Source of the DNA: a virus
Reading direction: 5' to 3' (one strand)
Length of the DNA: 64,000 nucleotides
IMG/VR virus record: IMGVR_UViG_3300037423_000411
Span: 32,001 to 96,000 of that record
Shown: one piece after another, positions 1 to 64,000 of the stretch
How positions within the stretch are numbered: position 1 is the first letter of the stretch
Layout of the letters: every line of letters starts with the position of its first letter
Made by a program: the position numbers and the translations under genes
The notes under the pieces: generated by a model
Told to the model about the DNA's origin: nothing
The model's input: the letters and a program-made list of their open reading frames with translations, nothing else
The model's database searches: none

Positions 1-92
1 GGGTCATCTTGGGTCTCGACGCAAGTTGGCTTCAGGGAAAAGTTGTGACCTCCTGAGCGGCTTCCTTCTGTGTGAAGCACAACCCGGCTGGC

Positions 93-347
93 TCAGGAGG
101 TGGTCCGGTGAATCGGGCAGTCAGGATCTGGCTGACAACGGCATTGTCGCTGTCTGCGCTGCTTCTTCTGCGTCTCGTAGTCCGCGAACGCTGCCGCTCC
201 GACGACTATCAGCAGTGTCCCTGTGAACAGCACCGCGATCGCCAGCGACCACCCTCCGAAGACGTACTCCAACCCGTTGAAGAGCCCGACACCGATCACG
301 ACGCTCACGGCACGAAACACCATCCGGCGTCTCATCGTGCTCATCAT
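93..347 (-). CDS. small membrane protein
   Basis: Two hydrophobic segments followed by a Cys-rich basic tail. Confidence 0.55.
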   Translation of the reverse strand: MMSTMRRRMVFRAVSVVIGVGLFNGLEYVFGGWSLAIAVLFTGTLLIVVGAAAFADYETQKKQRRQRQCRCQPDPDCPIHRTTS

Positions 348-364
348 GACCGTTGAATCGACCC

Positions 365-688
365 TCAGTAGTCCAGCTCGTAGCCTGCTGCTCGTAACAG
401 TGGCCCTACAGCGTTCACGATGTCCAGCGGGCCAGTCGTAGAGCTGTTCCAGACACTCGCCACTTCGTCCATCATGTCCTGCAGCATGTAGCGTCCCAGC
501 GCGTGCTTCTGCTCCTTGTTCAGCGCCATGACGGCTTTGTGATTGCCACGCTCGAACACGTTCAGCACCGTCGCTCCCGAATCGTCGTCATCGGCGAACG
601 GGGTGAACATCAGCTCCTTGTTGCTCAGCAGCGAGCGCAGAACCAGTCCGTCCTCGTCCAGCTGAACCTGCGGCAGTGTCTCCTGCAT
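365..688 (-). CDS. hypothetical protein (early-type leader)
   Basis: AAGGAG SD, CTCTCAC hairpin at 703-718 and TTGACA promoter at 751-756. Confidence 0.75.
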   Translation of the reverse strand: MQETLPQVQLDEDGLVLRSLLSNKELMFTPFADDDDSGATVLNVFERGNHKAVMALNKEQKHALGRYMLQDMMDEVASVWNSSTTGPLDIVNAVGPLLRAAGYELDY

Positions 689-727
689 GATCTGTCTCCT
701 TCAGCGGTGAGAGTCGCTTACAGGGAC

Positions 728-759
728 AGAATGCCAGTCAAGGTTACAGCTGTCAACCC
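728..759 (-). promoter_or_regulatory. SigA-type promoter with palindromic -35 region (representative of about 16 copies)
   Basis: TTGACA-N17-CATTCT, with GGTTGACAGCTGTAACC imperfect palindrome. Confidence 0.75.
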
Positions 760-1234
760 TCAGACAGGCGCGAGCCCCTGAACGCGGCAGGCACGCTAGA
801 ACACGTCAGGGGCTCGGCGAAGGAAACCTTATCGGGTCCCTGACCGGTTGCAACAACCGGTCTGTCCGACTTTCGTGTTCCAACCTCACGATCGTACAAA
901 CCCGCAGGTCAGGAGCTTGTAACGACCACCGAAGCGGTTCTGACCCACAAGTAACCAGCCAGTATCGACCGATTCTTGCAGACGCTTGCTACACGCTCAC
1001 GATCGACGGTTCTTCGCCCACGGCTCACGCTTCAAGGCCTCGTAGTAGACCGTCCTCCCGAGCGCGTGTACACGTCCCAGCCGCATCTGATGCCGATAGT
1101 GGTACCACGAGTCCCGAGCCTTCTCCCAACGACTCATGCCTGCCTCCTCCATGTACCGCTACCTCGCGTCATAGGTGCGAGATCGTAGCAACCCCCCAAC
1201 CTAACCGGTCACAGTTCTGTCTCGACTACCGAGC

Positions 1235-1363
1235 ATGGACGAAGAACTCAGCCCCGAACTGCAAGAGGTCGCTGACCTGCTCTGGGAAGCAGCACACGGC
1301 GCTCCACCGCTCGTTGAGGACAAGGTCTGGTGGATGGCTGTGCGTCGAGGCTTGGGAGCGTGA
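1235..1363 (+). CDS. small hypothetical protein (42 aa, rare plus-strand ORF)
   Basis: MDEELSPELQEVADLLWEAAHGAPPLVEDKVWWMAVRRGLGA; protein-like composition; below the ORF-track cutoff. Confidence 0.45.
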   Translation: MDEELSPELQEVADLLWEAAHGAPPLVEDKVWWMAVRRGLGA

Positions 1364-1366
1364 GAA

Positions 1367-1765
1367 CACCCTCTGAGCGACGTCCTATGAGTTGTGTAAG
1401 GAGGCTGGCTCAGAGGGTGCTTGAGGCGAGTCGAGGCGTCTATGGAAGACACTGTTCGGTTGGACTCGCCCCCTCAGACGTGGCGACGGATTTATGTGCC
1501 TAGTCGGCGTATTGGCCTCGCCTGAGGTCTGACGGACCTGAGCGCGAAAGTTTGGCTTCCCGTACGGTATGGCTCAGGCCCTGCTTGAGCTCCCTTCAGG
1601 CAATGGATCTATGGTCCTCGCTTGGCGACTGGCCCGAAGGGAAGTTCTGTCCTCGCTGCGGGGAAAACCTGGTGCCCCGTCAACGCATCACTCATGGCAG
1701 CGAGGAAGCTTGGTTCCCGCAGACGAAAAACATCCTGGGTATCGGCAGGACTTGGTCTGCGGGAA
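1367..1765 (-). ncRNA. TIGR-like stem-loop guide array, 7 units
   Basis: Units at 1367-1419, 1425-1470, 1472-1527, 1537-1578, 1591-1642, 1651-1705 and 1714-1765; each is a unique inverted-repeat stem enclosing CCA-N~9-(YG)-Nx-(C)CA-N9-11. Confidence 0.8.
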
Positions 1766-1769
1766 GTCT

Positions 1770-2099
1770 CTAGTGCGTCTTACCCCACTGACGCAGCTTC
1801 TCAAGCATCGTAGGGTGTGTCAGCACGTCGTGCACGTAGGTCGCCTTCAGGTGCAGCCTCTCGGACTCAGGCAGGTTCCCCAGCCCTGGCATCCCCGGCG
1901 CGATCTCCTGCTCGAAGTACTTGCGCGCCAGCTCCTTGTCCACCGCAAGCGCACCGAGCGCAGCTTGCGTCGTCCCGTAGTGCACGCCCTTGTTGAACGC
2001 CCACATCCAGCACTCGCGCATCTCTTCGCCGAACGTGTCCTGCCGATCGAACTGCTGCTTGGCCTCTTCCTCCATCTCGAAGAACTCGTCCAGGTTCAC
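1770..2099 (-). CDS. hypothetical protein
   Basis: GGAGG SD; stop lies immediately before the 7-unit array. Confidence 0.7.
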   Translation of the reverse strand: MNLDEFFEMEEEAKQQFDRQDTFGEEMRECWMWAFNKGVHYGTTQAALGALAVDKELARKYFEQEIAPGMPGLGNLPESERLHLKATYVHDVLTHPTMLEKLRQWGKTH

Positions 2100-3068
2100 C
2101 TGTTACCTCCTCTCCCACGCGTTGGTCGCGAAGCAGTCGGCACACGGCTTGGCCTGCGTACAGTACGGCAACGGCAGCATGATGAGGAACAGCCTGACGA
2201 GCACGTAGACCTTGCCTCGGTACGTGATCATGCCAACCCCTTCCTACGCCGGTTGTGCAGCTCCGCGATCGCGTACGCACGTGCCTTGTCCTGCCCCATC
2301 CCGATGCTGACGTAGCCGTCCTTGTAGTCCTTCCCCCAGCCGAGCGCGATGCACTCGTTCAGCGTCAGGTCCGCAGGATCGATCTCTGTCATCGCTCACC
2401 CCCGTCAGGCTCGGTCTTGTCTTGCACACGCGCTCGTAGCGTCTGTACGACGTACCTAGCGCCTTTCGGCAGTGCGTTAGGCCCGAAAGTTCTTTCCCGA
2501 GGCTGTATATCAAAATGCCTCTGGAGACGATCACGCAAACGGCCCTCTCCCGAAGCGTCAGAGGTCACTTCATGCCTGGTCATGTCAGCTCTTCTCCTTC
2601 CGTGCTCTACGTGCCTGCAGGTACTTCGTGATCCCTTGCCCTCGGTGCTTGAACTGCCAGGCGCAATACAGCGTCATCAGCGACGCGAGGTTGAACCCTA
2701 CGAAGTTCATCGGGTGATCGGGGAAGTACCTCGGCCCTACCGTGAACGCACCCTGTATCAGCGCTCCGACCGTCGCCATGACCCCGTAGAGGATTCTCAT
2801 CGGTACCTCCACTTGCACAGCACGATCGTCGGCCGCTTCAGGCACATGTCTTCCACCGGCTTGTACGGCTCCCACGACAGACCTCCCAACCACGCAGGCC
2901 TGCCACCCAGCATCCGCGTGCCCTTCGGAAGTACACCCCACGTCCGCGACCACTTCGTACCGAGCACCGTGATCGCGTGACCCCCTACGAACCGACTGTG
3001 CTTCTTGATCCGTACCGGGAGGCGTTTCTGTCCTGGTTTCAGGCTCTCCTGCCACAGCTTCAGCCTTG

Positions 3069-3662
3069 TCACCATGTACACGCCCCCCACATTCCCAGAC
3101 TGTCCTTGTCGGCCTTGCTCTGCGCGTCTCTGTAGGCCTGCTGCTGCGCGTAGGGCTTGTCGTAGGTGTACTCCTTCGCATACCCCCACTGAACCGCCCA
3201 TAGACCCCAGTCCATGCCTCCGCTGATGTCTCCCGGCCGGAACAAGATGTAGGCCAGCGTCCGCCCGTACTTGTCGACCGGAGCTTGTGACGTGTCCTGC
3301 ACGATCTGGATTGCCTCGTCGTGCGGCATCAGGCGCTCGGCTTCGGCCTTCGCTCGATCGGCGTAGCACTCGGCAGGATGCCTGCCTCTGGCAAGTTCCG
3401 GTGTGTCGATACCGATCTGACGAATCGTGATCACGCCTCGGCCTTCACAGTTCGCCTTCACCGTGTCTCCGTCGATGACACGATCTACCAGACAGTTCTT
3501 CCTGCGTGGCGGGCTGACCTTCTTCTGTCCCGGCGTAGTGCGCGAGTTGTGCGCTGCTTCTTGTGCAGGATCCGACCGCAGTGCGGTCATGATGGTTGTC
3601 GCCAGCAACGACCCCACCAAGAGACCTACCGAACCTGCCAGAGACCACTTCGGAACACTCAC
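3069..3662 (-). CDS. thermonuclease (staphylococcal nuclease-like) with N-terminal hydrophobic segment
   Basis: RVIDGDT, IRQIGIDTPE and DKYGRTLAYI motifs; GTG start at 3662 inferred. Confidence 0.88.
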   Translation of the reverse strand: MSVPKWSLAGSVGLLVGSLLATTIMTALRSDPAQEAAHNSRTTPGQKKVSPPRRKNCLVDRVIDGDTVKANCEGRGVITIRQIGIDTPELARGRHPAECYADRAKAEAERLMPHDEAIQIVQDTSQAPVDKYGRTLAYILFRPGDISGGMDWGLWAVQWGYAKEYTYDKPYAQQQAYRDAQSKADKDSLGMWGACTW

Positions 3663-4056
3663 GTCTTGTCTCCTGACAAGATCCTGAAGCGCGTTGTGTA
3701 GGCGATCCTGCCATCTTTCAGGTCCTCGATCTCGACCCCTGCCATGACCTTGTCGAGCACGGTTTCCCACGCAGGAGTCAGCTGTGAACGATCGATGTCG
3801 GCAGAGCACACGGCAAGCATCGTGAACGCGATTGCCGCCTCGTAGTTCGTGAGCGTGATCTGATCCTTGCTCATTCACGTGTTCCTGTTCCGTAGCTCTC
3901 GGACATTCAGCGTGTGCTTCGCCAGCGCCAGTTCGTCAGACAGGTCCTTGAAGCGCTCAGCGGCACTCAGAACCACTTTCTCCGCACGTGTGCGCTGTGC
4001 CTGCAACGACACGATCTTGCGTGCCAGAGCAGCGTCTGAGAGCTTCTCGTAGTCGG

Positions 4057-4248
4057 TCACAGCTGCACCGGCTTGATCGTGTCTTCGCGCTCACTGCCGA
4101 CCCGCACCCAGTTCGCCTCGGGGAACCCGTCCACGTGGATGGCGTGGTGCTTGTACTCGTACGGCTGAATGACCCCAGCGTAGGTGCCTTCGTAGGTCTT
4201 GCCGTCCTCGGCCGTGAAGGTCACTCGCTGACCGTTGTGGAACGTCAT
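4057..4248 (-). CDS. small SH3/KOW-like beta protein
   Basis: FHNGQRVTFTAEDGKTYEG; GGAGG SD with early leader. Confidence 0.65.
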   Translation of the reverse strand: MTFHNGQRVTFTAEDGKTYEGTYAGVIQPYEYKHHAIHVDGFPEANWVRVGSEREDTIKPVQL

Positions 4249-4479
4249 TTCCGCCTCCGATGGGGTGAGAGTCCCGCTTACAGGTCCATAGTGCCGTATC
4301 AAGGTTACAGGTGTCAACCGATACACGCGCGAAGCCTCCGAGCGGAGGGTTATGGGTTCGTACCCTGCGGAGTGGCTCGGAGGCTTCTTCTGGCGGTTCC
4401 GCGTCCTTATCAAGACGGACGTAATCGGCACAACGTCCGGTCGCGGATCTCTTACCTAGCTGTCTGACCCAGGATCTGA

Positions 4480-5172
4480 TTACTTCGCGTGCCACCAACG
4501 GCCTTGTGACGTCCCGGTGCTCAGCAGGTACTCCCACTTGAACGACCCGTCAGGCAGTTGCTTGAGTCGCTTGTCGACCACGTGGCTACCGTCGATGGTG
4601 TCGGACTCGATCGGCTTCGGATGCAGCTTGTTCGGGCGCTTGGTGCTGTACTTCACGACCTTGCCCTCAAGCGTCATCGACTGGCCCTGAGAGGCGCTCT
4701 GCGAGGTCTTCGCCTGTGCCGAGGTGTGCTGACTCAGCTTCTCCTTCAAGGCCCTCTGTGCCTCACCCTGAGCCTGTGCGTCCGCACCTTCGTGTGCGGG
4801 GTTCAGCTGGTGCTCGGTGTGCAGCAGGGACGACGACTTGCCGGTGTCGTAGTTCTTCACTGCGAACGACCACTCGTGCTTCCCGCTCGCGTAACGCGTC
4901 AGCGTGCGGTCACGCACAATCCAGAGCTTCTTGCCGTTGCCTTTCACGACCGTGTCCCCGACAGCGAACTTCGGCTTGGGGTGCGCAGGGTTGCTCGGAT
5001 CGTAGGGCACGTTGTCCTGATACCCGCCCTGTGCTGCGTGACCTGGCTTGTGCGGCATACCAGGCGTACCTGTGCGCTCGTGCGCCGACACGTGTGTCCC
5101 GTCCTTCTTCGTGTAGGCCTTAACGTGCTCTACGGCACTCAGCGCGACCAGCCGGTCAACGTGTTCTCCCAT
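4480..5172 (-). CDS. hypothetical phage protein with HVKAYTKKDGTHVSAHER motif
   Basis: Long ORF; the N-terminal basic motif recurs in phage proteins; KOW-like KPKFAVGDTV. Confidence 0.7.
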   Translation of the reverse strand: MGEHVDRLVALSAVEHVKAYTKKDGTHVSAHERTGTPGMPHKPGHAAQGGYQDNVPYDPSNPAHPKPKFAVGDTVVKGNGKKLWIVRDRTLTRYASGKHEWSFAVKNYDTGKSSSLLHTEHQLNPAHEGADAQAQGEAQRALKEKLSQHTSAQAKTSQSASQGQSMTLEGKVVKYSTKRPNKLHPKPIESDTIDGSHVVDKRLKQLPDGSFKWEYLLSTGTSQGRWWHAK

Positions 5173-5200
5173 GGCTTGAGGATCGTCCTCCTATGACGAA

Positions 5201-5258
5201 TCCCGCTCCGAGCTTCGCGACATTGGGGATGACGCTTGTTGGATGGCTCGGAGCGGGA
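5201..5258 (-). ncRNA. solo TIGR-like unit
   Basis: 13-bp stem tcccgctccgagc/gctcggagcggga enclosing CCA-tccaacaag-CG-tcatcc-CCA-atgtcgcgaa. Confidence 0.7.
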
Positions 5259-5268
5259 CGATCTGGAT

Positions 5269-5523
5269 TCAGTTCAGCTTGGCGGTCTCGCGTGCGACGA
5301 TCTCGCCTGCCTTCTTCACGCCGTCCGCACGCTTCGCGAACTCGTGCACGTCGCCCCGAGTCTCGCTGGCCCAGTCGTTGACCAGATACTTGTTCCCTGT
5401 CAGTTCGACGTAGGGCTTCGGCATCGTCACCAGAACCGCGACGGTCTTGCCGTTGACGCTGAAGTGCTGCACGGTGCGCCCGTACTTGTCGCGAGTCTTG
5501 TACTGAGTGACGGTCGCGTTCAT
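5269..5523 (-). CDS. hypothetical early protein
   Basis: Promoter at 5592, CTCTCAC hairpin and GGAGG SD; ATG at 5523. Confidence 0.7.
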   Translation of the reverse strand: MNATVTQYKTRDKYGRTVQHFSVNGKTVAVLVTMPKPYVELTGNKYLVNDWASETRGDVHEFAKRADGVKKAGEIVARETAKLN

Positions 5524-5593
5524 TTGGTGCCTCCGAGGTGAGAGTCTCGATCTGCCCTTGCGAGTTCTATAGTGCCGTACTGGGTTACAGCTG

Positions 5594-6190
5594 TCAACCC
5601 TTCGAGGCGTATAACCAGCTGCCCCCGCTGTCGGCCTGCGTCTTGCCGGACAGAACATCGCTCACGGTTCCACGCACTCCCTTGGCAGGACCCTTCCAGC
5701 CATCGGCCTTGAAGATCTGACCCCACCGATCCACGAAGCAGTACACCGAGGACCCCAGAGCAGCGTCTGAACCCTCAGGTGTCAGTTCCTGCTGAACGAT
5801 GCGCTGGTACGTGCGGCCTCCCTTGCTCACGTAGAACCGGTGCTTGTAGGGCCACTTCTTGTCGGCGTCCTGATCGGTCAGGAACTGAGCCAACGCTTCG
5901 GCAGGATTGGCCTCGGCCCACGCCTTCTGCGTCTCCGCGTAGTGCTCGGGGTTGTTCTGCTCCAACGTCGTTGTGAACTGCGGGACGCCTGGCACGTGGT
6001 TCGGCACGAAGTCTTCCGGCTTCGGGGAACCGTACTGCCCATCGCTGCTACCTACGTGACCGATCTGCTCTTCGACCTTCTCGATGACGACGTAACTCGT
6101 GCCGTGCAACATCTCTTCTGCGATGGCGACCTTGGCGTCTTCGGTCAGGTGTGCGAGGACCTGCAGACCGTACTTCTCCAGCGTGTTCAT
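5594..6190 (-). CDS. hypothetical protein with conserved phage C-terminal domain
   Basis: SVYCFVDRWGQIFKADGWKGPAKGVRG resembles a motif common in small phage proteins; GAGGAGG SD. Confidence 0.7.
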   Translation of the reverse strand: MNTLEKYGLQVLAHLTEDAKVAIAEEMLHGTSYVVIEKVEEQIGHVGSSDGQYGSPKPEDFVPNHVPGVPQFTTTLEQNNPEHYAETQKAWAEANPAEALAQFLTDQDADKKWPYKHRFYVSKGGRTYQRIVQQELTPEGSDAALGSSVYCFVDRWGQIFKADGWKGPAKGVRGTVSDVLSGKTQADSGGSWLYASKG

Positions 6191-7101
6191 GATGTTTGCC
6201 TCCTCGTGAGAGAGATCTGATTCAGTACGCCTGAGCTTCGACGGCTGCTTTGACCAGCGTCTGCAGGGCCGCATCTACGATCTTCGGATCTGATCCCTTG
6301 GCGCCCGACAGGGCATACAGCGAACGACGCCCCAGGAACCCGTCAGAGCCCGCGTAGCGGTATTCCAAACCGAACTGTGCGGCGTAGTCGACCATTCCGA
6401 CAACCTCGTGCTGACGAACCGAGATCGTGACCACAACCGGCTTACCTTCGAAGGTGGCTACGTGCACGACTCTCATCGGTTCGCACGCTCTTCCTGAGCC
6501 TTGTGCAGTTCGGCCATCTTCTGCTGCAGCTGGTCGGTCATCGCGTCGCACGCGTTCTTGACCTCTTCGGCGGCCTTGGTCCAGGAGGCTTGCACATCCT
6601 GAGCAACCAGCTCCTGGTCGGCCTTTCGGCCACGAGCGGCCAGTTGAGCATCCGTCTCGGTCAACCGACGCCACCTGACGATGTCACGCCTGCGGTCGCT
6701 TGCTTTGCTCATGATTGCCTCTTTCGGGGTGAGAGACCCGTTGTTGCCCTGACTTCTTCAGGATGCCTCATTGGGTTACAGGTGTCAACCCTTAGACATG
6801 CTTGAATCGAGATCACCTGAGATTCGGTGTCTCGATCTGATGTTTCGGAGGCTTCGTCTCGCGGTGCCTGAAGTCGGTCTGTCCGTCTTGTGCGATGCGA
6901 TCTGATGTGCAAAGGCATGCCTAGAGGGGCTTGTCTGCCGACTGAATATGGCCTTGCACGAGCCTGTATGAAGTTGCCTTGAGTCCCCGCCTGTTCGGCC
7001 TTGATCTGCGGTACTTCTGAGCCTGAAAGTTGCCTCGGAAGGCTGTGGCGTCAGTTCTTTCGCGCTTGATCTGGCGTACTAAGTGCCCGACTGATCAGAA
7101 G

Positions 7102-7282
7102 CTTACCGCACGCGAGGTGATCCTGTGTAGAGGCGTCTCGTGTGGCGTGCGGTAAGTGCTCTGACCTGCAGGTTTGTCTCTCTCGCGTGGTGCATTGGTG
7201 TGTACGGAGGAGGTATGGCGAGAGGACGGATCTGAACTCACGCGGTGTGCATTGGGGTGTCTTGATCACGGATGGCGTGAGT
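7102..7282 (-). ncRNA. TIGR-like stem-loop guide array, 3 units
   Basis: Units 7102-7156, 7180-7224 and 7236-7282, each with its own stem and two CCA/ACA-anchored segments of about 9 nt. Confidence 0.72.
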
Positions 7283-8778
7283 GTGACTCGTTTTCTCTCA
7301 GAGTGACTCGTGAGGATCTCAGGAGGGGGTTTTTACGCTCAGCGGACCTTTCGGCCTCTCTTGTCCACATGCCTGCTTACTTCATGTGTGAACACTGCCT
7401 GATCGAGTTGAGCCTGATCTACCTGTGTGACCTTGAGGACTGGTTCGTGTCCTCTCTTCGCTACCAGCTTTGCGCCTAGTGCTAATCGTGCTTTGACTTG
7501 CTTGTGATAGTTCTCCGACTTCTTGTTCATCGTTGATTCCTTCCTGTGTGTTGACGGTTGTCACTCTCGTTTGAGTGAGAATGGCTTTTGGTAGTCACTT
7601 GATTATGAGAGTGACTGTCATGTTTTTCTCTACGGGTGTAGAGGGTTCGATCTGACTGCTTCGATGTTCGAGTTGATGAGTCGGCTGAGGTAGGTCCCTG
7701 CCTCCTGATACGAGTTTTCCCTGATGGCGAGCAAGAAACCCTGCAGCAGAGGGAGAGCTTCGTACGCGTTCAAGGTGGTGCGCAGTTGAAGCTGTACGGT
7801 GAGATCTACTGTCTGTTTCATCGTGAGGTGTGAGCACAGAGCGAGATCCTGTGCGGCGAGTGCCCAGCTGTAGTTCTCTTGAGGCATCCCCTGTGTAGCT
7901 GTCACTCCCCGAGCTTCCTTTCGAGATACTCCCTGAGCGTTGCTACCTGCCCTGCAGGGAGGTTCGGAGCGACTCTGTGCAGCCTGATCCAGTCGTAGTG
8001 CTGACCTGTCCTGATGATCGCGTGAGAGCCGCATGAGCAGTGTGCGCGTCTGAGATCTGTTCTCAGGATGTCGAGCCTGAGCAAGTTGTGCTCAAGTACG
8101 TGATCTGCTCGGTAGGGCTGCCTCATCTTCAGTACGTCCCTAGTGCGTCTTCGATGTCCTTGATGCCTTCGACCGTGTAGGTGGTGCCGTCAGCACAGAT
8201 CACCATCCAACGATCTGTGCTCTCGTAAATCGCCTTGTAGAACACTTGGCTTGTGAGATCCCACGAGTCGGTGAACCCGAGATCACTCAAGACTCTGCGC
8301 TGCTCAGGCGTGAAAGTGCTGTTGGACAGGCTCACTGCTTCTCCCACTGGTACGGGTAGGCATCGTGCATCATCCCCATGACGTCCTTGAAGCATCCACA
8401 GCACAAGTAGGCCGTGAGTGGGTGGAACGGGATATCGGTGGTCTCCTCGATCTTGTGAGCGGCTGGTGCGTTACAGCTGTTGCACCTCTCCTCACGCGCC
8501 CAGACAGGGAAAGGATGGTCTGCACGATCGTCGGTGATCATCTCGGGCTGCATGAGCTTGGCCCTGCTGATCAGGATGCTGTCGAGCAGAGGTGAGCCGG
8601 TGATGCTTGGCTTGGGTTGATCTGTCATCTCTGCAGCTCCCTGTTCGCCTTCTCCAGCGCTTTGTCGACCTGACTGAACCCACCCGCTTGTAACCCTCCA
8701 CAGCGACCACCAGAGCCCGTAGAAGCTGTCTGTAGTCCGCACCTGGTTCCCAGTCGTTGGTCATGCTCTACGTACGGC

Positions 8779-8808
8779 AAAACCCCCGAGGTTCGATCGG
8801 GGGTTTTG
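8779..8808. terminator. bidirectional intrinsic terminator
   Basis: aaaacccccga...tcgggggtttt inverted repeat with A/T tails. Confidence 0.75.
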
Positions 8809-8814
8809 AGATGG

Positions 8815-9051
8815 TCAGTACTTCGGCTGAACGGTGACAGTACGTCCTGCCTCACCGTTCGCGAACAGATCGGCCATGCCGTACTGGTCGGTCATGATCT
8901 CGTAGTGCAGTCCTGCGTTACGCGAAGGCGTGTACGCACGGATGAACTCTCCGGTGTAGGTATGCCCGTTGCCTGCGATGAACGCGACGCGAGCGCCCTT
9001 ACGGAAGCGCGGAGGCTTCGGACTGGTGCCTCGATGAGTGATGGTTGCCAT
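8815..9051 (-). CDS. small SH3-like protein, possible paralog of 4057-4248
   Basis: RFRKGARVAFIAGNGHTYTG aligns with FHNGQRVTFTAEDGKTYEG. Confidence 0.65.
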   Translation of the reverse strand: MATITHRGTSPKPPRFRKGARVAFIAGNGHTYTGEFIRAYTPSRNAGLHYEIMTDQYGMADLFANGEAGRTVTVQPKY

Positions 9052-10539
9052 GATCTGTCTCCTTTGAAGCGGTGAGAGTCACTTCTCGCAAGTGCTGTTG
9101 ATGATCGGGCCGTATTCCCACTTGGTGGTACCAGGGGTGTAGCGGTAGCCGTAGGTGGTCGTGGTGACTGTGTGACCGCCACTGGCCTTGCACGCGTTGT
9201 CGCTCTTGACCGCGAACACCACGCACACGCCGATCAGCGCGACACAGGCCACGATTCCTGCGATGAAGATCTTGGTGAACCAGTCCATTTTCCTGCCCCT
9301 AGCGGTGAGAGTCGCTGTCTTGCCCTTACCTCTCTATAGTGCCTGAGTAGTTGTCAACTGTCAACCCCCTACAGCCAACCAACTTCGGCCTCGTGAATGT
9401 CCAGCCAGCCGATGTACTCACCCTCGCGACTGAGGATGGTGAGGTTGCCTATCTGGTTCTTCACCAGACGTGCCTCAGGCTGTGCGTCCACGATCTCCTG
9501 TAGTGCCCTGATGAGTGCCTGAGGCTCACCGTAGAAGTACCTGTCAACAGGATCTCTCATACGGCCTCCTCACTCCTGATGACCTCGGCCTCCTTGATCT
9601 CGGACACCGAGGTAGGCAACCAATCTGTCTTCTGCGGGATGTTGGCGATAGCCCACCGACCGCCCGGCCGGTTCAGCTCTTCCTGCACCGACTGACCTGT
9701 CACCTCGACATCATCAGGCAGCACAAGCACGATGTCTGCAAACTCGACGCGCTGTGCTCGCACACGTAGCTTCACTTCAGTTCCACCCTCACATTGACCT
9801 GCCACACAATCGAGTCATCCTCGCGAGTGTGGTGCTGATATGCCTTCCCGTACACGTACACAAGCTGTTGTGAGTCGACCGCGAAGAATGCTTCGGCGGC
9901 CTGGTGCGCGTATGCCTCGATCTCGGATATCGACTGTCCGAGAGCCGCGAACTCGATGCTGTTGATGCTCATCATCAGAAACACCCGTTGTACTTCGCCA
10001 TGACAGCCGCGCGCTGATCAATCGAAAGAGGCGTCATGAAGTCGGCCACTACCTGTGCTCGTTGCATCGCGAGATCGGAGTACCAAGAACCGCCAGGCCC
10101 GTTGTAGGGCTTCCATTCGACCTCGACATTGTTGTCCTCGACTTGCACATGCAACGGGCCACCAGTGCCACAACCCTCAGTCGCGTACAGCAGGTCGATC
10201 GCATCCATGATCTCGCGTGCATTGTCAGGGAGATTGGTAGGTGCGCCGTACTCCTCTTTCCAGCATCCACAGCACATCAGTCAGGCAGCTTTCGGCTCTT
10301 GGCCTGCTGCCAGATCGCGGCAAGCCTCGACACGGTGTCCTGTGTGTCGCGCAGTCGGTCGTACTCCTCAGGCGTGAGCAGTGGCCTCGAATCGGCAAGG
10401 TCCATCACCGTGGCGAGTGCGTGTGCGTAGCTCCACAGCCCGCTCACAGCGAAGAGATCTGATTCCTTGATCACGAAGTACGTGCCTGGTGCGAGGATCT
10501 CACCATTCGCCTTCTTGACGACGTACTTCTCTTCGACTG

Positions 10540-11502
10540 CTACTTGATCGTCTGTTGACACAACGGACATGTTCCTGCCTCCTTCAGTGTCTCGTGTAGT
10601 TCCTGTTCGGCTTCCTGAATGTGGATCTCCAGGTCGTTGATCTCTCGTTCCTTCTCAGCCCTGAAAGCAACCTGTGCGTTGTACCGCTTCGCCCAGGACT
10701 CAACTTCGTTGATCTTGGCCTCGACCTCTTCAAGGTCTTGCATGTCCCCCGCAACCGACTTGAGGAGACTGGTCAGCTCATCGGCCTTGGCCTGAGCACT
10801 GACGATGAGACGCTGTGCGCTCGTGTAACGGCCTGAGAGGTCTTCAAGCTGAGTGATACGTGAGGAGGCGTCAATGGCCGCAGAAAGCAGCTCTCGTGCC
10901 TCCTCGACAGCCTTCTTGCGTGTGCCGAGATCGGCATACTCGGTCTTCACGCGAGTCACTGCCGCATCAGCGTCCTTGCGCCTGATACCTGCGAGCTTCA
11001 GCATCTCCTGTCGGCGCCTGTTGGCCTCTCTGGCGGCCTCGGCAAGCATGCTGACGTTGGTGAGATCGCCCAGCACCTTCGCGGTAGCTGAGCCTGTCTC
11101 TGCCAGCAACCAAGGGCTGTCGAACTGCGTGCTGAAGAACAGGTCAGGATCGCCCTCAGGCGTCTTCAAGACCTTCTGCACATCGGCAGGGACTGTGGTG
11201 CCGCACTTCGCGTACAGCTCACTGTGCCCGTGCTCGTTGACCAGCTTGTAAGAGCTGACACCCTTCCCACGCTCCAGCTCTACCGCTGTGCCGTCGCTGT
11301 ACGTCAGTCTGAGCTTGGCTGAGGTCTTTCCTTTGCTCACGTACCCAGGACTGATGCTGTTACGTGAGACGGCCTTCAGTGCCCTACCGAACGCGCTCTT
11401 GCCTGAGTTGGAGTGCCCAACGACCACAGTCAACTTGCCCAACGGGATCTTCACGTCGTACAAGGACTGGAAGCTCTCTACCGCAAGCTCGCTGATGGTC
11501 AT
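10540..11502 (-). CDS. SbcC/Rad50-like ATPase, N-terminal half
   Basis: SFQS...GHSNSGKS Walker A, Q-loop (FFSTQ), coiled coil and terminal CPLC zinc hook. Confidence 0.85.
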   Translation of the reverse strand: MTISELAVESFQSLYDVKIPLGKLTVVVGHSNSGKSAFGRALKAVSRNSISPGYVSKGKTSAKLRLTYSDGTAVELERGKGVSSYKLVNEHGHSELYAKCGTTVPADVQKVLKTPEGDPDLFFSTQFDSPWLLAETGSATAKVLGDLTNVSMLAEAAREANRRRQEMLKLAGIRRKDADAAVTRVKTEYADLGTRKKAVEEARELLSAAIDASSRITQLEDLSGRYTSAQRLIVSAQAKADELTSLLKSVAGDMQDLEEVEAKINEVESWAKRYNAQVAFRAEKEREINDLEIHIQEAEQELHETLKEAGTCPLCQQTIK

Positions 11503-11731
11503 GCTTTACGTACGGACTTCGAGCCTCAAATCGGCAGACAGTCCCAGTGCACGTACCCCTGCCACTTCTCATGGCGAGTGATCAGCTCACCTTCTTTGAC
11601 AGGGTGATCCCCTGCGTCACACCACGAATCGAACGGTGACGGGAACACCTCACGCCGGTGCCTCGGATGCATGTCATCGATGATGAGCAGATTGATCTTC
11701 TGGCCGTCCATGTTTCTGCCTCCTGAAATGA

Positions 11732-11793
11732 GTGTGAGGTCAGCTTCGGGACTTTATGGGTTTCGTTCCCTTGTCTGGAAGCTGACCTCACAC
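11732..11793 (-). ncRNA. solo TIGR-like unit
   Basis: Perfect 16-bp stem gtgtgaggtcagcttc enclosing CCA-gacaagggaa-CGAAACCCA-taaagtccc. Confidence 0.78.
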
Positions 11794-13064
11794 GGTGTTA
11801 CGGCACCCTACGACGAACCCACGGACTCGGCCAGACGACACCGAGCAGGTAGGACAGAGCCAGGAAGAACAACCCAGCACCGAGCAGGTTGAAGTGCGTC
11901 GAGACGTCCACTCCAAACGTGTAGAGGAAGAAACACACAGCCGCGAGGACTGCGGAAACCACGCCTGCCATGATTACCGCTTGGTCGGGGCAAACGACGG
12001 GAAGCTCTCGCCGCCTACCTCAGGGTTGGCGTCACGGAAGACGTAGCCGAGACCGTCCTCACCGCGTGCATCGATCAGCGCCTGCGCGTCTTCCTGAGCC
12101 TGCTTGGCCGCAGCTTCCGCGCCGTTGTCGGGGGTAGCCGTGGTGCCGTCCTGCACAGCAGCCTGCTCGGCCTGAGCTTCGGTCACGACTCCCTGATCGG
12201 TGGTCTCGGCCGTGCGAGTACCGGTCTGGTCAGCTTCGACCGTAGGTACGTCAGGTGCAGCAGGCGCCGAGTACGCCGGTTCCGCGTTGTCACGTGCCAT
12301 CTCAAAATCTCCTTGGTCTTCGACCATGACGGTGCGCCATGCTCTCACTGGATCGGCCCCTACTTGCTATGTATGGATCGCCCGTTTTCCTGTTCCCACG
12401 CCTTAAAACGACGCTTGTCGTGTAGAAAATTCTCCACGAACCGGGTACCGAGGCAACACCATTGACCAGCTTTCGCCCGGCAGGAAGGGCAGTCGACCTT
12501 CAAGGCAGGCTGATGCTCCAGTGTCCTCATCTTCACGAGCGCCTGCTCTGCCCACCGTGGCGGATCGATCAGAAAGGCCTTCCGCTTGCTCGACCACTCG
12601 ATGTTCAAGACAGTCTGCCGCTTCGCTGCCATCTCGCTGAGATCTGCAACCTCACGAGGCTTCAGCTCGATAGGATCGCCCTTCTTCACTTCTGCACCGT
12701 GTTCCGTATCGCCGCCACTCGTGCACTCCGTGTCTTCGTCTTACCGTTGTCACGCGGCATGTCCCGGTACTTCTCAGCCCAAGCCTCGAACCGTGTGCGC
12801 TCACCTTCGTGTTCCTCGATCGCCTGAACCAGGTGCAGAGGACAGTAGTTGCCGGACATCGCATCGATGATGAGCATGGAACGCGTACTGGCGGCCTTGA
12901 GTGCGAACTTCGCACGCTTCCCGCACCGGTAGGCATCCGCCTTCCTCGGGTCGCCTCGATCGGCCTTCTTCACCCAGCCTTTCTGAGCACAGCACTGCAC
13001 ATCACCCGTGACCTCTTTGACCCAAGGACTGGCGAGAATCATCTCCCGCCAGTCCTTGTACTCG

Positions 13065-13847
13065 TCACTTGACTGTCTGACCATCCGGCTCGTCCTTCAC
13101 TCCGTGCAAGCGCCGGGATTCCTTCCACAGGCCCTTGAGCATTTCCTTGGACATCACCCGCAACGCGTCCGCGTGCCGGTGCCCATCGTTCCACGGTGAG
13201 CCTGGCTGTGCGGGCTTGCCTGACGGCCCGCAACGCACGCAGGGGTTCACATGCAACTTGCCCTCGGTGTGTGCCTTGCGCTTGTCGTACACCTCACGAT
13301 TGCCGGAACGAAGCATGCTCTCGGCAATCAGATAGGCCCGCGTCTTCGCGGTGGTCGACCAGTTGGCCTTCACACCCTTCTTGCGTCGCATCGCGTTGCC
13401 TTCGGCGTCCACGTGCAAACCGCAGTAGGCCCACAGCTGCGAGACCGTGCGCGGCTGACCGGTGTTGCCGTTGATGTACGGGTCACCGATGACACCGAGC
13501 AGACGCGCGGCCTGCTTGTCGCCCAGGCCTTTGATGCTCTTCACGTACGGGCCGAGCTTGTCGTTCTTCATGCGCTTGGTGAGCTGCTTGATCGCGGAGT
13601 CTTCCAGCTCCTTGAGCCCGTCGACCATCTGCGTCATGTTGCGCACGTCAGGGTGATCTGCGGTCAATCCGAACCCACGCTCTTCACCGTCCGAGTCGAC
13701 GGCGGTACGCGTGAGCTGCCGCAACCGGTTCTCGTTGGCGAGCCGCAGCCCCTCGATGTCATCCAGGATGATGGACGACAGTGCCAGGAAGGGATCTGCG
13801 AACGTCGCGAATGCTACTTCCTGTGCTGCATCGACAGTGTCTGTCAT
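13065..13847 (-). CDS. Nop/IS110-related RNA-binding protein lacking a nuclease domain (TasA-like)
   Basis: Coiled coil (RLANENRL), SIKGLGDKQAARLLGVIGD, TVSQLWAYCGL, RRKKG...NW and HADALRVMSKEML motifs; no N-terminal DEDD RuvC; GGAGG SD before ATG 13847; adjacent guide array. Confidence 0.85.
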   Translation of the reverse strand: MTDTVDAAQEVAFATFADPFLALSSIILDDIEGLRLANENRLRQLTRTAVDSDGEERGFGLTADHPDVRNMTQMVDGLKELEDSAIKQLTKRMKNDKLGPYVKSIKGLGDKQAARLLGVIGDPYINGNTGQPRTVSQLWAYCGLHVDAEGNAMRRKKGVKANWSTTAKTRAYLIAESMLRSGNREVYDKRKAHTEGKLHVNPCVRCGPSGKPAQPGSPWNDGHRHADALRVMSKEMLKGLWKESRRLHGVKDEPDGQTVK

Positions 13848-13872
13848 TTGGGTGTGCCTCCTTCTTTGGTTG

Positions 13873-14089
13873 CCCTGAGCGCGGCGAAACCTGGGTATCA
13901 ATATCCTTTGGCTCAGGGAAGATTGTTGCCCAAGGCGATGAACTTTGAGTGCTGTGGGGAATTTGGCCTCGGGAGTTCTGGACTCAGCAGCGTGCACTCG
14001 ATGGGTGAGAGCAGATGTGTTGGCCGCTGAGAAGTTTGAGCGGGGCAGCTGACGAATACTCTTGGGCGATCCTCGGTTCCTGGTCAGCT
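13873..14089 (-). ncRNA. TIGR-like stem-loop guide array, 4 units, directly upstream of the TasA-like gene
   Basis: Units 13873-13918, 13929-13973, 13983-14031 and 14047-14089; period about 55-64 nt; e.g. ccctgagCCA-aaggatat-TGATACCCA-ggtttcgccgc-gctcaggg. Confidence 0.85.
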
Positions 14090-14094
14090 CAGAA

Positions 14095-14649
14095 TCAGGC
14101 AGCCGTTCCGAGCACCTTCAGGTGCACCTCGATCGGCAACTCTCCGAAGGTCTTCACGTCGTACTCGGTGAGCAGAGCCGCGTAGCCGTGGAACCGAGCC
14201 GCCCACGCCTTGTTGGCCTCGGCAAGCTTCTCGCGCTGCTTCGCCGCGTGCATGAGATCGTCGTACGTGCAGTCCTTGAGGAACTTGTAGTCACCCTGAC
14301 CGATGCTGATGCGATCACGCAGATGCTGCTGCCAGCCGTCACGAATCGCAGCGACCTTGGTGCTCGTGGTCGTGGACTTGATCCCACCAGCGTGCTTGCT
14401 GTTCACGATCTTCGGGAAAGCCGACGCCGGGGGCATGTTGGAACGCGTCCGCGTCGTGCCCAGGTAGTGCCGGACGTAGTCGATCAGCAGCACTTCGAGC
14501 ACCTCGTGATAACGCGCCTTCGGGATACGTTTCAGTATCTCCTGCATGATCTCGTGAACATCGGTGAGATCGGTGTTGTTCAGGATGTCCGTCAGGATTC
14601 CCCTGAGCGTGAGCGTCGACATCAGTTCCTCCTGCAGTTGTGCCACCAT
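14095..14649 (-). CDS. hypothetical protein embedded in the TIGR-Tas-like locus
   Basis: GGAGG SD; flanked on both sides by guide units. Confidence 0.8.
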   Translation of the reverse strand: MVAQLQEELMSTLTLRGILTDILNNTDLTDVHEIMQEILKRIPKARYHEVLEVLLIDYVRHYLGTTRTRSNMPPASAFPKIVNSKHAGGIKSTTTSTKVAAIRDGWQQHLRDRISIGQGDYKFLKDCTYDDLMHAAKQREKLAEANKAWAARFHGYAALLTEYDVKTFGELPIEVHLKVLGTAA

Positions 14650-14675
14650 TTCGTTTACCTCCTACAACGTTTTAA

Positions 14676-14728
14676 TTCCCGACAACAAAGGTCGTATGGG
14701 TAACCGAGAGGAGCTTGGTCGCCGGGAA
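14676..14728 (-). ncRNA. solo TIGR-like unit
   Basis: ttcccggcgaCCA-agctcctct-CGGTTACCCA-tacgaccttt-gttgtcgggaa. Confidence 0.78.
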
Positions 14729-15258
14729 ACCCCTGGTCATGCTTCCTGAGTGTTCGTCCAGCCTGCGTAAGTCACTTCAGCCTCGTAACCACAGTTGACG
14801 CACGTGTGTGTGGTCTCCGGTGCCTCAGTAAGGTCTTCGGCCTCGTACACACCCTCAGGAGCGACGAACTCGACCTCTTGTGTGGTCTTGCACATGGCAC
14901 AGTCCACGAGCTGTGAGAGCCGCAGAGGCTCCTGGTCTCGGTCTTCAGGGTCTTCGTCCACACGTGCCATGAGATCTAACGTTCCTCGCCGGTAGTAGTC
15001 ACTGAATTCTGGCGTCTTCATCAGGCTCGCCTGCCGGGTTGTAGAGCACCCAACCAACCTGCATCGCCGCAGAGATCATGCGATCTACGATCTCTTCACA
15101 CATGTCCATCCGCTCACCCACGAACTCGTTGCTGTCGCCGTACTGGTCCTCAAAGAGAGACTCGGCCATCGCCTTGCGTGCAGGATGATGGCGTACGGCA
15201 CACAGCTGGCAGCCTTCCGGGCTGCCGTACTCCTCAGGGTCGTGCAAGCAGTCGACGT

Positions 15259-16155
15259 TCACTTGGTGGTCTTCTTCTCGTCGTCCACAACAACCACTTT
15301 GGTCACGATGCCGTCCTTGACCAACATCTTCTCCTTCGCGGGAGACCAGTCAGGCTCCTTCTTCTGGCGTTCCTTGACCGCGAACGTCGACCACGCCCGA
15401 ACATGTCCCTTGTAGGTACACGGCCAGACCGTGCCGTCTTCCAGCACGAAGACACGATCGCCCTCTGCACCCGCAGGAGACGCCGACTTGATCGGAGCGG
15501 ACAGACCTGCAGGCCAGTCCCCTGTGATCAGCTGCTGAGCCGTGTAGTAGCTGTTGGACGACAGTGACGTCTGTCCAGGCTCGGTCTCGGACTGGTAGTA
15601 GGTGCTTCCGCTCCAGGAAGAGCCGACAGGCTTGGTCGCGAGCTGTGTGCTCTGCTCTTCGAGTGGCTGCAGGTAGCCCAGCGCCATCAACAGACAAGCC
15701 AGCGACGGCCGGTACTTCTTTTCCAGCCGCTTCCGCGTGTACTCAGGCAGGTCAGCCAGACGGTCTGGACGGAGATTGTGCAACAGATCGGCGGCCTTGA
15801 CGCGCATAGCGCCCTCGCCTGCCGCGATGACGCGCTTGAGGTACTTGGTCTGCTCCTCCTGAGGGTTCTTGGTGACGGCCCACACGATACGTACCACCGA
15901 AGCAGGGAAACCTTCGTCCAGCAGCGTCTTGAAGGTCACCTTCGGGACGTCTTCGACCACATCGTGCAGGAACGCTGCCGCGATCTCTTCGATCGAGCCT
16001 CCCAGCAGTCGTACGCCCTGCGAGACTGACACCAGATGATTGAGATACGGCTGCTTGAGCTTGTCCGTCTGACCCTTGTGATGCTCGGCGGCGAACTCAC
16101 GAGCATGCGCGACCAGCGTCAAGCGCCCGATATCAAGAGTCGCTTCAGAGGTCAT
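15259..16155 (-). CDS. HD-domain hydrolase (RelA/SpoT hydrolase, Mesh1-like) with C-terminal extension
   Basis: HKGQTDK...PYLNHL, AAFLHDVVED and VKAADLLHNL motifs. Confidence 0.85.
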   Translation of the reverse strand: MTSEATLDIGRLTLVAHAREFAAEHHKGQTDKLKQPYLNHLVSVSQGVRLLGGSIEEIAAAFLHDVVEDVPKVTFKTLLDEGFPASVVRIVWAVTKNPQEEQTKYLKRVIAAGEGAMRVKAADLLHNLRPDRLADLPEYTRKRLEKKYRPSLACLLMALGYLQPLEEQSTQLATKPVGSSWSGSTYYQSETEPGQTSLSSNSYYTAQQLITGDWPAGLSAPIKSASPAGAEGDRVFVLEDGTVWPCTYKGHVRAWSTFAVKERQKKEPDWSPAKEKMLVKDGIVTKVVVVDDEKKTTK

Positions 16156-16295
16156 CGTCCGTGACCTCCCAGCAGGTAGGGCAGGAACACCAGAATCGCC
16201 GCAGCCTGCATCACAGCGCCTGACGCGAGGTGATGACGCGGTTTGCGGTGCCGTGCGCCCTGAGGCTTGCGATGGCGGCCTGTGGTCTTGAACAT
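16152..16295 (-). CDS. small peptide with tandem RHRKP motifs and a hydrophobic segment
   Basis: MFKTTGRHRKPQGARHRKPRHHLASGAVMQAAAILVFLPYLLGGHGR; GGAGGAG SD; ATGA overlap with the HD gene. Confidence 0.55.
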   Translation of the reverse strand: MFKTTGRHRKPQGARHRKPRHHLASGAVMQAAAILVFLPYLLGGHGR

Positions 16296-16993
16296 GTCTC
16301 CTCCTTCACTTCGCTCGCTGAGCGGATCGGATGGCCTTTTCCTGCTCCTTCAAGAGCATGCGTGCTGCATCCCGTACGACGCGAGCCGCTTCAGGAGAGA
16401 TCTCCACAAGCTCTTGAGCTGTCTTGGTGAGGACACGAATCTCCACCGCACGATCGTGCAGCTCTGAATCCGAGTCCAGGTAGGTAGGGAGCAACGGGTT
16501 CATCACTTCGTCACCCGCACAACCCACGCAGCGCCGAAGGTGCGCACCTCGCATTTGTAGCCGTGAGCGGTCAGGACAGTGGCGTACTTCTCGGCCCACT
16601 TCTTGGTCTCGATATACCGATTCGAGTGACTGAGGGAGCTAGGCCAGTACTGCACCTGCACAGTTCCAGGCACATACTGCTCAGTCTTGAAGCCTGCGGA
16701 GTACTCACGCAAACCCTTGATACGGCTCTTCTTGGCTTCGGAACGCGTCATGCCTGCGCTATTCAGCACTCGGCTGACCTGCGATGCTGTTGCCATCTCA
16801 ACGCACCTCGTAAGCACGGTTGCCAACCCACACGACATAAGGGTGCTTCTTCGTGAAGGCCTTCTTCGAGCCCAAGACCTTCCAGAAAGACCGGCCGTTG
16901 TCTTCAGTGAACCGCAGTCCGAACCACATTTTCCTACCTCCTACGCGCGGTGAGAGATGCGCCTTTCGACACACATACTGCCGTAGAAGGTTG

Positions 16994-17293
16994 TCACCTG
17001 TCAATACCAAGCAAGTTGTCTATCTCGGACCGCTCCACCTTGTGACCCGGCCACGTCGCATGAGTGAGCGGGCTGATGAGCTTGCAGGCGAGCATATGCG
17101 CACAGTCCTCGACCTTGGCAGGGCAGTCACAGTGCCACAATCCGACGCCACCGAACCTGACTACGTACGGGTCCTCGGACGAGCCGTAGACCTCGAACTC
17201 GGCCGTGCCACGCTGCAGGCTGTGGTCAATCACCTTGACCTTGCCTTCGAGAAGATACCTGTGCGCCTTCTCCTCGCGCGTCTCACGGCTCAT
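16994..17293 (-). CDS. SWIM zinc-finger protein
   Basis: YVV...WHCDCP...CAH (CxC-Xn-CxH). Confidence 0.75.
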   Translation of the reverse strand: MSRETREEKAHRYLLEGKVKVIDHSLQRGTAEFEVYGSSEDPYVVRFGGVGLWHCDCPAKVEDCAHMLACKLISPLTHATWPGHKVERSEIDNLLGIDR

Positions 17294-17679
17294 CAGGACA
17301 CCTCAGGCACCTTGACGTAGGCGTGCACCATCGTGCCGCCAGGCAGCCTCTCAACGCGTCCGAAGGTAGACGTGATGATGAGGTCCACGCCTTCCCAGAA
17401 CTTCTCCTTCAGCTCCCCGAACTCGGCCAGCTGATCGCCCTCCTGCACCTGCTCGATCGGGAGGTACCTCCACTGCCGCTTCTCAACCACGCCAATGCTG
17501 ACGCTCGGCCTGCTGAACGGCTTGGGCTTGCTCACGCATCCTCCTGCGATGAAACCTGACGAAATCGATGATGGCCCAGACGAACAGGACCACCAGTACG
17601 TACGGAAGAAGCGCCAGAGCCAGTACGCACAGCACACAGACTCCCAGCGCCACCACCATCCACAGGAAGCATCGACAGC

Positions 17680-18240
17680 TCACGACCCTTTGATGCGCTC
17701 CCAGGTGTGAGGGTTCCAGCTGTAACCCGTCGTATCTAGAAGGTCCGCGCTGGCCACCGTGGACAAGATGATGTCCGCGTGATCGAACGCAAGCGGGAGC
17801 TTCACGGCGTCCTTGAGCTTGAACCACCGAGCCTTCACCGCGTCATCGCCCGGCCGAACCGTAGGTGGCTTGCCATCCCACTTCAGCCAGTAGAGATACG
17901 GCAGGGAGATGCAGCGACCGCGCGGGTCACGATCGGGAGCGGACGCGGCCTCCTGAGGCTCCAACTCAATCGGATCAAGCTCCCAATGCGTCTCCTCCAT
18001 CAGCTCACGAGCTGCGGCCTGAGCCGCTGTCTCGGTCTCATCGATAAAGCCACCTGGCAGCGCCCATGAGCTCTTGTACGGCCAGTTCCCGCGCTCGATG
18101 AGCAGGACCTTCCAGTCCTTGCCTGGCTTCCTGTGAAGCGCCACCACGTCCACCGTGACCGTGATGATCGGGAACTTGCTCGGGTCGTACGACTCCAGGA
18201 ACGCCCGCTCCTCCTCTGATTCAGGGATGTACTCGCTCAT
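17680..18240 (-). CDS. Nudix hydrolase (ADP-ribose pyrophosphatase/NrtR-like)
   Basis: WALPGGF...AAARELMEET Nudix box, plus PDRDPRG and LAFDHADI. Confidence 0.9.
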   Translation of the reverse strand: MSEYIPESEEERAFLESYDPSKFPIITVTVDVVALHRKPGKDWKVLLIERGNWPYKSSWALPGGFIDETETAAQAAARELMEETHWELDPIELEPQEAASAPDRDPRGRCISLPYLYWLKWDGKPPTVRPGDDAVKARWFKLKDAVKLPLAFDHADIILSTVASADLLDTTGYSWNPHTWERIKGS

Positions 18241-19001
18241 TGCTCCTCCTTCCGGACCTTGAATAGAAAACCATTGGGAAGCGCCACTCGTAGCACGCCT
18301 TTGTTCGTCTGCAAGTCCACCCACTTCTCAGCCTTGCTGACCTTCTTCACGACACCTTCCTGCGGCACAGCGCCAGGGGGTGCCCAGATGTATGCGTCAC
18401 CAGGAATCATCGATGAATGTGTACTCCTCTTCTTCCGTCTTAGATGACTTACCAATCACTGTCTTTGCGCCGTGCTTCTTCCAATTACCGAGAGCAGTAA
18501 GTGAGGTTTCTGGCAAACTCATCTTCGCTTCGTGAGCTACAGCAGGGATCGCCCATGCTCCTACTGAGATGACTCCTTCGTACGAATTCATTACACCTTT
18601 AAGGTGTGCTTTGGAGACCAGGACAAGACCTTGAGACGTCGCCTTGTCCGAAAGTATCGAAGTCGCCTTCTTTTCCCAGAGACAGAGAGGCTTCGAATTA
18701 TCAACCGAGACATGGAGATCAATCCATACGGCGGTTGTCTTGATCTCGACTGCGCATTCGCCGTCCTTGAGCTTGTCCACCAGGATCACGCCATTAGGCG
18801 GAATGTTCTCCAGAGGCGCCTCACCTGAGACCACCTCACCGAAGAATATTTCCACCTGCTCTTGGTTACTGAGCACCTTCTCTGCGATGGCCAGTGCGGC
18901 GAACCCTGACATCCCGGTCAGACCGAACTGTTCCGAGATGCTCAGGATGGACTCGGCCAACTTCTCTTTCTTCGCCTTGCTCACGACCATGACACAACAC
19001 C

Positions 19002-19628
19002 TCAGCTGAAGGTCAGGAGAAAGTCCACGTTGTGCACAACGGTGTTCATCGTGACCCCGTGCAGCTTCTCCGCTGCCAACTCAGCGCGCCGGGCCATGAG
19101 CAAGGTGCCGAGCCAGTTACGGCCAGGAGAACCCTCCTGGTTCAGCTTGACGCCCCAGGTGTCGTCGTTCCAGAACGTGCCCTCGGTCAGCAGCGCCGTG
19201 CCGGTGTCCAGCAGCCACTGCCCCTCAGGACGCGACAACACGAACTTCGCCCGCAGGACAGCTGCCATCACGTCCAGCTTCACGCCCTCCCAGTCCTGGC
19301 GCAACGCGCACTTCCGACCAAGCCGCTTGGCAACACCCGGCGACTTGGCGCTCACGATATCCTCGAAATCGGACGCCGACACGGCCTTGAACGCTTGGAA
19401 CGCATGCTCACCGGTCTGGAACACGATCGGATCACTCATGTCCTTGACCGTGCCAGCCCACTCCACACCAGGGATGGTCAACGGCTCGCTCACGTAGAAG
19501 TTGGACAGGAAGCGGTAGTGGTTCGTCGGCTCCTTGCCCTCGTCTCCGTGGAAGTCGTCAAACCAGATGATGTGCTCAGGCTTGTTCAGGGTCGCCGGGT
19601 CGAAAGTCTTCGTCTCTTTCTGCGTCAC
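19002..19628 (-). CDS. NADAR (YbiA-like) family protein
   Basis: FLSNFY, EHAFQAFK, AKRLGR, DWEGVKLDVM...AKF, LLDTG, DTWG and GRNWLGTLLM. Confidence 0.9.
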   Translation of the reverse strand: MTQKETKTFDPATLNKPEHIIWFDDFHGDEGKEPTNHYRFLSNFYVSEPLTIPGVEWAGTVKDMSDPIVFQTGEHAFQAFKAVSASDFEDIVSAKSPGVAKRLGRKCALRQDWEGVKLDVMAAVLRAKFVLSRPEGQWLLDTGTALLTEGTFWNDDTWGVKLNQEGSPGRNWLGTLLMARRAELAAEKLHGVTMNTVVHNVDFLLTFS

Positions 19629-19952
19629 TCGTCTCTTCCCTCTCTTTCTTGTATTCATGGATGAACTTCTGCAGGTTGGCGAAATTCTCGGCTGCCGCGT
19701 CCTCTTGGACCTCGACACGAAGCCTCGCATACGCCTTGCTGGACTGGTACAGCAGCCCGAACAGGCCTATGCCTACGAACAGAATCGAGTAGGTCAAACC
19801 GCTGGAGACCAACGCTAAGACCGAACGCGTGTAGTGCCGAAGCGCGAACAGAACCAGTGGCATCGTCGCCACAGCTCCCAAGCAGGTCAGGAGGAAGCCT
19901 CCATACACGCGGCTGTTGATCCGCCGAGCACGCTCTTCGACCTCATCCAGGG

Positions 19953-21218
19953 TCATTCTTCCTCCTCATCACCACTCACCGACGACAGAAGGTCCCTCAG
20001 CGTCCCGAGATCGCTCTTCAGCTTCTCGTTGCGCTTCTCCGCACGCTCTGCCCTCGCCTGAGCCTCGTCAGCCATTTCCTCAGCCTCCAGGGCTGCCTGA
20101 CGCATCCGTGCGTACTCACCTCGGTCGACCAGGCTGCGAATCTTGTTGAGGATCTCCTCAGGTGTCTCCGGTTCGCGAGGTTCGCCGGTGCCCTGCTGAT
20201 CATGCACCCAGGTCAGAGAGCGTCGCGCCAGCTCGATGGCCAGTCCCTGCAGGTCCGACATATCGCCATCTTTGATGGCTACCAACAGCTCTTCGGCCAG
20301 TGACTCGACACGGTCTTCACGAGGGTTGTAGTCCTTCTCCTCGATCACCGCAGGCTCTTCACGCGTGAACGGCGCCTTGCTGTAAGCAGACTTGGTGTAG
20401 GTCGGGTCATCCACCAGTGGAATACCGGCGTCGGCCCAGTTGCCGACGACATCGACCTCGCCAGCACGAGTGTGCTTACGCCAGTGCGACGTAATCGAGT
20501 TCGGGTTGTCGCCACTGTAATCGCCGAACTTGCACACGTAATCGACTACGCCATCCGACCACTTCCGCTCGATGATGGTCTGGGACTCGTACGACTTGCC
20601 GGGCCGTGTGTCCGAGCCCTTGTTCTTGTGCGACAGATAGGGGTGCGAACTGACAATGTGTCGCTCTTCGGTAACGGCCTTCTTCGCCACCTGAGCTGCC
20701 TCCTGCTTCTCCTTGTGGTACTTGATCAGCTCTCCTGCAACCTCCTCGGCAGAGCCCTTGAATCCGATCTCGGTGATGTGATCGATTGCTTCGTTCACTT
20801 CTTCGGTGCTAAGACGCCGCAGTGGAATCACCAGGTGAGGCGGAAGATTTTCGATGATCTCCCTCACGTGCATCCCCACGGTGTCGAGCTTCCACTTGCC
20901 CTCAGGCACCAGCTCTGGATCAGGAATGCTCACTGAGCTTGTCATGGCTCCCTGCAAGGCTGCGACCATGACCGGGTCGCCGAACTTCCAGATCTTCTCC
21001 TTGAGCTGGTTCAGCGGACCTGACGCGTTTCTAGATGAACGTGAGAGATGGATAGGGCTACCACCCTGCTTTGCTCCACGGAGCGTCAGATTGCCGCGTG
21101 TAGCCTCGTGTCCCGTCCAACCAGCCGCCAGCGCGATCTTGATCAACTCCTGAGTCTCCTTACGGAAACCCTTCAAGTCGCGCGATGAGAGGTTATCGGC
21201 GGTTATGAGTCTTGCCAT
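19953..21218 (-). CDS. hypothetical early protein
   Basis: Long ORF; TTGACA-N17-TATAGT promoter and CTCTCAC leader; C-terminal coiled coil. Confidence 0.75.
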   Translation of the reverse strand: MARLITADNLSSRDLKGFRKETQELIKIALAAGWTGHEATRGNLTLRGAKQGGSPIHLSRSSRNASGPLNQLKEKIWKFGDPVMVAALQGAMTSSVSIPDPELVPEGKWKLDTVGMHVREIIENLPPHLVIPLRRLSTEEVNEAIDHITEIGFKGSAEEVAGELIKYHKEKQEAAQVAKKAVTEERHIVSSHPYLSHKNKGSDTRPGKSYESQTIIERKWSDGVVDYVCKFGDYSGDNPNSITSHWRKHTRAGEVDVVGNWADAGIPLVDDPTYTKSAYSKAPFTREEPAVIEEKDYNPREDRVESLAEELLVAIKDGDMSDLQGLAIELARRSLTWVHDQQGTGEPREPETPEEILNKIRSLVDRGEYARMRQAALEAEEMADEAQARAERAEKRNEKLKSDLGTLRDLLSSVSGDEEEE

Positions 21219-21336
21219 TCCAGCCTCCTTGAGGGTGTGAGAGTCCCTTCTGCTCGACTATACCTGGTTAGTTGACAACTGTCAACCAGCGGGACAGCAG
21301 GAAGCTTAGCGCGCTTCCTGCCATCCGTCACGTTTC

Positions 21337-22446
21337 TTACTCCACTGGCAGCCGATGACAGGCCTTGCACCGGCCCGTCGCCTGACCAGGCAGATCGCCG
21401 CCGATCTCCAGGAGACGATTGACCTCTTGGTGTGTCAGCTCAGGGTTGTTGGCGGCCTCGGTGATCGCCCCGAGTACGCCGTACATGGACAGATCCTCGG
21501 ACGCGTAGATGCCGTTGATGACGTCCTGCCGTACGGTCTTAGGTACCTTGTACTTCTCGAAAATCTCCCGCAGCGCCGTGTTGATCTCGCCTTCCAGGTT
21601 GATCGTCGTCAGCTTCGGGAGAGCGTCGAACTCGTGCTTCAGATCGTCGGCACCGGCGAACGCGTCTTCCAGCCACTGCAGAGCATCGTCTTCGGACGGC
21701 GTGCCCTTGCGCGAGTAGGCGCCAGTAGTCGAGTGCGAACTCGTGCAGCCTCCGTGATTGGACCAATCGAAGAGGTAGCCTCGCAGCCGCAGTGGTGCCG
21801 ACGCGGTCAACGAGTTCTGAACGTCCAGCCCGTACGACCACTGGTCGTTGGTATCGGTGACCTCGTTGTAGATGCTCGCGTACGGCTCAGTCATCACCAG
21901 CCGGTACTGCGTGAACCGGAGATCATGGTGATACTTGAAGTCGACCACGATGTCGTTGTCAATGATCCCGTACTTCTCGCACATCAAGTCGACGGCCTTG
22001 TGCAGGACCTTCACGTTGCTCACCGGAACAACACTGCCCTTGGTGAACGCGAGCCCCTTGCCATCGCTGTGCAACAGCTTGAAGGACTGTCCTGCCGTCC
22101 CGTGGCTGAACCAGTAGTTGAGGTGCTCGGCCATCATCGCGCCCGGTGTACGCATCGCATACTTGCGCGGGAGACCAATCATGCTGGTCGCCTGCAGAGC
22201 CGCGTCCTTGGTCAGTGAGTACGTCTCACCGAACATCTCGATCGTGGCTGACGTCTCGAACGTGCCCTCCTTCTCGCCCAGCTCGGCATTCCAGCCATTC
22301 GGAAGGGTGAACTCCACGTACTCCGTGCCGTCCGGCACGAACTGCACAGCACTCAAAGGCTCAGTCGTGCTGAGCGTGCCTTCGAGCTGCGACAGGCTCT
22401 TCATCCTGCTCAGCTGCTCGGACTCAATCAAAACTGCTCCGGACAC
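21337..22446 (-). CDS. DUF932-like phage protein
   Basis: LPRKY...LNYW, PVSNVKVL and GLDVQNS pattern; start uncertain. Confidence 0.55.
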   Translation of the reverse strand: MSGAVLIESEQLSRMKSLSQLEGTLSTTEPLSAVQFVPDGTEYVEFTLPNGWNAELGEKEGTFETSATIEMFGETYSLTKDAALQATSMIGLPRKYAMRTPGAMMAEHLNYWFSHGTAGQSFKLLHSDGKGLAFTKGSVVPVSNVKVLHKAVDLMCEKYGIIDNDIVVDFKYHHDLRFTQYRLVMTEPYASIYNEVTDTNDQWSYGLDVQNSLTASAPLRLRGYLFDWSNHGGCTSSHSTTGAYSRKGTPSEDDALQWLEDAFAGADDLKHEFDALPKLTTINLEGEINTALREIFEKYKVPKTVRQDVINGIYASEDLSMYGVLGAITEAANNPELTHQEVNRLLEIGGDLPGQATGRCKACHRLPVE

Positions 22447-22820
22447 CCTCGCCTCGCTTTCCTGCTTGCGTACGTCGTGCAAGCACGACAAGTGCGCTTG
22501 CCTCGATAGACTCTCGTGTTTTCTTCGGTGTACTCGTGACCGCGAGGACAGTGCGTCTTGTTGGCGAACCCGTTGCGGCCCTTCATGTCACGATCTCGGT
22601 TGTTGTCTCCGACAGTGCCCTCCACCAGATGCTCAGGATTGACGCAAGGCGGATTGTCACAGGTGTGCATGATGCAGAGCCTGTAACCAGGCAAACGGCC
22701 ATGAGTGTCGATCCATACCAAGCGGTGAGCAAGCTGGACAACGGAACCGAAGCGACGCACCTTCACGATCCCGTATCCAGCCTTGTTTCGGTTGCCTTCC
22801 CACTCGATGCAATCGCTCAT
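22428..22820 (-). CDS. HNH homing endonuclease
   Basis: CIEW...GYG, AHRL, HTCDNPPCVNPEHL...N and THCPRGHEY...CRAC. Confidence 0.9.
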   Translation of the reverse strand: MSDCIEWEGNRNKAGYGIVKVRRFGSVVQLAHRLVWIDTHGRLPGYRLCIMHTCDNPPCVNPEHLVEGTVGDNNRDRDMKGRNGFANKTHCPRGHEYTEENTRVYRGKRTCRACTTYASRKARRGCPEQF

Positions 22821-23509
22821 GCTGGTCGCGCCACCCAGCTGTAACCTTCCCCGTAAGGGATGTCGTCTCCGTGGACATAACCCACGGCCTCAAGCTCGTC
22901 CTCGACTTCCCTGCGGTTCTCAGGGCCTACGATGAAATCGTGCATCTCCACCAGTAGCGTGGGCTGAAACTCCATCAGCGTCTTACGAGCACCCTTCAGG
23001 ACCCGCTTCTCAGCTCCTTCCACATCGATCTTGATCATGTCGACGCGCGCCAGATCCTCGTGCTTGAGAAGCGTGTCAAGCTTGTCGGCCTGAACCGAAC
23101 CCCACTCAGCGGCAGGAATGCAGCGCCGTGAGCCGCCTGAAACCTTGTCGTTGGGGTCCACCATGTCGAGCCGTGTCTTCTTGTTCCAGGCAGCTGCGTT
23201 GATCGTCGTGATCTTCGATCCGAGATCGTTGAGGAGGATGTTCTTCTCCAACTTCTCCCACGTCGAGAAGTTGGCCTCGATCGCGATGACCTGCTCGGCC
23301 TTGCGTGCCAGCTCCAGCGCGTACAGACCCACATGAGCGCCGACATCAACGAACACCCCGCCCTTGGGGAACGCGAACAACGCCATGTTCACGATGCCCA
23401 TCTCGTGCCCGAGGATAGGAAGATGATCGTCGGTTTCCGGGCCTTCGTAGTGCCACTTCAGCCCTGTGGGGCCTACGGCAACGGTTCCCGGTAGCAACTT
23501 CTCAGTCAT
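22817..23509 (-). CDS. FkbM-family methyltransferase
   Basis: FVDVGAHVGLY, IAIEAN and IKIDVEGAE motifs. Confidence 0.88.
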   Translation of the reverse strand: MTEKLLPGTVAVGPTGLKWHYEGPETDDHLPILGHEMGIVNMALFAFPKGGVFVDVGAHVGLYALELARKAEQVIAIEANFSTWEKLEKNILLNDLGSKITTINAAAWNKKTRLDMVDPNDKVSGGSRRCIPAAEWGSVQADKLDTLLKHEDLARVDMIKIDVEGAEKRVLKGARKTLMEFQPTLLVEMHDFIVGPENRREVEDELEAVGYVHGDDIPYGEGYSWVARPA

Positions 23510-23734
23510 CTTCCACTCCCACATCAACGAGCTGAGCATCATAAGGAAGCTTCAAGTCAGGAGCTACCAGAGGCTCGAACGCCACCACGGGAACCTGCAT
23601 CGTCACCCTGACAGCCCTAGCGTGCTTGGGCTTCTTCTGTGTGAACCCCACGACCTTCGCGCCAATCACTTCGTAGTCGTCCCAGATCGGTTCGATGTGC
23701 AGATACACGCTGACCGTTACGTAACCAGGCGCTG

Positions 23735-24997
23735 TCACATCAGCTCACCTGTCTTCATGTTCACCTTGTTGCCTCCCTCAGGAACGTCCAGGAAGTCGGA
23801 CACGTCCTGCTCTTCGTCGTCCAGCTCCTGTGACTCAGCGACAGACAGTTCCGTGACATCACCAGCGATCTCGACACCGAACTTGTCGTACTTGGACCCG
23901 TCGACCTTCTCCATGCCCTTCTGAGCCAGCACCTCTACGGCCTTGGCTTCCAGCGTCTTCAGCCAGTCGGTCCGGTACTCCAGAGCTTCCAGCTGCTTGC
24001 TCTCACCCTTCGGCACGTCGAAAGGAGGAGCTAACTCGTTCGGGTACTTGTAAACCCCCGCGCTGGCCTTGACGATGCCTTGAGCAACCAGGTAGCTCAG
24101 TACCGCGTGAGGCTGTGAGAACCCCTTGCCGAAGCGCACCCGCAGCTCAGCTGTGCGGAACGGATCGCCCACCTTGTTCTTGAGCACCGTGACCTTGGTC
24201 CGCACCGACGTCGTCAGGTTCTCTTCCTGCTCGGTGAGTTCGTTCTCACCCTTCTCCTTAACGTTACCGATCTGCTGGAACTCCATCCGGAGCGAGCCGT
24301 AGAAGGGGAGAGCCTTGCCGCCAGGAGAGGTCTTCTGCTTGATCCCTTGAGCCGCCATGCGCTGACCCATCGGGGTGAGATCTGCTTTGTCCATGACATG
24401 GTTCAGGAAGACAGCCGCGCAATCGGTCTGCTGCAGCTTGCCTACGATCTGACGGCAGAACTGGTGCATGAGCTTGGCTCGCTCCATGACCTCGGCCGTA
24501 CCGGTGTCGGACTCGATCTCGCGCTTGGTCACCATCGACGCCACCGAGTCGAAGATGCCCATTCCAAGCTCTCCGGTGTCGAGAAGCTTCCGGAACAGGT
24601 TCGCTCCGTGCTCGAAGTTCTTGGGCCAGAGGTAGATGAACGAAGGGTCCTTCGTGTCGATGCCGAGCGCCTGTGCGTAGTCCTTGTCGAGTGCGTACTC
24701 GTAGTCCACGAACATCACATAGCCACCAGCCTGCTGCAGCTTCGCAGCGGTCTGCAATGCACACGTGGTCTTGCCGCTCGACGGCGGACCGATCAGCTCG
24801 GTGATACGTCCCTTCGGGAGCCCTCCGACGCCCGTCACAGCGTCCAGCAGGAGGTTGCCCGTAGTGAGACCCTCAACCGGCTTGAACTCCTCCAGGACGC
24901 CGATAGGCTCCTTGTCCTTACCCGTACGCAGCTGAGTCAGCGTCTCCGCAAGCGTGAGCTTCTTCGGCTCGGCTTTCTTCTTAGGTGGCACCCTCAA
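23735..24997 (-). CDS. recA: RecA-like recombinase
   Basis: GGLPKGRITELIGPPSSGKTT, IFDSVA, PGGKALPFYGSLR and KNKVGDPFR. Confidence 0.95.
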   Translation of the reverse strand: MRVPPKKKAEPKKLTLAETLTQLRTGKDKEPIGVLEEFKPVEGLTTGNLLLDAVTGVGGLPKGRITELIGPPSSGKTTCALQTAAKLQQAGGYVMFVDYEYALDKDYAQALGIDTKDPSFIYLWPKNFEHGANLFRKLLDTGELGMGIFDSVASMVTKREIESDTGTAEVMERAKLMHQFCRQIVGKLQQTDCAAVFLNHVMDKADLTPMGQRMAAQGIKQKTSPGGKALPFYGSLRMEFQQIGNVKEKGENELTEQEENLTTSVRTKVTVLKNKVGDPFRTAELRVRFGKGFSQPHAVLSYLVAQGIVKASAGVYKYPNELAPPFDVPKGESKQLEALEYRTDWLKTLEAKAVEVLAQKGMEKVDGSKYDKFGVEIAGDVTELSVAESQELDDEEQDVSDFLDVPEGGNKVNMKTGELM

Positions 24998-25092
24998 TCC
25001 CTTCGTCTGGTGAGAGGCGCGAAGAACCAGGGCTTACGCCGCCGTTGAATGGCCTCTCATCACACGTACGGACTTCGGAGACAAGATCTGCA

Positions 25093-25136
25093 CAGAGGCG
25101 AATGCCTTAGGGGTGACGCTCCTTGTATGGCCTCTG
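25093..25136 (-). ncRNA. solo TIGR-like unit (a degenerate second unit lies at 25011-25059)
   Basis: cagaggCCA-tacaaggag-CGTCACCCC-taaggcattc-gcctctg. Confidence 0.62.
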
Positions 25137-25191
25137 AACAGCACAACACCCCCGCAGCGTCCATTACGGGGGTGTTGAGTCTTGTTGAGGA

Positions 25192-25482
25192 CTACGCGTA
25201 CTGCTTGGCGGCCTTCTTCAGCTCCTTCGCCGCGCCCTCCAGGGCCTCGGCGACGTCGGTGCCGACGACCTTCTTGTGCGAAGCCGCCTGCTTGACCGCG
25301 TCCCGCGCTGCGTTGAGGCGCTCGACCTTCTCCTCCGAGGTGAGACCGGAACGTCCCTGCAGCTCCTGCAGAGCCTCCTCCAGCGCCGCCGACGCCTTCT
25401 TGGACTCGACCTTGTAGCGAGCGTTCTGGATCGTGCTCTGCGCCGACTTGCGGAGATCGCGGCCCTTGCTGCTTCCGTACAA
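25192..25482 (-). CDS. small helical protein, GxSGL family paralog 1
   Basis: TTG start after GGAGG; RDLRKSAQ...GRSGLTSEEKVERL. Confidence 0.7.
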   Translation of the reverse strand: MYGSSKGRDLRKSAQSTIQNARYKVESKKASAALEEALQELQGRSGLTSEEKVERLNAARDAVKQAASHKKVVGTDVAEALEGAAKELKKAAKQYA

Positions 25483-25579
25483 AACTGCCTCCGTGGTTGT
25501 GAGAGCCTTCATGCTCTTCGGTTGACTTGCAGACGACCTTACGGGGGTCAAGTTACAGCTGTCAACTCGGTCAGCCGTT

Positions 25580-25745
25580 TGAAAAAAAGTTCCTCTGGAC
25601 AGAGCAAGAGCCCTGACAGAACCGCTGCTCTCACACAGCGCCGCCGGAATTGACGGTCACGTTCTATCAGGGCTCCGGGTCGGAGGCAGTTGACCCACAG
25701 ACTCGGAGAGTCTGCTGCTGGGGCACGAGGGTGTGTCCGCGCGCT
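25580..25745 (-). ncRNA. structured intergenic RNA with loops antisense to early-gene leaders
   Basis: Several stems; loops AACUGCCUCC and UGUGAGAG; ends in a U7 tract at about 25582. Confidence 0.6.
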
Positions 25746-26360
25746 GTTGACAACGTTACGCTTCGGCGCCCTCGGCCGTCAATTGCAGCACGCTAGCTGT
25801 CAGTTCTTTGCACGCTTGCGCATAGGTTTTTTCCCATGACTTAGGCGCGGTGCCTACTTCATGCGTGACGAAGCGCACAGACCTCGTACGACCCGCCAAA
25901 CACCGGATAGAAACCCAGCCGATGGCATGTGAGTCCACGTCCATCAGATGAATGTCGCGCTCACGCAGCTGCATCGTCTCTGCTGAGGTGAGTTCCATGT
26001 TGTCGCCTGAAGCTATCCCTGACGGTGGCAGTCCTGCGAGCTTGACCACCGGCTGAGGCTCAAGGCCTCGCGCCTTCAGCTCAGCCGGTGTCATGTCCCT
26101 GTCAAGCGCGTAGAACGGCTCTACCGTCAGGCCTACGAACGTCCACTCCGACGTCTGAGCTAACCCCACACTGATGACCTGAGGAGGCTGTGTACGGCTT
26201 CCTGACCTCAGTGAGGACGAGAGATACCCGGCCAGCACAGTTGCTGCTGGCACCTTCCCTGAGCCTGTCTTGAGGAGCTTCAGCTGACCTGACCGCAGCT
26301 GCTTGCTCCGCTGGACGTTGATCAACTGCGTATCCAGCTCACGATCGTCGGAGTAGACAA

Positions 26361-26879
26361 CTACAAATCCAGCCATCCAGCCTCCTCCGAGAGAGCTGTC
26401 ACACGAATGATCGCGCCCTCCCGCTCCCCGTAGACCTTCTGAGACGGTCCGACGCGTACAGCTAGAGCGTCGTCCTTCCACACACCGGCAGCCGTCAGTG
26501 CGTCAAACGTCGACCGGAACAGCTTATCGATATCGCCCTTGGAATGATTGGTGACGTAAAACGGAGCGTCGTCTTTCAGGAGATGTGCATTACGGCCAGT
26601 GCGATAGTGCGCCTTCGGCCGTTTGAAGATGAAGGTGATCGCGATCTCACAAGGCCCTTCCCACGGAACCCAACCGTCACCCACCTCCTCCTCGGCGGCC
26701 TTCTTCACGTCGGTACGCCAGGAGGAGACCTTCGCGGAGTTCTCCGACATGGCAACCTGACCCGTGTACTCGCCAGCCTTCTTGATCGCCCAGCCTCGCT
26801 TGCTGCCCTGAGCACCTGGGGTGCCGAACACCCGGAAGGACACGTCGAACCCGGTCATCGGGTCAGGTTGCACTGTCAT
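26361..26879 (-). CDS. rusA: RusA-like Holliday junction resolvase
   Basis: PGAQGSK, RPKAH and GDIDKLFRSTFDALT...WKDD. Confidence 0.9.
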   Translation of the reverse strand: MTVQPDPMTGFDVSFRVFGTPGAQGSKRGWAIKKAGEYTGQVAMSENSAKVSSWRTDVKKAAEEEVGDGWVPWEGPCEIAITFIFKRPKAHYRTGRNAHLLKDDAPFYVTNHSKGDIDKLFRSTFDALTAAGVWKDDALAVRVGPSQKVYGEREGAIIRVTALSEEAGWLDL

Positions 26880-27880
26880 CAGAGATCCAGAATGTCCTGC
26901 AGAGACATCATGGCGTCGGCCTTCTTCGGCTCGTCCTTCTGCTCCTGCGGCAACGGAGCTGCGAACTCGGCCAACGGGTCAGCCGAACTGCCAGGGGTAG
27001 GATCCGGGGCCTCGGTCACTGCAGGCGTCGGAACAGTGTCCTGCACCTTCGGCTCTTCCTTGACAGGCGTGTCACCGAGCAGACTCGACACGTCGACAGC
27101 AGGAGCAACGTCGATGATCGTACCGTCAACCTTCCGGCCCATCGCGATCTCGTACCGCGACAGCACACGGCTGAGGTCCTCTTCGACCTGCTCACGCGTA
27201 AGACGGCGACCGAGAGCCGCGTCCAGGTTCTCCAACTTGTTGTTCTTGTACGCGAGCTTGACCTGTTCCATGCGAGCATCCGACTTCTGCCACTCGCACT
27301 CACCGGCCATGTTGATGTCGTACTTCTGGTACTGCTTGCTTTCGCACGGGCCGATGTTCAGGTCCCGCGTCTGCAGGTTGCCCCACTCCTTGGTGAGATC
27401 GATCAGCGTGTTGAACCGGGAGTCGGTGAACGACCACGTAACGATCTCGATGTTGAACGGGTCCTGAATCAGGAACGAGCCGACCTGCGTCTTGTATCGC
27501 AGGATGTTCATCGCGAAGCGTCGCTGCGGACCCTGAACAGCATCCGACTCCTTCGACGCCTTGCAGACCGGGCAGTTCTGCACGTCCACGCCCTGGTCGG
27601 CCAGGATGTTGATGTCACCGACACAGATGTGCTGACCGATGAAGTCGGTCTTCATGACCTCACGGGCTTCGGTGCTGCCGTCCTTGTTCCTGAAGTTCTG
27701 CGTCTCCATGACGGCCTTGCCGTTCACGATCTGAGGAGCGCGCAGCGTGTGAACGAACTGGTACTCAGGCTCACCCTCGATGCAGGAGACACGAGCGCGC
27801 TCGCCCTTCTCCAAGCTGAACTTGTTGAAGTCGTACTGCGACTTCACCCGATTCTCGTCCGTGAAGGTCATCTTCGGCAT
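26879..27880 (-). CDS. ssDNA-binding protein (gp32-like)
   Basis: Zn-type C..CPVC, RFAMNILRY and acidic flexible tail; replication context. Confidence 0.65.
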   Translation of the reverse strand: MPKMTFTDENRVKSQYDFNKFSLEKGERARVSCIEGEPEYQFVHTLRAPQIVNGKAVMETQNFRNKDGSTEAREVMKTDFIGQHICVGDINILADQGVDVQNCPVCKASKESDAVQGPQRRFAMNILRYKTQVGSFLIQDPFNIEIVTWSFTDSRFNTLIDLTKEWGNLQTRDLNIGPCESKQYQKYDINMAGECEWQKSDARMEQVKLAYKNNKLENLDAALGRRLTREQVEEDLSRVLSRYEIAMGRKVDGTIIDVAPAVDVSSLLGDTPVKEEPKVQDTVPTPAVTEAPDPTPGSSADPLAEFAAPLPQEQKDEPKKADAMMSLQDILDL

Positions 27881-28478
27881 GTACGTATCCTCGATCTGTC
27901 TGAAAGGCGGGACTCGCCTTAGGTCGAATTCACTTATACGTACGGCGATCTGATCTTGTTACGACGCACCCAGCCGAGAAATTCCTGTCACCGTGACCTT
28001 GTTCACCGGCGTGATCATCTCGATCAGGTTCCGCATCTCCTGCTTGGAGACATCACCTTCGCAGTACTTGCCCAGCTCAATCATCGTCAGCTGTGCATCC
28101 TTGATCTCCTTGTCCGTCAGCTCACGGACAGGTGACGCGTCGCTTCCCAAGTTGTCCACCCTCATACCTCCGTCGTTCCTGTGTCTCGGTAGTCGTTCCA
28201 GCCCTCAGGACGTGGCTCCAGCTCAGCCTGCTCCACGATCTCGGACTGACGCTCGGCCAGTAGGAGACGCTCCTGAGCCTCCTTGTCGTCCTGGTTGTTC
28301 CCCCGAACCTCGTAAGCGTTCTTCGGCATGCGCTCAGTGGCCTTGAGCAACTCGATACGCTGCTTCGCCTCCCAGCAGTTGTGGTGATAGGCGGCCTTGA
28401 GCTTGCCGTTGTCGAAGACGATCTTCGCCCGACGTTCTTCTGTTCCCTTGGCGATACCTCTACGGCACTGGAAGCACT

Positions 28479-28985
28479 TCAACGGTCCAAGCCTCCTTCC
28501 AATGTGATCATCCGTAGACGTGTCTCCACGTCCCTTCTAGACCCCTCCATGCCTCTGTAGAGGGTCCTGACGTACTCCAGCGCCTCGCTGATCTCTGCTC
28601 GCTGACGCGTCGCCTTCCGCAGCGCGATCTTCTGATCGATGGTGTGCAGGTTCAGCCGTGCGTTCCGCTCTTTGGCCGTGCTGTACTCCTCGACGGCCCC
28701 TGCCTTCTTCACAGCCTGCGCTTCGGCGTCTTCCAGCTCTGCTGCCAGATCCTGTTCCGCGATCTGAGCACGCGTGTGCAGGCGTGCCAGCTGAGCCATG
28801 AAGGTCTCGGTCCTGTCCATCGCCTGCCGGTTCTTCACCAGCTGCTTGTGCAGGTCCGCAGGGCTACCGTCCAGCTCTCCGACGCCCACCTGAGCACGTA
28901 GATCCGAGACCGTCAGGATCGCGTGCTTCAGAGCTTCAGGCAGCTCTTCGCTGAGGCTCTTCAACAAGCCTGAAAGATCGCTCAT
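28479..28985 (-). CDS. coiled-coil protein, possible recombination mediator
   Basis: Fully helical; lies near SSB and RecA; function is inference only. Confidence 0.4.
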   Translation of the reverse strand: MSDLSGLLKSLSEELPEALKHAILTVSDLRAQVGVGELDGSPADLHKQLVKNRQAMDRTETFMAQLARLHTRAQIAEQDLAAELEDAEAQAVKKAGAVEEYSTAKERNARLNLHTIDQKIALRKATRQRAEISEALEYVRTLYRGMEGSRRDVETRLRMITLEGGLDR

Positions 28986-29442
28986 CTAGCGCGCCTTGAC
29001 TTCGTTCACGCGTGTCTCGAAGACGCTCTTGCTGATCGCCTCGTTCTGATACAGGTACTTCAGCACCAGCAGATCAGCGGTCTTGTCCAGGAATTCATGC
29101 CGGTCGGCCCAGGACATCGCATCCCAGACCTCAGGACCCTTCAGACGGCGTCCGTCGTTGTCGTCCAGCGTCTCGGTGTGCATGCGCTTGTTACCGTGCT
29201 CAGTCGTCCACTCAGCACCGTTCTGCACCATCACGGTTCTTCTGCCTCCTCCTTATCGTCCAAGTACTCACCACAGCCGCAGGCGAAGCGTGTGTCGCCC
29301 TCCTCATCCGTCTTCAGGTCCCAGCCCTCGTGATCCTGATGACCTCGGAGGAACTTGATCTGCTCCAGACGAGAATCGATGCTCGCCCATAGGTTGTCCT
29401 GCATCTGGTCCAGCATCGACGGCGGTTCCTCCGGAATAGCAG

Positions 29443-31998
29443 TCACAACTCGATTCCTCTCGCCAACGCGTCGATGTCTACCGAACCTCGTGCTCGACGT
29501 ACGGAAGCACCTCCCAAGGTGAGACTCAGAAGGGCCTTGTCCTTGATGTCCAGGCTTGTGCCGATCGGCACACGTGCTTCACCCTGCGGTGTCATCAGCA
29601 CGAGCGTGTTGCCTCCTGGTCGGCTCTTCACCAGCGTCATGAGCGCGGTCGCCTGATCAGCGGACGGCATCTCGCCCAACACAACCTCGACCTCGATCGG
29701 GTCGTTGAAGCTGTCCTCGGCGGCCTCATCGATCGGCACCATCTTGACCGGAGTCAGCTCTTCATCCGTACTGTCATCAAAAGTGGTCGTCCGGAACATC
29801 GTCTCGGGAAGCTCAGCATTCATCGAGTCATGCCAACCGGAATCCTCAGGCTCCTTCGGAAGGTCCGGAACCACAGTCAACCGAATCGGAACCTGCTCTG
29901 GCACGCTCTGTACGCCTCTCTGAGAGCCCTTCACGACCTGCCAGCGCCCGTCCTTCAGCTCGACATCTTCGTCCTTCCAGGACTTGCAAGAGCCGTGCCG
30001 CCAGCCCAGCTCCCAGTCGGCCTTGATCTTCGGGAAGCCAGGGATCGGAAACACGACAGCAGGCTGCAGGAGGTCCCTGATCTCCCAGGGATGAATCGAG
30101 TTGTCGACCTCGAACACCAGCGCGTCGTGAAGGTTGTGCACCAACATGGCCTTGCCCGCACCCCATAGGCCTTCCTTCTTCAGGGCCTTCCACGCGCGGA
30201 TCATGGCCATCTTCATGTAGTCAGCCGCGCCACCTTGAATCGGAGCGTTGATCAGCACACGCTCGCCCTTCGCTCGGATCGCCTTACGCGGGTCCTGCAG
30301 CTCCCAGACTGTGTACTTCCGGCCGAACGGGGTCTCAGCAAAGCCGTTCGCCTTCCCGACCTCCAACGCCCTCTGCATCCACGTGTCGACCGCACTGAAC
30401 TGCGCGAAGTAGGCGTCATACAGCTCCTGAGCACGCTCCAGGCTGATCGCCAGACGCTCGGCCAGCGACTGAACGCCCATCTGATACATCAGCGCGAAGT
30501 TCATGGTCTTACCGACCGCCCGCTGTTCGGGAGTCAGGCCTTCCAGCTTGACTCCGAGCATGCGCGCTCCGGTGAGGCTGTGCACATCTTCGTCATTCTC
30601 GAACGCGTGCAGCAGTGCCGGTTCCTGGCTCACGCCTGCAAGCACGCGAAGCTCGATCTGCGAGTAGTCGTAGCCGATGAAATACGTGCCTTCGGCAGCC
30701 CAGATGTAGTCCCGGAAATTGCCCGCCCAGTAGTCTTCGTACGCCGTCCCAGTCTTCAGGATTTCGTCCCACTCGGGCGTGTGCAGCGTGACGTTCTCGT
30801 GCGTGCTCCAACCCCACTTCTTCGGCAGCTGCTGGACAGCCGGATCGGCCGCAGAGAACCGTCCTGAGCCCACCACGACCTGTGAGAAGGTCGGGTGCAC
30901 ACGGTCATCCACGTCAAAGTGATACTCCGTCAGCCACTTCTTGAAGCGTCGGAGAAGGACGTCGACCTCTCGCATCTCCAGCAGCTTCTTGATCGCCGGG
31001 ATGTCCTTGCTCAGCGCCTCCAGCGCGATCGCGTCGGAGGACATCTTCTTCCACGGCTCCCAGTCGGCGTTCTCGTCCTTCTTGCCTGCCGGTGTGAGCC
31101 GCGTCGTCGTGTATCCGAGATCGCGGTACAAGAGCTGCTTGAGCTGCTGCGACGATGCCAGGTTGATATCCGAGACGTCCCGCAGGGCCAGATTGCTCAA
31201 GCTCTGCTTGACTGCCGTCTCCATCTTGGCGCGGAAGGGGATCGCCTGCTTGTATTCCTCCTCCATCTCCTCCCACGCCACGGCCTGCCCGTACTGTTCG
31301 ACCTCTTTCATCAGTTCACTGGTCTGATGCTCGATCGCCCAGATCTGGCCTCGCTCTTCCTGCGCACGAGGCGTGATCTTCTCGTCCAGTGCCAGCGCCC
31401 AAGCCGAGTCCTCACAGGCGTACGCAGTCACCTCAGGCAGAAGCTGCAGCGTGTTGAACCGCAGACATTCCAGCTCTTTCTGCGTGGCACCCTCAGGGAA
31501 CAGCTCCTCGATCTCGGTCATCTTGTGACCGAAGATCTCGTAGATCAGCTGCTTGAGACCGAAGCCCTTCCACTCGCTCAGCACGTAAGCCGAGAGCATG
31601 CTGTCCCGGCCGTGCCTGATCTCGATGTTCGGGCCACGCCCCTTCCACTCCAAGGTGAGCAAGTTCTTCTGCTCGAACTTCAGGTGGTGAGCGACTGTCG
31701 GCAGCGTCTCTAGGACAGGCTTGATGATCTCCCAGACGTCATGCTCAGGGAGGTTGCCTTCGGCGTTGTCATGCATGATCGGCACGTACCGCGCCCAGGA
31801 AGGGTTGTTCGTGATGCTGAAGCCGACGATGAACTGTTCGGCCCACATCATGTCCAGCGAGCCCTTTTTGCGGTCAGGGCCGCTGTAGCCCGTCTCGATG
31901 TCGAACCCGATGGTCTGCCCTTGCTCCAGCAGCTTGTCAGCTAGCAGCTTGAGCTGATCCAGGCTCTTGACGAGCCCGTAGTTCCGGGAGAGAGGCAT
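29443..31998 (-). CDS. polA: family A DNA polymerase with 3'-5' exonuclease
   Basis: GFDIET (ExoI), YACED (ExoIII), DYSQIELR (motif A), RAVGKTMNFALMY (motif B) and LHDAL (motif C). Confidence 0.95.
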   Translation of the reverse strand: MPLSRNYGLVKSLDQLKLLADKLLEQGQTIGFDIETGYSGPDRKKGSLDMMWAEQFIVGFSITNNPSWARYVPIMHDNAEGNLPEHDVWEIIKPVLETLPTVAHHLKFEQKNLLTLEWKGRGPNIEIRHGRDSMLSAYVLSEWKGFGLKQLIYEIFGHKMTEIEELFPEGATQKELECLRFNTLQLLPEVTAYACEDSAWALALDEKITPRAQEERGQIWAIEHQTSELMKEVEQYGQAVAWEEMEEEYKQAIPFRAKMETAVKQSLSNLALRDVSDINLASSQQLKQLLYRDLGYTTTRLTPAGKKDENADWEPWKKMSSDAIALEALSKDIPAIKKLLEMREVDVLLRRFKKWLTEYHFDVDDRVHPTFSQVVVGSGRFSAADPAVQQLPKKWGWSTHENVTLHTPEWDEILKTGTAYEDYWAGNFRDYIWAAEGTYFIGYDYSQIELRVLAGVSQEPALLHAFENDEDVHSLTGARMLGVKLEGLTPEQRAVGKTMNFALMYQMGVQSLAERLAISLERAQELYDAYFAQFSAVDTWMQRALEVGKANGFAETPFGRKYTVWELQDPRKAIRAKGERVLINAPIQGGAADYMKMAMIRAWKALKKEGLWGAGKAMLVHNLHDALVFEVDNSIHPWEIRDLLQPAVVFPIPGFPKIKADWELGWRHGSCKSWKDEDVELKDGRWQVVKGSQRGVQSVPEQVPIRLTVVPDLPKEPEDSGWHDSMNAELPETMFRTTTFDDSTDEELTPVKMVPIDEAAEDSFNDPIEVEVVLGEMPSADQATALMTLVKSRPGGNTLVLMTPQGEARVPIGTSLDIKDKALLSLTLGGASVRRARGSVDIDALARGIEL

Positions 31999-32692
31999 AC
32001 ACCCACGTACGGAGAAAGGGGCCTCACTCCGACAGGAATGATGCCCCTTGCAACTTCTGAGTTCGATCTGTTACGTCAGTCGCACTTGTGCGGGATGTTC
32101 GCGTTCTTCTGGCAGTACACCGTCGTCGGCGTACCGTTCGGCTGCCGGTAGGTCCGTTGCTTGCCGCACGTCCGGTACGGAACCTGCTCACGCTTCGCAC
32201 GCTGCTTGCTGACTTCGTCCTTCTTCTTGCCCCACTTCATCTCTCTACCCCCTCGATCAGCTCCGACCCCCACGGACCACAGACGACTAGCGGCCCACGT
32301 GCCTCCCACATGGCTTCCCACTTGCCGAACGGCATGAACCCTGGTGGAGCCCATCCACCGCCCTTGTGATGCTTCGCCGTTGCCCCGAATCGATCCTTGA
32401 TCCACGTACCTTCCGGGGGTTCTGGTGGCACATGGTTGGAAGGAATCTCTTGCCCGCAGCTACCGCAACGCGTTGTCACTTCTGGTTCTCCTCTCGTGGT
32501 TCGCCGCAGTCACGGCACTTGCCGTTGACGTACACATGAGCGTGCTCTCGCGTCTTCAGGAACTCAGCCACCTCGGCCTGAGCTTTGATGCGATCCGGTG
32601 TGATCGGCTGATGCCGGTCACAGTCCGGGTGCACCTTCCCGTTCTTGCAGATGCACTCCCGGATTCCGTCCTTCTGGCTCATCTTCTGCTCC

Positions 32693-33190
32693 TCAGTACG
32701 ACAGCTTGCCGCTGCAGATCGGCCCGATACCGGCCGCCACAGACTGCTCGGCCGTCAGGGTGCGGCCGCAGATGCAGCAGAAGCCGTAGGCCTTGCTCTT
32801 CACGCCCGCCTCTTCCGCGCTCAGCGGGGTCAGATCCTCGAAGTTCTTGACCTCGCCCGGAGCGTAAACCCACGAGCCCTTCGGCTTGCCGGTGCTCGTG
32901 GTGGTCGCAACCAGCTTCTTGGCGTACGGGCGGCCCTGCTTGCTCAGCACGACCTGAAAGATGACGTCGCCCTGACCCGCATCGTGATCAGTCAGCACGT
33001 AGTAGCCCGGCTTGGTCTTGACCTCAACGGTCTTGCGAGGCGCCTTCTTCAGCTCACCAATGACGTGGCTTGCGCCCTTCTTGCTGGTCACGGTCTCGGC
33101 CTGCTCGCGCAGTTCGTCCGAGACTTCCTGGCTCTTCAGCAGCGATGCGATGTAGTTCAGCTGCGGCTGCGTTGCACGGTCGACGTACAT
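32693..33190 (-). CDS. DUF6011-like zinc-finger protein
   Basis: CCICGRTLTAEQSVAAGIGPIC; early promoter and leader. Confidence 0.8.
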   Translation of the reverse strand: MYVDRATQPQLNYIASLLKSQEVSDELREQAETVTSKKGASHVIGELKKAPRKTVEVKTKPGYYVLTDHDAGQGDVIFQVVLSKQGRPYAKKLVATTTSTGKPKGSWVYAPGEVKNFEDLTPLSAEEAGVKSKAYGFCCICGRTLTAEQSVAAGIGPICSGKLSY

Positions 33191-33366
33191 TTTCTGCCTC
33201 CGGGGGTGAGAGTCCCTGGTTCGTTCTGACATCTCTAATAGTGCCTCAGAGGGTTACAGTTGTCAACCTCTGACAAAGGAGACGGCCGAGATGCTCAGGG
33301 TCTGGGGGGATGATGAGCATCTCGGCCGCGTCGAAGAGCGACTCTTTGAGACAAGAGGGGTGTGAG

Positions 33367-33720
33367 TCAGCTCTTCGGGTCGATGAGCTTGAGGAAGTCC
33401 TCAGGCGTGTCGACGGCCTCCAGAGAAGTCTCCTGCGAGACCTGCTGTGAGTACATCTCCGACGCCTTGTCCAGGTCCTCCGTAGCTTGCACGAGCGCCT
33501 GCTCCAGCGCGGTCACGTTCAGCATGGCGACCTTGACGGCCTCACGCATGGCGTTGATCGAGTTCAGCTTGTCGGCCGACGAGAGACCGGAGCGACCAGC
33601 GGACTGGTACAGCGTGCCCATCACGATCTGCTGAGCAACACCGGAGTAGTGAGCCGCAGCGGAGAGCATCTCCTGCGCGTGCTTACGACGGTCACGCGGG
33701 TTGTCAAAAGTGTCGGACAT
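33367..33720 (-). CDS. GxSGL family paralog 2
   Basis: RDRRKHAQ...GRSGLSSADKL; early promoter and leader. Confidence 0.72.
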   Translation of the reverse strand: MSDTFDNPRDRRKHAQEMLSAAAHYSGVAQQIVMGTLYQSAGRSGLSSADKLNSINAMREAVKVAMLNVTALEQALVQATEDLDKASEMYSQQVSQETSLEAVDTPEDFLKLIDPKS

Positions 33721-35259
33721 TTTCAGCCTCCTGCTAGTGAGAGTAGCGTGTCTCGACCGTACGCACAGTAGGTGACGGTTGTCAACTCTCATCGTTCTCT
33801 TCGTACACCTGGGAAGTCGTCAGGACGTCCCACGCCGTGTACATGATGGCAAGCCAGCTCAAACCCAAGACGAACTGTGGTTCATGCTTCGCCCACGTGA
33901 AGGCAGACAACGGCCAGGCGATCGGGGTCAGGATGAACGACCAGAACGCGATGTACGATCGCACCTTGCGTGCACGGTTCGAGCTGAGTGACATCAAGAT
34001 GCGTTCCATGAATCTGAGATCGGTCAGTGGCTGGGGTTCTCAGCCCGCCACTGCTCGAACGCCTTCTTCAGACACCCTGGCCCAACCTTGACGCCGTCAG
34101 GACCCTCCACCATCTTCGATCTGAGGATCGGTCTCCTGCACAGCGGGCACCTTGCGTAGTTCCGCATTTGCTCGACGTTCCGCAATCTCTCGATCCCATT
34201 CAGCTCTGAGCAACTGCTTGCGGGCCTTGACGTTCTCCTGAGCTTCCTCGTAGAGAGCGCCGTACTTCTCCATGAAGTGCCGTTCGTGCATCCGGTAGTG
34301 CTCTTGCAGACGCTCTCCCTGTGGCCACATGCCGGGGTTCTTCTTGTGGTATTCCCAACGAGTCCAGAACGCTCGCTCGCCATACAGGAACATCATCTTT
34401 GAAACACGGTTGCCGATCTGATGGCTCAGGTCCTTCTTGTCTTCCTGACCGCTGAAGATCTTCCGGTGCACGTCAAGTGCGATCATCTCTGCCAGCGTCT
34501 TGCGGCTACTCGGGTACCACGAGAAAGGGACCTGACTGGACCCGAAAATCCTCTTCAACCGCAGACTACGAAGACGATCACTGAGACGCCTCTCCTGGTT
34601 CCACTTCTTGTCTTCTTGCTGCGCTAGCCGGTTGCGAGCACGCTCCTCAGCTTTCGTCATTCTTCGCCTCCTTCAGCATCAACTTTCCGTAGGACATCAG
34701 GACGTGCTCACGCCGTGAATTGCGCGCCACAGCCTCGGCCTCAGGATGACCTCCGACCTCCCGGAGCAATCGTGCGTGCTCCTCGGCCTCGTCCGGGTAC
34801 TTCCACTCGCCCTTCACGTTCCAGAGACGCACCTGCAAGAAGAACTCCATCGGATTCTCGGGGAACTCGTCATCACCGACGATGCGCCAGTCGTCATCTT
34901 CTAGACGCCCTCCGTATTTGGCCTGAAATCGCTCCTCCAGCGACTCACGCGTGCAATCGGAGTCATCCTGCAACCACTCCTTCACGTACACACGCCAAGT
35001 GCTCTGGATCTCGTTCTTCGTGGCCTGTACGACCTCGGCCTTGCTCTTCACCACGGGAAAACCTCCCTCTCGTTCACCTGGCTCCGAGCGAACTCAGAAG
35101 TCAATTCCACCTCTCGCCCACAACGACTACTGGTGTATACGTGGATCAGTCGCTGCTTGTCCGGCTTGTACAAGACGAACTGATGCCTCTTCAGACACTT
35201 CGAGCACCAGAGTGTGAGGTAGATCGGGATAGGCGGACCTGCCTCGGTGTACCACTGCG

Positions 35260-36234
35260 TCACCACTCCACAACCAGCCTCTCCAGCACGCCGGTCTGAT
35301 CTCGGTTCTCGTCTGCCAGTACCAGCAACTCACTGCGACGATGCACCGCAGGAGGATCGTAGTGCTTGACCGCGTCCCACAGCTCGATGACACGGTCCAA
35401 CCGCATGTCGGCCTGCCGTGCCGTCTCCGACCGGACGAGCTGCAGATCTGAGGACTTGAAGACGGCTTTCTTGAGTGCTCGGTGCAGTCTGTCGAGATCG
35501 GAGAGGTTGGTGGCCAGACCGCTCACGGCAGCGCCCACCTCGCGCTGTGAGAGCCGTTGGGCTGCAGCTACAGCCATCGGCTTGTTGAGCCGTGAAAGAG
35601 CCGCTACGAAGCTCTCAGCGGGACTGGACTTGGTCAGAATGTCGAGCATCTGCGTGGTCACCTCGACCGGAGGCAGAAGGTCCAGCCAGTCACAGACATC
35701 CTTGCAGCGCGCGAGATCGTGCCCTGTGCGTACCGCGAGGTAATCCGCCTGCTCAGGCGTAAGACGACTCCAGCTGCGGATGATCTCGGAAGCGGTCTTG
35801 GTCGGATTCGACTTCGGCAACGTGCACTCGACATACATCCCCTGAATAGACTTCACCAACCGACCACGGGCGTGAGGGAAGCGTGTGATAGGCCACTGCT
35901 TCTCACTGGCCACCATCACGACCTTGATGTTCGGCGCCTGCCTCGACGCCAGCCACGCCTCGAACTGGTCCCAGCCTTGCAACTTCTGAGCGTTGCGGAT
36001 GAGAAGGAATCGGCGGTCTTCGGAGTCGAGCGCATGCTGGTTCACAGCGGCCCAGACCTTGTCCTCCTCATCCGCGAGCATGGACAGGGAGTTGGCCGCC
36101 GAAGCACCTGAAACACGCCTCAGCGCGTCCACAGCCAGCTCTACGAGGACTCCTTGGTCACCGCATAGGTAAGTGATCCGGCGCGGTTCGCCTTCACGCG
36201 CCAGCGTCTTGAGGAACGTCAGGTAAGTAGCCAT
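35260..36234 (-). CDS. DNA polymerase III delta (HolA)-like clamp-loader subunit
   Basis: YLCGDQGVLV, RRFLLIRNAQ and YLAVRTGHDLARCKD (AAA+ lid) resemble HolA. Confidence 0.65.
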   Translation of the reverse strand: MATYLTFLKTLAREGEPRRITYLCGDQGVLVELAVDALRRVSGASAANSLSMLADEEDKVWAAVNQHALDSEDRRFLLIRNAQKLQGWDQFEAWLASRQAPNIKVVMVASEKQWPITRFPHARGRLVKSIQGMYVECTLPKSNPTKTASEIIRSWSRLTPEQADYLAVRTGHDLARCKDVCDWLDLLPPVEVTTQMLDILTKSSPAESFVAALSRLNKPMAVAAAQRLSQREVGAAVSGLATNLSDLDRLHRALKKAVFKSSDLQLVRSETARQADMRLDRVIELWDAVKHYDPPAVHRRSELLVLADENRDQTGVLERLVVEW

Positions 36235-36299
36235 CTCTCCTCAACGTACGGAGAAACCCTCTCCCCCGGCTCAGGTGGGGGAGAGGGTCGATCGATGAG

Positions 36300-36641
36300 T
36301 CAGAAGCTGGCCTGGTACGCCTCCAGCTCGTCGGCGTCCATGTCGGCGGTCGGCTGCTCGATGGTCTCGATGACCACGATCTGGCCGTCGTTCTCCTCGG
36401 CGGCCTCGGCCAGCTCAGCGGCCTTGATCAGCGCCACGGCGGCCTCGGCCAGCTCAGCGGCCTTGATCAGCGCCACGGCGGCCTCGTGAGCGAAGTCGGC
36501 GGCGACCCGCAGCCGTTCGACCTTCTCGGCCTTGCTCAGCCCGGACTTGCCGTAGACCCTGCGCGCTGCCTTCCGCAGGTCTTCCTGAGCCTGCTTCCGG
36601 TAGTCACGGGCGGTCAGGACGGCTTCGGTGGTGACGGTCAT
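36300..36641 (-). CDS. GxSGL family paralog 3 with an internal 13-aa tandem duplication
   Basis: RDYRKQAQ...GKSGLSKAEKVERL. Confidence 0.72.
   Translation of the reverse strand: MTVTTEAVLTARDYRKQAQEDLRKAARRVYGKSGLSKAEKVERLRVAADFAHEAAVALIKAAELAEAAVALIKAAELAEAAEENDGQIVVIETIEQPTADMDADELEAYQASF
36400..36486. repeat. 39-bp perfect tandem duplication
   Basis: gcggcctcggccagctcagcggccttgatcagcgccacg twice, plus a partial third copy. Confidence 0.9.
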
Positions 36642-36710
36642 TTCTGCCTCCAGTGTGAGAGAGTCGGTGTTCGCTCCGACAAGAAGAACGGTATCGGAGG
36701 GGGTGACAAC

Positions 36711-36768
36711 TGTCAACCCCTGAGCGGGTGACACTGGGTGCCGAATTGCAATGGCTCAGGGGCTGACA
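36711..36768 (-). ncRNA. solo TIGR-like unit overlapping a -35 box
   Basis: tgtcagcccctgagCCA-ttgcaatt-CGGCACCCA-gtgtcaccc-gctcaggggttgaca. Confidence 0.75.
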
Positions 36769-36924
36769 GCAGAAACCCGCTTCGAAGTCCTCGACAGCAC
36801 GGGGTCTGTGCCGGGTGACATCTCTGCGGGTTCCTGGTGCCTGAGGCGCGTGCCCTACGCGTATGAGGAGACGCATCTAAGCGAACTCTTCGGGACAACT
36901 CTCCTCAGGAAACTGTGAACGAGG

Positions 36925-37233
36925 CTACCTGACCGTGAAGAACCCAGCAAGTAAGACGTAGTTCGCCGGGCCGTCCGTGACTTTGACCCAGACACGGTAC
37001 TTCGTTTCCTTACCGCCGACCTTCGCACCGACGATGTGCTTGGACGTCCGCACCAACGAGCCGTACCTCTCGATCGTGCTCGGCACGAACCAGTCAGGAT
37101 CGTCTGCTGTAGGCGTCACATGGTCGGGACGAAACTGAAGCGTGATGACGGTAGACGTGATGTCCTCGCCGTTCTGCTCCATGATCCGGGTCCAGATATC
37201 TTCCTCCGACCCCTCCCACAGCCACTTCGTCAC
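36925..37233 (-). CDS. small virion-associated beta protein
   Basis: YRVWVKVTDG...VLLAG C-terminus; last gene of the structural cassette. Confidence 0.55.
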   Translation of the reverse strand: MTKWLWEGSEEDIWTRIMEQNGEDITSTVITLQFRPDHVTPTADDPDWFVPSTIERYGSLVRTSKHIVGAKVGGKETKYRVWVKVTDGPANYVLLAGFFTVR

Positions 37234-40200
37234 GTCTCCTCCACCTGTGCGACAAACCGGTTGTCTTCGACCTCACCATGAAGGATGAGCACGGTCTCCG
37301 CATCGATCACGAGCACGCCGAACGCCTCGACAGACGTAATACCGTCTGGAGACACAATCGTCAGAATCGCCTGAGTTGAGGGTGTGCCGAAGGACTCCAA
37401 CGTCGTGATGCCGTCCGGCGTGACGACAATGAGACTGCTGGAAGCCGTAAATCCGAAGACCTCCTGCGAGGTGACTCCGCTCGGAGTGACCGTGAGCACC
37501 GAACCGCTGAACGGCACGCCGAACGCTTCTGCCGATCCGATGCCGAGTGGCTGTCCCTGCGTCGGCACCGTGGCCACTGGAGTACCGAACGCCTCGGCCG
37601 AGCCGATACCTACGGGCTGCACGGCACTGGACGTCAGAACTGTCGGTACCCCAACTGCGCCAGCACTCGCAACACCGATCGGAGTCACCCCGAGAGTTGC
37701 ACTTACAACTGCAACACCGAAGGCCTCGGCCGAGGCAATACCGATCGAAGCTCCTGTGAGCGTCTTGGTCACTACCGGGACGCCGACAGCTTCGCCGGAC
37801 GCGATGCCGACAGACGCAACACTCAGTGTTCCCGACATGACCGGAGTACCGAACGCCTCGGCACTCAGGATGGAGTCCGGAAGTCCCATGTTGCCTAGTG
37901 CGACGTCCGTGAAGCCCATTGCTTCTGCAGACGGAATGCCAGTCGGCTGAGCTGTGATCAGGACAGTCGCGCCCGGCACACCGAACGCTTCAGCTGAGCC
38001 GATGCCTACAGGCGTGACGGTCAGAACTCGCGAGACTACGGCTACACCGAAGGCCTCGCCCGAGACGATCCCCGTAGAGGAAGCCGTGAGCGTAGAAGAT
38101 CTGACCGGTACTCCGAAGGCCTCCTGACTCGTCACACCAACCGGCTGCGTCGTGAGCTGCAAAGCTACGGACTGAGCGCCGAACTGCTCAGCGGAAGCAA
38201 TCCCTGTGAGCTGTACCGCGATCGGCACAGTCGCAGACGGGACACCAAACGCTCCTGCCGAGACGATGCCGACAGGCTGTGCAACGAGAACACCGCCAGT
38301 ACTGGCCAGACCGAACTGCTCGGCCGAGACGATGCCTGCAGGTTGAGTCGCGATCGGAACAGTCGCAGCTGCAGCACCAAAGGCTTCAGCTGAGGCAATC
38401 GCGACAGGCTGCAAGGTGAGTGCGCCTCCGGTACCGGAGATACCGAACTGCTCGCCTGAAGCCACTCCAACCGGAGACGCCGTCAGCACCGTCGTAACAG
38501 CAGGCGTACCGAAAGCACCGGCCGTCGCGATGCCGACAGGGGCACTCGTCAAGAGTTGAGAAACGACAGTCGTACCGAAGGTCTCTACGGTAGAAATGCC
38601 CGTCGCCGAAACCGTCAGAACCGTCATAACAGCGGCAGTTCCGAAGGATTCGGCCGTCGCAATACCGGTCGGTGAAGCCGTCAAGACTCGTGTAGCGACC
38701 GCCGTACCGAATGTCTCGGCTGTCGCAATGCCAGTAGGTGAAGCCGCGATCGGAACAATCGCACCCAGCGCGCCGAAGGCCTCGCCTGACACGATTCCGG
38801 TAGGTGCCGTCGCGAGTACAGGTGAAGCAACAGCCGTACCGAAGACTTCCGCTGACGTGATGCCTGTAGGCGAAGCCGTGAGCACCAACGTCGCGGCAGT
38901 AGCACCGAAAGCTTGGGCCGAAACAATGCCTGTCGGTTGCGTGGTGAGCGTCGAACCTTCGGTACTCGTACCGAACTGCTCGGCCGAGGCAATGCCTGTG
39001 AAGGTCACCGTCAGCACGTTGGACTGAACAGCAACACCAAAAGCTTCGGAAGACGTGATTCCCGTAGTAGAGACGTTGGTGACGAACGAGATTGCCGCCG
39101 TACCGAAAGCTTCTTGCGACGCTATCCCTGTCGGAGACGCCGTCAAAGTAGATGAGCTAGCGGCAGAGCCGAACGCTTCTGCTGAGGCGATGCCTGTGGG
39201 GCTAGCCGTCGTACCGCCACTACCTGCAGCAGCCTTGACCTCGAACGCGATGGCCGAGTAGTTGCCAACAGCATCACCAAGATCCGTGGTGCTGATCGTG
39301 GTGGACTCGCTGCCGTCCCAGACCCGATAGAACACACCGGTCTGACAGTTGGGGGTGGTCTGATTGACCACTGCGGTGAACGTCTTTCCGCTGCCAGCCG
39401 TAGGAGTCGCAATACCGCCACCGCTATCCGCACCCTCGGTGAACACAACCACCACGAGGTTGCCGACAGTCGGAGTGCTGGTCAGCGTGATGCTGCCGGT
39501 TTCGGTGTCACCACCTGACTTCGTCGCGCCGTTGACCGTCGACTGGACGATCGGGCTGCTCGTGTCGTAACCCGTGACGTCGAAACAGACCGTCGCGTAG
39601 TAGCCGGTCTGCGTGCTGGAATACGAGTCGACCGTGACTGCGAACGCTGATGGTGACGAGCCGACAGACGCGTAGTAGACAGCGTTGCCGACCCGGAACG
39701 AGTCATCGTTGTTCCACGGATAAGCCGGTGCGATACCTGCGGTCGCTAGTGAGGTGTAAGTCAGCGAGCCGCCAGTAGGTGTCTGGTAGGCAGGCGCGGA
39801 CGCTACCGCCGCGTTCTCCTGACCTTGACAGACGAAAAACAGGCTGTTCGCTGTCGGTGTCGCCGAACTCGTGGTCTGTGTCGCAGCTGCCGTGGTACCA
39901 GAGTTGGCAGACTGGCGAGCTGTGACCGTGAAGCCCGGTGGTGTCGCCGGGATCAAATAGAGAATCGCACCAATGCCATGCGACGAAGTCTGGCTCGTAG
40001 CCGTGTAGCTATGACTCGCCTGTGTGACAGCACCGCCAGAGTCAGCAACTGCCAGACCCACAAACGGATTGGTCGTAGAGATCACAGCAGCACGAGTGAT
40101 CATGCCGAACACGTTCCACGCGGAAGCCGCCGTCGTACCGCGTGAGCTGAAAAGAGCTACCGCAGTGCGGTTCGTGTTCGTCGGCGTCGCAGCACCAGTG

Positions 40201-40655
40201 ACATACGACGTACCTGAGGTGTGAGCCAGCCACGTCAGACCTTCAGCCGGGGTCGTCTGATCCAACCCTGTCCAGCTCATCGCGACGAACTGCGGAACAC
40301 AGCTCACAGACCAGGTCACAGTGACCGAGGTTTCGCCTGCTTTCTGCTTCCACAGAACGATAGAACGGCTGCCTGATGACCCCGACGTTCCTTCGGAGAA
40401 CTGCCCGAGAATCGTCCAGCCTGAAGGAGCTGTGAGATTCGATGTCTGAGCGTCGCTCAGCGTACCGAACACCCAGACAATCTCCCCGTCCGGGGCACCT
40501 GAGATGTCTACGACAGCACTGGTCGAGCTGGCGTCAGTGGTGTTGCCGATGGTCGCTGGACCGACCCAGAACGAGTCATCCAACAACAGAGAGCTTGAAC
40601 CGTCTTCCAGGAGTAGTCCGTCAGTACCGGTCTCCAGGAGGTAGCGCGAAGCCAC
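37230..40655 (-). CDS. large repeat-rich virion/tail fibre-like protein
   Basis: 1141 aa, rich in T/S/A/G/V; about 29 copies of a 22-aa PxGIxSxEAFG repeat. Confidence 0.75.
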   Translation of the reverse strand: MASRYLLETGTDGLLLEDGSSSLLLDDSFWVGPATIGNTTDASSTSAVVDISGAPDGEIVWVFGTLSDAQTSNLTAPSGWTILGQFSEGTSGSSGSRSIVLWKQKAGETSVTVTWSVSCVPQFVAMSWTGLDQTTPAEGLTWLAHTSGTSYVTGAATPTNTNRTAVALFSSRGTTAASAWNVFGMITRAAVISTTNPFVGLAVADSGGAVTQASHSYTATSQTSSHGIGAILYLIPATPPGFTVTARQSANSGTTAAATQTTSSATPTANSLFFVCQGQENAAVASAPAYQTPTGGSLTYTSLATAGIAPAYPWNNDDSFRVGNAVYYASVGSSPSAFAVTVDSYSSTQTGYYATVCFDVTGYDTSSPIVQSTVNGATKSGGDTETGSITLTSTPTVGNLVVVVFTEGADSGGGIATPTAGSGKTFTAVVNQTTPNCQTGVFYRVWDGSESTTISTTDLGDAVGNYSAIAFEVKAAAGSGGTTASPTGIASAEAFGSAASSSTLTASPTGIASQEAFGTAAISFVTNVSTTGITSSEAFGVAVQSNVLTVTFTGIASAEQFGTSTEGSTLTTQPTGIVSAQAFGATAATLVLTASPTGITSAEVFGTAVASPVLATAPTGIVSGEAFGALGAIVPIAASPTGIATAETFGTAVATRVLTASPTGIATAESFGTAAVMTVLTVSATGISTVETFGTTVVSQLLTSAPVGIATAGAFGTPAVTTVLTASPVGVASGEQFGISGTGGALTLQPVAIASAEAFGAAAATVPIATQPAGIVSAEQFGLASTGGVLVAQPVGIVSAGAFGVPSATVPIAVQLTGIASAEQFGAQSVALQLTTQPVGVTSQEAFGVPVRSSTLTASSTGIVSGEAFGVAVVSRVLTVTPVGIGSAEAFGVPGATVLITAQPTGIPSAEAMGFTDVALGNMGLPDSILSAEAFGTPVMSGTLSVASVGIASGEAVGVPVVTKTLTGASIGIASAEAFGVAVVSATLGVTPIGVASAGAVGVPTVLTSSAVQPVGIGSAEAFGTPVATVPTQGQPLGIGSAEAFGVPFSGSVLTVTPSGVTSQEVFGFTASSSLIVVTPDGITTLESFGTPSTQAILTIVSPDGITSVEAFGVLVIDAETVLILHGEVEDNRFVAQVEET

Positions 40656-40658
40656 GAC

Positions 40659-41318
40659 TCACACCAGGTTGAACAGTTCGGACTGCACCAGGTTGACAGT
40701 CCACGCCGCAGACGTGCCTCCGTTGACCGAGAGTCCGATGATGCTTCCTGCCACAGTGGAGTCGAAACCAGAAGAAGTGACAGCAACCGTAGGTGAGGTG
40801 TTAACCGAAAGACCCACCGTACCCCAAGGCGTGGTGGTCTGGCCGCTGTGCACCAACGTGGCCAGTCCCTGAAGAACCGCAGCCGTACCCGAGCCGACAG
40901 ATCGGAAGGTCGCGAACACCTCGAACAGACCGTTGTCAGCTACCGCTGTCTGAGCAGGAAATGTGAATGCGCAACGAGAAGTGTCCGCCGTGGTTCCCGC
41001 CGTGCCGATGCGGAGAGTCAAGATCGGAGTGGCTGATCCTGCGGCAGTCTTGCTGACATTGAACTTGCAGCGGTACATCGACCCTGTGATCAGTGAACCA
41101 GCAGCAATGGCAATAGACGAGCCCGTCAGGTACGTATCCGAAGCAAAACCGGCGCCCTGGTTCGCTGTCGACGCATTGAACTTGCCGCCAGCGCCAGGGT
41201 ACGCGGCAATCTGTGCCATCGTCAGTTTCTTCGATACACCGCTCTCGTTGACCGCGAACTCATGCGTCGAAGCTGCGGCAGTCGCGGCAGTAAGAGCCGA
41301 GATCTTGGTGTCTGCCAC
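40659..41318 (-). CDS. virion structural protein
   Basis: MADTKISALTAAT N-terminus typical of fibre proteins; T/A/G-rich. Confidence 0.65.
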   Translation of the reverse strand: MADTKISALTAATAAASTHEFAVNESGVSKKLTMAQIAAYPGAGGKFNASTANQGAGFASDTYLTGSSIAIAAGSLITGSMYRCKFNVSKTAAGSATPILTLRIGTAGTTADTSRCAFTFPAQTAVADNGLFEVFATFRSVGSGTAAVLQGLATLVHSGQTTTPWGTVGLSVNTSPTVAVTSSGFDSTVAGSIIGLSVNGGTSAAWTVNLVQSELFNLV

Positions 41319-41333
41319 ACTCGGCCCTTCCTG

Positions 41334-41768
41334 CTAGAGCTTCCAGATCTTGTTCGTTCCGTTGTCCCAAGCAACAGTCACGTCGCCGCCGTTCGGCGTG
41401 AACGGAATGTTGGTGCCGGTGTCGATCCAGGCAATGACGCGCTGCGAGGTCGCCGCCACGTCAGAGCCACCAGTAACCGCTGACGACTGGTAGATGAGCA
41501 ACGAACAGGCAGCAGCACCGGTCGCAGTCAGCGCCGTGAAGGTGATATCAGCCGCGTCAGCAACACCACTGGTCACCGTCTTGCTGGCCAGCGCAACCGC
41601 CGCACCACCGTGTAGCACGCCACCGGCCGTGGTCACGTCGGAGACAAACTTGTGCGCGGCACTGAAGGTATAACCACGCACCGGGCTGACCTTGATCACC
41701 GCAGTGTCGTAGTCGATCGAACCGTCGAGAAAGCCCTCGCGTCCGGGGTCAAACAGCGCGTTCGCCAT
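41334..41768 (-). CDS. virion structural protein
   Basis: MANALFD...IDYDTAVIK...DAADITF...PNGGDVTVAW pattern of phage fibre/head-associated proteins. Confidence 0.7.
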   Translation of the reverse strand: MANALFDPGREGFLDGSIDYDTAVIKVSPVRGYTFSAAHKFVSDVTTAGGVLHGGAAVALASKTVTSGVADAADITFTALTATGAAACSLLIYQSSAVTGGSDVAATSQRVIAWIDTGTNIPFTPNGGDVTVAWDNGTNKIWKL

Positions 41769-42132
41769 TACTCAACGCTCCCTACGGTCTGGTCTTCGTC
41801 CGAGGGAACCTTGTTCGCCAGGCGCTCGTCCTCAGCGGCAGCAAGCCGCTTCTGGTGCTCAGCGCTGAACGCACGGCATCGGTCCTTGGCCGCTTCTGCC
41901 AGCTCCGCTGCTTTGGTCCACTCGTCCATCAGATCGTCGTCGCTGAGCGACGTCACATCCACCTCGATGTCGAGATGAGCCTTCAGGTTGTCGCTGATGC
42001 CCTCAGCCATTCCGATCCTCCTCGTGCTCATCGGAGAGATCGGCAGATACCTAGAACTGGTCTACCTAGACATGGTGAGCCCCCGAGAGGCAGCGGATTG
42101 CTGGGAAGCATTCGGCCTTCGGGGGCTCACTT

Positions 42133-42193
42133 ACGAGTTTAGCTGAACGTAACCTCACTGGGTTTCGAAGGTGCGTGGGTTCAGCCGACTCGT
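42133..42193 (-). ncRNA. solo TIGR-like unit
   Basis: gagtcggctgaacCCA-cgcacctt-CGAAACCCA-gtgaggttac-gttcagctaaactc. Confidence 0.75.
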
Positions 42194-42245
42194 TCTCGAC
42201 ACAGACGACATTGGATGAGAGATGCACCACCCAGCGTCTTCGTGA

Positions 42246-42740
42246 TCACCCAAGCTTCTCTCGGGTGAGTGCACGGAGCTTCCTCATCCTGTCCCTGTTG
42301 CAGGTCCGACACGATCTTCCTCCTGAAGCTCTCCACAGTGTGTTCTCATCCGTGAACTCATGCCCGTTTACACACTGCGTCTTGGCGAGATTCTTCGACG
42401 TCGGGTTACTAGATCGGAGAGTGTTCTCCCAAGGAGTCGTCGCTCTCAGGTGTTCAGGGTTCACACATCTTGTACCTAGGCAACCATCGTTAGGCCACTT
42501 GAAGTGGTCCAGTTGCAGTCCCTGCGGTACAGGACCGTTTACCTGTTCCCACGCGAACACGTGAGCGCGGACTTGCTTCTTGCCGTCCCAGAAGTTGCCG
42601 TACCTACCATCAGCCAGAGCACCCATCCAACGGTGACAAGATCCCTCGATCACGATCTTGGTCTGGAATCTGAGCTCAGGAGACACGCCTCTGAGACTTC
42701 CGTGAGGGATCTTGTCACCTCGAATACAGCGCAAGCACAT
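42246..42740 (-). CDS. HNH homing endonuclease
   Basis: CHRWMG...YG, AHVFAW, LDH...CVNPEHL...EN and TQCVNGHEF...CRTC. Confidence 0.9.
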   Translation of the reverse strand: MCLRCIRGDKIPHGSLRGVSPELRFQTKIVIEGSCHRWMGALADGRYGNFWDGKKQVRAHVFAWEQVNGPVPQGLQLDHFKWPNDGCLGTRCVNPEHLRATTPWENTLRSSNPTSKNLAKTQCVNGHEFTDENTLWRASGGRSCRTCNRDRMRKLRALTREKLG

Positions 42741-42927
42741 GCGCCGAACTTAACCGAACATGCTGTACTCAGCAATAATGCGCCGGTCTATCTTGACCTT
42801 GAACTGGGTGCTGCAGTTGTTGCATGTGACATCTACCCAGCCTTCTTCATCGATGTCCATGTTCGAACAACACGTCGGGCAATAGACGATCGCCCCTGCG
42901 AACAGCTCTTCGTCCTCATCCTCGACG

Positions 42928-43857
42928 TTAGCCACGGCGTACCTCCTTCGCGTGCATCAGGCCTTCGACGGCGGCCTTGATCTTGAGTTCCGACCGGCCC
43001 TTGGTGCCGAGTACCCGAAGCGCCCTGTCAAGCACTCTCGGGTCAAAGCGCCTGAGACCTTCCAGCTCCTTGTCAGTGAAGAGCCGACAGTTCGACGTAC
43101 GGGCCTCACTCAGTGCCGTGACCAGTAGCTGTGCCGTCAACTCTGCTCTGCGGTGCTCGCCCTGACGTGCGCGTGCCTGCGTCCACTCGTTGTCGTTCAC
43201 CGGCCGAAGCGCCTTGGCGACGTTGCTCAGGAGAAGCCTGTCGTTCTCCGTAGCTGCCCGCATGAGCTGCAGAACTGCTCCTGAGTACTGGAGGGCCTCT
43301 TCTACCTCGAAGGCTCTCCCAGGACGCCCTGTAGCCCAGCGAGACGCCCTCACGGCTCTCTCGACAGGAACACCACGCTCCACGAGGAGATGCACCACCT
43401 CCTGGTCCTGCAGAGGCCTCGCATTGAATCTGACTGCACGAGACGCCACGGTCGGCAGCACCGGCTTGCTCGCGTAGAGCAGGAAGTGAGTTCGATCTGG
43501 CGGTTCCTCCAACAACTTGAGGAGGATGTTCAGCGCGTCGTTCGTCGCCTTGCCCGCATCGAACACGATCGCACGCTGACCACGAGGCTTGATCTGGCAT
43601 CTTGTGACGATGTGTCGAGCCACTGAAGACGTCATGCTCTGGCACTCTCGCGAGTGCGTGTGTAGTTGGTCGTTCAGCTGCTTGGTGCAGATCGTCTCAC
43701 CGACGATGATCCGCTCTGCGGGCTTCGCTATCTGATACGCCACCTCACGAGCTATCAACGACTTCCCGATACCGGCCGCGCCCTCGATCAGAACGACAGC
43801 CGGTAGCTCATCAGTGAGGAGATGCTTGCGTAGTTCGTTGTGCCCTACGAGGTTCAC
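42928..43857 (-). CDS. DNA polymerase III delta-prime (HolB)-like clamp-loader subunit
   Basis: LVGH, GAAGIGKS, ALNILLKLLEEPP and VLPTVASR (SRC-like). Confidence 0.85.
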   Translation of the reverse strand: MNLVGHNELRKHLLTDELPAVVLIEGAAGIGKSLIAREVAYQIAKPAERIIVGETICTKQLNDQLHTHSRECQSMTSSVARHIVTRCQIKPRGQRAIVFDAGKATNDALNILLKLLEEPPDRTHFLLYASKPVLPTVASRAVRFNARPLQDQEVVHLLVERGVPVERAVRASRWATGRPGRAFEVEEALQYSGAVLQLMRAATENDRLLLSNVAKALRPVNDNEWTQARARQGEHRRAELTAQLLVTALSEARTSNCRLFTDKELEGLRRFDPRVLDRALRVLGTKGRSELKIKAAVEGLMHAKEVRRG

Positions 43858-44609
43858 TCAGTGCTCGCCTCGGCTCGATCGATGATCAGTTCCAGCTGCC
43901 CGTTCAGCCCCTCGACGGCAGTCACATGCATGATGTCCAGAACACCGTGTTCGTCTTCGACCAGGATCGGAGTGTCCCCGTACTCGGGATAGACCCTGAG
44001 CGTCTGCTTGATGCGTTCAAGAAGCTGGTTCGGTGTCACCGGGCTCACGAGTGCATCACCCGCCGCACGACCTTCGGCCGTCGCTGGTTGCAGAGAGGCT
44101 CCCAGTCGTACTGATCTGCCGTCTCGCTGAGGTCCTTGGCAGTCACCGTGCACGCTGCGTACTTCGCCTGCTCAAGCGTGCACGCCACACCGATGGCCCT
44201 GCCTTCGTCGTCCACGTTCCTGCAGAACGAGAGCTGACTGCTCACGCGCAGGGGTTCCTGCATGTCGTACGAGGCTTCGTCGTACGCCTCTTCCCAGATC
44301 TCGGCCGCGTGATCGTGGAAGTCCTCCACCCTCACAACGACCGTTGCTGATCGCTCTTTCATCGCCGTTTCCTCACCCTCTGCCTCCGGGATGCTGCACG
44401 TCCTACGCGCAACGCGTTCTTCAGTTGTTTATTGAATCGACGCCAGTCCCTGCCGACATGCCAGTGGTCGCCACAGGGATAAGGCATCAGCCACGGACTC
44501 ATCATCTGCTCGCCGTAGGTCTTCTTCAGCGAGTACCAGTGGTCGTACGCCTCGGCCTTCGTCACGTGGTAGTGCTTGTTCGGGAACTTCTTGCAAACCG
44601 GGCCTTCTG

Positions 44610-45338
44610 TCATAAGCCGACCGCCCGAAGCTCTTGCCGTACCCCTTTCAGCACCTCGATGCCGACACGGGACGACCAACCGCACATCCTTGCCAACGAA
44701 GCGCCTGTGACCGCCTCTCCTGCCTCTGCAAGCCGCATGACAGCCTGCATACCTTCATGATGCCGCTGAGCGTCCCTAGCGGCAGCCTGAGCCTGCCTCC
44801 GCTGCTTCCAGACGGTCTCCGTCGCTGAAGCCTCCGCAACCTCAGCGGTGTGCCGTGCCCGAACTTCGGCCGTCGTCATCACCGACACCAGTACAAGCCG
44901 GGACTCGATCGCCTTCTCCATCTCGGCCGGTTGCCAGCGGTCCTGGTGAGCTTCTCCCCAGGTCATCCCCGAGTCCTCTTCACCACCGACCACCGCGTCC
45001 AGCTTCGCGAACTCAGGCTCACGTTTGGCGAGGTTGCGCTGCTTGTCGAGATACTGCAGGCAGTACCGCTGAGTGAAAGACCGGAGCAGGTTGCTGAATC
45101 TGGCAGCACGCCAGCGGCCTCCCTCGGTGCGCGGATTCTCGCCCGCGTCGAAGACACGATCGGCATCGAACCAGGTCAGCGCGTCCTTCTCCATGAACTT
45201 CAGCAGGATCTCGTGAGCCACGTCCTCGACGTCCTCGCGCACGATGCCCATCTTCGCCACGATGGACTTCATCATCCCGAAGTAATGCGTGTACAAGTCG
45301 GCGTAATCCCTCGGCGCACCTGTACGGGAAATGATCAT
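44610..45338 (-). CDS. ECF-like sigma-70 factor
   Basis: LYTHY...EDVEDVAHEILLKF...FSNLLRSF region-2 pattern; C-terminal HTH (ASLARMCGWS); CTCTCAC leader. Confidence 0.65.
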   Translation of the reverse strand: MIISRTGAPRDYADLYTHYFGMMKSIVAKMGIVREDVEDVAHEILLKFMEKDALTWFDADRVFDAGENPRTEGGRWRAARFSNLLRSFTQRYCLQYLDKQRNLAKREPEFAKLDAVVGGEEDSGMTWGEAHQDRWQPAEMEKAIESRLVLVSVMTTAEVRARHTAEVAEASATETVWKQRRQAQAAARDAQRHHEGMQAVMRLAEAGEAVTGASLARMCGWSSRVGIEVLKGVRQELRAVGL

Positions 45339-46098
45339 CGACCGCCTCCTGGTGAGAGTTCCTGACACTGCGAACGAGGACTTAGACGCCTCCGTGAACA
45401 CCTCGCAGTGTCAGGCGTAAACTGTTGCTTGCGGCATCATTGCACCAAACGATTGAAACGCCAAGCTCCGACTCGTTTTCCCAAGTCCGTAAAGGATTCA
45501 GGATCTGCTTGGTCTCGTTTCATACCCCACGTCAGTCCGTCATCAGGAGTCGTCACCGGCCTCGACGTCGACCGGTGTGTGGTCGGTTCCGACCACCTCT
45601 CGGCCTCCATCGACAGCTTGCGATCGTTGATCTCTCGATGTGCCTCGGCGCGCTCCGAGCGCGCCTGCACACGGACCATCTTGTCCTGCAGCTTCCCGTC
45701 CTCGCGCAGCCAGCGCTGGTACTCCTCGCGCGGACTCAGAGCACGATCGGGATCTGCCTTGTAGAGCGCCTTGTATTCAGGACATTCGAGGACGTGTGCG
45801 TTGATCTTCTTGCACGAGACGTCCGTTTCCCCGCAGCCTGCACAGCGTCCTTGCGGCATCAGCCGTAGTACGCCTTCAGGTGCTTACCGAGCTGGTACAA
45901 CCCCACCCCCGCGATGAGAGCTGCCAGAACGATCCCCAGTCTCTTCACTTTTTGCCTTTCTTGACGATGCTGTTGACCTCGGCCCGCTCAGCAGCTCGCC
46001 TCACCACGCCGTCCAGTCTCGATCTGACTGTCGTGCTGTCCTTCTTCTTCGGCGTGACGAACTTGCTGAGCGGGTTCTTCGGCTTCTTGTGTTCAGGT

Positions 46099-47046
46099 TC
46101 AGGCCGTGACAGCGTCCGCCTCCGGAGCCGTCGCGTTCGGCACCCTCAGCTCCTCGATCAGGCTCTTCACCGCGTCCAGCTGAGTCTTGAGAGCTTCGTC
46201 GCTGATGTCATCGGCCGCGATGATCTTGTCCCGCGTCGTGTCGATGTACTTGACCAGCGCGTCGGCCGTGTTCGCCAGCATCTGGTCGTTGTGGTTCTGG
46301 ATCTGGATGCAGCAGGCCTTCGTGTAGTTGAGGATGTCCTCACGTGCCGCCATGTCGATTTCCTCCGGTTGCGTCGTAGGTGGCTTGCTCGGTGGCTTCG
46401 GCGTCGTGATCACCGAGCTGTACTTCTGGATCTCGGTCACACCCTTGGCCTGCGTGTAGTGCAGCCGATCGACCTTGCGCCCCGGCGCCCAGGTCAGGTG
46501 CTCCAGGTGCGCGCCTCGCGGCAGGCCAAAGTAGTCCTGCACGGCAGCCCCGACACGTCCCATGAACTCCCTGAACGTCATCTGCTTGCCGGTGCGCGGG
46601 TTCTTCAGGACCCGGTCCCAGTCGGACTCGACGTCCCCGCCCTCGAACTCGGTGCCCCAGGCGTACTTACGGGCCGAGTCCTGCGGAATGCGGTACGACC
46701 CACCTCCGGTCTTCGGCACCGAGATCGGCCCGCCCTCACCGGGGTGGTTCGCCAGCCCGAACGTGATGATCCGGTAGCACAGGTCCCAGCCGCCGTAACC
46801 GTTGCACAGCGGGCCAGGCAGGTCACTACGGCCCTTCTTGCACAAGCTCAGCACCGGCGTCAGGCTGCTCGGGCTGTACCTGCTGTCGACGTGATGATCG
46901 AAGTTCGTCACGACCTGCAGACTGTCCCAGCGGTCACCGGAGACCGGGCGGCCTTCCAGCAGTTCGATCGAGACTTCAGGCACCCCGTGCTGCTGCAGAA
47001 CCGTCTTGAAGGCCTGTGCCTTCTGCAGTGCGGTTGCTTGACTCAC
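46099..47046 (-). CDS. endolysin, N-acetylmuramoyl-L-alanine amidase
   Basis: DHH, GRSDLPGPLC, ANHPGEG, GTEFE and HLTWAPGRKVD, followed by a Pro/Thr linker. Confidence 0.88.
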   Translation of the reverse strand: MSQATALQKAQAFKTVLQQHGVPEVSIELLEGRPVSGDRWDSLQVVTNFDHHVDSRYSPSSLTPVLSLCKKGRSDLPGPLCNGYGGWDLCYRIITFGLANHPGEGGPISVPKTGGGSYRIPQDSARKYAWGTEFEGGDVESDWDRVLKNPRTGKQMTFREFMGRVGAAVQDYFGLPRGAHLEHLTWAPGRKVDRLHYTQAKGVTEIQKYSSVITTPKPPSKPPTTQPEEIDMAAREDILNYTKACCIQIQNHNDQMLANTADALVKYIDTTRDKIIAADDISDEALKTQLDAVKSLIEELRVPNATAPEADAVTA

Positions 47047-48671
47047 TTGGAACCTCCTCGGAACACGAACCGCCCGTACCACGTCAGGTGATGCGTGTGC
47101 GGTGAGCGATCGTCACAGCCACGGCAACGGCGCGTCCACAGCTTCGCCAGCATCAGCTCTCCTTCTCGGACAGACCGTTGTCCGTGTCGTCCTCAGGATC
47201 GATGCTCTCGCCCATCGCCAGACCCTGTTCGCGCTCGTCCTCGGTCAGGGAACTCAGGACGTCGTGAACATCGACCCACTCGCCGCTCTTCGGCGGTTCG
47301 TCGGGTTCGAGTTCGGTCTCGTCGGTCGTGCCGTTCTCGTAGCTGAACCCCTCAGGGAAGAACTCGACCGGCTTGTCTTGCGCGTCACTCGTAACTTCAG
47401 GATCGGTCTCGCTCATCGTGTCCTCTTCTTCGGCTTGTCCTCGACCCAGATGCGCGGGAAGTTCGTCCCGGTGTCGGTCGTCTCCCAGTGTCCCGTCGAC
47501 CGATTCCCGTTCGTATCCTTCGTGTCAGCTGTGCGCTTCTTCCGAGGACTCTGACTGCTCTTCTGAGCCTTGTCGGCCATACCCCAGACCTCCCTGCTCC
47601 TTGAACCAGTTCAGGCGCTCACGCGCCTTGTCAGGGAACTTCGTACAGGTCGACAACACGACCCGCATCCAGAACTCCCTCTCGTTGATCAGGTCGGCCA
47701 GCGAGCAGTAGCCCAGAGGGCTGTTCCTCGCCCAGCCGTCCGAATCGTAGATCACGATCCCGTAGTACTGAGCCCACTCCTGACCCGACGTCAGGAACTC
47801 GTCCACCGTCACTCGCCTGCGCCTTCTGCTGTGCGCTGACCGTTTACCGTGTCGTCCTCGGTGACCGTCACGTACGACCAGCACTGCGTGTTGTGCATCG
47901 CGATGCAGTTGATCTTCGCCGCGTCCTTGAAGATCTGAAGGACTCCATTGTCCAACCGGACCACCTTCAGCCCCGAAGGGTAGGTCGCGAACTCGTGCCC
48001 TTCGTCGTTGTACACCCTTACCGTCATCGTCTTCCTCCTCTCACTTGAGCTGCTACTTGAACAAGGCGGTCAGGAACGTCAGCACGCTGTCGGCCGCGTC
48101 GCCCAGCTTGCTGAAGGCTTCGCCGACAGCTCCTGCGGCATTGGCCGGTTGCGTCAGGACGAACCACGCGAACAGCGCGATCAACGTCCAGGTGATGAGC
48201 TTTCCCCGAAGGGTCATGCCTGTCTCCCAGCTCGTTCGAGCAGTACCGCGTACGTGACTGCCGGAACCTCTTCGGTATCTCCGATGTGCCGAACGCCTGT
48301 GTCGATGAACGACCAGTAGGCCAGTCGGCGCGGTAGGTGGTGTGCCGTCGTCATCAGGACCAGTTCACCAGTACGGCTGAGTCGCTCTCGAAGCGACATG
48401 GCCGGGATGGTCCAGATGGTCTTCAATCTCATCTCTGCCTCCGTCAGGGAAACTCACTCGCGTTCGGATTTAAGGGAAAGTTGTGGTGGTCTACGACGTT
48501 CCGTACGGAGTTTGGGGCCTGCGTGCGACATGTGCCTGAGCGTGAGCTGAGGATTTGTGACAAGACCGTAATACAGGCCTCCGCGGTCTACGTACTGGAT
48601 CGGGAGTTGACTCACGACAACCTTTTGGGCACGCCAAAGGGGGCAGGTTTCCCTGCCCCCTGAGAGACGTA

Positions 48672-49367
48672 CTAAGCGCGCGCTGCGGCGACCGTGACAG
48701 CCGCCGTGATCTCGCCGGAACCGGCCGTGCTCTGGTCGTAGTTGTAGCCGAAGCCGTACAGGTAGACCTCGGTGGTGGAATCGACGGTGATCAACTTGAC
48801 CGTCGAACCGAACAGGTCGTGGCCCTTCGCCGGGCTGATCGCGACGCCACCGACCGTGCCGACGTCAGTGCCCCACTTCGCGTCACCGCTCAGCGTCTGG
48901 TCCTGACCGAAGCGCAGACCTACCTGCGGCATCGAGCCCTGCGCGCCCGTCACGGTACGGTTGAACACCACCGAGGTGTTGACCAGCCACGTGCCCTTCG
49001 GCAGCGTGAAGTGCCCCAGGGTGGTGAACTGGTCGTCCGACGTCGCGGTGGTGTCGCCGAAGTACTTGCCACCCAGGTGCTCGATCGCGCCGCCACCGAC
49101 GTACTTGACCTCCACACCACCCTTGACGTCCGGAGTGTTCGTGTCCTTCAGGAACGCGTCACGATCGGCCGGGACGATCTTGGACTTCGGCAGGCTGTTG
49201 TCCACGACCTGCAGCGCAGCCACCGAACGCGGGCAGAGCGGGTACATCAGGTTCTTGCAGTCGGGCTGGACAGCAGCGTCGGAGATGACGGCGTACCCGA
49301 GCAGACCCACGACAGCCACGATACCGGCAGTGAGAATACGACCGGCCGTGCTCTTGATGAAACGCAA
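48672..49367 (-). CDS. secreted or membrane-anchored hypothetical protein
   Basis: Signal-peptide-like N-terminus and beta-rich C-terminus. Confidence 0.65.
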   Translation of the reverse strand: MRFIKSTAGRILTAGIVAVVGLLGYAVISDAAVQPDCKNLMYPLCPRSVAALQVVDNSLPKSKIVPADRDAFLKDTNTPDVKGGVEVKYVGGGAIEHLGGKYFGDTTATSDDQFTTLGHFTLPKGTWLVNTSVVFNRTVTGAQGSMPQVGLRFGQDQTLSGDAKWGTDVGTVGGVAISPAKGHDLFGSTVKLITVDSTTEVYLYGFGYNYDQSTAGSGEITAAVTVAAARA

Positions 49368-49416
49368 CGTATTTACTTCCCCTCAAAAGAGACCCCGACT
49401 CGGGTTGAGTCGGGGT

Positions 49417-49517
49417 TGGTGCCCGGAGTCGGACTCGAACCGACACTCGCTCCTTTCAGCCTCCCCCGCCCAGGGAGACCTACTGGGTGCTGCTCTGACC
49501 TATTGAGCTACCCGGGA
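49417..49517 (-). tRNA. tRNA-like RNA with atypical anticodon/variable region
   Basis: TAGCTC-AATAGGTCA-GAGC D arm, GTCGG-TTCGAGT-CCGAC T arm, acceptor stem and ACCA end; no canonical 7-nt anticodon loop. Confidence 0.7.
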
Positions 49518-49521
49518 CAAG

Positions 49522-49571
49522 CGAGAGAGGCGCGGACTATTTGGTAGCCGTGCTCGATGTGGCCTCTCTCG
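49522..49571 (-). ncRNA. solo TIGR-like unit immediately upstream of the tRNA-like RNA
   Basis: cgagagaggCCA-catcgagca-CGGCTACCA-aatagtccgc-gcctctctcg. Confidence 0.75.
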
Positions 49572-51854
49572 GATCGATCAGCCCGCGATCGCGGCATGGA
49601 TGCCGTGATTCGTCCCCCCACAGCTGCACTCACAGTCCGGACTAACCGAGCCCATGCAGTTCTCATCACATGGGATGAACTTGCCTGCCTTCTTGGCCTT
49701 GGCGTACGACACAGCGACCAGCGCTTCGGCGTCGGCCTTGACCTTGCTCCAGATGGCCTTCTCGATCGCAGAGCCCTTCTTCTGAGCCCACGCCTCCGAC
49801 CGCTGAGCGCTGTTGTAGACCTGCACCGGCGTGTAGGTCTGCCCGTTCTTGGTCATGTGCTGCAAGGCCTTCAGTGCCTCGCTCGCGTTCGCGTACTTGC
49901 GCATCTTCTTACCTCCTTCGGGGTGAGAGTCCCGTCCTTTGCTTCCGAAGTTAGCGGAGCTAGGAGACAGTTGTCAACCTCTCGTCTCGAACTTGGCCTT
50001 CAGCCGCTCGTATTCCTTGCGCTCTTTGTCCGACTGCGCCTGCTGTTGCTTCTGTGCAAGCTTCTCAGCCTTCTCCGTCCACTCGGTGGTCAGCCGTCGC
50101 TTGCACGCCTCCTGATCGGTGACGAAGTCCTCGCTGAGCCAACCGGAGCACGAATCACCGTCGTAGTACTCGCCGCTGAGGAAGATCCTCCCGGCGCCGC
50201 CGTGGTCTACCTCGCGCCAGGTGGTTGAGTAGTTCGGGATCACCGGAGCACGAGATTGGCCGATAACGTCTCGCCAGGGGTACGGCTCACCGTAGGGCTG
50301 AGAAGGCCGAGGATGTGCCTCGCGCCAACGCTGGTCGAACTCCTTGACGAAAACGTTCCACGCCTCGATGTGGGGAGCGAGTTCGGCTACAAGGGCCTCA
50401 GAGAGGTCTTCGACCTCCTTCTTCTTCGTCTCCAGCTCTTCGATCGCTTTCAGTATGTTCATGCTTCCTCCTAACCAGTGATCTCAGGTGAGTAGTACTC
50501 GGGCAACGGGATCGGACCGTCGTACATCAGGCAAGGACACTTCAGTCCTTTCGACGCCATGACAGACATGTACGTCGAGACAGCGCACTCACCCTTGCCA
50601 CCGTCACGATGCATCCCTCTGGCATGTCCGCACGTACAGACAGGCTTGGGCGCGTCAGCCAACTTCTTACGGTGCCGCTTGTCACGCTCTCCTTGAACGA
50701 ACAGCGTGATCACCACTCCGAGGATGACCCCGAACATGAACAGCGTGGCACCTTCGGCCATCACTGCACCTCCAAGAGCTGCATCGCGATCTTCGCGCCC
50801 TTGTAGGCCGCGTTCGCAGGCTCGTCTTCGTCCCTGAACGCCACGACAGGATTGTCGTAGAACTTGTCGTCGTTAACGTCGTAAAACGCTGTGAACTGAC
50901 GCTCGATCTCCTCACGCACCTTCATCAGCCACTCAGCGAGTGAGCTGGGGCCGGGATGGATCACCTCGTGCACGTCGAACATCCGCCCAGCTTCCGGGCC
51001 GCCGTCCTGCGTCAGCTTCTCGCCTACGTGATACGCGCCTTCCTTGAACGAGAAGAAGCCGTAGAACCGAGGTCCTTCGCGGAACGTGTTGTCCTCGGAA
51101 TCGTGAGAAGTCCCAATGACGTATTGCATGTTTTCACCCCCTCCGTTCCAGGTAAGGCTGCTTCGGAGTGTTCCAGATACGGTTCACCGAGAAGTGCAGC
51201 GGGCCGAACGAGAAGCTCACGAACCACCGATCCTCGGACCAGTCCGACCCGTACTGACGCTCGTAGTTCGGCCCAAGACCCCAGCTGTCCCACAGCAGGC
51301 TGAGAGAGACCCAGTAGTGCGGGTCGTTGTAGCTCGAATACCACTCCCAGAAGGCTTCACCATCAGGGTTGCGCATCGATCGACGCTCAAGCCACGACCA
51401 GTTGTGCGGTACGAAGTCCTCCACGTCCTCGTCGGTGTGCAGTCGATGACCTTCGATCTCTTGTTCGGTCTTCCAGCAGTACTGCTCATCGAAGTTCAGC
51501 CGACGCACGATGACGTCTGACTCGCCCCGAACCGTTGCCGTACCCCACATCAGAGGGTGCCCACCTTCCCTTGCGCCTGCTCGTCCAGTTCCGCAGCCGC
51601 GACAGGCTTTCGAGACAACGCCTGCCGGACCTTCTTGCCCCAGGTCACGTAGCTGTAGAACGCAAAGCTCACGTAACCGAACCGCCACCACGAATCCACG
51701 TAGTCCAACGGAACCTCAGAAACGACCTTGACGCCAGATGGCGCGGTCGTGTGGTACGTCTTCATCGAAGCCTCCTCGGTGAGAGGTGAGAGTCCCTCTA
51801 CATGAAGAGTAGCCCTGAGGGTGACAACTGTCAACTTCAGGGCTACTGCTTGAG

Positions 51855-51899
51855 CACGGCGCGACTACACTTGGGCATCCTCAACACAATGGCGCCGTG
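51855..51899 (-). ncRNA. solo TIGR-like unit
   Basis: cacggcgCCA-ttgtgttga-GGATGCCCA-agtgtagtc-gcgccgtg. Confidence 0.72.
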
Positions 51900-52837
51900 A
51901 GGTCTCTTACCTCGCGCAGTGCGGGTCGCTCGCCAGCACCGTCACACCGGACGGCTGAGGATCGGTCTCTGCGACACCTCGACTGGTGACGTACACACCC
52001 ACCGATCCGTAGCACGTGAACGCGATGTTGCGGAACCCGTCCGGCATCTTGATGACCTGCGTGTGCGTGCCGTTGATGATGTCACTCGGACTAGGCTCCG
52101 GTGCATCGGCCTTGGTGCCGCACGACACGAGATTGAGCGCTGCTGCAACGAAAAGACCTCCTGTCAGGACCTGCAGCACGTCCTTTCGAGTCACGCTCAC
52201 TCCTCGCCCTCCTTCGGCTTCGGGAGCGGACCACGGTTCGTGATCGACGGAGGCGCCGTGTAGAGCCGTGCCGTCTCGTGCAGCGAAGAAACCTGCCGCG
52301 CAAGATCGTCCTCGAACTCCAGCGACATGCGCTTCGCACTTTCCGGGTCGAACTTCTGGTCCCGGATCACGTCGTCGTAGAACGAGTTCGTAACCGGAAG
52401 GGTCACAGTCGTTTCGATCGGAGAAGCCTCGACAACCTCAGGCTCTTTCTCCATTACCTTCACCAACTTCTGCCTCCGTGGTTTCGTAATCCACAGCGAT
52501 GATCTCTGCTGACACAGGCATCGCCACGCGCGGCTGAGTGGCCGCCATCTGACACGCGATAAGACGCGCTTCGTTCTCGACTCGTTCCTGTGTTTTGTTG
52601 CTCATGTCAACAGCAACGATGCAGTAGATCGAGTCGTCACGCTTCGGAGGACGAGAGAGCGCCACACCGACGTCAACAGTGAACGTCGCGAACACATCTG
52701 CCTCCTACGAACGGGAAAGAAGGACACCCCAGGACCAAGCTGCGTAAACAAGCAACGAAGCGATGGTCACTGGGATGCCGTACTGCCTCAAGTACCGCAT
52801 TGCCCCAGTTCTAACGGATAGAGGTGACAGTTGTCAA

Positions 52838-53020
52838 CTAATCGTCTCTGCGTGAGCGTTCTGCTTCAACTTCTTCCTCAGGCAGCACGTACTGTGACCC
52901 AATACGGCGAGCGCCCGGAAACACGTTGTTCCTGATCTTCTTGTTGATCGACTGACGCGTCAGTCCCAGCAGCTCTGCTGCGTCGGACGCCACGATCCAC
53001 CCCTCTAGCGGGGGGATCAT
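52838..53020 (-). CDS. small helix-turn-helix DNA-binding protein (excisionase/MerR-like)
   Basis: SDAAELLGLTRQSINKKIRNNVFPGARRIGSQYVL. Confidence 0.8.
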   Translation of the reverse strand: MIPPLEGWIVASDAAELLGLTRQSINKKIRNNVFPGARRIGSQYVLPEEEVEAERSRRDD

Positions 53021-53661
53021 AGAATCCTGCTCATCCGAGTTAGCGCTTCCCTGAACCATGCCCGGACACCTCCCTCTTCTCTCGCTCTCAGTACTTCGTC
53101 CAGTCGTTCGAGTTCGACTTCCATCGCCTGTGTGACATCTGGATCGAACTGTCTCATCGTGTAACTCTCGTGCCGCTCCAGAGCGGCCTGTAGAGCCGCC
53201 ACAGCGTGTGTAGGTGATCCTGCCTCCTGCACCTTGGTCGCTTGGTCCAGGACAAGCTGCTGCATCCTGACCCAATACGGCTCACGCTTCGCCAGCCCGT
53301 ACTGCTCAGCCAGAATCCGCGCTGCTCGACGCTGCGTGACTTCATTACGGAGTTGCACCAGCCTGACCGGAGTCAAGAACCCGTGCATGGCGAAGCAGTA
53401 GGCCGAGTTGGAGCCGTACACACGCATGTTGCGTTCGACTCCTCCGTCCGGATGTTCGAAGCCAAAGGGGCACGTTGTCTTCCAAGACCGGTCCAGACCA
53501 CCTGGCACATAGATGCCGAAGAGATCCTTGAGCACGGTTTGAATCGGCACAGTGTTGGACTTGTCGACTTCGGCACGAAGAGCCTTGAGACGTGGGTCAT
53601 CGACCGGCTTACGCCGGTACATCTCCGCGCCTCGAAGTTCCAACTCAGCCTCCTGATACAC
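53017..53661 (-). CDS. primase zinc-binding-domain protein (no TOPRIM)
   Basis: CPFGFEHPD...MRVY...AYCFAMH CHC2-like motif; adjacent to DnaB. Confidence 0.65.
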   Translation of the reverse strand: MYQEAELELRGAEMYRRKPVDDPRLKALRAEVDKSNTVPIQTVLKDLFGIYVPGGLDRSWKTTCPFGFEHPDGGVERNMRVYGSNSAYCFAMHGFLTPVRLVQLRNEVTQRRAARILAEQYGLAKREPYWVRMQQLVLDQATKVQEAGSPTHAVAALQAALERHESYTMRQFDPDVTQAMEVELERLDEVLRAREEGGVRAWFREALTRMSRIL

Positions 53662-53703
53662 CTCGAACGTAGTTTACACCCGTAAACCGCTACTGCCTAG
53701 TAC

Positions 53704-55176
53704 TCAATCGTTCAGCCAGCTCATCATGTCGACAGTGCCTCCGAAGGTCCCCGTGGAGTTACCGGACGAAGACAGAAGGTCAAGAGAAGACGAGCCGCCG
53801 TCGAATTCACCGAGGTAGGCGTTGCGGTAGTCGACACTCATCGTGAACACCGGAGGGATCTCGCCGTCACGGTTCTTGAGGAACTGGCCCTTGGTCACGT
53901 TCGGATTGTCGTCCGTGTGCAGTAGCGCGACGATCTGATCGGGGGTCTTCTCGGCCTCGCTGGTATCCGCGAGATTGGCCAGCTGGTACTGCCCGGCCAA
54001 AATGGCGTCCTTGAAGGCCTTCTGAGACATCTGCCAGGGGCTGAGGATCGGAACACCCTTGCCGTCATAGAAGGACGTAGCGAGGACCTTGGAGTCCTTC
54101 AGGATGTCGTTCAGCTCTTCGCGGTTGTTGTCCCGTCGCCGGTCAGGCTTGAGCAGGGCCAGATAGTCGATGCCGACAAGATTGATCTCCCACAGCTCGC
54201 CCTGCCGCTTCATCTTCGCCTCGACGTAGCCGAGCGTCGCACCACGCGGCACCTGAGCGATGTACTGCTTGCCGTAGCTGGAGTTGTAGTACATGTCCTC
54301 CAGCACGTCCTGAAAGACCTTCTCCTGCTCCGGATCGAGCGTCGCATCACGGATGTCTCGGACGTTCAAGCCCTTCGGGTAGTTGAACTGAGGCAACCGG
54401 CTGTGCCGTGCGATCAAACGTCGGCGCACTTGCCCACGCACGGTCTCCGACGTTGCCAGCAAGAAGTTCTTGCCCTGCATCACCGAGACATCCCAACAGA
54501 TCTGAGTCAGGAGCTGACTCTTGCCATTGCCGGTGTACGCCGCGATGAGTCCCAGCTCGCCATTCTGGAAACCACCTGTCACGAGATCCACGGACGGGAT
54601 ACCTGACAGGATGCCGATGCCTGAGTCGCCCGACTTCTTGTCGGCGTACTCCTGCAGAACGTCATCCTTCTCCAGCCGAATGTCACCTTCAGGAGCGGAC
54701 TCGTGGTTGTTGAGCTTGTCGATCTCTCCTAGTTCGCTGTAGAGGAAGTCGCGGGCATCCTGATGCCCTTGGAGCTTCCGGTCCTGCAGGCTGACACCAT
54801 GCTGCAAGATCTCGAACGACGTCGCGATCGCTTCGCCCGTGCGCTGCTTCGATCGCAGATCTTTGAGCGCATCCACGGCGTAGCGGAACTCATGCTCAGC
54901 AGGCTGATAGCTCGCGAGATCGGCATAGGCCTGCTCGTACAGCAGCTGCTTGGACTCGTCCACCTCGGAGCGAGACAAGAGGTCGGAGAAAGTTGCTACC
55001 GGCAATACATCACCGGTGATGTCGTAATACTTCTCCAATAGCTCGAAGATCTTACGCGTTGTCGATTCGTCCGGGTCGCCGAAATGCTCCGGTTCCAGGT
55101 GATGCTGAGCGTAAAGCCAGAGATCACGTCGATCAGGAACAATGCCAGCAAGGACGGTACGCCGGTGATCTGACAT
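53704..55176 (-). CDS. dnaB: DnaB-like replicative helicase
   Basis: GGFQNGELGLIAAYTGNGKS, GIDYLAL and LKNRDG. Confidence 0.92.
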   Translation of the reverse strand: MSDHRRTVLAGIVPDRRDLWLYAQHHLEPEHFGDPDESTTRKIFELLEKYYDITGDVLPVATFSDLLSRSEVDESKQLLYEQAYADLASYQPAEHEFRYAVDALKDLRSKQRTGEAIATSFEILQHGVSLQDRKLQGHQDARDFLYSELGEIDKLNNHESAPEGDIRLEKDDVLQEYADKKSGDSGIGILSGIPSVDLVTGGFQNGELGLIAAYTGNGKSQLLTQICWDVSVMQGKNFLLATSETVRGQVRRRLIARHSRLPQFNYPKGLNVRDIRDATLDPEQEKVFQDVLEDMYYNSSYGKQYIAQVPRGATLGYVEAKMKRQGELWEINLVGIDYLALLKPDRRRDNNREELNDILKDSKVLATSFYDGKGVPILSPWQMSQKAFKDAILAGQYQLANLADTSEAEKTPDQIVALLHTDDNPNVTKGQFLKNRDGEIPPVFTMSVDYRNAYLGEFDGGSSSLDLLSSSGNSTGTFGGTVDMMSWLND

Positions 55177-55618
55177 CTAGCTTCTCGCAACCCTTCCCAT
55201 CACCGGAGGACGATCGTCCGTCCGCACGAACCGGCCTCTCCTCGAACGTGCAGTCTGACCACAGTGCTTACAGGAACCTTCGCGATAAAGGATCGCGATC
55301 TCTGCCCCCGGATCTTCTCTCGGTGCAGCACTTCCTGCTGAGTCGAAGAACCAGCCCACCACGTACCTTTCATGTAGGTCGATCGCTGTCGACACAGGAC
55401 GGCCGGTGCGCTTCGCGATACGTGCTCCCATACAGGGATGCCGGTAGATCGCCAGCAGAGGTGACGGCCAGTACTCCGGAGGGTCTACCGCATTCACTCT
55501 GTCGAGCCCGGCCTGTAGCTCTTCTTCAGTCATCGATCTGCCTTTCGCCCATAAAACAAGGCAAGACCCGTACGCAAGCCTCTCACTTCTTACGTACGGG
55601 TCTTGCCGAAAAGAACGT

Positions 55619-56494
55619 TCAGGCCTTCGGCTCCTGAACGTCTTCTCCCTCAGGAACGTCTGCGAACTCCCGAGACCACTCGGACTCAGGAGTGGTCTCG
55701 TAGTGCTTCAGGCGGATCTCTTCGATGACCGAGTCCAGGTAGTCCTCGTCCACGTTCAGATTCGCCTTGCCGATCTTCTTGCGGTCCTCCATGACGCGCA
55801 CCCACAGTTCGAACCCTGCCTCGGTGGCACGAGCAACCTCGGACTCAGTCAGGAAGTCGGGATACTTATCCGACGCGCAAAGGATGTACGACCGCACGTC
55901 ACGGATGTCCAGAGGCGAGTTGTCGTCTACCAGCGCCGCATCCTCTTCTTCGGCGTACGCCGCTGCTTCCTCTTCCGCCGCCCGCTCTTCGAGCCACGCG
56001 TCGAGGTCGACGTTGGAATAGGCGGACTTTTCACTTTTGCCAAAGGTCGTCACGCCACTGCCGTAACCCCACCCCCCAGTGGGGGTAGTGCCAGAGCTGG
56101 CCCAGGCACCGACCGGCTGAAGCTGAATCATCGCGCTCCACACCTTCGACACGGCTTCGTAGCGTGCCTGCGGCTGATGCTTGTCACCGGCTCGCATGAC
56201 TTCCTTGAAGTGCGAGTCGTAGTCGATGTCATCGACGGCCAGGTCCAAGAACTTCTTCCACTGCCGACGCGAGATGACGGCACGGTACTTGTAGTCCGCG
56301 ATGACGTCGTCCACGACCTTGACGTTCGGGACGACCTTCCGCAGATCTTCGAGGTCTTCCTTGACGCGTGCGCGCACTAAGACGTGCGTGAACTTGCTCT
56401 TCGCGATCTTCTTGAACGGAGACTTGGTCTCCTTGTCCTGCTTCGGGTCATAGGCCACTACCGAGTAGAAGCCCTTCCGCGTGAACACCCACAT
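55619..56494 (-). CDS. conserved phage early protein
   Basis: MWVFTRKGFYSVV...VRAR...DYKYR...IDYD pattern; TTGACA-N17-TAATCT promoter. Confidence 0.7.
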   Translation of the reverse strand: MWVFTRKGFYSVVAYDPKQDKETKSPFKKIAKSKFTHVLVRARVKEDLEDLRKVVPNVKVVDDVIADYKYRAVISRRQWKKFLDLAVDDIDYDSHFKEVMRAGDKHQPQARYEAVSKVWSAMIQLQPVGAWASSGTTPTGGWGYGSGVTTFGKSEKSAYSNVDLDAWLEERAAEEEAAAYAEEEDAALVDDNSPLDIRDVRSYILCASDKYPDFLTESEVARATEAGFELWVRVMEDRKKIGKANLNVDEDYLDSVIEEIRLKHYETTPESEWSREFADVPEGEDVQEPKA

Positions 56495-57622
56495 GGTTAC
56501 CGCCTCCTCATATTCCAGCTTGTGAGAGTACAGCTGGACTCTTCCTTCAGATTACCGTATAAGGCGACAACTGTCAACCTTGAGCCGCCCACAGCTTACA
56601 GCGGCCACAGACCGAGTTCCCCGCAGGGAGCATGTACCTCGGTACTACCTTGACCAGCTCTTTTCCGCAGATAGAGCGTGCGGGAGGTTCCTTGCCGACC
56701 GTCAAGTGCCAGATCGGCTGAGCGAGAGTCAGCCCACGCGAAGTCAGACCCCAAGACAGATCCAGTACCGTCTGCCTCTCTCGGAGCTGCCTACGGTACT
56801 GGATCAGGGCTTCGAACGCCGGGTCGGTCAACCGACCAGCTCCGGTACGTGAGCCTGGTAGATCTCCTGAACGTGCAGACGGCACGAACGCGTCGCGAAC
56901 GCCCAGTAGAGACCTGATGGCAGGAATCGAACCATGTGGCTCAGCTCAACTGCGTCCTGCACCTCGCAGTGTCCCTTCTCCCCAGCCGGATGATGTAGCT
57001 TGCACTGACCTCCGAGGATAGTCAGCTTGTGATCTGCCTCCACGACTCCTTCTTCCCCAGTACGTTGGTGGGTCCCCGCCCGGCCGTCGTCTTTCCCGGT
57101 CAGGCAGGGACCTGAATGTGCCCTCAGTCAGGCTCGTCGCAGCGGTGCTCATCCTGCACTCGAACACCTCGGTGACACTCAGAACAAACAAGCTGGTGTT
57201 CTACCTTGAACCACTCGTCATCTGGCAAGAACCCCGGAACAATACGGACGTCTCCGACCCAGACACGATGCTGGCCTGGCGTCACAATCACCAGCTCACG
57301 TTCCTTGACGATCACCCTCTGCGCCTCCTTCCCTTCGGTACAACCAACGTACGACGGGAGGTTACAGCTGTCAACCCTCACCAGACCATCTGCAGAAGAT
57401 TCTTCGCAACCCCCGCGAGGAAGACGACAAGAAAACCGACGAACGCCACCGTCAGCAGGATGAAGAACCCAGTGCCGAGACGATCGATGAGCGTGCTCTT
57501 CTTCCGAAGTTCCAGCTCTCCTGACTCCAGCTTCGAGCTGATCTCCGACGCACGATCTTGCTGCTGATTCTGCAGGACCAGAACCACGTAATCCGCGTCC
57601 GATAAAGCACTCATCAGAACTC

Positions 57623-58402
57623 CTAATTGTCGGCTGCTACGTCGAGCAACCGGTACAAATTGTCCTGAACCACCAGAACAGCTCGCGCATGAATTTGACT
57701 GGCCTTGCTCTCGGTAATTTTGAGTGCCTCCCCCACAGCCGAGAGCTTCATTCCCTCGAAGTACCTGAGCACCAGAACTGTCTGGTCCTGCACCGGCATC
57801 TCACGGATGACGTCGCGGAACAGGACCATCGCATGGCGTATCTGCTTCGCATCGATCGCGACTCCGCGCTCAACGCCTTCACGGCCACCCCAGTCACGCT
57901 CAGGGTCGCCTTCGTCCAACGAACGGTGATACGACGCTTCGGCCTTGGACGCCGTCGAAGAGATCTCTTCGACCTCCCATCCGAGCTTGGTCGCCACTTC
58001 GTCAGGCGTCGGGTCACGGCCTAGGTCCTTGGTCAGCTCGTCCTGAGCCGTCTTCAGATCCCGCTGCTTCTTGCGCAGTGAGCGTGGCGCCCAGTCGAGC
58101 TTCCGCAACTCGTCCAGGATGACAGACCTGACCGACGCCGCCGCGAACGTCTCGAAGTTCACACCGCGATCGGGGTTGTACCGGTCAACGGCTCTGAACA
58201 GCCCCAGGACGCCGTAGGAGACGAGATCAGAGATGTCCACGTGCTGTGGGAGGTTGCGGGCCATCTTCCGCGCTAAACGCTCCACAAGCTCGCGATTACG
58301 CAGAATGATCTCCTCTTTCGCGGAGACCTCTCCCTGCTTGATCCTGTCCCAGAGCGCGTAATCGATCGCGCGTCCTGAGCTGTCCGGCACTACGTCAGTC
58401 AC
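57623..58402 (-). CDS. FliA/WhiG-family sigma factor
   Basis: DLVSYGVLGLFRAVDRY, ILDELRKLDWAPRSLR and LRYFEGMKLSAVGEALKITESKASQIH. Confidence 0.93.
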   Translation of the reverse strand: MTDVVPDSSGRAIDYALWDRIKQGEVSAKEEIILRNRELVERLARKMARNLPQHVDISDLVSYGVLGLFRAVDRYNPDRGVNFETFAAASVRSVILDELRKLDWAPRSLRKKQRDLKTAQDELTKDLGRDPTPDEVATKLGWEVEEISSTASKAEASYHRSLDEGDPERDWGGREGVERGVAIDAKQIRHAMVLFRDVIREMPVQDQTVLVLRYFEGMKLSAVGEALKITESKASQIHARAVLVVQDNLYRLLDVAADN

Positions 58403-60012
58403 GGTTTGATCAACTCCAGAAGCTGGGTGGGTGAGAGCTGATCAAACAGCTCCGTCTCGCTGTCGAAGACATAGTCACTGAGCGCCTGGCGAGTGGCGAG
58501 GATGGCCTTGTACTTCTGTTCCTGTGTGTCAACTGTCAACAGGTTAAACACGAATACGCGGTCGAAGCCAGAGCCCACGCGCCGGACACGACCTACCGTC
58601 TGTGACACACGCGCCGGGTTGAGTTGTAGGTCAACGAAGACCATGATGTTCGCGCACTGCAGGTTCAGCGACCTCTCGATAGCCGAGGTACCCATCAGAA
58701 CCTGGCATTTCGGATCTGACCAGAAACGATCGATTTCCTCTTTGCGCCGTACCGACGAAGCGTCCTTCCCCCAGATGCGTGCCGTGTGGATGCCGACCTC
58801 GCTCAGCCGTCTGTCCAAGGCATCCACCGACGCCGTGTTGTGGATGAACGTCACGACCTTCTGGTCTGCCCAGTCCGTCTGCAGCTTCTGGCTGAGCCAG
58901 TCGAGCTTCACCGATGCACCAGGACCATCCGGCTCACCGAGCGCCTGCAGTCCTGCGCAGATGCGCTGCCCGTAGCCGACCTTCAATCGAGCATCCAGCG
59001 CCTTGACGACCACCCCGTCCTCTGTGTGGATGAGCATCTTGGAGACCGAGTCCTGAAGCTCCTGATACCGCTTCCGCTGCTCCGGATACAGCTCCAGCCA
59101 GACATCCTGAGGAGGCATCAGCATCGGCATGCTGACGTCCTTCAGATCGGTGTACTTACGCTGCAGGAACATCGGCGTGACCTTGGCCTTGAGTTCAGCC
59201 ATGTTCTTGAAGCCTGTGGTCTGTACTTCGACCTTCGAGCTACCCGAGCTGTAGTCGTACACCGTGATCGGTTCCTTGCGGATGTACCGATTCTCGAACC
59301 GGCCGAGCGGCCCGAAGACGTCCAGACCGTCCGTCAGCATCGCGGCTGCATGCATCTGCTGCAGCCGCATCTGAATGATGGTCGCGTTGATGACGATCGA
59401 GCGGTGTGCGTAGCGTGACAGCTCTTCCAGAAGCTTGTGCGTGCGGTTCGCGTGGTTCAGGATCGGGTCCACGTCGTCCACGACCAGGATGTTCGGAGCG
59501 AGCTTGGTGAGGATGCGTGCGTCTTTCAAGGCCATGTGCGAACCGATGATGAGGACTTCCCAGCTCTGCGCGTAGCGCTTCACCCGGGCAGGCTTGCTCA
59601 TGCCGGACAGGATGGCCTCGAAATGAATCGTCGGCACCCACCGCTGAGCTTCTTCCAGCCACTGCATCGCCGCTGCCGTCTGACAGACGATGAGGGCACG
59701 ACCTCCAAGCTCGTTGCGTTGCTTCAGGAGCGCGATCAAACCCAGGATCTGGTTGGTCTTGCCTAGTCCCATCAGGTCTGCGAGGATCGCCCTCTCCTTC
59801 AGATACAGCCAGGAGATACCGACCTTCTGATGCCCGAACAGCTCGCCTCCGCAGAGCTTGTACTCGCAGTCGGGACGGGGGGTGTCGTGATGCTTGCACG
59901 CCTTGTAGTTCCAGGCCTCAAGGTGCGGGATCTCGATGTCCTGAGAGTCGCGGATCTTGTCGGCGTAGCTCTTCTTCGGGTCCAGGTCGAACTCAGGAGC
60001 GGCTGCAGTCAC
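58399..60012 (-). CDS. SNF2-family helicase
   Basis: ILADLMGLGKT, SLNLQCAN and QTVGRVRRVG. Confidence 0.9.
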   Translation of the reverse strand: MTAAAPEFDLDPKKSYADKIRDSQDIEIPHLEAWNYKACKHHDTPRPDCEYKLCGGELFGHQKVGISWLYLKERAILADLMGLGKTNQILGLIALLKQRNELGGRALIVCQTAAAMQWLEEAQRWVPTIHFEAILSGMSKPARVKRYAQSWEVLIIGSHMALKDARILTKLAPNILVVDDVDPILNHANRTHKLLEELSRYAHRSIVINATIIQMRLQQMHAAAMLTDGLDVFGPLGRFENRYIRKEPITVYDYSSGSSKVEVQTTGFKNMAELKAKVTPMFLQRKYTDLKDVSMPMLMPPQDVWLELYPEQRKRYQELQDSVSKMLIHTEDGVVVKALDARLKVGYGQRICAGLQALGEPDGPGASVKLDWLSQKLQTDWADQKVVTFIHNTASVDALDRRLSEVGIHTARIWGKDASSVRRKEEIDRFWSDPKCQVLMGTSAIERSLNLQCANIMVFVDLQLNPARVSQTVGRVRRVGSGFDRVFVFNLLTVDTQEQKYKAILATRQALSDYVFDSETELFDQLSPTQLLELIKP

Positions 60013-60360
60013 ATCTCACGTACGGAGTTTCAGGCAGCACGGGCGCGGCGAGGGGTGCGGACACCGCGTTCTTGCAGGATGTCTTGCGTCACGGAACGTA
60101 GTTCGTCGCCTGAGACACCGCGCTTCTGAGCCTCTGACCGAGCCGACCAGAGGTCGCGCTTGTACGAGATCATCCGAGCCTGTGCCGCCATGTCACCGAG
60201 GTACGACGGGTCCTCTCCGAACGCAGATACGGCGCACCAGATCAGCGCGCCGTATCTCAGAAGCAGCTCTTCGTCGGAAAGTTCGATCTGTGCCATGCGG
60301 ACCTCCCCGTCAAAGAAACCGATCTGATTGACACGAGAGTACACCGCGAGTTGTCGAGCG

Positions 60361-60798
60361 TCACTCAGGCAGTGGGGGTGCAGTCGGCTCGATGTTGACA
60401 TTCGTCACCGGCGAAGACGTCACAACCACCGCAGAACCGGTTGGCAACTCAGATCCCGTACCAGCAACTGCACCAGTCGTGTTGTCCACAGGACCGACAA
60501 CGGCGCCTGGCACCACGGCCAGAGTGTCCTCGGTCGCCACGTCGTCAGCGGCGAGAAACTTCAGCGTCTTCTGCAGGAACGCTTCGACCTGCGAGATCGC
60601 AAGCAACCGCGTGATGATCGCCGTCAGGGCCAGCACACCGGCCGCGAAGGCGTACAACTTCGGGTACTTGTCCGGGTCCAGGTTGAGCTGGTTGATAATC
60701 AACGGAACCGCGATGACGGCACCAGGCAGACCCGCAATGATCGTTCGTAGCACTCGACGCCACGGATGCGCGACCTTCGCCACTACTGCATCAGCCAT
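60361..60798 (-). CDS. holin-like membrane protein
   Basis: HPWRRVLRT followed by two TM segments (AIITRLLAI), as in actinophage holins. Confidence 0.65.
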   Translation of the reverse strand: MADAVVAKVAHPWRRVLRTIIAGLPGAVIAVPLIINQLNLDPDKYPKLYAFAAGVLALTAIITRLLAISQVEAFLQKTLKFLAADDVATEDTLAVVPGAVVGPVDNTTGAVAGTGSELPTGSAVVVTSSPVTNVNIEPTAPPLPE

Positions 60799-60834
60799 GT
60801 CTTGGCCTCCTTCTGTCCTGTAGAGAATCGGTTG

Positions 60835-61545
60835 TCAGCCGTCAGCAAGGACACAGGTGTAGATGTTGCGTGTAGTGGGAGGCGTCGTTGAGACCAGCAC
60901 AGTGATCTCCTGAGGCGTGTATCCCGACAAGCACTGCACACCGTCTTTGCCGTCCTGACCTGCAGGTCCTTGAGGACCAGCAGGACCTTCGGGTCCAGCC
61001 GGGCCTTGTGCTCCGTCCTTACCGTCTTGCCCGGCCGGACCAGCGGGTCCCTGAGGACCGGTTGCACCGTCCTTACCTGCTGGACCTTGTGCTCCGTCCT
61101 TACCGGCCGGGCCGGTTGCACCAACGCACTTGGTGATGGTGAGCAAGCAATCTGGGTACCTGCCTGCAGGTCCTGCCGGACCAGTAGGACCTTGCGGCCC
61201 AATCGGACCTTGTGGTCCCTGAGGGCCGATTGCGCCAGCCGGACCCTGCGCGCCGGTGTCGCCTTGCGGACCTTGCGGCCCGACCACAACCTTCTGCGGT
61301 ATGTCGTTCCTGTTCACTACCGGCTTGGCGCCGAGCGACTCGACTTGCTTGACCAGTGCCTGTGTCTGCTCGACAGAGTTGTTCTGCGCTGCTGCGAGCT
61401 TCTCGCGCTCGGCCTGGCCAGTGGTGATGCGCCCTTCGGCCGACTTGAGGTCGGAGTTCGTCTGATAGATCTGAGCCAACGTCAAGATGGCCAGCAAGAT
61501 CAAAACGACCATGATCGGGAAGGGAACTGAACGGTTACGCTTCAT
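60835..61545 (-). CDS. membrane-anchored collagen-like protein
   Basis: N-terminal TM, coiled coil and long G-X-Y repeats. Confidence 0.85.
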
Positions 61546-61547
61546 CG

Positions 61548-62030
61548 TCAGCAATCACGATCTTCCAGTTTCGGAAGCGGGTTCTCCTGGCGCAACTTGT
61601 CGGTGCGCGACGTTGTCTCCAGGTAGTCCTGCAGGATCTTGGCCCCCGTACCAGGCTTGGCCCCGAGAAGATCTCGGAACAGCTTCAGTTCCGCTTGCTT
61701 GTCTTCGTCAGCCCACTGAGCACGCTTCCTGACAACAGCAGCGAAGTCACTGTTGTACTGAGCCTGGCACTGAGCTTGCTTCTTGTTCTCATAGGTGAAG
61801 TACGAGCCCTGCAGAACGGTGAACACAGCAAGGATGACGACAATGAAGCCCAGCAGTCGCGAGCGCTTCTCAGGGGTATCCGCAACCTTGTGCTCGGTGA
61901 GGTCGCGCTCTTCCTCAGGCACGACTGCCTCCCTGATTTGAGTGATGAACAGCATCTCTCGCCCGAACAGCCACCCGATGAGGAAGCCGATCAGCGACCA
62001 GCAGACTGATGGGAGGAGTTCCTCAATCAC
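61548..62030 (-). CDS. membrane protein (lysis-associated cluster)
   Basis: Two TM segments. Confidence 0.65.
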
Positions 62031-62284
62031 TTCTCCTCCCGATCTGAGTCTTTGTCTTCGATCTCCTTCTTGTCCTTGCTGTCCTCACGGTTAGAGGGCC
62101 GCCGTTCCGAGATGGCGAACAGGCCACCGACGATGGCCATGAAGATAGCGTTAATAGCCTGATCGGGCTTGTAGTCGAACCACGGAATGATTCCGACCAG
62201 GAAGTTAAGCGCCCAGACTGCGGTGACTACATAGATGATCTGCTTCTTGAGCTTCGGGTCGATCATCAGGCACCTACCCTTCAA
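62027..62284 (-). CDS. small two-TM membrane protein
   Basis: Two TM segments and a charged tail. Confidence 0.65.
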   Translation of the reverse strand: MKGRCLMIDPKLKKQIIYVVTAVWALNFLVGIIPWFDYKPDQAINAIFMAIVGGLFAISERRPSNREDSKDKKEIEDKDSDREEK

Positions 62285-62434
62285 GGCGGAAGATTGCTGA
62301 TCACAATCTGTGTGGAGGGTGCCTTTTACGCATCAGCAAGTTCCCCTCTCGCTGCTGACTCCTGTCTACTTAGAATCGGCGGAAATCGTGCTCCGGTTAC
62401 ACCCGTAACCGGACCGTCACCAGACTCTCAGTTA

Positions 62435-63235
62435 CTACGCGTGCCAGAGGCAAGCGATGGTCACGTTCGAGGCGTAGTTGTTGGCGAACTGCTGTGCGAC
62501 CTGGTGATACCCAATCGCGTACGAACCGGCAGCAGGGCTCCACTGACTGAAGCACGGCACGACTCGCGTCCGCAAGACGCTATCGAACGTGGACTTGCGC
62601 GAGGTCGTGGGAAACCAGGCGAGACCAGGCTGAGCGGCAACGTCAGGGTTCTGCGCGTAATCCCAGTAGAGCCGCGAAACGAAGAACATCGCACCGGCGA
62701 GATCTGGGTTCACGTTCTTGAGGTTACGGAGAGCCTGCCCACACGCAGCGTGATCCGGGTGATTGTCAGTCGGGCTCATCGTCCGGTGGTACGCGTTCGG
62801 GAACGTGGTGACGAAGTTGGAGATGACAGCCTGCGCATCGGCAACCGCAGTCGGGCTGTTCGTGCCGAAACCGTCTGCCAGACCACCTTCGTGGTGATAG
62901 ACCCTGCCCGTGGCCGCCACACCCGAGTTCGGCGTGACGGTCGCCATCGCGCCAAGAGCAGAGCGGGCCTCCAACAACCGAGCCGCACCAAGATCTGTGT
63001 TCGTGAGAGGACCGTTCGTCGCGTAACCCTCTTGGATCGGGTCGTGCGTGTAGGGGTGGTTCGCCCAGTTACAAGCATTGGTGCCGTTGTACGACCCGAG
63101 CGGGCCACCTGCCTCACCTCGGGTCATCGAGACCAGATGTACGTCCCAGCCCGCTGCGAGGTAGTGCACAATCGCCAGCCCCATCGACAACGTCTCGTCA
63201 TCAGGATGAGGCGCATAGATGACAACGACTCCCAT
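62435..63235 (-). CDS. PIG-L/LmbE-family deacetylase
   Basis: APHPDDETL, MTRGE and HPDH. Confidence 0.88.
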   Translation of the reverse strand: MGVVVIYAPHPDDETLSMGLAIVHYLAAGWDVHLVSMTRGEAGGPLGSYNGTNACNWANHPYTHDPIQEGYATNGPLTNTDLGAARLLEARSALGAMATVTPNSGVAATGRVYHHEGGLADGFGTNSPTAVADAQAVISNFVTTFPNAYHRTMSPTDNHPDHAACGQALRNLKNVNPDLAGAMFFVSRLYWDYAQNPDVAAQPGLAWFPTTSRKSTFDSVLRTRVVPCFSQWSPAAGSYAIGYHQVAQQFANNYASNVTIACLWHA

Positions 63236-63243
63236 TAGCTCTC

Positions 63244-63999
63244 CTAGAAATAGGTAGTAACGACAACAAGGCCGCCTGCACCATTGATGCCTGTCGCAAC
63301 TTGTCCTGTGTTTCCAACTGCATTGGCGCCTGCCGCGCCTCCACCCGGAAACTTTCCGGCTGTGCCGCCGCCTGCACCACTACCCGCGAACATGGCCGCG
63401 CCGCCTCCATAAGGAGACATTCCTCCGTAGTTCTCACCACGAAGAACTGTGTTGGTGGAAGTTCCGTTGTATCCAAGACGTTGCCCACGGCCACCGTCAC
63501 CGCCAATCATGTTCACGTCTCCTCCGGAACCAGCACCACCGGCGCCTCCCAGAGCTTGTGCGTCTCCAACTCCACCGGTCATAGAGACGCCTCCACCACC
63601 ACCTGTCGCCGAGATCGAGTTGTAAGAACTGGTTCCTCCAGATGTTCCGGAAGCACCCTGACCTAGCCCTGCGGCACCTACAACAACAGCTTCCGTAGCA
63701 CCCAAAGCCGACGCGAGGTACAGCTTCCGTGAGTAACCGCCTCCACCGCCTCCACCTCCGATAGAGGAGGCTCCAGTCGTAGCGCTTGCCCCTGCAGCGC
63801 CACCGCCTCCACCCCCACCCCAGACCTCAGCAACAACCCACTTCGCCTCAGCTGGCTTGGTCCACGTGCCGTTGCTCGTGAAGGTCTGAATGTTGCCTGG
63901 GGCACCGCTGATGTTGTAGCCGTTGCGAAGGATCGTGTTGTCGCCTGAGATGATCAAGTTGCCGTCAGCACTCTTGATCTGAGCAGGGTTGGCGTTCGG
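63244..63999 (-). CDS. glycine-rich tail fibre protein, C-terminal part (5' end outside the window)
   Basis: FTSNGTWTKP...WGGGGGGG...GAGGLVVVTTYF; frame open to the window edge. Confidence 0.8.
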   Translation of the reverse strand, partial: PNANPAQIKSADGNLIISGDNTILRNGYNISGAPGNIQTFTSNGTWTKPAEAKWVVAEVWGGGGGGGAAGASATTGASSIGGGGGGGGYSRKLYLASALGATEAVVVGAAGLGQGASGTSGGTSSYNSISATGGGGGVSMTGGVGDAQALGGAGGAGSGGDVNMIGGDGGRGQRLGYNGTSTNTVLRGENYGGMSPYGGGAAMFAGSGAGGGTAGKFPGGGAAGANAVGNTGQVATGINGAGGLVVVTTYF

Positions 64000-64000
64000 G

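What the first reader, a model, noticed from the sequence alone, without database searches (positions are those of the whole stretch)
1367..1765. Orphan 7-unit TIGR-like array 11 kb from the Tas-like gene
Seven consecutive hairpins (period about 47-65 nt) have unrelated stems but the same internal grammar, e.g. tcccttcgggCCA-gtcgccaag-CG-agga-CCA-tagatccat-TG-cctgaaggga. Conservation is structural, so ordinary repeat and CRISPR finders would probably miss it. The array starts 5 nt after the stop of ORF 1770-2099, suggesting co-transcription. One unit (1651-1705) has an expanded central loop.
Basis: seen in the sequence. Interest (0 to 1): 0.85.

Follow-up and report, generated by a model that had tools for sequence, protein, structure and literature searches.

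The report
Phage guide-RNA array far from Tas
Seven tandem hairpins in a soil phage genome are guide-RNA units of the recently described TIGR-Tas system, lying far from the phage's single Tas gene as the largest cluster of about forty such units scattered between its genes.

Summary
On the minus strand, window 1365-1765 carries seven consecutive hairpins. Their stems are unrelated, but each encloses the published tigRNA grammar: box C CCA, an 8-10 nt spacer, box D YG, a ~4-nt loop, CCA, a second 8-10 nt spacer, YG. A covariance model built only from units outside this region scores 5 of the 7 above all background. A strict grammar search finds 30 hits on the minus strand of the genome, 0 on the plus strand, and a mean of 0.36 in shuffles.

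The 260-aa protein at 13068-13847 is a nuclease-less Tas (TasA-like). Its best structural matches are solved TasR and TasH.

The array is "orphan" only in lying 11.3 kb from tas. About 40-42 units sit at about 19 intergenic sites across 76 kb of this complete 133.7-kb phage, all co-oriented with the genes and often 3-9 nt after a stop codon. A second large phage (G035) shows the same dispersal.

No targets were found in the phage itself or in about 1 Mb of related phage DNA. Expression is untested.

It is a stem-loop TIGR array, a known kind, in an undescribed dispersed, snoRNA-like layout. Other first-stage notes of this scan had flagged the dispersal on this same genome.

The parts
1714..1765 (-). 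tigRNA unit 1: 11-bp stem, CCA - spacer A - CG - ATAC - CCA - spacer B - CG; CUU at the stem base; starts 4 nt after the stop of ORF 1770-2099
   Evidence: R2 25.0 bits
1650..1706 (-). tigRNA unit 2: 10-bp stem, expanded 11-nt central linker, CUU at the stem base
   Evidence: R2 only 12.5 bits
1590..1643 (-). tigRNA unit 3: 12-bp stem, canonical 9+9-nt spacers, loop CG-AGGA-CCA, box D UG, CUU at the stem base
   Evidence: R2 18.2 bits; strict grammar hit
1534..1581 (-). tigRNA unit 4: 10-bp stem, 8+8-nt spacers, GAAG tetraloop
   Evidence: R2 27.4 bits; strict grammar hit
1472..1527 (-). tigRNA unit 5: 13-bp stem with one A-A mismatch; box D' CU with box C' ACA (compensated U-A pair)
   Evidence: R2 13.6 bits, within background
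1423..1472 (-). tigRNA unit 6: 10-bp stem, canonical 9+9-nt spacers
   Evidence: R2 21.7 bits; strict grammar hit
1365..1421 (-). tigRNA unit 7: 14-bp stem; box D' CA with box C' UCA (compensated A-U pair)
   Evidence: R2 24.8 bits
1770..2099 (-). 109-aa ORF of unknown function whose stop codon lies 4 nt before unit 1; strong codon-position GC periodicity
   Evidence: no Pfam or PHROG match
13068..13847 (-). tas gene: 260-aa nuclease-less Tas (coiled coil plus Nop-like domain), the only copy in the genome
13873..14089 (-). four tigRNA units directly upstream of tas (13873-13918, 13929-13973, 13983-14031, 14047-14089)
14676..14728 (-). solo tigRNA unit one gene upstream of the tas-proximal array
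48..101 (-). tigRNA unit, part of a 4-unit cluster that runs over the window's left edge
   Evidence: (24.4 bits with R2, not in its training set)
4331..4387 (-). solo tigRNA unit
5200..5259 (-). solo tigRNA unit
7102..7282 (-). three tigRNA units (7102-7156, 7180-7224, 7236-7282); two share a near-identical spacer B
11732..11793 (-). solo tigRNA unit with a 16-bp stem
25011..25136 (-). two tigRNA units (25011-25059, 25093-25136)
36709..36770 (-). solo tigRNA unit with a 17-bp stem and 8+8-nt spacers
42142..42185 (-). weaker candidate unit: an extra C before box C, otherwise full grammar
   Evidence: 15.4 bits with R1; sequence read
49522..49571 (-). solo tigRNA unit ending 4 nt before a tRNA-like gene
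51855..51899 (-). solo tigRNA unit

Best explanation
Window 1365-1765 (minus strand) is a seven-unit stem-loop TIGR array. Each hairpin encodes one dual-spacer guide RNA (tigRNA) for the phage's single nuclease-less Tas protein (TasA type, 13068-13847).

Inferred mechanism. The units are transcribed as part of the polycistronic minus-strand message, directly behind ORF 1770-2099. They are cut out near the stem bases by a host RNase. Each is then bound by a TasA dimer, with one protomer on the terminal box C/D pair and the other on the internal D'/C' pair. The RNP binds a 16-18-bp DNA site that reads 5'-spacer A + reverse complement of spacer B-3'. Because the protein has no nuclease domain, it blocks transcription or another DNA transaction rather than cutting.

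The array is one of about 19 sites (about 40-42 units) spread through the operons of the left 84 kb of the genome, so guide supply is tied to operon expression.

Shown here: the RNA grammar and its statistical excess, strand bias, intergenic placement, the Tas fold, and co-occurrence of units with tas across phages. Inferred from published work on relatives: processing, RNP formation, DNA binding and repression. Unknown: the targets.
For: (1) Grammar. All seven units have a 5' CCA whose first C pairs with the 3' box-D G. They have two 8-10-nt spacers and a 3' CG or UG. The loop between spacers is 9 nt in 6 of 7. This matches box C = CCA, box D = UG and the 9-nt loop in PMC12045711 sec. 8 and the 2026 preprint sec. 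7.

(2) Statistics.
- The leave-out model R2 scores 5 of 7 units above every background hit.
- The strict grammar gives 30 hits on the minus strand, 0 on the plus strand, and a shuffle mean of 0.36, max 2.
- MFE z = -6.46.

(3) Protein.
- phmmer against PDB finds TasR 9mty (E = 3.6e-14) and TasH (E = 6e-5).
- The AF2 model has pLDDT 88.5.
- Foldseek top hits are TasR (E = 3e-9, TMq 0.66) and TasH, then IS110-family recombinases.
- There is one copy in the genome.
- Homodimer model through the coiled coil: score 0.52 against a best control of 0.00. The mark was reached by 20 of 30 proteins solved as pairs of one chain and 1 of 23 solved as single chains. Runs agree in at least 91% of contacts, with partner pLDDT at least 81. 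Like complexes are solved, so the pass may come from memory.

(4) Co-occurrence. Model R1 finds units in 35 of 36 viral records that encode a Tas homologue and in Mycobacterium phage Pinto, right upstream of its Tas gene. It finds 0 units in three Tas-less phages of the same genus.

(5) Context. Units lie between crude gene calls, and 9 of 19 sites start within -1 to 9 nt of the end of the upstream co-oriented ORF. CUU occurs at the stem base in 11 of 40 units against 6.8% background, p = 5e-5, and in 3 of 7 here. Only 2 of 40 units are followed by a T run.

(6) Covariation. The internal D'/C' pair covaries in 4 units (CA..UCA twice, CU..ACA twice), two of them in this array. That parse was optimised for this pair.
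Against: - There are no expression or processing data; no RNA run is listed.
- No target was found. Cognate spacer pairs match the phage's own 133.7-kb genome no better than mismatched A/B pairs, and there are 0 hits at 0 or 1 mismatch in about 1 Mb of related phage DNA.
- Two of the seven units (1478-1521, 1653-1703) score within background in the leave-out model. Only 4 of 7 pass the strict grammar.
- Spacer boundaries (8, 9 or 10 nt) were chosen by a scoring parse with some freedom.
- Stems were a selection criterion, so the 99.4% pairing is by construction.
- R2's training alignment was fitted with R1, which had seen the seven units.
- CUU is absent from 4 of the 7 units.
Confidence: 0.85

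Rival explanations
1. The hairpins are cis-acting TasA-binding or RNase sites that control cleavage, stability or translation of the polycistronic phage mRNAs. Their 'spacers' would be unconstrained filler, not guides for DNA.
For: The units sit inside operons, often 3-9 nt after a stop codon and shortly before the next ribosome-binding site. No DNA target was found. Spacer composition is near-uniform, 47-48% GC against 59.7% for the genome, as expected for sequence that only has to stay unpaired.
Against: Spacer length is held at 8-10 nt on both sides, with boxes in the exact published register. Relatives of this protein with stem-loop guides bind spacer-complementary DNA and repress transcription (bioRxiv 10.64898/2026.09.09.750476 sec. 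12; 10.64898/2026.08.11.744272 sec. 5). The two roles are not exclusive.
Confidence: 0.07
2. They are ordinary intergenic structural hairpins, such as intrinsic terminators or REP-like 3'-end protectors, unrelated to Tas.
For: They are GC-rich stems (68% GC) in intergenic gaps, co-oriented with transcription.
Against: Only 2 of 40 are followed by a T run, and the terminator scan of 1-3000 is at chance level (2 found against 1.7 expected). Terminators do not need a conserved 28-32-nt internal loop with CCA/YG boxes. Units co-occur with tas across 35 of 36 records and are absent from 3 Tas-less congeners.
Confidence: 0.03
3. They are small non-autonomous mobile hairpin elements spread by the 'transposase'-annotated protein. 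Dispersal would then reflect transposition rather than guide biology.
For: The protein matches PHROG 4285, labelled transposase (E = 4.9e-87), and is distantly related to IS110-family recombinases. Units are scattered. Four units share a near-identical 12-nt stem core (genome 8053, 22278, 31934, 68770).
Against: The protein has no DEDD/RuvC catalytic domain: the 260 aa comprise only a coiled coil plus a Nop-like domain. Most stems are unrelated, with 6 of 7 stem pairs changed on both sides. No target-site duplications or terminal repeats were seen. All units share one orientation with the genes.
Confidence: 0.03
4. The region is protein-coding, an intragenic array or a small gene.
For: Mechanical ORFs overlap it: 1569-2315 (+), 1552-1773 (+) and 1201-1452 (-). 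Intragenic tigRNAs are known in this clade.
Against: There is no codon-position GC periodicity across 1320-1740. The overlapping ORFs have no PHROG match; one was tested. The long plus-strand ORF runs antisense through a clearly coding minus-strand gene.
Confidence: 0.01

Closest known systems
Stem-loop TIGR arrays with TasA (Peromyscus leucopus gut contig PlTasA; Bifidobacterium longum BlTasA) - Faure et al. 2025, PMC12045711 sec. 9; Xu et al. 2026 preprint 10.64898/2026.09.09.750476; Guan et al. 2026 preprint 10.64898/2026.08.11.744272
   Same: Tandem hairpins with variable palindromic stems. Two 8-12-nt spacers flanked by box C (CCA) and box D (YG). A 9-nt inter-spacer loop, short linkers and CUU at some stem bases. 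A nuclease-less coiled-coil plus Nop protein. Relatives of this Tas carry intragenic units, as BlTasA does: in G001, units at 23938 and 24007 lie inside the tas match 23477-24370.
   Different: Described arrays lie upstream of, downstream of, flanking or inside tas. The systematic survey took at most 10 kb of flank. The PlTasA subarrays are separated by about 450 nt. Here the 7-unit array is 11.3 kb from tas, and units reach 37-38 kb away on both sides, as singles and small clusters between unrelated genes.
Dual-repeat TIGR arrays with TasR/TasH (TaTasR PDB 9mty, SpTasH)
   Same: The same box C/box D logic, pseudo-symmetric dual-spacer guide and dimeric Tas fold. These are the best structural matches.
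   Different: Those have conserved edge and loop repeats, 36-nt processed guides, nuclease domains and a Y/H processing loop. Here the stems replace the edge repeats, and the protein has no nuclease domain.
Box C/D sno/sRNAs with Nop5/Nop56-58
   Same: A hairpin-framed bipartite guide bound by a Nop-domain dimer. Genes are dispersed through the genome and often excised from longer transcripts.
   Different: There are no K-turn boxes (RUGAUGA/CUGA), and no L7Ae or fibrillarin partner was looked for or seen. The target of Tas systems is DNA, not rRNA. Archaeal Nop5 matches the model only weakly (E = 0.33).
IS110/IS621 bridge RNAs
   Same: A related RNA-binding domain (Foldseek E = 8e-4 to 3e-3) and a bispecific structured guide.
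   Different: Those have a single RNA per element and a DEDD recombinase domain, which is absent here.

Membership tests
Stem-loop TIGR array (tigRNA units) | Each unit holds two 8-12-nt spacers, each preceded by box C (CCA) and followed by box D (UG-like), with the box-D G paired to a box-C C | tested here: met
   All 7 units have a 5' CCA and a 3' CG or UG that closes the stem. The internal box C' is CCA in 5 of 7 and ACA or UCA in 2, each with a compensating D'. Box definitions were read in PMC12045711 sec. 8.
Stem-loop TIGR array (tigRNA units) | Variable but consistently palindromic flanks forming a stem in place of edge repeats | tested here: met
   Stems are 10-14 bp and unrelated in sequence. 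Six of 7 stem-proximal pairs change on both sides across 24 units (stems were a selection criterion).
Stem-loop TIGR array (tigRNA units) | Inter-spacer loop of about 9-10 nt (D' + linker + C'), or an extended loop in some units | tested here: met
   The loop is 9 nt in 6 of 7 units and 16 nt in unit 1650-1706. Genome-wide the linker is 4 nt in 25 of 40 units. The published mode is 9 nt.
Stem-loop TIGR array (tigRNA units) | Units repeated in tandem with short linkers | tested here: met
   Seven units with linkers of 7, 6, 8, 6, -1 and 1 nt. The published linker class is 0-9 nt.
Stem-loop TIGR array (tigRNA units) | A Tas (Nop-domain) gene next to the array | tested here: inconclusive
   One tas gene exists in the same genome but 11.3 kb away. 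A 4-unit array does abut it. Adjacency is not met for this array; genomic co-occurrence is.
Stem-loop TIGR array (tigRNA units) | CUU motif at the stem base (the reported processing boundary) | tested here: inconclusive
   Present in 3 of 7 units here. Genome-wide it is in 11 of 40 units against 6.8% background, p = 5e-5. It is enriched but not universal.
Stem-loop TIGR array (tigRNA units) | Transcribed and processed into unit-length RNAs that co-purify with Tas | not testable with these tools
   No RNA run is listed for this sequence.
Stem-loop TIGR array (tigRNA units) | Spacers direct binding to DNA complementary to spacer A on one strand and spacer B on the other | not testable with these tools
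   Only in-silico target searches were possible. There was no excess of matches in the phage genome or in related phage loci. The host is unknown.
TasA (nuclease-less Tas protein) | Coiled-coil dimerisation domain plus Nop-like RNA-binding domain, homologous to solved Tas proteins | tested here: met
   phmmer gives 9mty E = 3.6e-14 and TasH E = 6e-5. Foldseek gives TasR E = 3e-9, TMq 0.66. The homodimer model scores 0.52 against 0.00 for the best of 3 controls; 20 of 30 solved pairs and 1 of 23 single chains reached the mark; runs share at least 91% of contacts and partner pLDDT is at least 81; the pass may come from memory of solved Tas dimers.
TasA (nuclease-less Tas protein) | No HNH or RuvC domain | tested here: met
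   The protein is 260 aa and all helical elements are accounted for by the coiled coil and Nop domain. There is no Pfam hit. Alignment to TasR and TasH covers their non-nuclease part only.

The most novel reading that the evidence does not exclude
This phage, and at least one other large phage (G035), has given up the tas-linked array. Instead it distributes more than 40 tigRNAs snoRNA-style through its operons. Excising guides from polycistronic mRNAs would then both time the supply of each guide to the expression of its host operon and cut those mRNAs. A single TasA would be programmed with dozens of guides to silence host or rival-phage promoters in a temporal programme. It would be a natural link between clustered TIGR arrays and dispersed box C/D snoRNA genes.
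Probability: 0.3. Interest if true: 0.8.

Novelty: new variant of a known kind. Interest (0 to 1): 0.6.

Why it matters
TIGR-Tas systems were described in 2025, and their natural targets and biology remain open. Published surveys looked only within 10 kb of tas, and the founding paper contrasts "highly regular" tigRNA arrays with sparsely distributed snoRNAs.

A complete 133.7-kb phage genome with one TasA and about 40 guides at about 19 operon-embedded sites shows two things. Tas-centred searches undercount guides, and guide genes can be dispersed like snoRNA genes.

It also offers a large natural guide set (about 80 spacers) from a single genome. That makes host or target identification statistically tractable once candidate host genomes from the same soils are available.

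The same protein family is present in 83 cultured Mycobacterium phage records, usually annotated as transposase or hypothetical protein. Experiments are therefore feasible in a laboratory host.

Tried and rejected
**Self-targeting.** I searched 16-nt cores of spacer A and spacer B in both possible geometries, with gaps of 0-4 nt, against both strands of the 133.7-kb genome. Cognate pairs gave 0 hits at 0 mismatches, 1 hit at 1 mismatch (geometry 1, gap 2) and 2-6 hits at 2 mismatches per setting. Mismatched A/B pairs gave 2.4-3.2 hits at 2 mismatches, so there is no excess. One 2-mismatch hit of the unit at genome 23138 lies on the tas start codon (window 13834-13849). It is within chance expectation and I do not rely on it.

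**Targets in relatives.** There were 0 hits at 0 or 1 mismatch in 1.01 Mb of fetched loci.

**Geometry.** I derived 5'-A + rc(B)-3' from the published 8-nt 3' overhangs. The paper's two wordings of the cut side (5' or 3' of the paired nucleotide) disagree, but only this geometry gives 3' overhangs.

**Collection-wide target scan.** Not run. It would need a joined sequence to be typed, and an 18-mer is expected about 17 times by chance in the 596-Gb collection.

**Expression.** No RNA holder is listed.

**Natural variation.** Logan contigs of four soil or rhizosphere runs laid on 1000-2400 gave only short identical pieces (0 other letters) plus unrelated partial matches, so there was no variation to analyse.

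**Close relatives.** Megablast of window 1-16000 against 'phages' gave no match.

**Other scans.**
- Pfam gave nothing for Tas or its neighbours, apart from a 0.061 sub-threshold hit on ORF 14098-14649.
- Rfam (gathering thresholds) found only a tRNA at 49420-49517.
- ARAGORN found none.
- The promoter and terminator scan of 1-3000 was at chance.
- MAFFT alignment A4 of 17 units misaligned the 3' arms and was not used.
- The broad literature search returned only unrelated papers.

**Supplements.** The supplementary tables of Faure 2025 and the locus table and TIGRSafari of Xu 2026 were not seen. They may list this IMG/VR contig or its tas-proximal array.
Full report
**What is in the sequence**

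Read on the minus strand, window 1365-1765 is seven back-to-back hairpins. The inverted-repeat search finds all seven arm pairs: 8-14 nt, 85-100% complementary, 24-37 nt between the arms. Extended with G-U pairs, the stems are 10-14 bp.

The 411-nt stretch folds into exactly these seven hairpins. Its MFE is -179.1 kcal/mol, against -137.3 +/- 6.5 for dinucleotide shuffles (z = -6.46), and 0 of 100 shuffles fold as well. Tandem Repeats Finder finds nothing, so the similarity between units is not ordinary sequence repetition.

The stop codon of ORF 1770-2099 (TAG, 1772-1770) is followed by 4 nt and then the first stem. Linkers between stems are 7, 6, 8, 6, -1 and 1 nt. The region lacks the codon-position GC periodicity that is strong in ORF 1770-2099.

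**The unit grammar**

Every unit reads: stem, C-CA, 8-10 nt, (C/U/G)G, about 4 nt, CCA, 8-10 nt, (C/U)G, stem. The first C of the 5' CCA pairs with the last G.

Faure et al. 2025 define tigRNA box C as CCA and box D as UG, with the G paired to a C of box C, in both the edge and the loop element (PMC12045711, section 8, read). They describe stem-loop arrays as two 8-12-nt spacers flanked by these boxes inside variable palindromes (section 9). Xu et al. 2026 add three points: stems diverge even within one array, the inter-spacer loop is mostly 9 nt, and CUU marks the stem base (sections 7 and 11).

Here the loop D' + 4 nt + C' is 9 nt in 6 of 7 units. In two units of the array the internal pair is changed on both sides (CA..UCA in 1365-1421, CU..ACA in 1472-1527), and two more such cases occur elsewhere in the genome. 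My parse chose spacer lengths partly to maximise this pair, so these covariations are suggestive rather than independent. CUU lies at the stem base in 3 of the 7 units, and in 11 of 40 genome-wide against a 6.8% background (p = 5e-5).

**Is it more than chance?**

A covariance model of 24 window units (R1) separates them (18.1-37.4 bits) from everything else. The best other hit scores 15.4 bits and the best plus-strand hit 13.0. That is circular, so I built R2 from the 16 units lying outside 1-1800.

R2 scores the seven units 27.4, 25.0, 24.8, 21.7, 18.2, 13.6 and 12.5 bits. An eighth untrained unit (52-97) scores 24.4. The best background hit scores 15.3. Five of the seven are therefore independently recognised. 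The two that are not are the unit with an ACA box plus a stem mismatch and the unit with the long loop. Both sit in phase within the array. One caveat: R2's training alignment was fitted with R1.

A regular-expression version of the published grammar (CCA-N8-10-NG-N3-8-CCA-N8-10-YG closed by a stem of at least 6 bp) finds 30 sites on the minus strand of the whole genome and none on the plus strand. One hundred dinucleotide shuffles give a mean of 0.36 and a maximum of 2.

**The protein**

ORF 13068-13847 (minus strand, 260 aa, ATG preceded by AAGGAGG) has no Pfam match. It does match PHROG 4285, labelled "transposase" (E = 4.9e-87).

By sequence it hits solved TasR (9mty, E = 3.6e-14) and TasH (E = 6e-5). 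An AlphaFold2 model built from a 29-row alignment has mean pLDDT 88.5. Its best Foldseek matches are TasR (E = 3e-9, TMq 0.66), then eight TasH chains, then IS110-family recombinases. Archaeal Nop5 appears only weakly.

The model is two long helices plus a helical Nop-like domain, with no room for a nuclease domain, so it is a TasA-type protein. A homodimer through the two long helices is predicted:
- Score 0.52, against 0.00 for the best of 3 controls.
- The mark was reached by 20 of 30 proteins solved as pairs of one chain and by 1 of 23 solved as single chains.
- Runs agree in at least 91% of contacts, and partner pLDDT is at least 81.
- Tas dimers are solved, so the pass may reflect memory of them.

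The family is large: 1407 proteins at E <= 0.001 among 2280 candidates. It has invariant C203, C206, H223 and H225, plus W219, R230 and K234. The spacing W-4-H-7-R-4-K equals that of the box-C-contacting residues W295, H299, R306 and K310 reported for PlTasA. This is an inference from spacing only, because I did not have that sequence. tblastn finds a single tas copy in the genome.

**The array is not alone**

The window lies in a complete 133,696-bp virus record with direct terminal repeats. My hairpin scan first showed further units of the same grammar across the window. The genome-wide scan and the CM confirmed them.

I count 40 units, plus two more recognised later (genome 31943-31975 and window 42142-42185), and three degenerate or doubtful candidates. 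All lie on the minus strand between genome positions 7999 and 83899, at about 19 sites. Cluster sizes are 7 (this finding), 4 (abutting tas), 4, 4, 3, several pairs and nine singles.

By a crude GC3-based gene call, the units lie between minus-strand ORFs. Nine of the 19 sites begin within -1 to 9 nt of the end of the upstream co-oriented ORF, and several end 13-27 nt before the next ORF. Only 2 of 40 are followed by a T run. The promoter and terminator scan around the array is at chance. The natural inference is that units are parts of polycistronic transcripts. This is not shown.

Other first-stage notes on this genome had already proposed the dispersal. I had found it independently, and I tested it here.

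**Relatives**

R1 finds units in 35 of 36 IMG/VR records that encode a Tas homologue (27-62% identity). In most they cluster within a few kb of tas. I scanned three whole records with the strict grammar:
- G035 (145 kb, direct terminal repeats, Tas 46% identical) has 29 units spread from position 479 to 120911 on both strands.
- G001 (82.6 kb) has 10 around and inside tas and 7 elsewhere.
- G023 (130 kb) has 8 within about 4 kb of tas and 2 far away.

So dispersal is shared by at least one other large phage but is not the rule.

Among cultured phages, tblastn finds the protein (about 50% identity) in 91 records: 83 Mycobacterium, 5 Gordonia, and one each of Arthrobacter, Rhodococcus and Microcystis. 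In Mycobacterium phage Pinto the gene (gp70, "transposase") has one R1 hit just upstream. L5, D29 and Bxb1, of the same genus, have neither the protein nor any R1 hit.

**Targets**

From the published 8-nt 3' overhangs, the target must read 5'-spacer A + reverse complement of spacer B-3'. Cognate spacer pairs match the phage's own genome no better than mismatched pairs. They have no match at 0 or 1 mismatch in 1.01 Mb of related phage DNA.

Spacers are 47-48% GC, against 59.7% for the genome, 58% for other non-genic DNA and 68% for the stems. This fits either AT-richer targets such as promoters or a need to stay unpaired. The host is unknown: the sequence occurs in soil and rhizosphere metagenomes, seen only as identical short contigs.

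**Comparison with what is known, and novelty**

The array meets every sequence-level criterion of a stem-loop TIGR array, and the protein is a TasA. What differs is the layout. [quoted passage not shown] The PlTasA subarrays are about 450 nt apart. Xu et al. analysed at most 10 kb on each side of tas, with a median recovered length of 5.4 kb.

The words orphan, dispersed and scattered occur in neither paper. No paper in the library holds both "tigRNA" and "dispersed". I could not see the supplements or TIGRSafari.

I therefore rate the finding a new variant of a known kind. The molecule is ordinary for its family. The genome-wide, operon-embedded distribution is not described.

**Limits**

- The gene calls are crude.
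- CM E-values are rough.
- Spacer boundaries carry +/- 1 nt of uncertainty.

Noticed in passing
window 49420-49571 (-): A solo tigRNA unit (49522-49571) ends 4 nt before a tRNA-like gene. Rfam tRNA scores it 36.7 bits at 49420-49517, but ARAGORN does not call it. The adjacency suggests shared precursor processing.
   Followed up: no
window 13834-13849 (+): The composite target core of the unit at genome 23097-23138 matches the tas start-codon region with 2 mismatches in 16. This is within chance expectation (2.4 such hits per 40 guides), but it would mean autoregulation if real.
   Followed up: partly
window 13068-13847 (-), residues 203-234: The Tas family has invariant CxxC...HxH (C203, C206, H223, H225), which looks like a zinc knuckle inside the Nop-like domain. 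Neither paper section I read mentions it.
   Followed up: no
L057 (Mycobacterium phage Pinto, NC_024368.1) 43919-44757: The cluster-A mycobacteriophage gene annotated 'transposase' (gp70) is a TasA homologue (52% identity) with one tigRNA-like unit in the 334-nt gap upstream. It sits beside the immunity repressor and superinfection-immunity genes. In all, 83 Mycobacterium phage records carry the protein under various labels.
   Followed up: partly
G035 (L037-L044), whole record: A 145-kb phage with direct terminal repeats and a 46%-identical Tas has 29 strict-grammar units dispersed on both strands from 479 to 120911. It is a second case of genome-wide dispersal.
   Followed up: partly
G001 (L046) 23477-24370: Two strict-grammar units (23938, 24007) lie inside the tas coding range of this 82.6-kb phage. 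This matches the published intragenic tigRNAs. Long low-complexity insertions in many homologues (alignment A3, columns 280-372 and the N-terminal extensions) may have the same origin.
   Followed up: no
window 7180-7281 (-): Two adjacent units have nearly the same spacer B (ATGCACCA / ATGCACAC) but different stems and different spacer A. This hints at unit duplication followed by divergence, or at related targets.
   Followed up: no
genome 8053, 22278, 31934, 68770 (window 36770 for the last): Four distant units share a near-identical 12-nt stem core (AACCCC(C)TGAGC / GCTCAGGGGGTT) with unrelated spacers. Four window units share CCTGAGC/GCTCAGG next to the boxes, which fits the published 'conserved stem core'.
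   Followed up: no
window 1226-1369 (-): A 47-codon GTG ORF directly after the last unit shows codon-position GC periodicity (spread 0.33-0.40). It may be a small gene whose start overlaps the 3' arm of unit 7. The tested overlapping ORFs gave no PHROG match.
   Followed up: partly
window 760-830 (-): A 10-bp GC-rich hairpin (GAGCCCCTGA / TCAGGGGCTC) with a 24-nt loop lies downstream of the array. It lacks the CCA/YG grammar, so it is a different element.
   Followed up: no

What the first reader, a model, noticed from the sequence alone, without database searches (positions are those of the whole stretch)
5201..51899. Genome-dispersed solo guide units in intergenic gaps
Single units with the same grammar sit at 5201, 11732, 14676, 25093, 36711, 42133, 49522 and 51855, with degenerate candidates at 6907-6959 and 25011-25059. 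Two carry the loop CGAAACCCA. With the arrays this gives about 22 units. Inference: guides are excised from different operon transcripts, like snoRNAs from host transcripts, so their expression would follow early, middle or late timing, and they may spread individually. I do not know whether such dispersal has been described.
Basis: partly seen in the sequence, partly recalled or inferred. Interest (0 to 1): 0.88.

Follow-up and report, generated by a model that had tools for sequence, protein, structure and literature searches.

The report
Scattered TIGR guide-RNA hairpins in phage
A 134-kb soil phage with one nuclease-free TIGR-Tas protein keeps many of its two-part guide-RNA hairpins singly between ordinary genes, up to 38 kb from that protein's gene, a layout that the papers I searched do not describe.

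Summary
The hairpins are real. All eight main sites and both "degenerate" sites lie in intergenic gaps on the transcribed (minus) strand. Seven of the eight have the full grammar: variable stem, C|CA, about 9-10 nt, (C)G, an A-rich linker, CCA, 9-10 nt, G-stem. This is the stem-loop TIGR guide (tigRNA) design.

- Site 25093 and its neighbour 25011 form a doublet, and both read CCU instead of the inner CCA.
- Site 6907 is not separable from chance.

The grammar is strand-specific: 35 sense hits, 8 antisense, 2-9 in shuffles. It also travels with the phage's Tas protein family. That protein (window 13065-13847) matches TasR structure 9MTY at E=3.6e-14. In 80 metagenome loci holding homologues I found 469 units on the tas strand and 28 opposite.

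Relatives usually keep their units within 2 kb of tas (125 against 2). This phage has 20 good units farther away, and one other phage (G001) has 5.

Three solos have no room for their own promoter, so they must ride operon mRNAs. None has a terminator's short loop and U-tract.

Expression, processing, Tas binding and targets are all untested. Earlier notes of this scan report the same scattered layout in several other phage genomes. I rate it a new variant of a known kind.

The parts
5200..5259 (-). Solo unit. 14-bp stem, 32-nt loop of the form CA-N9-CG-linker-CCA-N10. Lies 9 nt after a stop codon and 27 nt before the next start codon.
   Evidence: Strict scan. Context. Model R2 E=0.051. Fold z=-7.1.
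11732..11793 (-). Solo unit. 16-bp stem, loop contains CGAAACCCA. Lies 4 nt after a stop codon, 20 nt before the next start codon and 1.3 kb from tas.
   Evidence: R2 E=0.13. Fold z=-9.0.
14676..14728 (-). Solo unit. 11-pair stem including G-U pairs. Lies 8 nt after a stop codon and 26 nt before the 184-aa gene that precedes the tas array.
   Evidence: R2 E=3.1, which is weak. Fold z=-3.1.
25088..25141 (-). Variant unit (core 25093-25136). The 5' CCA and closing pairs are intact, but the inner box reads CCU instead of CCA. It forms a doublet with 25011.
   Evidence: stem 7. R2 E=3.5. Fold z=-2.9.
25008..25062 (-). Variant unit (core 25011-25060). 8-bp stem, 33-nt loop, inner box CCU.
   Evidence: this hairpin class gives 35 sense against 2 antisense. 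Fold z=-2.5. Not found by R2 at E<=10.
36709..36770 (-). Solo unit. 17-pair stem whose 3' arm contains the TTGACA -35 box of the next promoter. Lies 22.9 kb from tas.
   Evidence: R2 E=4.4e-4. Fold z=-6.3.
42133..42194 (-). Solo unit. Two-part stem (6 + 8 pairs), loop contains CGAAACCCA, first CCA shifted by one base. Lies 28.3 kb from tas.
   Evidence: R2 E=3.2e-3 at 42141-42186.. Fold z=-2.85.
49522..49571 (-). Solo unit. 10-bp stem. Lies 6 nt after a stop codon and 4 nt before a tRNA-like element.
   Evidence: R2 E=0.63. Fold z=-4.1.
51855..51899 (-). Solo unit. 8-bp stem. Lies 7 nt after a stop codon and 20 nt upstream of the promoter TTGACA at 51834.
   Evidence: R2 E=0.012. Fold z=-2.25.
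6907..6959 (-). Doubtful candidate. Bulged stem, 37-nt loop, inner box CCU.
   Evidence: Fold z=-1.4. Not found by R2 at E<=10. Picked up only by the loose scan, which has no power.
4331..4387 (-). 13-bp stem. Lies 13 nt upstream of the promoter at 4317.
   Evidence: R2 E=5.6e-4.
13065..13847 (-). tas gene. 260-aa nuclease-free Tas protein (TasA type).
   Evidence: phmmer against PDB: 9mty_A (TasR) E=3.6e-14, TasH E=6.4e-5. Foldseek: 9mty_A E=1.5e-8, 247 aligned columns.
13873..14089 (-). Array of four units directly upstream of tas (13873, 13929, 13983, 14047).
1365..1765 (-). Seven-unit array 11 kb from tas. Part of the training set and used for comparison.
7102..7282 (-). Three-unit array inside a 917-nt non-coding stretch.
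49420..49517 (-). tRNA-like element directly after unit 49522. Acceptor, D and T arms are intact, with 32 nt where the 7-nt anticodon loop should be. ARAGORN does not call it.
   Evidence: Rfam tRNA, 36.7 bits. ARAGORN finds none.
49392..49416 (-). Canonical hairpin-plus-U terminator that closes the unit and tRNA-like cassette.

Best explanation
The scattered hairpins are single-copy genes for stem-loop tigRNAs of this phage's one TIGR-TasA system.

Anatomy. Each unit is an RNA hairpin with a variable stem. The stem closes a loop that holds two 9-10-nt spacers. Each spacer is preceded by box C (CCA, whose first C pairs with the following G) and followed by a (C)G that stands where box D (UG) does. 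An A-rich linker sits between the two halves.

Proposed mechanism.
- The units have no promoters of their own. They are transcribed as parts of phage operon mRNAs, either between two genes or at the end of an operon just ahead of the next promoter.
- Host RNases are inferred to cut them out. In one case cleavage at an adjacent tRNA-like element would do this.
- The released units are inferred to load into the nuclease-free TasA dimer.
- The two spacers then pair with opposite strands of an 18-20-bp DNA site, and the bound complex blocks transcription there.

Shown here: the anatomy, the strand bias, the position in operons, the Tas protein family, and the link between this grammar and Tas homologues elsewhere.

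Inferred: transcription, excision, loading and repression. The targets are unknown.
For: 1. A real, strand-specific family.
- Strict grammar gives 35 sense, 8 antisense and 2-9 in 20 shuffles.
- Hairpin plus 5' CCA with stem >=9 gives 27 sense and 0 antisense.
- Model R2, trained on 15 array units and none of the claimed solos, gives 25 hits (24 distinct) at E<=0.2, all on the sense strand. They include 36709, 42133, 51855, 5200 and 11732.

2. Stems covary. 99.5% of cells are paired, all 8 pairs show double changes, and 0 of 500 shuffles reach the observed score. That alignment was fitted to the model.

3. The phage has a Tas protein: 9MTY TasR at E=3.6e-14 by sequence and E=1.5e-8 by fold, over almost the whole 260 aa. 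9MTY is the TasR RNP of Faure 2025.

4. The grammar travels with Tas homologues.
- 469 units on the tas strand against 28 opposite in 80 metagenome loci, 489.5 kb in all.
- 3 units upstream of the homologue in Mycobacterium phage Pinto.
- 4 units near the homologue in Rhodococcus phage Peregrin.

5. A second complete phage, G001 (82.6 kb, Tas 40% identical), has 5 good distal units. They follow the local gene strand, including one in a minus-strand gene block.

6. The solos at 5200, 11732 and 14676 lie 4-9 nt after a stop codon and 20-27 nt before the next start codon.

7. Every unit has its own spacer pair.

8. Published work fits the design and the proposed action.
- Stem-loop arrays have palindromic stems and two 8-12-nt spacers flanked by boxes C and D (Faure 2025, PMC12045711, passages read).
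- TasA and catalytically dead TasR repress transcription (Xu 2026 preprint, sections 5, 7, 11 and 12 read).
Against: - No RNA evidence exists. No listed run is RNA.
- The CUU motif that Xu 2026 places at the processing site is present at 9 of 23 array units but only 1 of 10 solos, against a background of 0.10. The solos may therefore be processed differently or not at all.
- Model E-values are weak for 49522 (0.63), 14676 (3.1) and 25093 (3.5).
- Three sites (25093, 25011, 6907) read CCU at the inner box. Only 10 of 470 hairpins in relatives do so.
- Box D is mostly CG here, not the published UG.
- No target was found. A + 0-2 nt + revcomp(B) gave 14 hits at 3 mismatches in the phage genome against 11 for mispaired controls, with no excess in 686 kb of related loci.
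- Three solos (36709, 51855, 4331) sit at operon ends, where a terminator role cannot be excluded.
Confidence: 0.72

Rival explanations
1. The solo hairpins are only transcription terminators or 3'-end stabilisers of operon mRNAs. In this reading their likeness to guide units does not matter for function.
For: - Solo stems are long and G+C-rich, with fold z-scores down to -9.
- They are longer than array stems: mean 12.9 against 10.0 pairs, p=0.014, n=9 and 23, with one doubtful unit dropped.
- 36709, 51855 and 4331 lie directly upstream of promoters, which means at operon ends.
- From my own knowledge, many actinobacterial terminators lack a U-tract.
Against: - None of the ten sites matches the terminator pattern. 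Terminator-like sites occur at shuffle level: 15 against 12.3, 12 against 11.2, and 16 against 10.7.
- The loops are 28-33 nt and keep the CCA...G...CCA...G grammar, which termination does not need.
- 5200, 11732 and 14676 lie 20-27 nt ahead of the next start codon inside operons, so termination there would silence the downstream genes.
- A canonical terminator stands right beside one unit (49392-49416), so the phage has ordinary terminators available.
Confidence: 0.08
2. The solos are decaying relics of former arrays, left behind by genome rearrangement and no longer used.
For: - 25093, 25011 and 6907 carry CCU at the inner box, and 6907 has a bulged stem.
- The solos lack the CUU motif.
- Relatives keep nearly all their units within 2 kb of tas: 125 against 2.
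Against: - Seven solos keep perfect stems of 8-17 pairs and both boxes.
- All are in the sense orientation and in intergenic gaps, although only 11.8% of the genome is intergenic.
- A second phage shows the same layout, with units following the local gene strand.
Confidence: 0.08
3. The solos act in cis as TasA-binding or RNase-entry sites on the phage's own mRNAs. They would set mRNA cleavage, stability or translation of neighbouring genes and would not supply DNA-targeting guides.
For: - They lie between genes, close to ribosome-binding sites.
- The 3' arms of several stems include the next promoter's -35 box.
- No DNA target was found.
Against: - A pure protein-binding site would not need two different variable 9-10-nt segments in every copy.
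- The geometry equals that of array units next to tas, both here and in relatives.
Confidence: 0.1

Closest known systems
Stem-loop TIGR arrays with TasA or dead TasR (PlTasA, BlTasA, CsTasR). Sources: Faure et al. 2025, PMC12045711; Xu et al. 2026, bioRxiv 10.64898/2026.09.09.750476; Guan et al. 2026, bioRxiv 10.64898/2026.08.11.744272 (abstract only).
   Same: - Variable palindromic stem and two short spacers, each after a CCA box C and before a G.
- Conservation confined to the stem bases next to the boxes.
- A nuclease-free Nop-type Tas protein.
- A phage host.
   Different: - Published units lie in arrays upstream of, downstream of or inside tas. Here single units lie 0.8-38 kb away, between unrelated genes.
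- Box D is mostly CG, not UG.
- The CUU processing motif is absent from 9 of 10 solos.
Archaeal box C/D sRNA genes, which are dispersed and often co-transcribed with flanking ORFs (recalled from my own knowledge, not checked here).
   Same: - Small dual-guide RNAs bound by a Nop-domain protein.
- Scattered through the genome.
- Many lack their own promoter.
   Different: - No k-turn boxes (RUGAUGA / CUGA) and no L7Ae or fibrillarin partner.
- No Rfam family other than tRNA matched in the window.
- The expected target is DNA, not rRNA.
Solo or orphan vrRNAs of VIPR systems on satellites and phages (Lopez et al. 2026, bioRxiv 10.64898/2026.10.15.759431; abstract and sections 3 and 8 read).
   Same: Single guide-RNA genes on mobile elements, away from or without the effector gene, used for transcriptional silencing.
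   Different: It is an unrelated system, with GGYNN repeats, a pseudoknot tail and a non-contiguous code. Those solos stand in place of a deleted effector locus, whereas here the effector is present.
Intrinsic (rho-independent) terminators.
   Same: G+C-rich hairpins in intergenic gaps, some at operon ends.
   Different: The loops are 28-33 nt with conserved boxes, there is no U-tract, and several lie inside operons.

Membership tests
TIGR-Tas, stem-loop type | A Tas protein with the Nop-like (IS110 C-terminal-like) RNA-binding domain is encoded in the same genome. | tested here: met
   Window 13065-13847(-). 9mty_A E=3.6e-14 and TasH E=6.4e-5 by sequence. Foldseek 9mty_A E=1.5e-8 with TMq 0.60. 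Pfam Nop itself gave no hit.
TIGR-Tas, stem-loop type | Each unit holds two 8-12-nt spacers, each flanked by box C (CCA) and a box D guanine. | tested here: met
   Met by 7 of the 10 claimed sites: 6 in the strict scan plus 42133 with a one-base offset. Not met at the inner box by 25093, 25011 and 6907, which read CCU. Box D is mostly CG, not UG.
TIGR-Tas, stem-loop type | A variable palindromic stem closes each unit. | tested here: met
   99.5% of cells paired and 8 of 8 pairs with double changes. Fold z from -2.25 to -9.0 for nine sites and -1.4 for 6907.
TIGR-Tas, stem-loop type | Units stand in tandem arrays beside or inside the tas gene. | tested here: not met
   The sites in question are single, or a doublet at 25011/25093, and lie 0.8-38 kb from tas. 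The genome does have a four-unit array directly upstream of tas.
TIGR-Tas, stem-loop type | The same unit design accompanies orthologous Tas genes elsewhere. | tested here: met
   469 units on the tas strand against 28 opposite in 80 loci. Also Pinto, G001 and Peregrin.
TIGR-Tas, stem-loop type | A CUU motif at the base of the stem, the reported processing site. | tested here: not met
   Present at 1 of 10 solos, 9 of 23 array units, against a background of 0.10.
TIGR-Tas, stem-loop type | Units are transcribed, processed and bound by Tas, and they guide DNA binding. | not testable with these tools
   No RNA run was listed. No target was found in silico.
Intrinsic terminator | A short-loop G+C-rich hairpin followed by a U-tract. 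| tested here: not met
   None of the ten sites appears among the 43 terminator-like sites listed. One of the 43 lies inside the array unit at 1714-1765.
Box C/D sRNA | K-turn-forming box C (RUGAUGA) and box D (CUGA), or a match to a curated family. | tested here: not met
   The Rfam gathering scan of the window returned only the tRNA-like hit.

The most novel reading that the evidence does not exclude
Guide production and mRNA punctuation are one process. In this reading the scattered units are cleavage points that cut the phage's long operon transcripts into segments, much as tRNAs punctuate mitochondrial transcripts.
- Each cut releases a guide, and the amount of that guide is set by the operon it rides in.
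- TasA, or an adjacent tRNA-like element, marks the cut.
The phage would then use one RNA-protein system both to shape its own transcriptome and to silence about 45 DNA sites in its host or in rival elements.
Probability: 0.15. Interest if true: 0.8.

Novelty: new variant of a known kind. Interest (0 to 1): 0.55.

Why it matters
The natural role and the biogenesis of TIGR-Tas are open questions in the papers I read. By its authors' description, the published survey tool looks around tas loci.

If guides also sit singly inside operons tens of kilobases away, several things follow:
- Surveys undercount guides. Here 20 of 23 good units lie more than 2 kb from tas.
- Natural target searches work from incomplete spacer sets.
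- Processing cannot depend on array context.

A phage with one nuclease-free TasA and about 45 different guides, spread over roughly ten transcription units, is a concrete system for study. It can be used to ask what a repressor-type TIGR system silences during infection, and how a stem-loop guide is released from an mRNA.

Tried and rejected
Steps that led nowhere:
- **Close relatives for orthologous sites.** Megablast of the polymerase gene against the phage collection found nothing. The best protein match was 29.6% identical (Microbacterium phage Magritte). One distant IMG/VR contig turned up.
- **Sequencing runs.** No RNA holder was listed among 5 DNA runs.
- **Strain variation.** Contigs of four soil or rhizosphere runs laid on window 1-20000 were identical to the window wherever they were listed. 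Two of them span units 5200 and 14676. They gave no variation to use.
- **Target searches.** Spacer A + 0-2 nt + reverse complement of spacer B, and the opposite geometry as a control, gave no excess over mispaired controls. This held in the phage genome and in 686 kb of related loci.
- **Shared spacers with relatives.** None above a shuffled control.
- **Loose grammar scan.** It had no discriminating power (48 sense, 53 antisense, 30-39 in shuffles), so I rejected it as support for the degenerate sites.
- **First alignment.** MAFFT misaligned the units (A1). I replaced it with a gap-free five-unit seed (A2) and model-based realignment.
- **Pfam Nop model.** No hit in the genome. I rejected this as evidence against a Tas protein once PDB sequence and fold matches came in.
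- **Host-genome search for targets.** I considered it and did not run it. An exact 18-mer is expected by chance tens of times in that collection.

Rows dropped:
- Two strict hits in structural genes (genome 124003 and 98554; stems 7 and 6) were left out.
- The doubtful unit at genome 11458 was left out of the stem-length test.

Limits on the literature claim:
- I did not request the supplements of Faure 2025 and Xu 2026. Their figures S4, S12 and S13 and the TIGRSafari tables may bear on whether dispersal is in print.
- Peregrin was scanned over 48 of its 133 kb only.

Full report
**Setting.** The window is bases 32001-96000 of a 133,696-bp virus record with direct terminal repeats. The genome is 59.7% G+C. 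In my codon-usage gene call, 215 of 219 genes lie on the minus strand, so the minus strand is the sense strand. No close relative exists in the phage collection. Megablast with the polymerase gene found nothing, and the best protein match was 29.6% identical. Contigs identical to the window occur in four further soil or rhizosphere DNA runs, so the sequence is not a one-off assembly product.

**The observation.** A scan for perfect stems of at least 7 bp around loops of 22-40 nt found 416 hairpins, against 171-188 in three shuffles. It also exposed a family with a shared design.
- Read on the sense strand, the design is: variable stem ending in G-C, then C|CA, about 9-10 nt, (C)G, an A-rich linker of 3-5 nt, (C)CCA, 9-10 nt, and a C followed by the G that opens the 3' arm (logos).
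- A strict form of this grammar gives 35 hits on the sense strand, 8 on the other strand, and 2-9 in 20 dinucleotide shuffles.
- I dropped two of the 35 as probable chance hits. They have stems of 6 and 7 and lie inside structural genes.
- Asking only for a hairpin with a 5' CCA, a closing G and a 28-34-nt loop gives 27 against 0 at stem >=9, 35 against 2 at >=8, and 45 against 10 at >=7.
- A looser definition had no power: 48 sense, 53 antisense, 30-39 in shuffles.

**The ten claimed sites.**
- All lie in gaps between called genes. Only 11.8% of the genome is intergenic.
- Six meet the strict grammar: 5200, 11732, 14676, 36709, 49522 and 51855.
- 42133 has the same parts with the first CCA shifted by one base.
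- 25093 and 25011 are neighbours 32 nt apart, and both read CCU at the inner box.
- 6907 has a bulged stem and a 37-nt loop.
- Fold z-scores against 200 shuffles: -9.0 (11732), -7.1 (5200), -6.3 (36709), -4.1 (49522), -3.1 (14676), -2.9 (25093), -2.85 (42133), -2.5 (25011), -2.25 (51855) and -1.4 (6907).
- CGAAACCCA occurs twice on the sense strand, in 11732 and 42133.
- The list misses a solo at 4331-4387.

**An independent model.** To avoid circularity I built a covariance model from array units only. It started from a five-unit seed (A2, R1) and was then rebuilt from 15 array hits (A4, R2). None of the claimed solos was in the training set.
- On the window with filters off it finds 36709 (E=4.4e-4), 4331 (5.6e-4), 42133 (3.2e-3), 51855 (0.012), 5200 (0.051) and 11732 (0.13).
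- It finds 49522 (0.63), 14676 (3.1) and 25093 (3.5) only weakly.
- It does not find 25011 or 6907 at E<=10.
- In the structural half of the genome nothing scores better than E=0.75.
- Over 96.4 kb, all 25 hits at E<=0.2 (24 distinct) are on the sense strand.
- On that model-fitted alignment, 99.5% of stem cells pair and all 8 pairs show changes on both sides. No shuffle out of 500 reaches the observed covariation.

**What the units are.** The design is that of stem-loop TIGR arrays: palindromic variable stems around two 8-12-nt spacers flanked by box C (CCA) and box D (Faure 2025, PMC12045711, passages read).
I checked it myself.
- The 260-aa product, which starts at 13847, matches the TasR chain of PDB 9MTY at E=3.6e-14 and TasH at E=6.4e-5. 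9MTY is the TasR RNP of Faure 2025.
- An AlphaFold model (mean pLDDT 78.8) has TasR and TasH as its ten best Foldseek matches, with IS621 recombinases next.
- The protein has no extra nuclease domain, so it is of the TasA type.
- Pfam's Nop model does not see it.

**The grammar travels with this protein family.**
- Tblastn finds homologues in 91 phage records, 83 of them mycobacteriophages.
- In phage Pinto, three strict units fill the gap upstream of the homologue.
- In Rhodococcus phage Peregrin, four units lie beside it. I scanned 48 of its 133 kb.
- In 80 metagenome loci with homologues (489.5 kb), 469 strict units lie on the tas strand and 28 on the other strand.
- Of 470 hairpins there, 424 have the inner CCA and 10 have CCT. 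The CCU of 25093, 25011 and 6907 is therefore a rare variant.

**How unusual the dispersal is.**
- In 22 metagenome loci of at least 7 kb, 125 good units (stem >=9, loop 28-34, second spacer 9-11) lie within 2 kb of tas. Only 2, both in one locus, lie farther away, in 211 kb of surveyed flank.
- In this phage, by my hand count with the same criteria, 3 lie within 2 kb and 20 lie beyond.
- One other complete phage (G001, 82.6 kb, Tas 40% identical) has 9 near and 5 beyond.
- G001's distal units include an intergenic solo on the plus strand among plus-strand genes and one on the minus strand among minus-strand genes. Orientation therefore follows local transcription.
- Three of G001's distal units lie inside a called 594-aa ORF with a Gp3-like domain.

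**Operon context.** The phage has its own promoter family on the sense strand: gGGTTGACAgyTGTaACC, a -10 box like ACTATAGA, and then a leader word ACTCTCAC before the ribosome-binding site. ACTCTCAC occurs 18 times on the sense strand and 0 times on the other.
- Relative to these promoters, 36709, 51855 and 4331 sit at operon ends. The 3' arm of 36709 contains the next -35 box.
- 5200, 11732, 14676, the 25011/25093 doublet, 42133 and 49522 sit between genes.
- For 5200, 11732 and 14676 the gaps are 9, 4 and 8 nt after the stop codon and 27, 20 and 26 nt before the next start codon. That leaves no room for a promoter.
- Unit 49522 is followed after 4 nt by a tRNA-like element (Rfam tRNA, 36.7 bits, with 32 nt in place of the anticodon loop) and then by a canonical terminator.

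**Terminator rival.** None of the ten sites is among the 43 terminator-like sites found. Those occur at shuffle level. Solo stems are longer than array stems, 12.9 against 10.0 pairs (p=0.014). This could serve autonomous folding inside mRNAs or a second role at operon ends.

**Points against, or left open.**
- The CUU motif that Xu 2026 reports at processing sites (section 11 read) occurs at 9 of 23 array units but at 1 of 10 solos.
- No RNA run is available.
- No target was found in the phage itself or in related loci.
- Spacer pairs are all different, and none is shared with relatives above chance.
- The target geometry I used was derived from the cleavage description in Faure 2025. It is my inference.

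**Literature.**
- The words orphan, scatter, dispers and solo do not occur in Faure 2025 or Xu 2026.
- Xu 2026 describes units upstream of, downstream of and inside tas, found by a tool that works around tas loci (section 5).
- A library search for tigRNA together with orphan, dispersed and similar words listed no TIGR paper. It did surface a preprint on solo guide RNAs of the unrelated VIPR system.
- I did not see any supplements.
- Earlier notes of this scan, which are unchecked AI notes, report scattered TIGR units in several other phage genomes. Within the scan the layout is therefore recurrent.

**Verdict.** The units are best read as single-copy stem-loop tigRNA genes carried inside operon transcripts of a phage with one TasA. 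This is a new layout of a known system. Expression, excision, Tas loading and targets remain to be shown.

Noticed in passing
window 49420-49517 (-), with a terminator at 49392-49416 (-): A tRNA-like element with intact acceptor, D and T arms and an encoded CCA, but with 32 nt where the anticodon loop should be. Rfam scores it 36.7 bits and ARAGORN does not call it. It starts 4 nt after unit 49522 and is followed by a canonical terminator.
   Followed up: partly
window 14095-14649 (-); L014 8633-9187 (+): A 184-aa protein encoded just upstream of the tas array. It has a 184-aa homologue (31% identity, E=3e-11) in the same position (gene, array, tas) in the unrelated phage G001. It may be a conserved tas-associated gene. 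Pfam gave only a weak hit.
   Followed up: partly
sense strand, for example window 51834, 49977, 36716, 33785, 33266, 21285, 9364, 6788, 5597, 4317 and 756: A phage-specific promoter family: gGGTTGACAgyTGTaACC, a -10 box like ACTATAGA, then the leader word ACTCTCAC before the ribosome-binding site. ACTCTCAC occurs 18 times on the sense strand and 0 times on the other. The standard sigma-70 scan finds none of these promoters.
   Followed up: partly
genome 21087-21148, 23171-23225 and 31874-31934; window 36709-36770: In four units the 3' stem arm runs into the GGGTTGAC of the next promoter's -35 box, and the 5' arm carries the matching TCAACCC. The guide hairpin and the promoter therefore share bases.
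   Followed up: no
genome 20912-20985 (-): The only tRNA that ARAGORN calls in the genome (tRNA-Ala). It lies about 100 nt downstream of the promoter that overlaps the unit at 21087.
   Followed up: no
L020 3350-5134 (-), which is G001 77720-79504: Three guide-type units lie inside a called 594-aa ORF whose N-terminal part is a Gp3-like recombination directionality factor domain (Pfam E=5e-30). Either the units are embedded in a non-tas gene or the ORF is miscalled.
   Followed up: no
alignment A5: Several Tas homologues (P0009, P0018, P0027, P0084) carry a roughly 35-residue low-complexity insert at one position and long N-terminal extensions. These coincide with intragenic guide units in loci such as L014. 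They fit the intragenic tigRNAs that Xu 2026 describes.
   Followed up: no
window 42075-42131 (-) and 45361-45415 (-): Two further long-stem hairpins (12-13 bp) with 29-32-nt loops in intergenic gaps. Both lack the 5' CCA, so they are either a different kind of element or badly degraded units.
   Followed up: no
Mycobacterium phage Pinto, L015 44112-44357 (-): Cluster A (Fromanvirus) mycobacteriophages carry a Tas homologue annotated as transposase or DNA-binding protein. Three guide-type hairpins sit in the 335-nt gap upstream of it. These are cultured phages in which the system could be tested.
   Followed up: partly

Follow-up and report, generated by a model that had tools for sequence, protein, structure and literature searches.

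A probable stem-loop TIGR-TasA system in an actinobacteriophage, with a constant partner gene and guide units scattered across the genome

A minus-strand locus in the genome of a soil phage (133,696 bp, or 133.7 kb) raises the question of whether a nuclease-free Nop-domain protein and the hairpins beside it make up an RNA-guided system, and whether the small gene enclosed by those hairpins belongs to it. Coordinates below refer to the window, the 64-kb stretch of this genome that was analysed, unless given for the genome. An earlier note had described the locus as TIGR-Tas-like and given its minus-strand order as one hairpin unit, a 184-aa open reading frame, four further units, and a 260-aa gene; each of these features was found where it had been placed, and the classification is borne out by profile and fold matches to Tas proteins, by the grammar of the units, and by the synteny of the partner gene. 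We consider it highly probable that the locus represents an actinobacteriophage TIGR-TasA system of the stem-loop type, with RNA-guided DNA binding assigned by analogy with published systems. Since the hairpins obey the published grammar of stem-loop tigRNAs, the locus belongs to a known kind, as described in the texts of Faure et al. 2025 in Science (PMC12045711), Xu et al. 2026 (bioRxiv 10.64898/2026.09.09.750476), and Guan et al. 2026 (bioRxiv 10.64898/2026.08.11.744272). Stem-loop TIGR-TasA systems were thus already in print in 2025–2026, and the locus as such is no discovery. What goes beyond the earlier note is a set of about 40 scattered guide units, a constant partner gene, and the turnover of spacers in near-identical mycobacteriophage loci.

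The gene tasA (13065..13847, minus strand) encodes a 260-aa nuclease-free TIGR-associated Nop-domain protein, matches phrog_4285 (E 4.9e-87), and is preceded, a few bases 5' of its ATG, by a AAGAAGGAGG motif that we read as a putative ribosome-binding site. It is the sole tas gene in the genome and is present in a single copy. A profile built from 39 homologs and compared with the PDB matched TaTasR (9mty_A, E 1.9e-22) and TasH (E 1.6e-9), with profile positions 61–241 aligning to TasR residues 143–296 and to no other part of TasR. The AF2 model (pLDDT 92.4, pTM 0.85) gave a concordant picture in Foldseek, where 9mty ranked first (E 2e-9, TM 0.66, 28% identity), TasH entries came next (E ~1e-7 to 1e-6), and all of the top 10 were TasR or TasH chains (TM 0.63–0.69). 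Behind these came the IS110-family recombinases 9t56, 8wt9, and 8wt6 at E ~1e-3, and Nop5 (3nvk, E 0.26) and Prp31 (3siv, E 0.56) were weak matches. Pfam returned no RuvC, HNH, or other nuclease family for the 260-aa protein, and the modelled N-terminus consists of helices only, with no strand-rich domain. The proposal of a nuclease-less Nop-domain protein therefore holds, the fold being of the Nop-type found in Tas proteins and containing no DEDD domain. The motifs quoted for it were likewise confirmed (GLGDKQAARLLG, SQLWAYCG, RRKKGVKANW, and HRHADALR), as was the HxxxCxxC...H insert, which occupies residues 199–223 (His199-x3-Cys203-x2-Cys206...His223) and whose four residues His199, Cys203, Cys206, and His223 are invariant across the 39 aligned homologs.

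The hairpins share the grammar stem-CCA-N8-9-CG-N4-5-CCA-N8-9-CG-stem, in agreement with sections 8–9 of Faure 2025 and the Results of Xu 2026. The variable outer stem closes on box C (CCA) and box D (CG or UG), and a second pair of these boxes closes the short loop between the two spacers. The pattern first proposed for them stands as regards dual-spacer CCA hairpins with differing stems and needs amendment at the inner box D, which had been given as YG and is mostly CG, sometimes GG, TG, AG, or CA. Two units with a CA box D have TCA as their second box C, so that the pairing is kept as A-U; specificity for C versus U at the box D position is treated by Xu 2026. We scanned for perfect stems, 6 bp or longer, closed by the C of CCA together with the G of a terminal NG, with an inner NG...YCA pair in addition, and recovered all five units of the locus on the minus strand. 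Four of them form a tigRNA-like array between the partner gene and tasA (13873–13918, 13929–13973, 13983–14031, and 14047–14089; covariance model 21.8–34.6 bits), while a single tigRNA-like unit lies upstream of the partner gene (14676–14728; 23.5 bits) and has a 10-bp stem and the form CCA-N9-CG-GTTAC-CCA-N9-TG.

These five units were an undercount, belonging as they do to a set of about 40 in the genome. Across all 133,696 bp, the scanner found 34 minus-strand units and 0 plus-strand units at a stem of at least 6 bp, and 30 and 0, respectively, at a stem of at least 7 bp, compared with 1–5 and 0–2 units in ten Markov shuffles. A covariance model trained on 33 units gave 39 genome matches at E<=1, on the minus strand only, one of which is a duplicate from overlapping sources; with filters off, the same model gave 25 minus-strand matches in the 64-kb window and 1 on the plus strand, the weakest of all (E 0.81). 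Among the 33 units, the first box C is CCA throughout (33/33), the second reads CCA 31 times and TCA twice, and for the final box D the counts are 28 CG, 4 TG, and 1 AG. Spacer length is 8 or 9 nt for spacer A in 30/33 units and for spacer B in 31/33. Stems of 6–16 bp differ from unit to unit, such that structure rather than sequence is conserved, and there are no dual repeats; 7/8 outer stem pairs vary on both sides among units, and because the scanner had chosen the stems as paired, it is their diversity alone that counts as evidence. A T-run follows only 1/33 units, and the units are therefore not intrinsic terminators. In 9/33 units, CTT lies between −6 and +4 relative to the 5' stem base, versus 8% of random 10-nt windows, and a CUU motif for processing, at the base of the stem in stem-loop systems, has been described by Xu 2026. 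No open minus-strand frame runs across 8/33 units, compared with 6% of random places, and the other 25 could lie in frames; this comparison is weakly informative in DNA of 60% GC, and our crude map of open reading frames over-extends gene starts.

The units are spread across 76 kb of the genome in about 18 places and lie on the gene strand throughout, several of them beginning 3–9 nt past the stop of a long open reading frame. All of those in the window are on the minus strand. The first, found by the scanner (genome 31990–32038), is cut by the window start and appears as window 1–38, and a second edge unit with a degenerate second box C follows at 51–98 (covariance model, 22.2 bits). A seven-unit array detected by both scanner and covariance model lies 11 kb from tasA (1365..1765), its members being 1365–1421, 1423–1472, 1477–1522 (weak), 1534–1581, 1590–1643, 1652–1704 (weak, with a long loop), and 1714–1765. 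Scanner and covariance model also gave three units at 7106–7152 (weak, with a degenerate second box), 7180–7224, and 7236–7282, the latter two having similar B spacers, together with solo units at 4331..4387 (12-bp stem), 5200..5259 (13-bp stem, final box D AG), 11732..11793 (15-bp stem), 36709..36770 (16-bp stem), 49522..49571 (9-bp stem), and 51855..51899 (7-bp stem). The covariance model added two units in which the second box C is CCC (25011–25059, weak, and 25092–25137) and a solo candidate at 42141..42186 (19.5 bits, E 0.098). Scatter of the same kind was seen in one of 16 other large phage records. Of 15 other large viral records, two (G002 and G009) gave no match to the covariance model, which was built from the units of this phage; motifs in those records may differ, so zero matches are no evidence that guides are absent.

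The gene enclosed by the hairpins (14095..14649, minus strand) encodes a 184-aa protein of the phrog_4604 family, with 1757 representative homologs at E<=1e-3. We compared its surroundings in each of the 80 IMG/VR loci that have a TasA homolog and in 29 bacterial-genome loci (109 in total). A homolog of the partner lies directly upstream of tasA on the same strand in 77/80 viral loci, and upstream of tasA in 25/29 bacterial-genome loci, co-occurrence that favors the earlier suggestion of a TasA partner. A related-locus search started from the partner alignment returned 1 viral locus and 0 in bacterial genomes and is no gauge of the partner's frequency in the absence of tasA. Pfam gave nothing usable for the window protein or for 37 family members, with ParB absent from the matches of these members at E<=0.1 and from those of the window protein, and nothing usable came from the partner profile against PDB sequences, from Foldseek against the PDB with the partner model (pLDDT 75), from the ESM Atlas, or from Pfam on six longer upstream open reading frames in relatives; the best match in a wide VIA-align search (Z 4.5) was confined to one long helix. 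Co-folding of TasA with the 184-aa protein gave a score of 0.00 and a mark of 0.32, which weighs neither way. The main texts of Faure 2025, Xu 2026, and Guan 2026 contain no mention of the gene that we could find, and their supplementary tables may list it. Most likely, the 184-aa protein acts with TasA in RNA maturation, in spacer renewal, or as an effector.

Guide units are as regular a feature of the relatives as the partner gene. In the 80 IMG/VR loci, 501 units were found on the gene strand versus 28 on the opposite strand, and 78 of the 80 loci have at least one. The order of partner gene, gap with units, and tasA recurs in Rajelicia, a Mycobacterium phage whose module includes genes 71 and 72, and in the Rhodococcus phage Peregrin; sequenced Mycobacterium phage records with the three-part module number at least 83. 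Twelve loci of cluster-A-type mycobacteriophages, in which tasA DNA is 96.7–100% identical, allowed spacers to be compared on a nearly constant background: the stem ending CCGTCAG encloses 9 different spacer pairs across 11 of these loci, and the stem ending CGGTAGA encloses 4 across 8. Spacers thus differ between near-identical phages while the scaffold is constant. In the literature as covered here, nothing beyond Faure 2025, which cites a mycobacteriophage review, ties tigRNAs or TasA to mycobacteriophages or actinophages.

Guide targets were sought in the phage itself and in related DNA. In the phage's own genome, we looked for composite sites of either geometry, in which the reverse complement of spacer A precedes spacer B or spacer A precedes the reverse complement of spacer B. 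Gaps and at most 2 mismatches in 16 were allowed, and the two geometries gave 12 and 19 matches versus 8–18 and 11–18 in five shuffled-partner controls. Self-targeting was accordingly rejected, these counts being equal to those of the controls. We then compared 584 distinct guides from all fetched loci with DNA of related phages and prophages, 1.31 Mb at first and then 2.56 Mb, where one-mismatch counts equalled controls. The best cell of this cross-target search (2.56 Mb; exact 8+8, with one free base between spacer A and the reverse complement of spacer B that follows it) held 5 matches versus a shuffled mean of 1.1 and maximum of 3; given the many cells tried and control geometries reaching 4, these 5 exact 8+1+8 matches are not significant. 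Two of the five lie shortly upstream of gene starts as judged from open reading frames, an observation that we treat as a lead only. Other phages or the host of the phage, rather than the phage itself, are the most likely targets of the guides.

Could the locus instead be the remains of an IS110-family transposase that lost its DEDD half, with hairpins that are remnants or copies of a bridge RNA and have no present function? Homologs are labelled 'transposase' by PHROG and in several GenBank records, Pfam gives a weak Transposase_20 match below the cut-off (E 0.17), and the structural relationship to IS110 recombinases is evident in Foldseek (E ~1e-3). Yet TasR is a far better match to the family than IS110, Pfam gives no PF01548 match, neither Pfam nor the model indicates a DEDD domain, and tasA is single-copy here and, throughout the 80 viral and 29 bacterial loci, full-length and in fixed synteny, accompanied in this genome by about 40 units with different spacers rather than by one two-loop bridge RNA; a decayed transposase is hardly credible and largely refuted. 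An action on RNA in the manner of box C/D snoRNPs, modifying or blocking host or phage RNAs instead of binding DNA, would draw on features common to snoRNPs, namely a Nop fold and an RNA architecture resembling box C/D, and the partner protein could occupy the place of fibrillarin or L7Ae. This, too, appears very improbable, as the partner has no match to the fibrillarin (methyltransferase) or L7Ae families in Pfam, the structural match to Nop5 is weak (E 0.26), and TasR is inactive on RNA substrates according to section 7 of Faure 2025.

The distribution of the units invites another explanation, namely that the hairpins are TasA-bound cis elements on phage transcripts (processing sites, stabilizers, or translation controls) whose loops guide nothing. 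Their presence in about 18 places exclusively on the transcribed strand, the start of several 3–9 nt after the stop of a long open reading frame, and the failure to find a target for any guide in the phage's own genome or in 2.56 Mb of related DNA all agree with such a role. Spacer length is nonetheless held at 8–9 nt with the box motifs kept, spacers are replaced wholesale between near-identical phages while stems stay unchanged, which fits selection on spacer content and not on cis structure, and published TasA proteins bind DNA via such spacers (Xu 2026; Guan 2026), making a purely cis-acting function quite unlikely. Doubt of a different kind attaches to the 184-aa gene, which has no recognizable function, is linked to TasA by gene context, and might be a mere syntenic neighbor in related phages. 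Against this, it stays beside tasA at TasA identities down to ~36–40%, in Mycobacterium, Gordonia, and Rhodococcus phages and in prophages of many actinobacterial genera. All 109 loci lack homologs of the other genes flanking it in the window, and guide units flank it on both sides; we therefore regard an unrelated neighbor as unlikely.

Read as a TIGR-TasA system, the locus can be set beside the stem-loop systems PlTasA (from a Peromyscus leucopus gut contig), BlTasA (Bifidobacterium longum), and MbTasA as they are described in the papers cited. These have in common with it a Nop-domain protein without a nuclease, hairpin units whose palindromic stems vary, occurrence in phages, and units both upstream and downstream of tas, and in relatives inside tas at the wedge position. 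The present system differs in that box D is mostly CG where the systems described first have UG, in the invariant His/Cys2/His insert of its TasA (a comparison made by description and not by sequence), in the constant 184-aa partner gene ahead of the array, and in guides strewn over 76 kb instead of grouped around tas. TaTasR (9mty) and SpTasH (9w04, 21kl, and others) have a homologous Nop domain and CCA as box C but carry RuvC or HNH nuclease domains, both of which this TasA lacks, and use 36-nt guides from dual-repeat arrays. The TasA-TasParB operons of Faure 2025 likewise have a second gene in an operon with tasA and arrays upstream, between, and downstream, but their partner is ParB-like, unlike ours by Pfam, and their arrays are of the dual-repeat type. 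IS110/IS621 bridge-RNA recombinases (8wt6, 8wt9, 9t56) have a related RNA-binding C-terminal domain and a guide RNA with paired loops, whereas here there is no DEDD domain, there are no element ends, the gene is single-copy, and many short guides take the place of one bridge RNA. Finally, the box C/D snoRNP core proteins Nop5 and Nop56/58 of archaea and eukaryotes, together with Prp31, have a Nop fold with a coiled-coil dimer and, according to Faure 2025, a dual-guide RNA bounded by box C/D pairs, but they are weak structural matches only (3nvk, E 0.26; 3siv, E 0.56), and published relatives of TasA target DNA.

By analogy with PlTasA, BlTasA, and MbTasA, units would be excised from long same-strand phage transcripts as RNAs of ~45–60 nt, each of which would be bound by a TasA dimer via its two box C/D pairs. 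At a site of ~17–18 bp, each of the two spacers would pair with a different DNA strand, and the complex would stay on the DNA without cutting it, forming a block to transcription or replication. Nuclease-free TasA acts as an RNA-guided transcription repressor according to Xu 2026, and binding of both strands by PlTasA is described by Guan 2026. In the phage studied here, a single tasA would serve about 40 guides in ~18 gaps of the non-structural part of the genome, and guide supply would then track the expression of each operon. A more far-reaching proposal, which is speculative and which we ourselves consider doubtful, is that actinobacteriophages possess a two-protein module of TasA and the 184-aa partner, the latter being needed for guide maturation or wholesale spacer replacement, and that some large phages have moved guides out of the array and onto every early and middle operon, creating about 40 silencers that span the genome, are timed by expression, and are directed against promoter regions in competing phages or in the host.

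The Discussion of Xu 2026 lists the natural role, natural targets, stem-loop guide maturation, and spacer renewal as all open, and the missing factor for maturation or renewal might be encoded by the gene accompanying this clade of TasA. Where these TasA proteins are reconstituted alone, the preparation may thus lack a component. A single tas gene could serve about 40 guides dispersed through the genome, most of which would be missed by finders confined to the surroundings of tas. Mycobacteriophages carrying the module grow on a laboratory host, and its natural function is therefore directly testable. In one Mycobacterium phage record, the immunity repressor lies a few genes upstream of the module. 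Three DNA read sets contained pieces of the phage studied here, all of them identical and without variants.

We found the locus to be a clean case of the already published stem-loop TIGR-TasA kind. On the minus strand, a solo guide unit (14676-14728) lies upstream of a 184-aa partner gene (14095-14649), followed by four units between both genes (14047-14089, 13983-14031, 13929-13973 and 13873-13918) and by tasA, a 260-aa ORF at 13065-13847 with a AAGAAGGAGG motif, readable as a probable ribosome-binding site, a few bases 5' of its ATG. The 260-aa protein belongs to the Tas proteins but lacks a nuclease, and it is encoded by the one tas gene copy in the phage genome. Word-based search found 1407 relatives, and the profile of an alignment of the query with 38 of the 120 listed, picked by similar length, matched the Tas nuclease TaTasR (PDB 9mty) at E 1.9e-22 (TasR residues 143-296) and TasH entries at E 1.6e-9. 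With the AlphaFold model (pLDDT 92.4, pTM 0.85; N-terminus helical), Foldseek ranked TasR first (TM 0.66), followed by TasH chains and, at about E 1e-3, by IS110-family recombinases, with Nop5 and Prp31 as weak matches, while Pfam gave a single sub-threshold match, to the IS110 C-terminal domain. The earlier note's description of a TIGR-Tas-like, nuclease-less Nop-domain protein is thus borne out, as is its HxxxCxxC...H insert: His199, Cys203, Cys206 and His223 are invariant in 39/39 aligned sequences, and the segment bearing them, absent from TasR at the same alignment point, may form a zinc site.

Database names for this family are uneven. PHROGs assigns the protein to phrog_4285 (E 4.9e-87), labeled "transposase"; GenBank labels for TasA homologs vary between hypothetical protein, transposase, and HTH DNA-binding protein; and UniRef names the Nesterenkonia rhizosphaerae homolog "DUF222 domain-containing protein", a domain that Pfam did not find in the window TasA. 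Many homologs carry an in-frame low-complexity insertion directly after LWAYCG (alignment columns ~215-272), the DNA of which holds one to three guide units within the tas gene (for example, related loci L011, 5396-5500, and L013, 5389-5500), as likewise described in the text of Xu 2026 (10.64898/2026.09.09.750476) for BlTasA. Unlike these homologs, the window TasA has no such insertion.

Stem-loop arrays, according to the text of Faure 2025 (PMC12045711), hold two 8-12-nt spacers between box C (CCA) and box D (UG), with box C cytosine pairing with box D guanine and with edge repeats replaced by variable palindromes. A scanner built to match this grammar (stem of at least 6) returned 34 units on the minus strand, including all five claimed by the earlier note, and none on the plus strand, while Markov shuffles of the sequence yielded 1-5 each. 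The unit at genome position 109,102 was doubtful and left out, so later counts use 33. Judged by sequence, these candidates obey the published grammar, in agreement with the dual-spacer, CCA-boxed units first noticed: the first box C was CCA in 33/33 and the second in 31/33, the final box D was CG in 28 and TG in 4, spacers were 8 or 9 nt almost throughout, and loops were 4-7 nt. A TCA box C occurred in two of the 33, both with a CA box D, so that the pair is kept; a T-run lay downstream of one. Stem sequences vary among units, with two-sided changes at 7/8 pairs, and the high paired fraction of stems is a product of unit selection rather than evidence. A covariance model of the 33 units gave 39 matches in the genome at E of at most 1 (all minus strand, one duplicate) and, with filters off, 25 minus-strand matches plus one weak plus-strand match in the window, where seven additional matches showed the grammar with longer loops or degenerate second boxes. 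The B spacers of adjacent units 7180-7224 and 7236-7282 are similar, with the first six bases common, which hints at duplication and subsequent divergence.

The scattered guide set of this phage is unusual. In total, about 40 candidate units are spread over about 18 sites between 8 kb and 84 kb of the genome, and only five adjoin tasA. For comparison, 15 further large viral contigs with a TasA homolog were searched over their full records with the covariance model, and Rhodococcus phage Peregrin was scanned in full as a 16th genome. Units lay within a few kb of tasA, with at most one stray, in 13/16, and two of the 16 gave no match to the model. These scans leave this phage and 1/16 others with scattered units, the latter being G004 (the 118,920-bp record of locus L054), with 15 matches from 5.6 to 84 kb and strand switching along the genome. 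Strands in G004 are minus at 5.6-42 kb and plus at 36-84 kb, as if tracking gene orientation.

The constant partner gene is apparently unreported so far; in the passages of Faure 2025, Xu 2026 and Guan 2026 that were consulted, no mention of such a gene was found. Its co-occurrence with tasA, which the earlier note had proposed checking, held widely. Among 80 fetched IMG/VR loci, from 106 relatives confirmed with the TasA alignment, 77 had a partner-family ORF directly upstream of tasA on the same strand, and one of the three others has tasA at the contig end. The partner was also present in 25/29 bacterial-genome loci (nearly all Actinomycetota by title), the four without it being a contig of just 576 bp and the loci of three remote Tas proteins (24%-30% identity). 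By tblastn, the 184-aa protein had matches in records of 80 Mycobacterium, 3 Gordonia and 1 Rhodococcus phages (84 in all) and the TasA homolog in 91, and a 12-member partner profile matched 1757 representative proteins at E of at most 1e-3. In Rajelicia and Peregrin, the partner gene precedes a unit-bearing gap of 334 or 440 nt and then tasA. The family is phrog_4604 (function not annotated), and searches of Pfam, PDB (profile and Foldseek), VIA-align and ESM Atlas returned no family, solved relative or recognizable fold; its predicted structure, only moderately confident, shows a single long helix and a disordered central part. Rajelicia (cluster-A-type; L005, record 44895-48719) carries the module of partner gene, array and tasA in the same orientation as its immunity repressor and five genes downstream of it; a Cas4-family exonuclease gene follows with a 4-base overlap.

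Spacers are guide-like in behavior. Across 12 cluster-A-type mycobacteriophage loci with tasA DNA identity of 96.7%-100%, stems and boxes are fixed in the array alignment and spacers replaced wholesale, a single stem carrying nine spacer pairs in 11 loci. Spacers differing while stems and boxes stay, beside near-identical tasA, argues that spacer content is the object of selection and that some process exchanges a unit's two spacers jointly. We found no defensible guide target in the phage's own genome or in 2.56 Mb of related phage and prophage DNA, and no significant overall excess of exact 8+1+8 composite matches. Individual matches of this kind, to guides carried by two other phage contigs, L041 and L022, fall in L109 at 5179-5195 (and L070 at 6179-6195) and in L019 at 10415-10431, a short distance upstream of apparent gene starts.

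TasA has been described as an RNA-guided repressor (Xu 2026, 10.64898/2026.09.09.750476), and PlTasA as binding both strands (Guan 2026, 10.64898/2026.08.11.744272). For this phage, a four-step repression scheme appears most likely, whereby units would be excised from same-strand phage transcripts, each RNA would be held by a TasA dimer through two box C/D pairs, both spacers would open and pair with a 17-18 bp site, and cleavage-free binding would stop a competitor, or host genes, from being transcribed or replicated. Beyond the existence and joint conservation of units and protein, we infer this mechanism.

The window spans bases 32001-96000 of its parent, a single contig (133,696 bp, G+C 59.7%) classed as virus with direct terminal repeats and an estimated completeness of 100%, and nearly all its long ORFs are on the minus strand. 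A DNA-level search of the phage collection found no close relative; the terminase of this phage shares 41% identity with a Microbacterium phage terminase. Genes near tasA encode an ATPase of the AAA_15 type that includes a long coiled segment (10540-11502), a Phage_zn_bind_8 zinc-finger DNA-binding protein (12360-12689) and an HD-domain (HD_4) protein (15259-16155). None of these is conserved beside tasA in relatives, as judged from the module's immediate neighbor on either side plus one gene farther out, which had homologs in 0/109 related loci. Contig pieces identical to 13060-14760 occur in three further soil/rhizosphere metagenome runs from separate studies, indicating that the same phage recurs.

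What the first reader, a model, noticed from the sequence alone, without database searches (positions are those of the whole stretch)
25580..25745. Candidate trans-acting sRNA with two loops antisense to the early-gene leader signature
Read on the minus strand, this gap folds into stems (cagactc/gagtctg; gggtc/gaccc; gagccctgatagaac/gttctgtcagggctc enclosing cgctg/cagcg) and ends in U7. One loop is AACUGCCUCC, complementary to GGAGGCAG(UU), the SD context of several early genes. The next loop is UGUGAGAG, complementary to CUCUCAC(A). Their 5'-3' order is the antiparallel order needed to pair with a leader. Matches to the adjacent gene leader are perfect (11 nt at 25483-25493 and 9 nt at 25498-25506). 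Inference: a single phage sRNA controls the roughly 17-gene early regulon through double kissing loops, or acts as an antitoxin for the neighbouring gene.
Basis: partly seen in the sequence, partly recalled or inferred. Interest (0 to 1): 0.87.

Follow-up and report, generated by a model that had tools for sequence, protein, structure and literature searches.

The report
Phage RNA matching its gene leaders
An uncultured soil phage carries a conserved folded RNA whose two exposed loops are the exact base-pairing partners of a private two-part tag placed in front of about twenty of its own genes, so one RNA probably controls their translation, although no transcript has yet been seen.

Summary
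On the coding (minus) strand, 25715-25582 folds into a hairpin, a 5-bp hairpin with the anti-Shine-Dalgarno loop AACUGCCUCC, a 15-bp stem enclosing two small hairpins (second loop UGUGAGAG), and the only T7 run on the coding strand of this 133.7-kb phage. All 18 loop bases pair with the next gene's leader (11+9 nt); 10 of 100,000 shuffles give a 10+8 two-site match. The loops match a private leader tag, CUCUCAC-N0-15-GGAG(GC), before 23-24 genes, all on that strand. A distant metagenomic relative (L004) has the same RNA after the same MTA/SAH-nucleosidase-like gene. Its stems differ (15 of 29 pairs changed on both sides, 57/57 cells paired) but the loops GCCUCC and GUGAGAG are kept, and a model built from either copy finds the other as best hit. 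L004 lacks the neighbouring gene. Best reading (0.5): a c4-like same-strand antisense RNA blocking ribosome binding on tagged leaders. There are no transcript data, only two copies are known, and nothing in Rfam matches. This scan noted similar designs in other phages. In passing: the single inverted start-associated sequence of mycobacteriophage Anaya also sits in a hairpin loop.

The parts
25756..26376 (-). Gene A, 206 aa, MTA/SAH-nucleosidase-like (PNP_UDP_1 superfamily). The RNA element lies just 3' of it in both phages.
   Evidence: 7 relatives at E<=1e-3 among 1.84 billion representatives. PF01048 hits 4 of 7 family members, best E 1.1e-12, but none for the window's own copy. Family profile against PDB MTA/SAH nucleosidases gives E 8.4e-9. 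Codon-position GC is atypical for this phage: 0.63/0.48/0.66.
25753..25782 (-). Candidate own promoter of the RNA: TTGACG (25782-25777), 18 nt, TAACGT (25758-25753, overlapping gene A's stop). Weak; inferred only.
   Evidence: Read. The consensus scan reports no promoter-like site in 24000-27500, so this is below its threshold. No equivalent was seen in L004.
25697..25715 (-). Hairpin 1: 8 bp with a UCC triloop.
   Evidence: MFE and centroid fold. L004 has a 6-bp hairpin with an AUU triloop at the same place.
25677..25696 (-). Hairpin 2: 5-bp stem, 10-nt loop AACUGCCUCC (25691-25682) = anti-Shine-Dalgarno loop. GCCUCC is kept in L004.
   Evidence: Complementary to GGAGGCAGUU of gene B, and to GGAGGC, the SD form of 18 of the 20 box-bearing genes.
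25608..25675 (-). Three-way-junction domain. P1 is 15 bp (25675-25661 with 25622-25608). P2 is CCGUC-AAUUCC-GGCGG (25656-25641). P3 is CGCUG-UGUGAGAG-CAGCG (25640-25623), with the anti-box loop at 25635-25628.
   Evidence: In the two-sequence structural alignment, 11 of 14 P1 pairs changed on both sides and all cells are paired, while the loop GUGAGAG is identical.
25582..25604 (-). Weak 4-bp hairpin CUCU-GUCC-AGAG, then GAAC, then T7 (25588-25582): possible 3' end of the RNA or the operon.
   Evidence: This is the only run of 6 or more T on the coding strand of the whole 133,696-bp genome. It is not called a terminator by the scan.
25536..25565 (-). Promoter of gene B: TTGACA (25565-25560), 18 nt with the family spacer GCTGTAAC, TAAGGT (25541-25536).
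   Evidence: One of 10 sites of the motif TTGACAGCTGTAACTT (3 or fewer mismatches), all on the minus strand. 8 of the 10 are followed by a CUCUCAC leader.
25483..25506 (-). Target sites in gene B's leader: box GCUCUCACA (25506-25498) and SD context CGGAGGCAGUU (25493-25483).
   Evidence: Best two-site match of 207 gene calls (11 + 9).
25192..25482 (-). Gene B, 96 aa from TTG 25482 (or 106 aa from ATG 25512). A helical Lys/Ala/Glu-rich orphan. With its own promoter and a 13-bp hairpin after its stop, it looks like an inserted cassette.
   Evidence: GC3 is 0.91. Only itself was found among 5.8 billion clusters. No Pfam or PHROG family. Absent in L004, where RecA follows the RNA directly. The start was chosen by analogy with the other tagged leaders.

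Best explanation
The gap encodes a conserved non-coding RNA of about 115-165 nt on the coding strand. It is made either as the 3' end of the replication/recombination operon that ends with the MTA/SAH-nucleosidase-like gene, or from a weak promoter overlapping that gene's stop. The RNA displays two apical loops. One is an anti-Shine-Dalgarno loop (..GCCUCC). The other (GUGAGAG) is the complement of the CUCUCAC box that sits just 5' of the SD in 20-24 phage genes. The two loops bind the two parts of such a leader in antiparallel order and cover the ribosome-binding site, so the RNA represses translation of the tagged, mostly promoter-proximal non-structural genes. The best-fitted target is the gene immediately downstream, where all 18 loop bases pair. 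This works like the c4 RNA of phages P1/P7, where one loop occludes the RBS and the other gives specificity by pairing upstream.

Shown: the fold, its conservation with changed stems and fixed loops, the tag, and the complementarity.
Inferred: that the RNA accumulates, that it pairs with the leaders, and that the effect is repression rather than activation.
For: (1) The fold is more stable than shuffles on the minus strand only (z -3.71 against -1.56). The structure includes G.U pairs that would be A.C on the other strand. All large ORFs with the coding GC signature lie on the minus strand; my crude caller then searched that strand only and made 207 calls.
(2) A second copy exists in L004 at the same place, 3' of a gene A homologue (38% identity). 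It has the same five helices, different stem sequences and the same loops.
(3) Reciprocal models agree. The window-only model finds L004 1154-1252 as the best hit other than the window's own two strands (17.6 bits; E 0.12 in 135 kb, 0.0021 in L004 alone). The L004-only model finds window 25606-25698(-) as the top hit of 64 kb (26.3 bits, E 0.0025; next hit E 4.6).
(4) 57 of 57 cells are paired and 15 of 29 pairs changed on both sides. Slid controls give 31-47% paired and 0-4 such pairs.
(5) GTGAGAG is rare: 5 occurrences on the gene strand in about 507 kb of the 80 other RecA loci, and 5 on the coding strand of this genome.
(6) The tag is real and two-part: 23 minus-strand against 0 plus-strand sites, and 18 of the 20 box-bearing SDs are GGAGGC against 52 of 104 overall. 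That C pairs with the conserved G of GCCUCC.
(7) Two-site matches (anti-SD 6 or more, anti-box 7 or more, in order) occur in 20 of 207 gene calls, with gene B on top. The distribution of anti-box matches is bimodal: 181 calls at 6 or fewer, 26 at 7-9.
(8) Four related phage records (three complete, 133-137 kb; one 34% complete) have neither the tag (0-1 sites per strand) nor a model hit.
(9) The only T7 on the coding strand lies at the element's end.
(10) The c4 mechanism as described in PMC5320573 (passages read) has the same logic.
Against: No RNA data: no listed sequencing run is RNA, so the existence, ends and abundance of the RNA are unknown.
Only two copies are known, and their alignment was fitted to the structure, which inflates pair counts (caveat).
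L004's 243-nt gap as a whole is not more stable than shuffles (z -0.57, 58 of 200).
Model E-values are modest and roughly calibrated. One search route missed the window copy altogether.
The T7 is 18 nt from the large stem, behind only a 4-bp hairpin, and L004 has no T run, so termination here is not established.
Raw duplex energies between upstream regions and leaders do not single out this pair in this GC-rich genome: -24.4 kcal/mol, within a range of -15.6 to -31.
L004's 2.2 kb shows no CUCUCAC leader, so tag and RNA could not be tested together there.
The box can also pair locally with the SD in 6 leaders, so binding of the RNA might activate rather than repress some genes.
Confidence: 0.5

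Rival explanations
1. Cis-acting RBS occlusion only. On read-through RNA from the upstream operon, the anti-SD segment pairs with gene B's SD 190 nt downstream and silences it. RNA started at gene B's own promoter, which lies between the two partners, is translated. This is the design recalled for T4 genes e, 49 and soc (from memory; no paper read).
For: The MFE and centroid folds of the 301-nt read-through RNA form exactly this 11-bp helix, AACUGCCUCCG with CGGAGGCAGUU (-119.9 kcal/mol, z -3.42, 0 of 100 shuffles). The promoter lies between the partners. The matches extend into gene-B-specific flanks.
Against: L004 keeps the RNA and both loops but has no gene B. It has no GGAGG or CUCUCAC between the element and RecA's ATG 24 nt downstream. 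The anti-box pairing would be a pseudoknot with P1. The T7 between the partners suggests that at least part of transcription ends first.
Confidence: 0.15
2. A structural 3'-UTR element of the nucleosidase-like gene, acting as an mRNA stabiliser, a processing or termination signal, or a protein-binding site. Its complementarity to the leaders would have no function.
For: It lies directly 3' of gene A in both phages. The phage has many other long intergenic hairpins. Duplex energies are not exceptional.
Against: A stabiliser needs stems, not fixed loops. Here the stems changed and the two loops stayed. Both conserved loops are complementary, in the right order, to the two linked parts of the phage's commonest leader tag. 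A 10+8 two-site match arises in 10 of 100,000 shuffles.
Confidence: 0.2
3. A riboswitch-like or other cis-regulatory leader for the gene downstream (RecA in the ancestral arrangement). It might sense a metabolite linked to the neighbouring SAH/MTA enzyme.
For: It is a three-way junction, conserved, and ends 24 nt before RecA's ATG in L004, where no SD is visible.
Against: No Rfam family matches at E<=10 in either copy. The conserved bases are in apical loops, not in the junction, whose joining strands differ in length and sequence. In the window, a promoter and a whole gene separate it from RecA.
Confidence: 0.07
4. The functional strand is the plus strand: a leader-like hairpin (CUCUCACA loop) plus GGAGGCAG, acting as a decoy for the unknown factor that reads the tag, or as the leader of the 49-codon ORF 25690-25839.
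For: On the plus strand the P3 hairpin has the grammar of the leader hairpins, and GGAGGCAG is followed by TTG.
Against: The plus-strand fold is not better than shuffles. Four G.U cells would become A.C. Every large ORF with the coding GC signature is on the minus strand. The box-to-SD distance is 45 nt here against 0-25 nt in real leaders. The SD-to-TTG spacer is 3 nt. The ORF overlaps gene A antisense.
Confidence: 0.03

Closest known systems
c4 antisense RNA of phages P1/P7 (Rfam family C4); the P4 CI RNA is similar (recalled)
   Same: It is encoded on the same strand as its target and upstream of it. It is a compact RNA of stem-loops. One loop covers the ribosome-binding site and a second loop pairs with a sequence just upstream and gives specificity (PMC5320573, passages read; PMC8201110, passages read).
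   Different: No match to the Rfam C4 model or to any other family. The anti-SD loop sits on a separate hairpin outside the three-way junction. The phage shows no immunity context. The targets appear to be a tag shared by 20-24 genes rather than one operon. RNase P processing is unknown here.
Start-associated sequences (SAS/ESAS) of Cluster K mycobacteriophages and Cluster EF Microbacterium phages
   Same: A private, strongly conserved motif at the RBS of a subset of non-structural genes, in one orientation, often with an upstream inverted repeat, and with unknown function. The authors left open a phage- or host-encoded RNA or protein factor (PMC3203893, passages; PMC7302621, passages; PMC12699233, passages).
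   Different: The motif is different (CUCUCAC plus GGAGGC, not GGGATAGGAGCCC). Here a conserved RNA carrying the complement of both parts has been identified.
Promoter-dependent RBS occlusion in T4 genes e, 49 and soc (recalled from memory, not read)
   Same: An upstream segment pairs with the SD on long transcripts. A promoter lying between the partners gives a translatable short transcript.
   Different: The partners here are 190 nt apart and separated by a T7 run. The element is also conserved where no such downstream SD exists (L004).
C-rich-loop sRNAs of Gram-positive bacteria and Actinobacteria (6C RNA, RNAIII-type UCCC loops; recalled)
   Same: Apical pyrimidine-rich loops that pair with G-rich SD regions without a need for a long seed.
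   Different: No Rfam hit to 6C or other families. A second, non-SD loop gives a two-site match to a phage-private tag.

Membership tests
C4 antisense RNA (Rfam C4) | Scores against the family covariance model | tested here: not met
   cmscan at E<=10 on window 24900-26500, on window 25570-25760 and on L004 1040-1290 lists no C4 hit.
C4 antisense RNA (Rfam C4) | Two loops complementary to two sites of the target mRNA, one covering the RBS and the other upstream | tested here: met
   Loop AACUGCCUCC pairs with the SD context and loop UGUGAGAG with the box 4 nt upstream, in antiparallel order. This is sequence complementarity only.
C4 antisense RNA (Rfam C4) | Encoded upstream of its target on the same strand | tested here: met
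   Element at 25715-25608, gene B leader at 25506-25483, both on the minus strand.
C4 antisense RNA (Rfam C4) | Processed from a longer transcript (RNase P) to a ~77-nt active RNA | not testable with these tools
   No RNA run holds the sequence.
Intrinsic (Rho-independent) terminator | G+C-rich hairpin followed within 0-2 nt by a U run | tested here: not met
   The scan of 24000-27500 lists no minus-strand site. The T7 follows a 4-bp hairpin plus GAAC and lies 18 nt after the 15-bp stem. L004 has no T run.
SAS/ESAS-type start-associated tag (applies to the leaders, not the RNA) | Conserved motif at or next to the RBS of a subset of genes, in one orientation, much better conserved than an SD needs to be | tested here: met
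   23 minus-strand against 0 plus-strand sites with controls at 0. 24 genes carry the box 25 nt or less before an SD and start. 18 of 20 box-bearing SDs are GGAGGC.
SAS/ESAS-type start-associated tag (applies to the leaders, not the RNA) | Sequence GGGATAGGAGCCC (Cluster K) or GGGAAAGGACCCC (Cluster EF) | tested here: not met
   The tag here is CUCUCAC-N0-15-GGAGGC. It resembles SAS in kind, not in sequence.
Known riboswitch classes (SAM, SAH and others in Rfam) | Scores against a family model | tested here: not met
   Only a 13-nt SAM-SAH fragment at 26194-26206 inside gene A, at 15.1 bits against a gathering score of 40.
RNA antitoxin (type I or type III toxin-antitoxin) | Adjacent toxin gene; antitoxin RNA overlapping it antisense (type I) or made of tandem repeats (type III) | tested here: not met
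   Gene B has no Pfam or PHROG family and no relatives. The RNA is on the same strand, does not overlap gene B, and has no tandem repeats. L004 keeps the RNA without gene B. PADLOC was not searched.

The most novel reading that the evidence does not exclude
A phage-wide, RNA-based translational switch. A private two-part leader tag (CUCUCAC box plus GGAGGC) marks 20 or more non-structural genes, and a single conserved RNA carrying both anti-tag loops reads it. The same logic may explain part of the start-associated sequences of mycobacteriophages, unexplained since 2011: in Anaya-type Cluster K phages the one inverted SAS copy lies in the apical loop of a conserved intergenic hairpin on the transcribed strand.
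Probability: 0.35. Interest if true: 0.85.

Novelty: new variant of a known kind. Interest (0 to 1): 0.7.

Why it matters
Phages are known to time their early genes with proteins (RegA- and RegB-type factors; recalled). A few temperate phages use operon-specific antisense RNAs such as c4. A single RNA that reads a private tag on a whole class of the phage's own genes would be a different and very economical control layer. It would also give a concrete, testable candidate for the unknown factor behind 'start-associated sequences'. As of the 2025 survey of 188 Cluster K genomes, these still had no assigned function (PMC12699233, passages). The two-loop design and its tag could also serve as an orthogonal translational switch. 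This scan has noted similar designs in other phages, which suggests the principle may be widespread, but none has been tested at the bench.

Tried and rejected
Relatives as DNA. blastn and tblastn against the phage collection found nothing near. IMG/VR scans with RecA alone and with alignment A1 gave no close relative. The metagenome and genome scans with A1 gave none. A 17-nt promoter motif gave one chance hit inside a gene. Gene A alignments gave one metagenome locus (L004) and nothing in IMG/VR or in genomes. RecA homologues at 82-83% identity (P0003, P0004) and gene A homologues at 61% and 53% (P0122, P0123) exist as proteins, but their contigs could not be fetched.

Sequencing runs. No RNA holder is listed. 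Contigs of two soil runs (X3, X4) cover the element with 0 differences, and X2 and X5 do not cover it. This gave no variation and no expression data.

Further members. Model R3 on 81 loci (506,819 bases) and on five related phage records gave only weak hits. The best, L013 2086-2167 at 18.1 bits and E 1.5, lies inside an ORF and does not keep the loops. The G003 hit has many non-standard pairs. R1 and R2 found no second copy in the phage's own genome. R2 run through the genome search missed even the known copy.

Rejected ideas.
- A cUNCGg tetraloop on hairpin 1: the loop is UCC.
- The T7 as an UP element of gene B's promoter: the other 9 family promoters have no T run.
- A tRNA-like RNA: ARAGORN finds nothing in the window.
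- Raw duplex energy as a test: not discriminating.
- Membership of the element in the phage's large 'stem-CA-N28-33-stem' hairpin family: its interior is different.

Gene B function. The protein atlas gave only scores of 0.85 (a YtxH-like cluster and a histone-family cluster), below the level that tool treats as evidence.

Literature. The ZoeJ paper (Dedrick 2019), cited for SAS/ESAS roles, is not held. Supplements of the SAS papers were not opened, and they may list the inverted SAS sites. My search for 'start-associated sequence' together with antisense or small-RNA terms listed no paper holding the first term among the 10 shown, out of 17,789 matching by the other terms. The 2025 Cluster K survey contains 0 occurrences of 'antisense', 'sRNA' or 'opposite orientation'. 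These are weak negatives.

Full report
Setting. The window is bases 32001-96000 of a 133,696-bp IMG/VR virus record with a 127-bp end overlap and 59.7% G+C. Near-identical sequence is held by soil and rhizosphere metagenome runs. Every large ORF with the genome's coding signature (GC3 about 0.75-0.8, GC2 about 0.4) lies on the minus strand. A crude caller, run on that strand only, gives 207 genes. The finding lies in the replication/recombination region. The order on the minus strand is: a 333-aa protein, RusA, gene A, the gap, gene B, a RecA/UvsX-like recombinase, and an FkbM-type methyltransferase.

The observation. ViennaRNA returns them as both MFE and centroid: hairpin 1 (8 bp, UCC loop), hairpin 2 (GGGUC-AACUGCCUCC-GACCC), and a 15-bp stem closing a three-way junction with CCGUC-AAUUCC-GGCGG and CGCUG-UGUGAGAG-CAGCG. 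A weak 4-bp hairpin and a T7 run at 25588-25582 follow. The minus strand folds at -79.5 kcal/mol (z -3.71). The plus strand is unremarkable (z -1.56). That T7 is the only run of six or more T on the coding strand of the entire genome. The perfect 11-nt and 9-nt matches to the next gene's leader are as stated, and they use every base of both loops plus one closing base each. In 100,000 shuffles of the 166-nt stretch, an 11-mer or longer arises 111 times and a colinear 10+8 pair 10 times. Among 646 SD-like sites compared with their own upstream sequence, 6 reach 10 nt and 2 reach 11 nt. By contrast, duplex energies that allow G.U pairs and bulges do not single this pair out in this GC-rich genome.

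The leader signature. GGAGGCAG is over-represented four-fold and is almost entirely on the coding strand. CTCTCAC occurs 39 times on the coding strand and 5 times on the other. CTCTCAC-N0-15-GGAG occurs 23 times against 0, with no hits for the reversed pattern. Twenty-four genes have the box within 25 nt of an SD and a start. In 14 of them the box is the loop of a 3-6-bp hairpin whose stem differs from gene to gene (GCG/CGC, GGG/CCC, GAG/CUC, GCUA/UAGC and others). In 6 others CUCU can pair with the GGAG of the SD. The two parts of the tag are linked: of 104 GGAGG sites in SD position, 52 are followed by C, but 18 of the 20 with a box are. Eight of the ten promoters of one family (TTGACA-GCTGTAAC-...) are followed by a tagged leader, gene B's among them. 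By analogy with the other tagged leaders, gene B most likely starts at TTG 25482, so both target sites lie in its 5' UTR.

A second copy. Gene B's protein is an orphan. Gene A belongs to a small family (7 representatives) related to MTA/SAH nucleosidases. A scan with the family alignment found one metagenome contig, L004. It carries a RusA-like gene, a gene A homologue (38% identity), a 224-nt gap and then RecA directly, with no gene B. Its gap folds into the same series: a triloop hairpin, GGACU-CGGCCUCC-GGUCC, and a 14-bp stem closing a three-way junction with CGCGG-UGACAGU-CCGCG and CCUGG-GGUGAGAG-CCGGG.

- A covariance model made from the window copy alone finds the L004 element as the best hit other than the window's own two strands (17.6 bits; E 0.12 in 135 kb, 0.0021 within L004).
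- A model made from the L004 copy alone finds window 25606-25698(-) as the top hit of the 64-kb window (26.3 bits, E 0.0025; the next hit has E 4.6).
- On the resulting alignment all 57 cells are standard pairs, and 15 of 29 pairs changed on both sides (11 of 14 in P1). Slid controls give 31-47% paired and 0-4 such changes.
- The loops keep GCCUCC and GUGAGAG. GTGAGAG is rare: 5 occurrences on the gene strand in about 507 kb of other RecA loci.

Caveats. There are only two sequences. The alignment is fitted to the structure. The L004 gap as a whole is not more stable than shuffles (z -0.57). One search route missed the window copy. No further member was found in 81 RecA loci or in five related phage records. 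Four of those records (three complete, 133-137 kb; one 34% complete) were also searched for the tag and lack it.

What it most likely is. Stems free to change while two apical loops stay fixed indicate that the loops are the working parts. Both loops are complementary, in the order needed for antiparallel pairing, to the two linked parts of the commonest leader tag of this phage. The conserved G of GCCUCC pairs with the tag-specific C that the 16S tail would not pair with (the 16S sequence is recalled, not tested). The simplest reading is an antisense RNA that covers the ribosome-binding site of tagged leaders. This is the c4 RNA logic described in PMC5320573: three stem-loops, processed from a longer transcript, the b' loop occluding the RBS and the a' loop pairing upstream. 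It is not a member of the Rfam C4 family or of any other family.

Gene B carries its own promoter, a tagged leader and a terminal 13-bp hairpin, and it is absent from L004. It therefore looks like a cassette inserted between the RNA and RecA. The complete loop match, including three non-consensus loop bases, suggests the RNA of this phage is tuned to gene B, with the other 19 two-site leaders as weaker targets. I put 0.5 on this reading. The sign of regulation, the ends of the RNA and its abundance are all inferred.

Rivals. A purely cis mechanism is predicted by the 301-nt fold, but it cannot explain conservation in L004, where no SD or box follows. A plain 3'-UTR stabiliser or terminator does not explain fixed loops, and the element fails the terminator pattern. 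A riboswitch-like leader for RecA is possible from the L004 layout, but the junction is not conserved and no family matches. The plus-strand reading fails on fold, G.U pairs and gene orientation.

Side test of the principle. Pope et al. 2011 (PMC3203893, passages) describe 11-19 start-associated sequences per Cluster K mycobacteriophage. Their function is unknown, and the authors note that four K1 phages each have a single copy in the opposite orientation, not at a gene start. In Anaya (JF704106) I find 15 copies on the gene strand and one inverted copy. The inverted copy lies in the 385-nt gap between gp96 and gp97. On the transcribed strand it reads as GCGCGG-CCUCCUAUCC-CCGCGC on top of an 11-bp stem, so the anti-SAS is a 10-nt apical loop. 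The 201-nt region folds with z -4.69. The region is conserved in 182 Cluster K records. Among nine sampled phages, five keep an anti-SAS-like loop (2 or fewer mismatches) and four do not: three of those have other loops (two pyrimidine-rich, Marshawn's not) and one lacks the hairpin in the alignment. Covariation in the stem is slight: 3 of 18 pairs. So the parallel is real in Anaya-type phages but is not general across Cluster K, and it remains a lead.

This scan's notes list similar anti-leader RNAs in other phages. I did not test those.

Noticed in passing
window 55560-55607 (minus strand): A 19-bp-stem hairpin with the 10-nt loop AAGUGAGAGG, followed by UUGUUUUAU. It is terminator-like and is a second apical loop carrying the anti-box GUGAGAG. 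It ends the gene 56494->55619, whose own leader has the box in an AGCU/AGCU hairpin, so the 5' and 3' ends of that mRNA could pair.
   Followed up: partly
L088 29835-29915 (Mycobacterium phage Anaya, record about 59,834-59,914): The single inverted start-associated sequence of Anaya is the 10-nt apical loop (CCUCCUAUCC) of a conserved hairpin in the gp96-gp97 gap, on the transcribed strand. The loop is kept in 5 of 9 sampled Cluster K phages. Three others have different loops (two pyrimidine-rich, one not) and one lacks the hairpin in the alignment.
   Followed up: partly
genome-wide; in the window e.g. 756, 4317, 5597, 6788, 25565, 33266, 52837, 57374 (minus strand): A family of 10 promoter-like sites, (G)GTTGACAnCTGTAACC-N7-9-NANNNT. 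The spacer is conserved and forms an imperfect palindrome around CAGCTG, as if an operator overlapped the -35. 8 of the 10 precede tagged leaders.
   Followed up: partly
many intergenic gaps, e.g. window 1365-1765, 4331-4387, 5200-5259, 11732-11793, 49522-49571, and 25093-25133: A large family of hairpins with 10-16-bp stems, often ending in GAGC/GCUC, and 28-33-nt loops that begin with CA and contain CCCA/ACCCA-like words. Other readers of this scan called them guide-like units. The element studied here is not one of them.
   Followed up: no
window 25010-25060 (minus strand): RecA's own leader carries GCCUCUCAC. It can pair with an upstream GAGAGGC about 35 nt before it, forming a local hairpin that would hide the box.
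   Followed up: no
window 25756-26376: Gene A, an MTA/SAH-nucleosidase-like protein, has a codon-position GC pattern unlike the rest of the phage (GC3 0.66 against about 0.8). It lies near an FkbM-type methyltransferase gene (22817-23542), which suggests removal of SAH produced by phage methyltransferases.
   Followed up: partly
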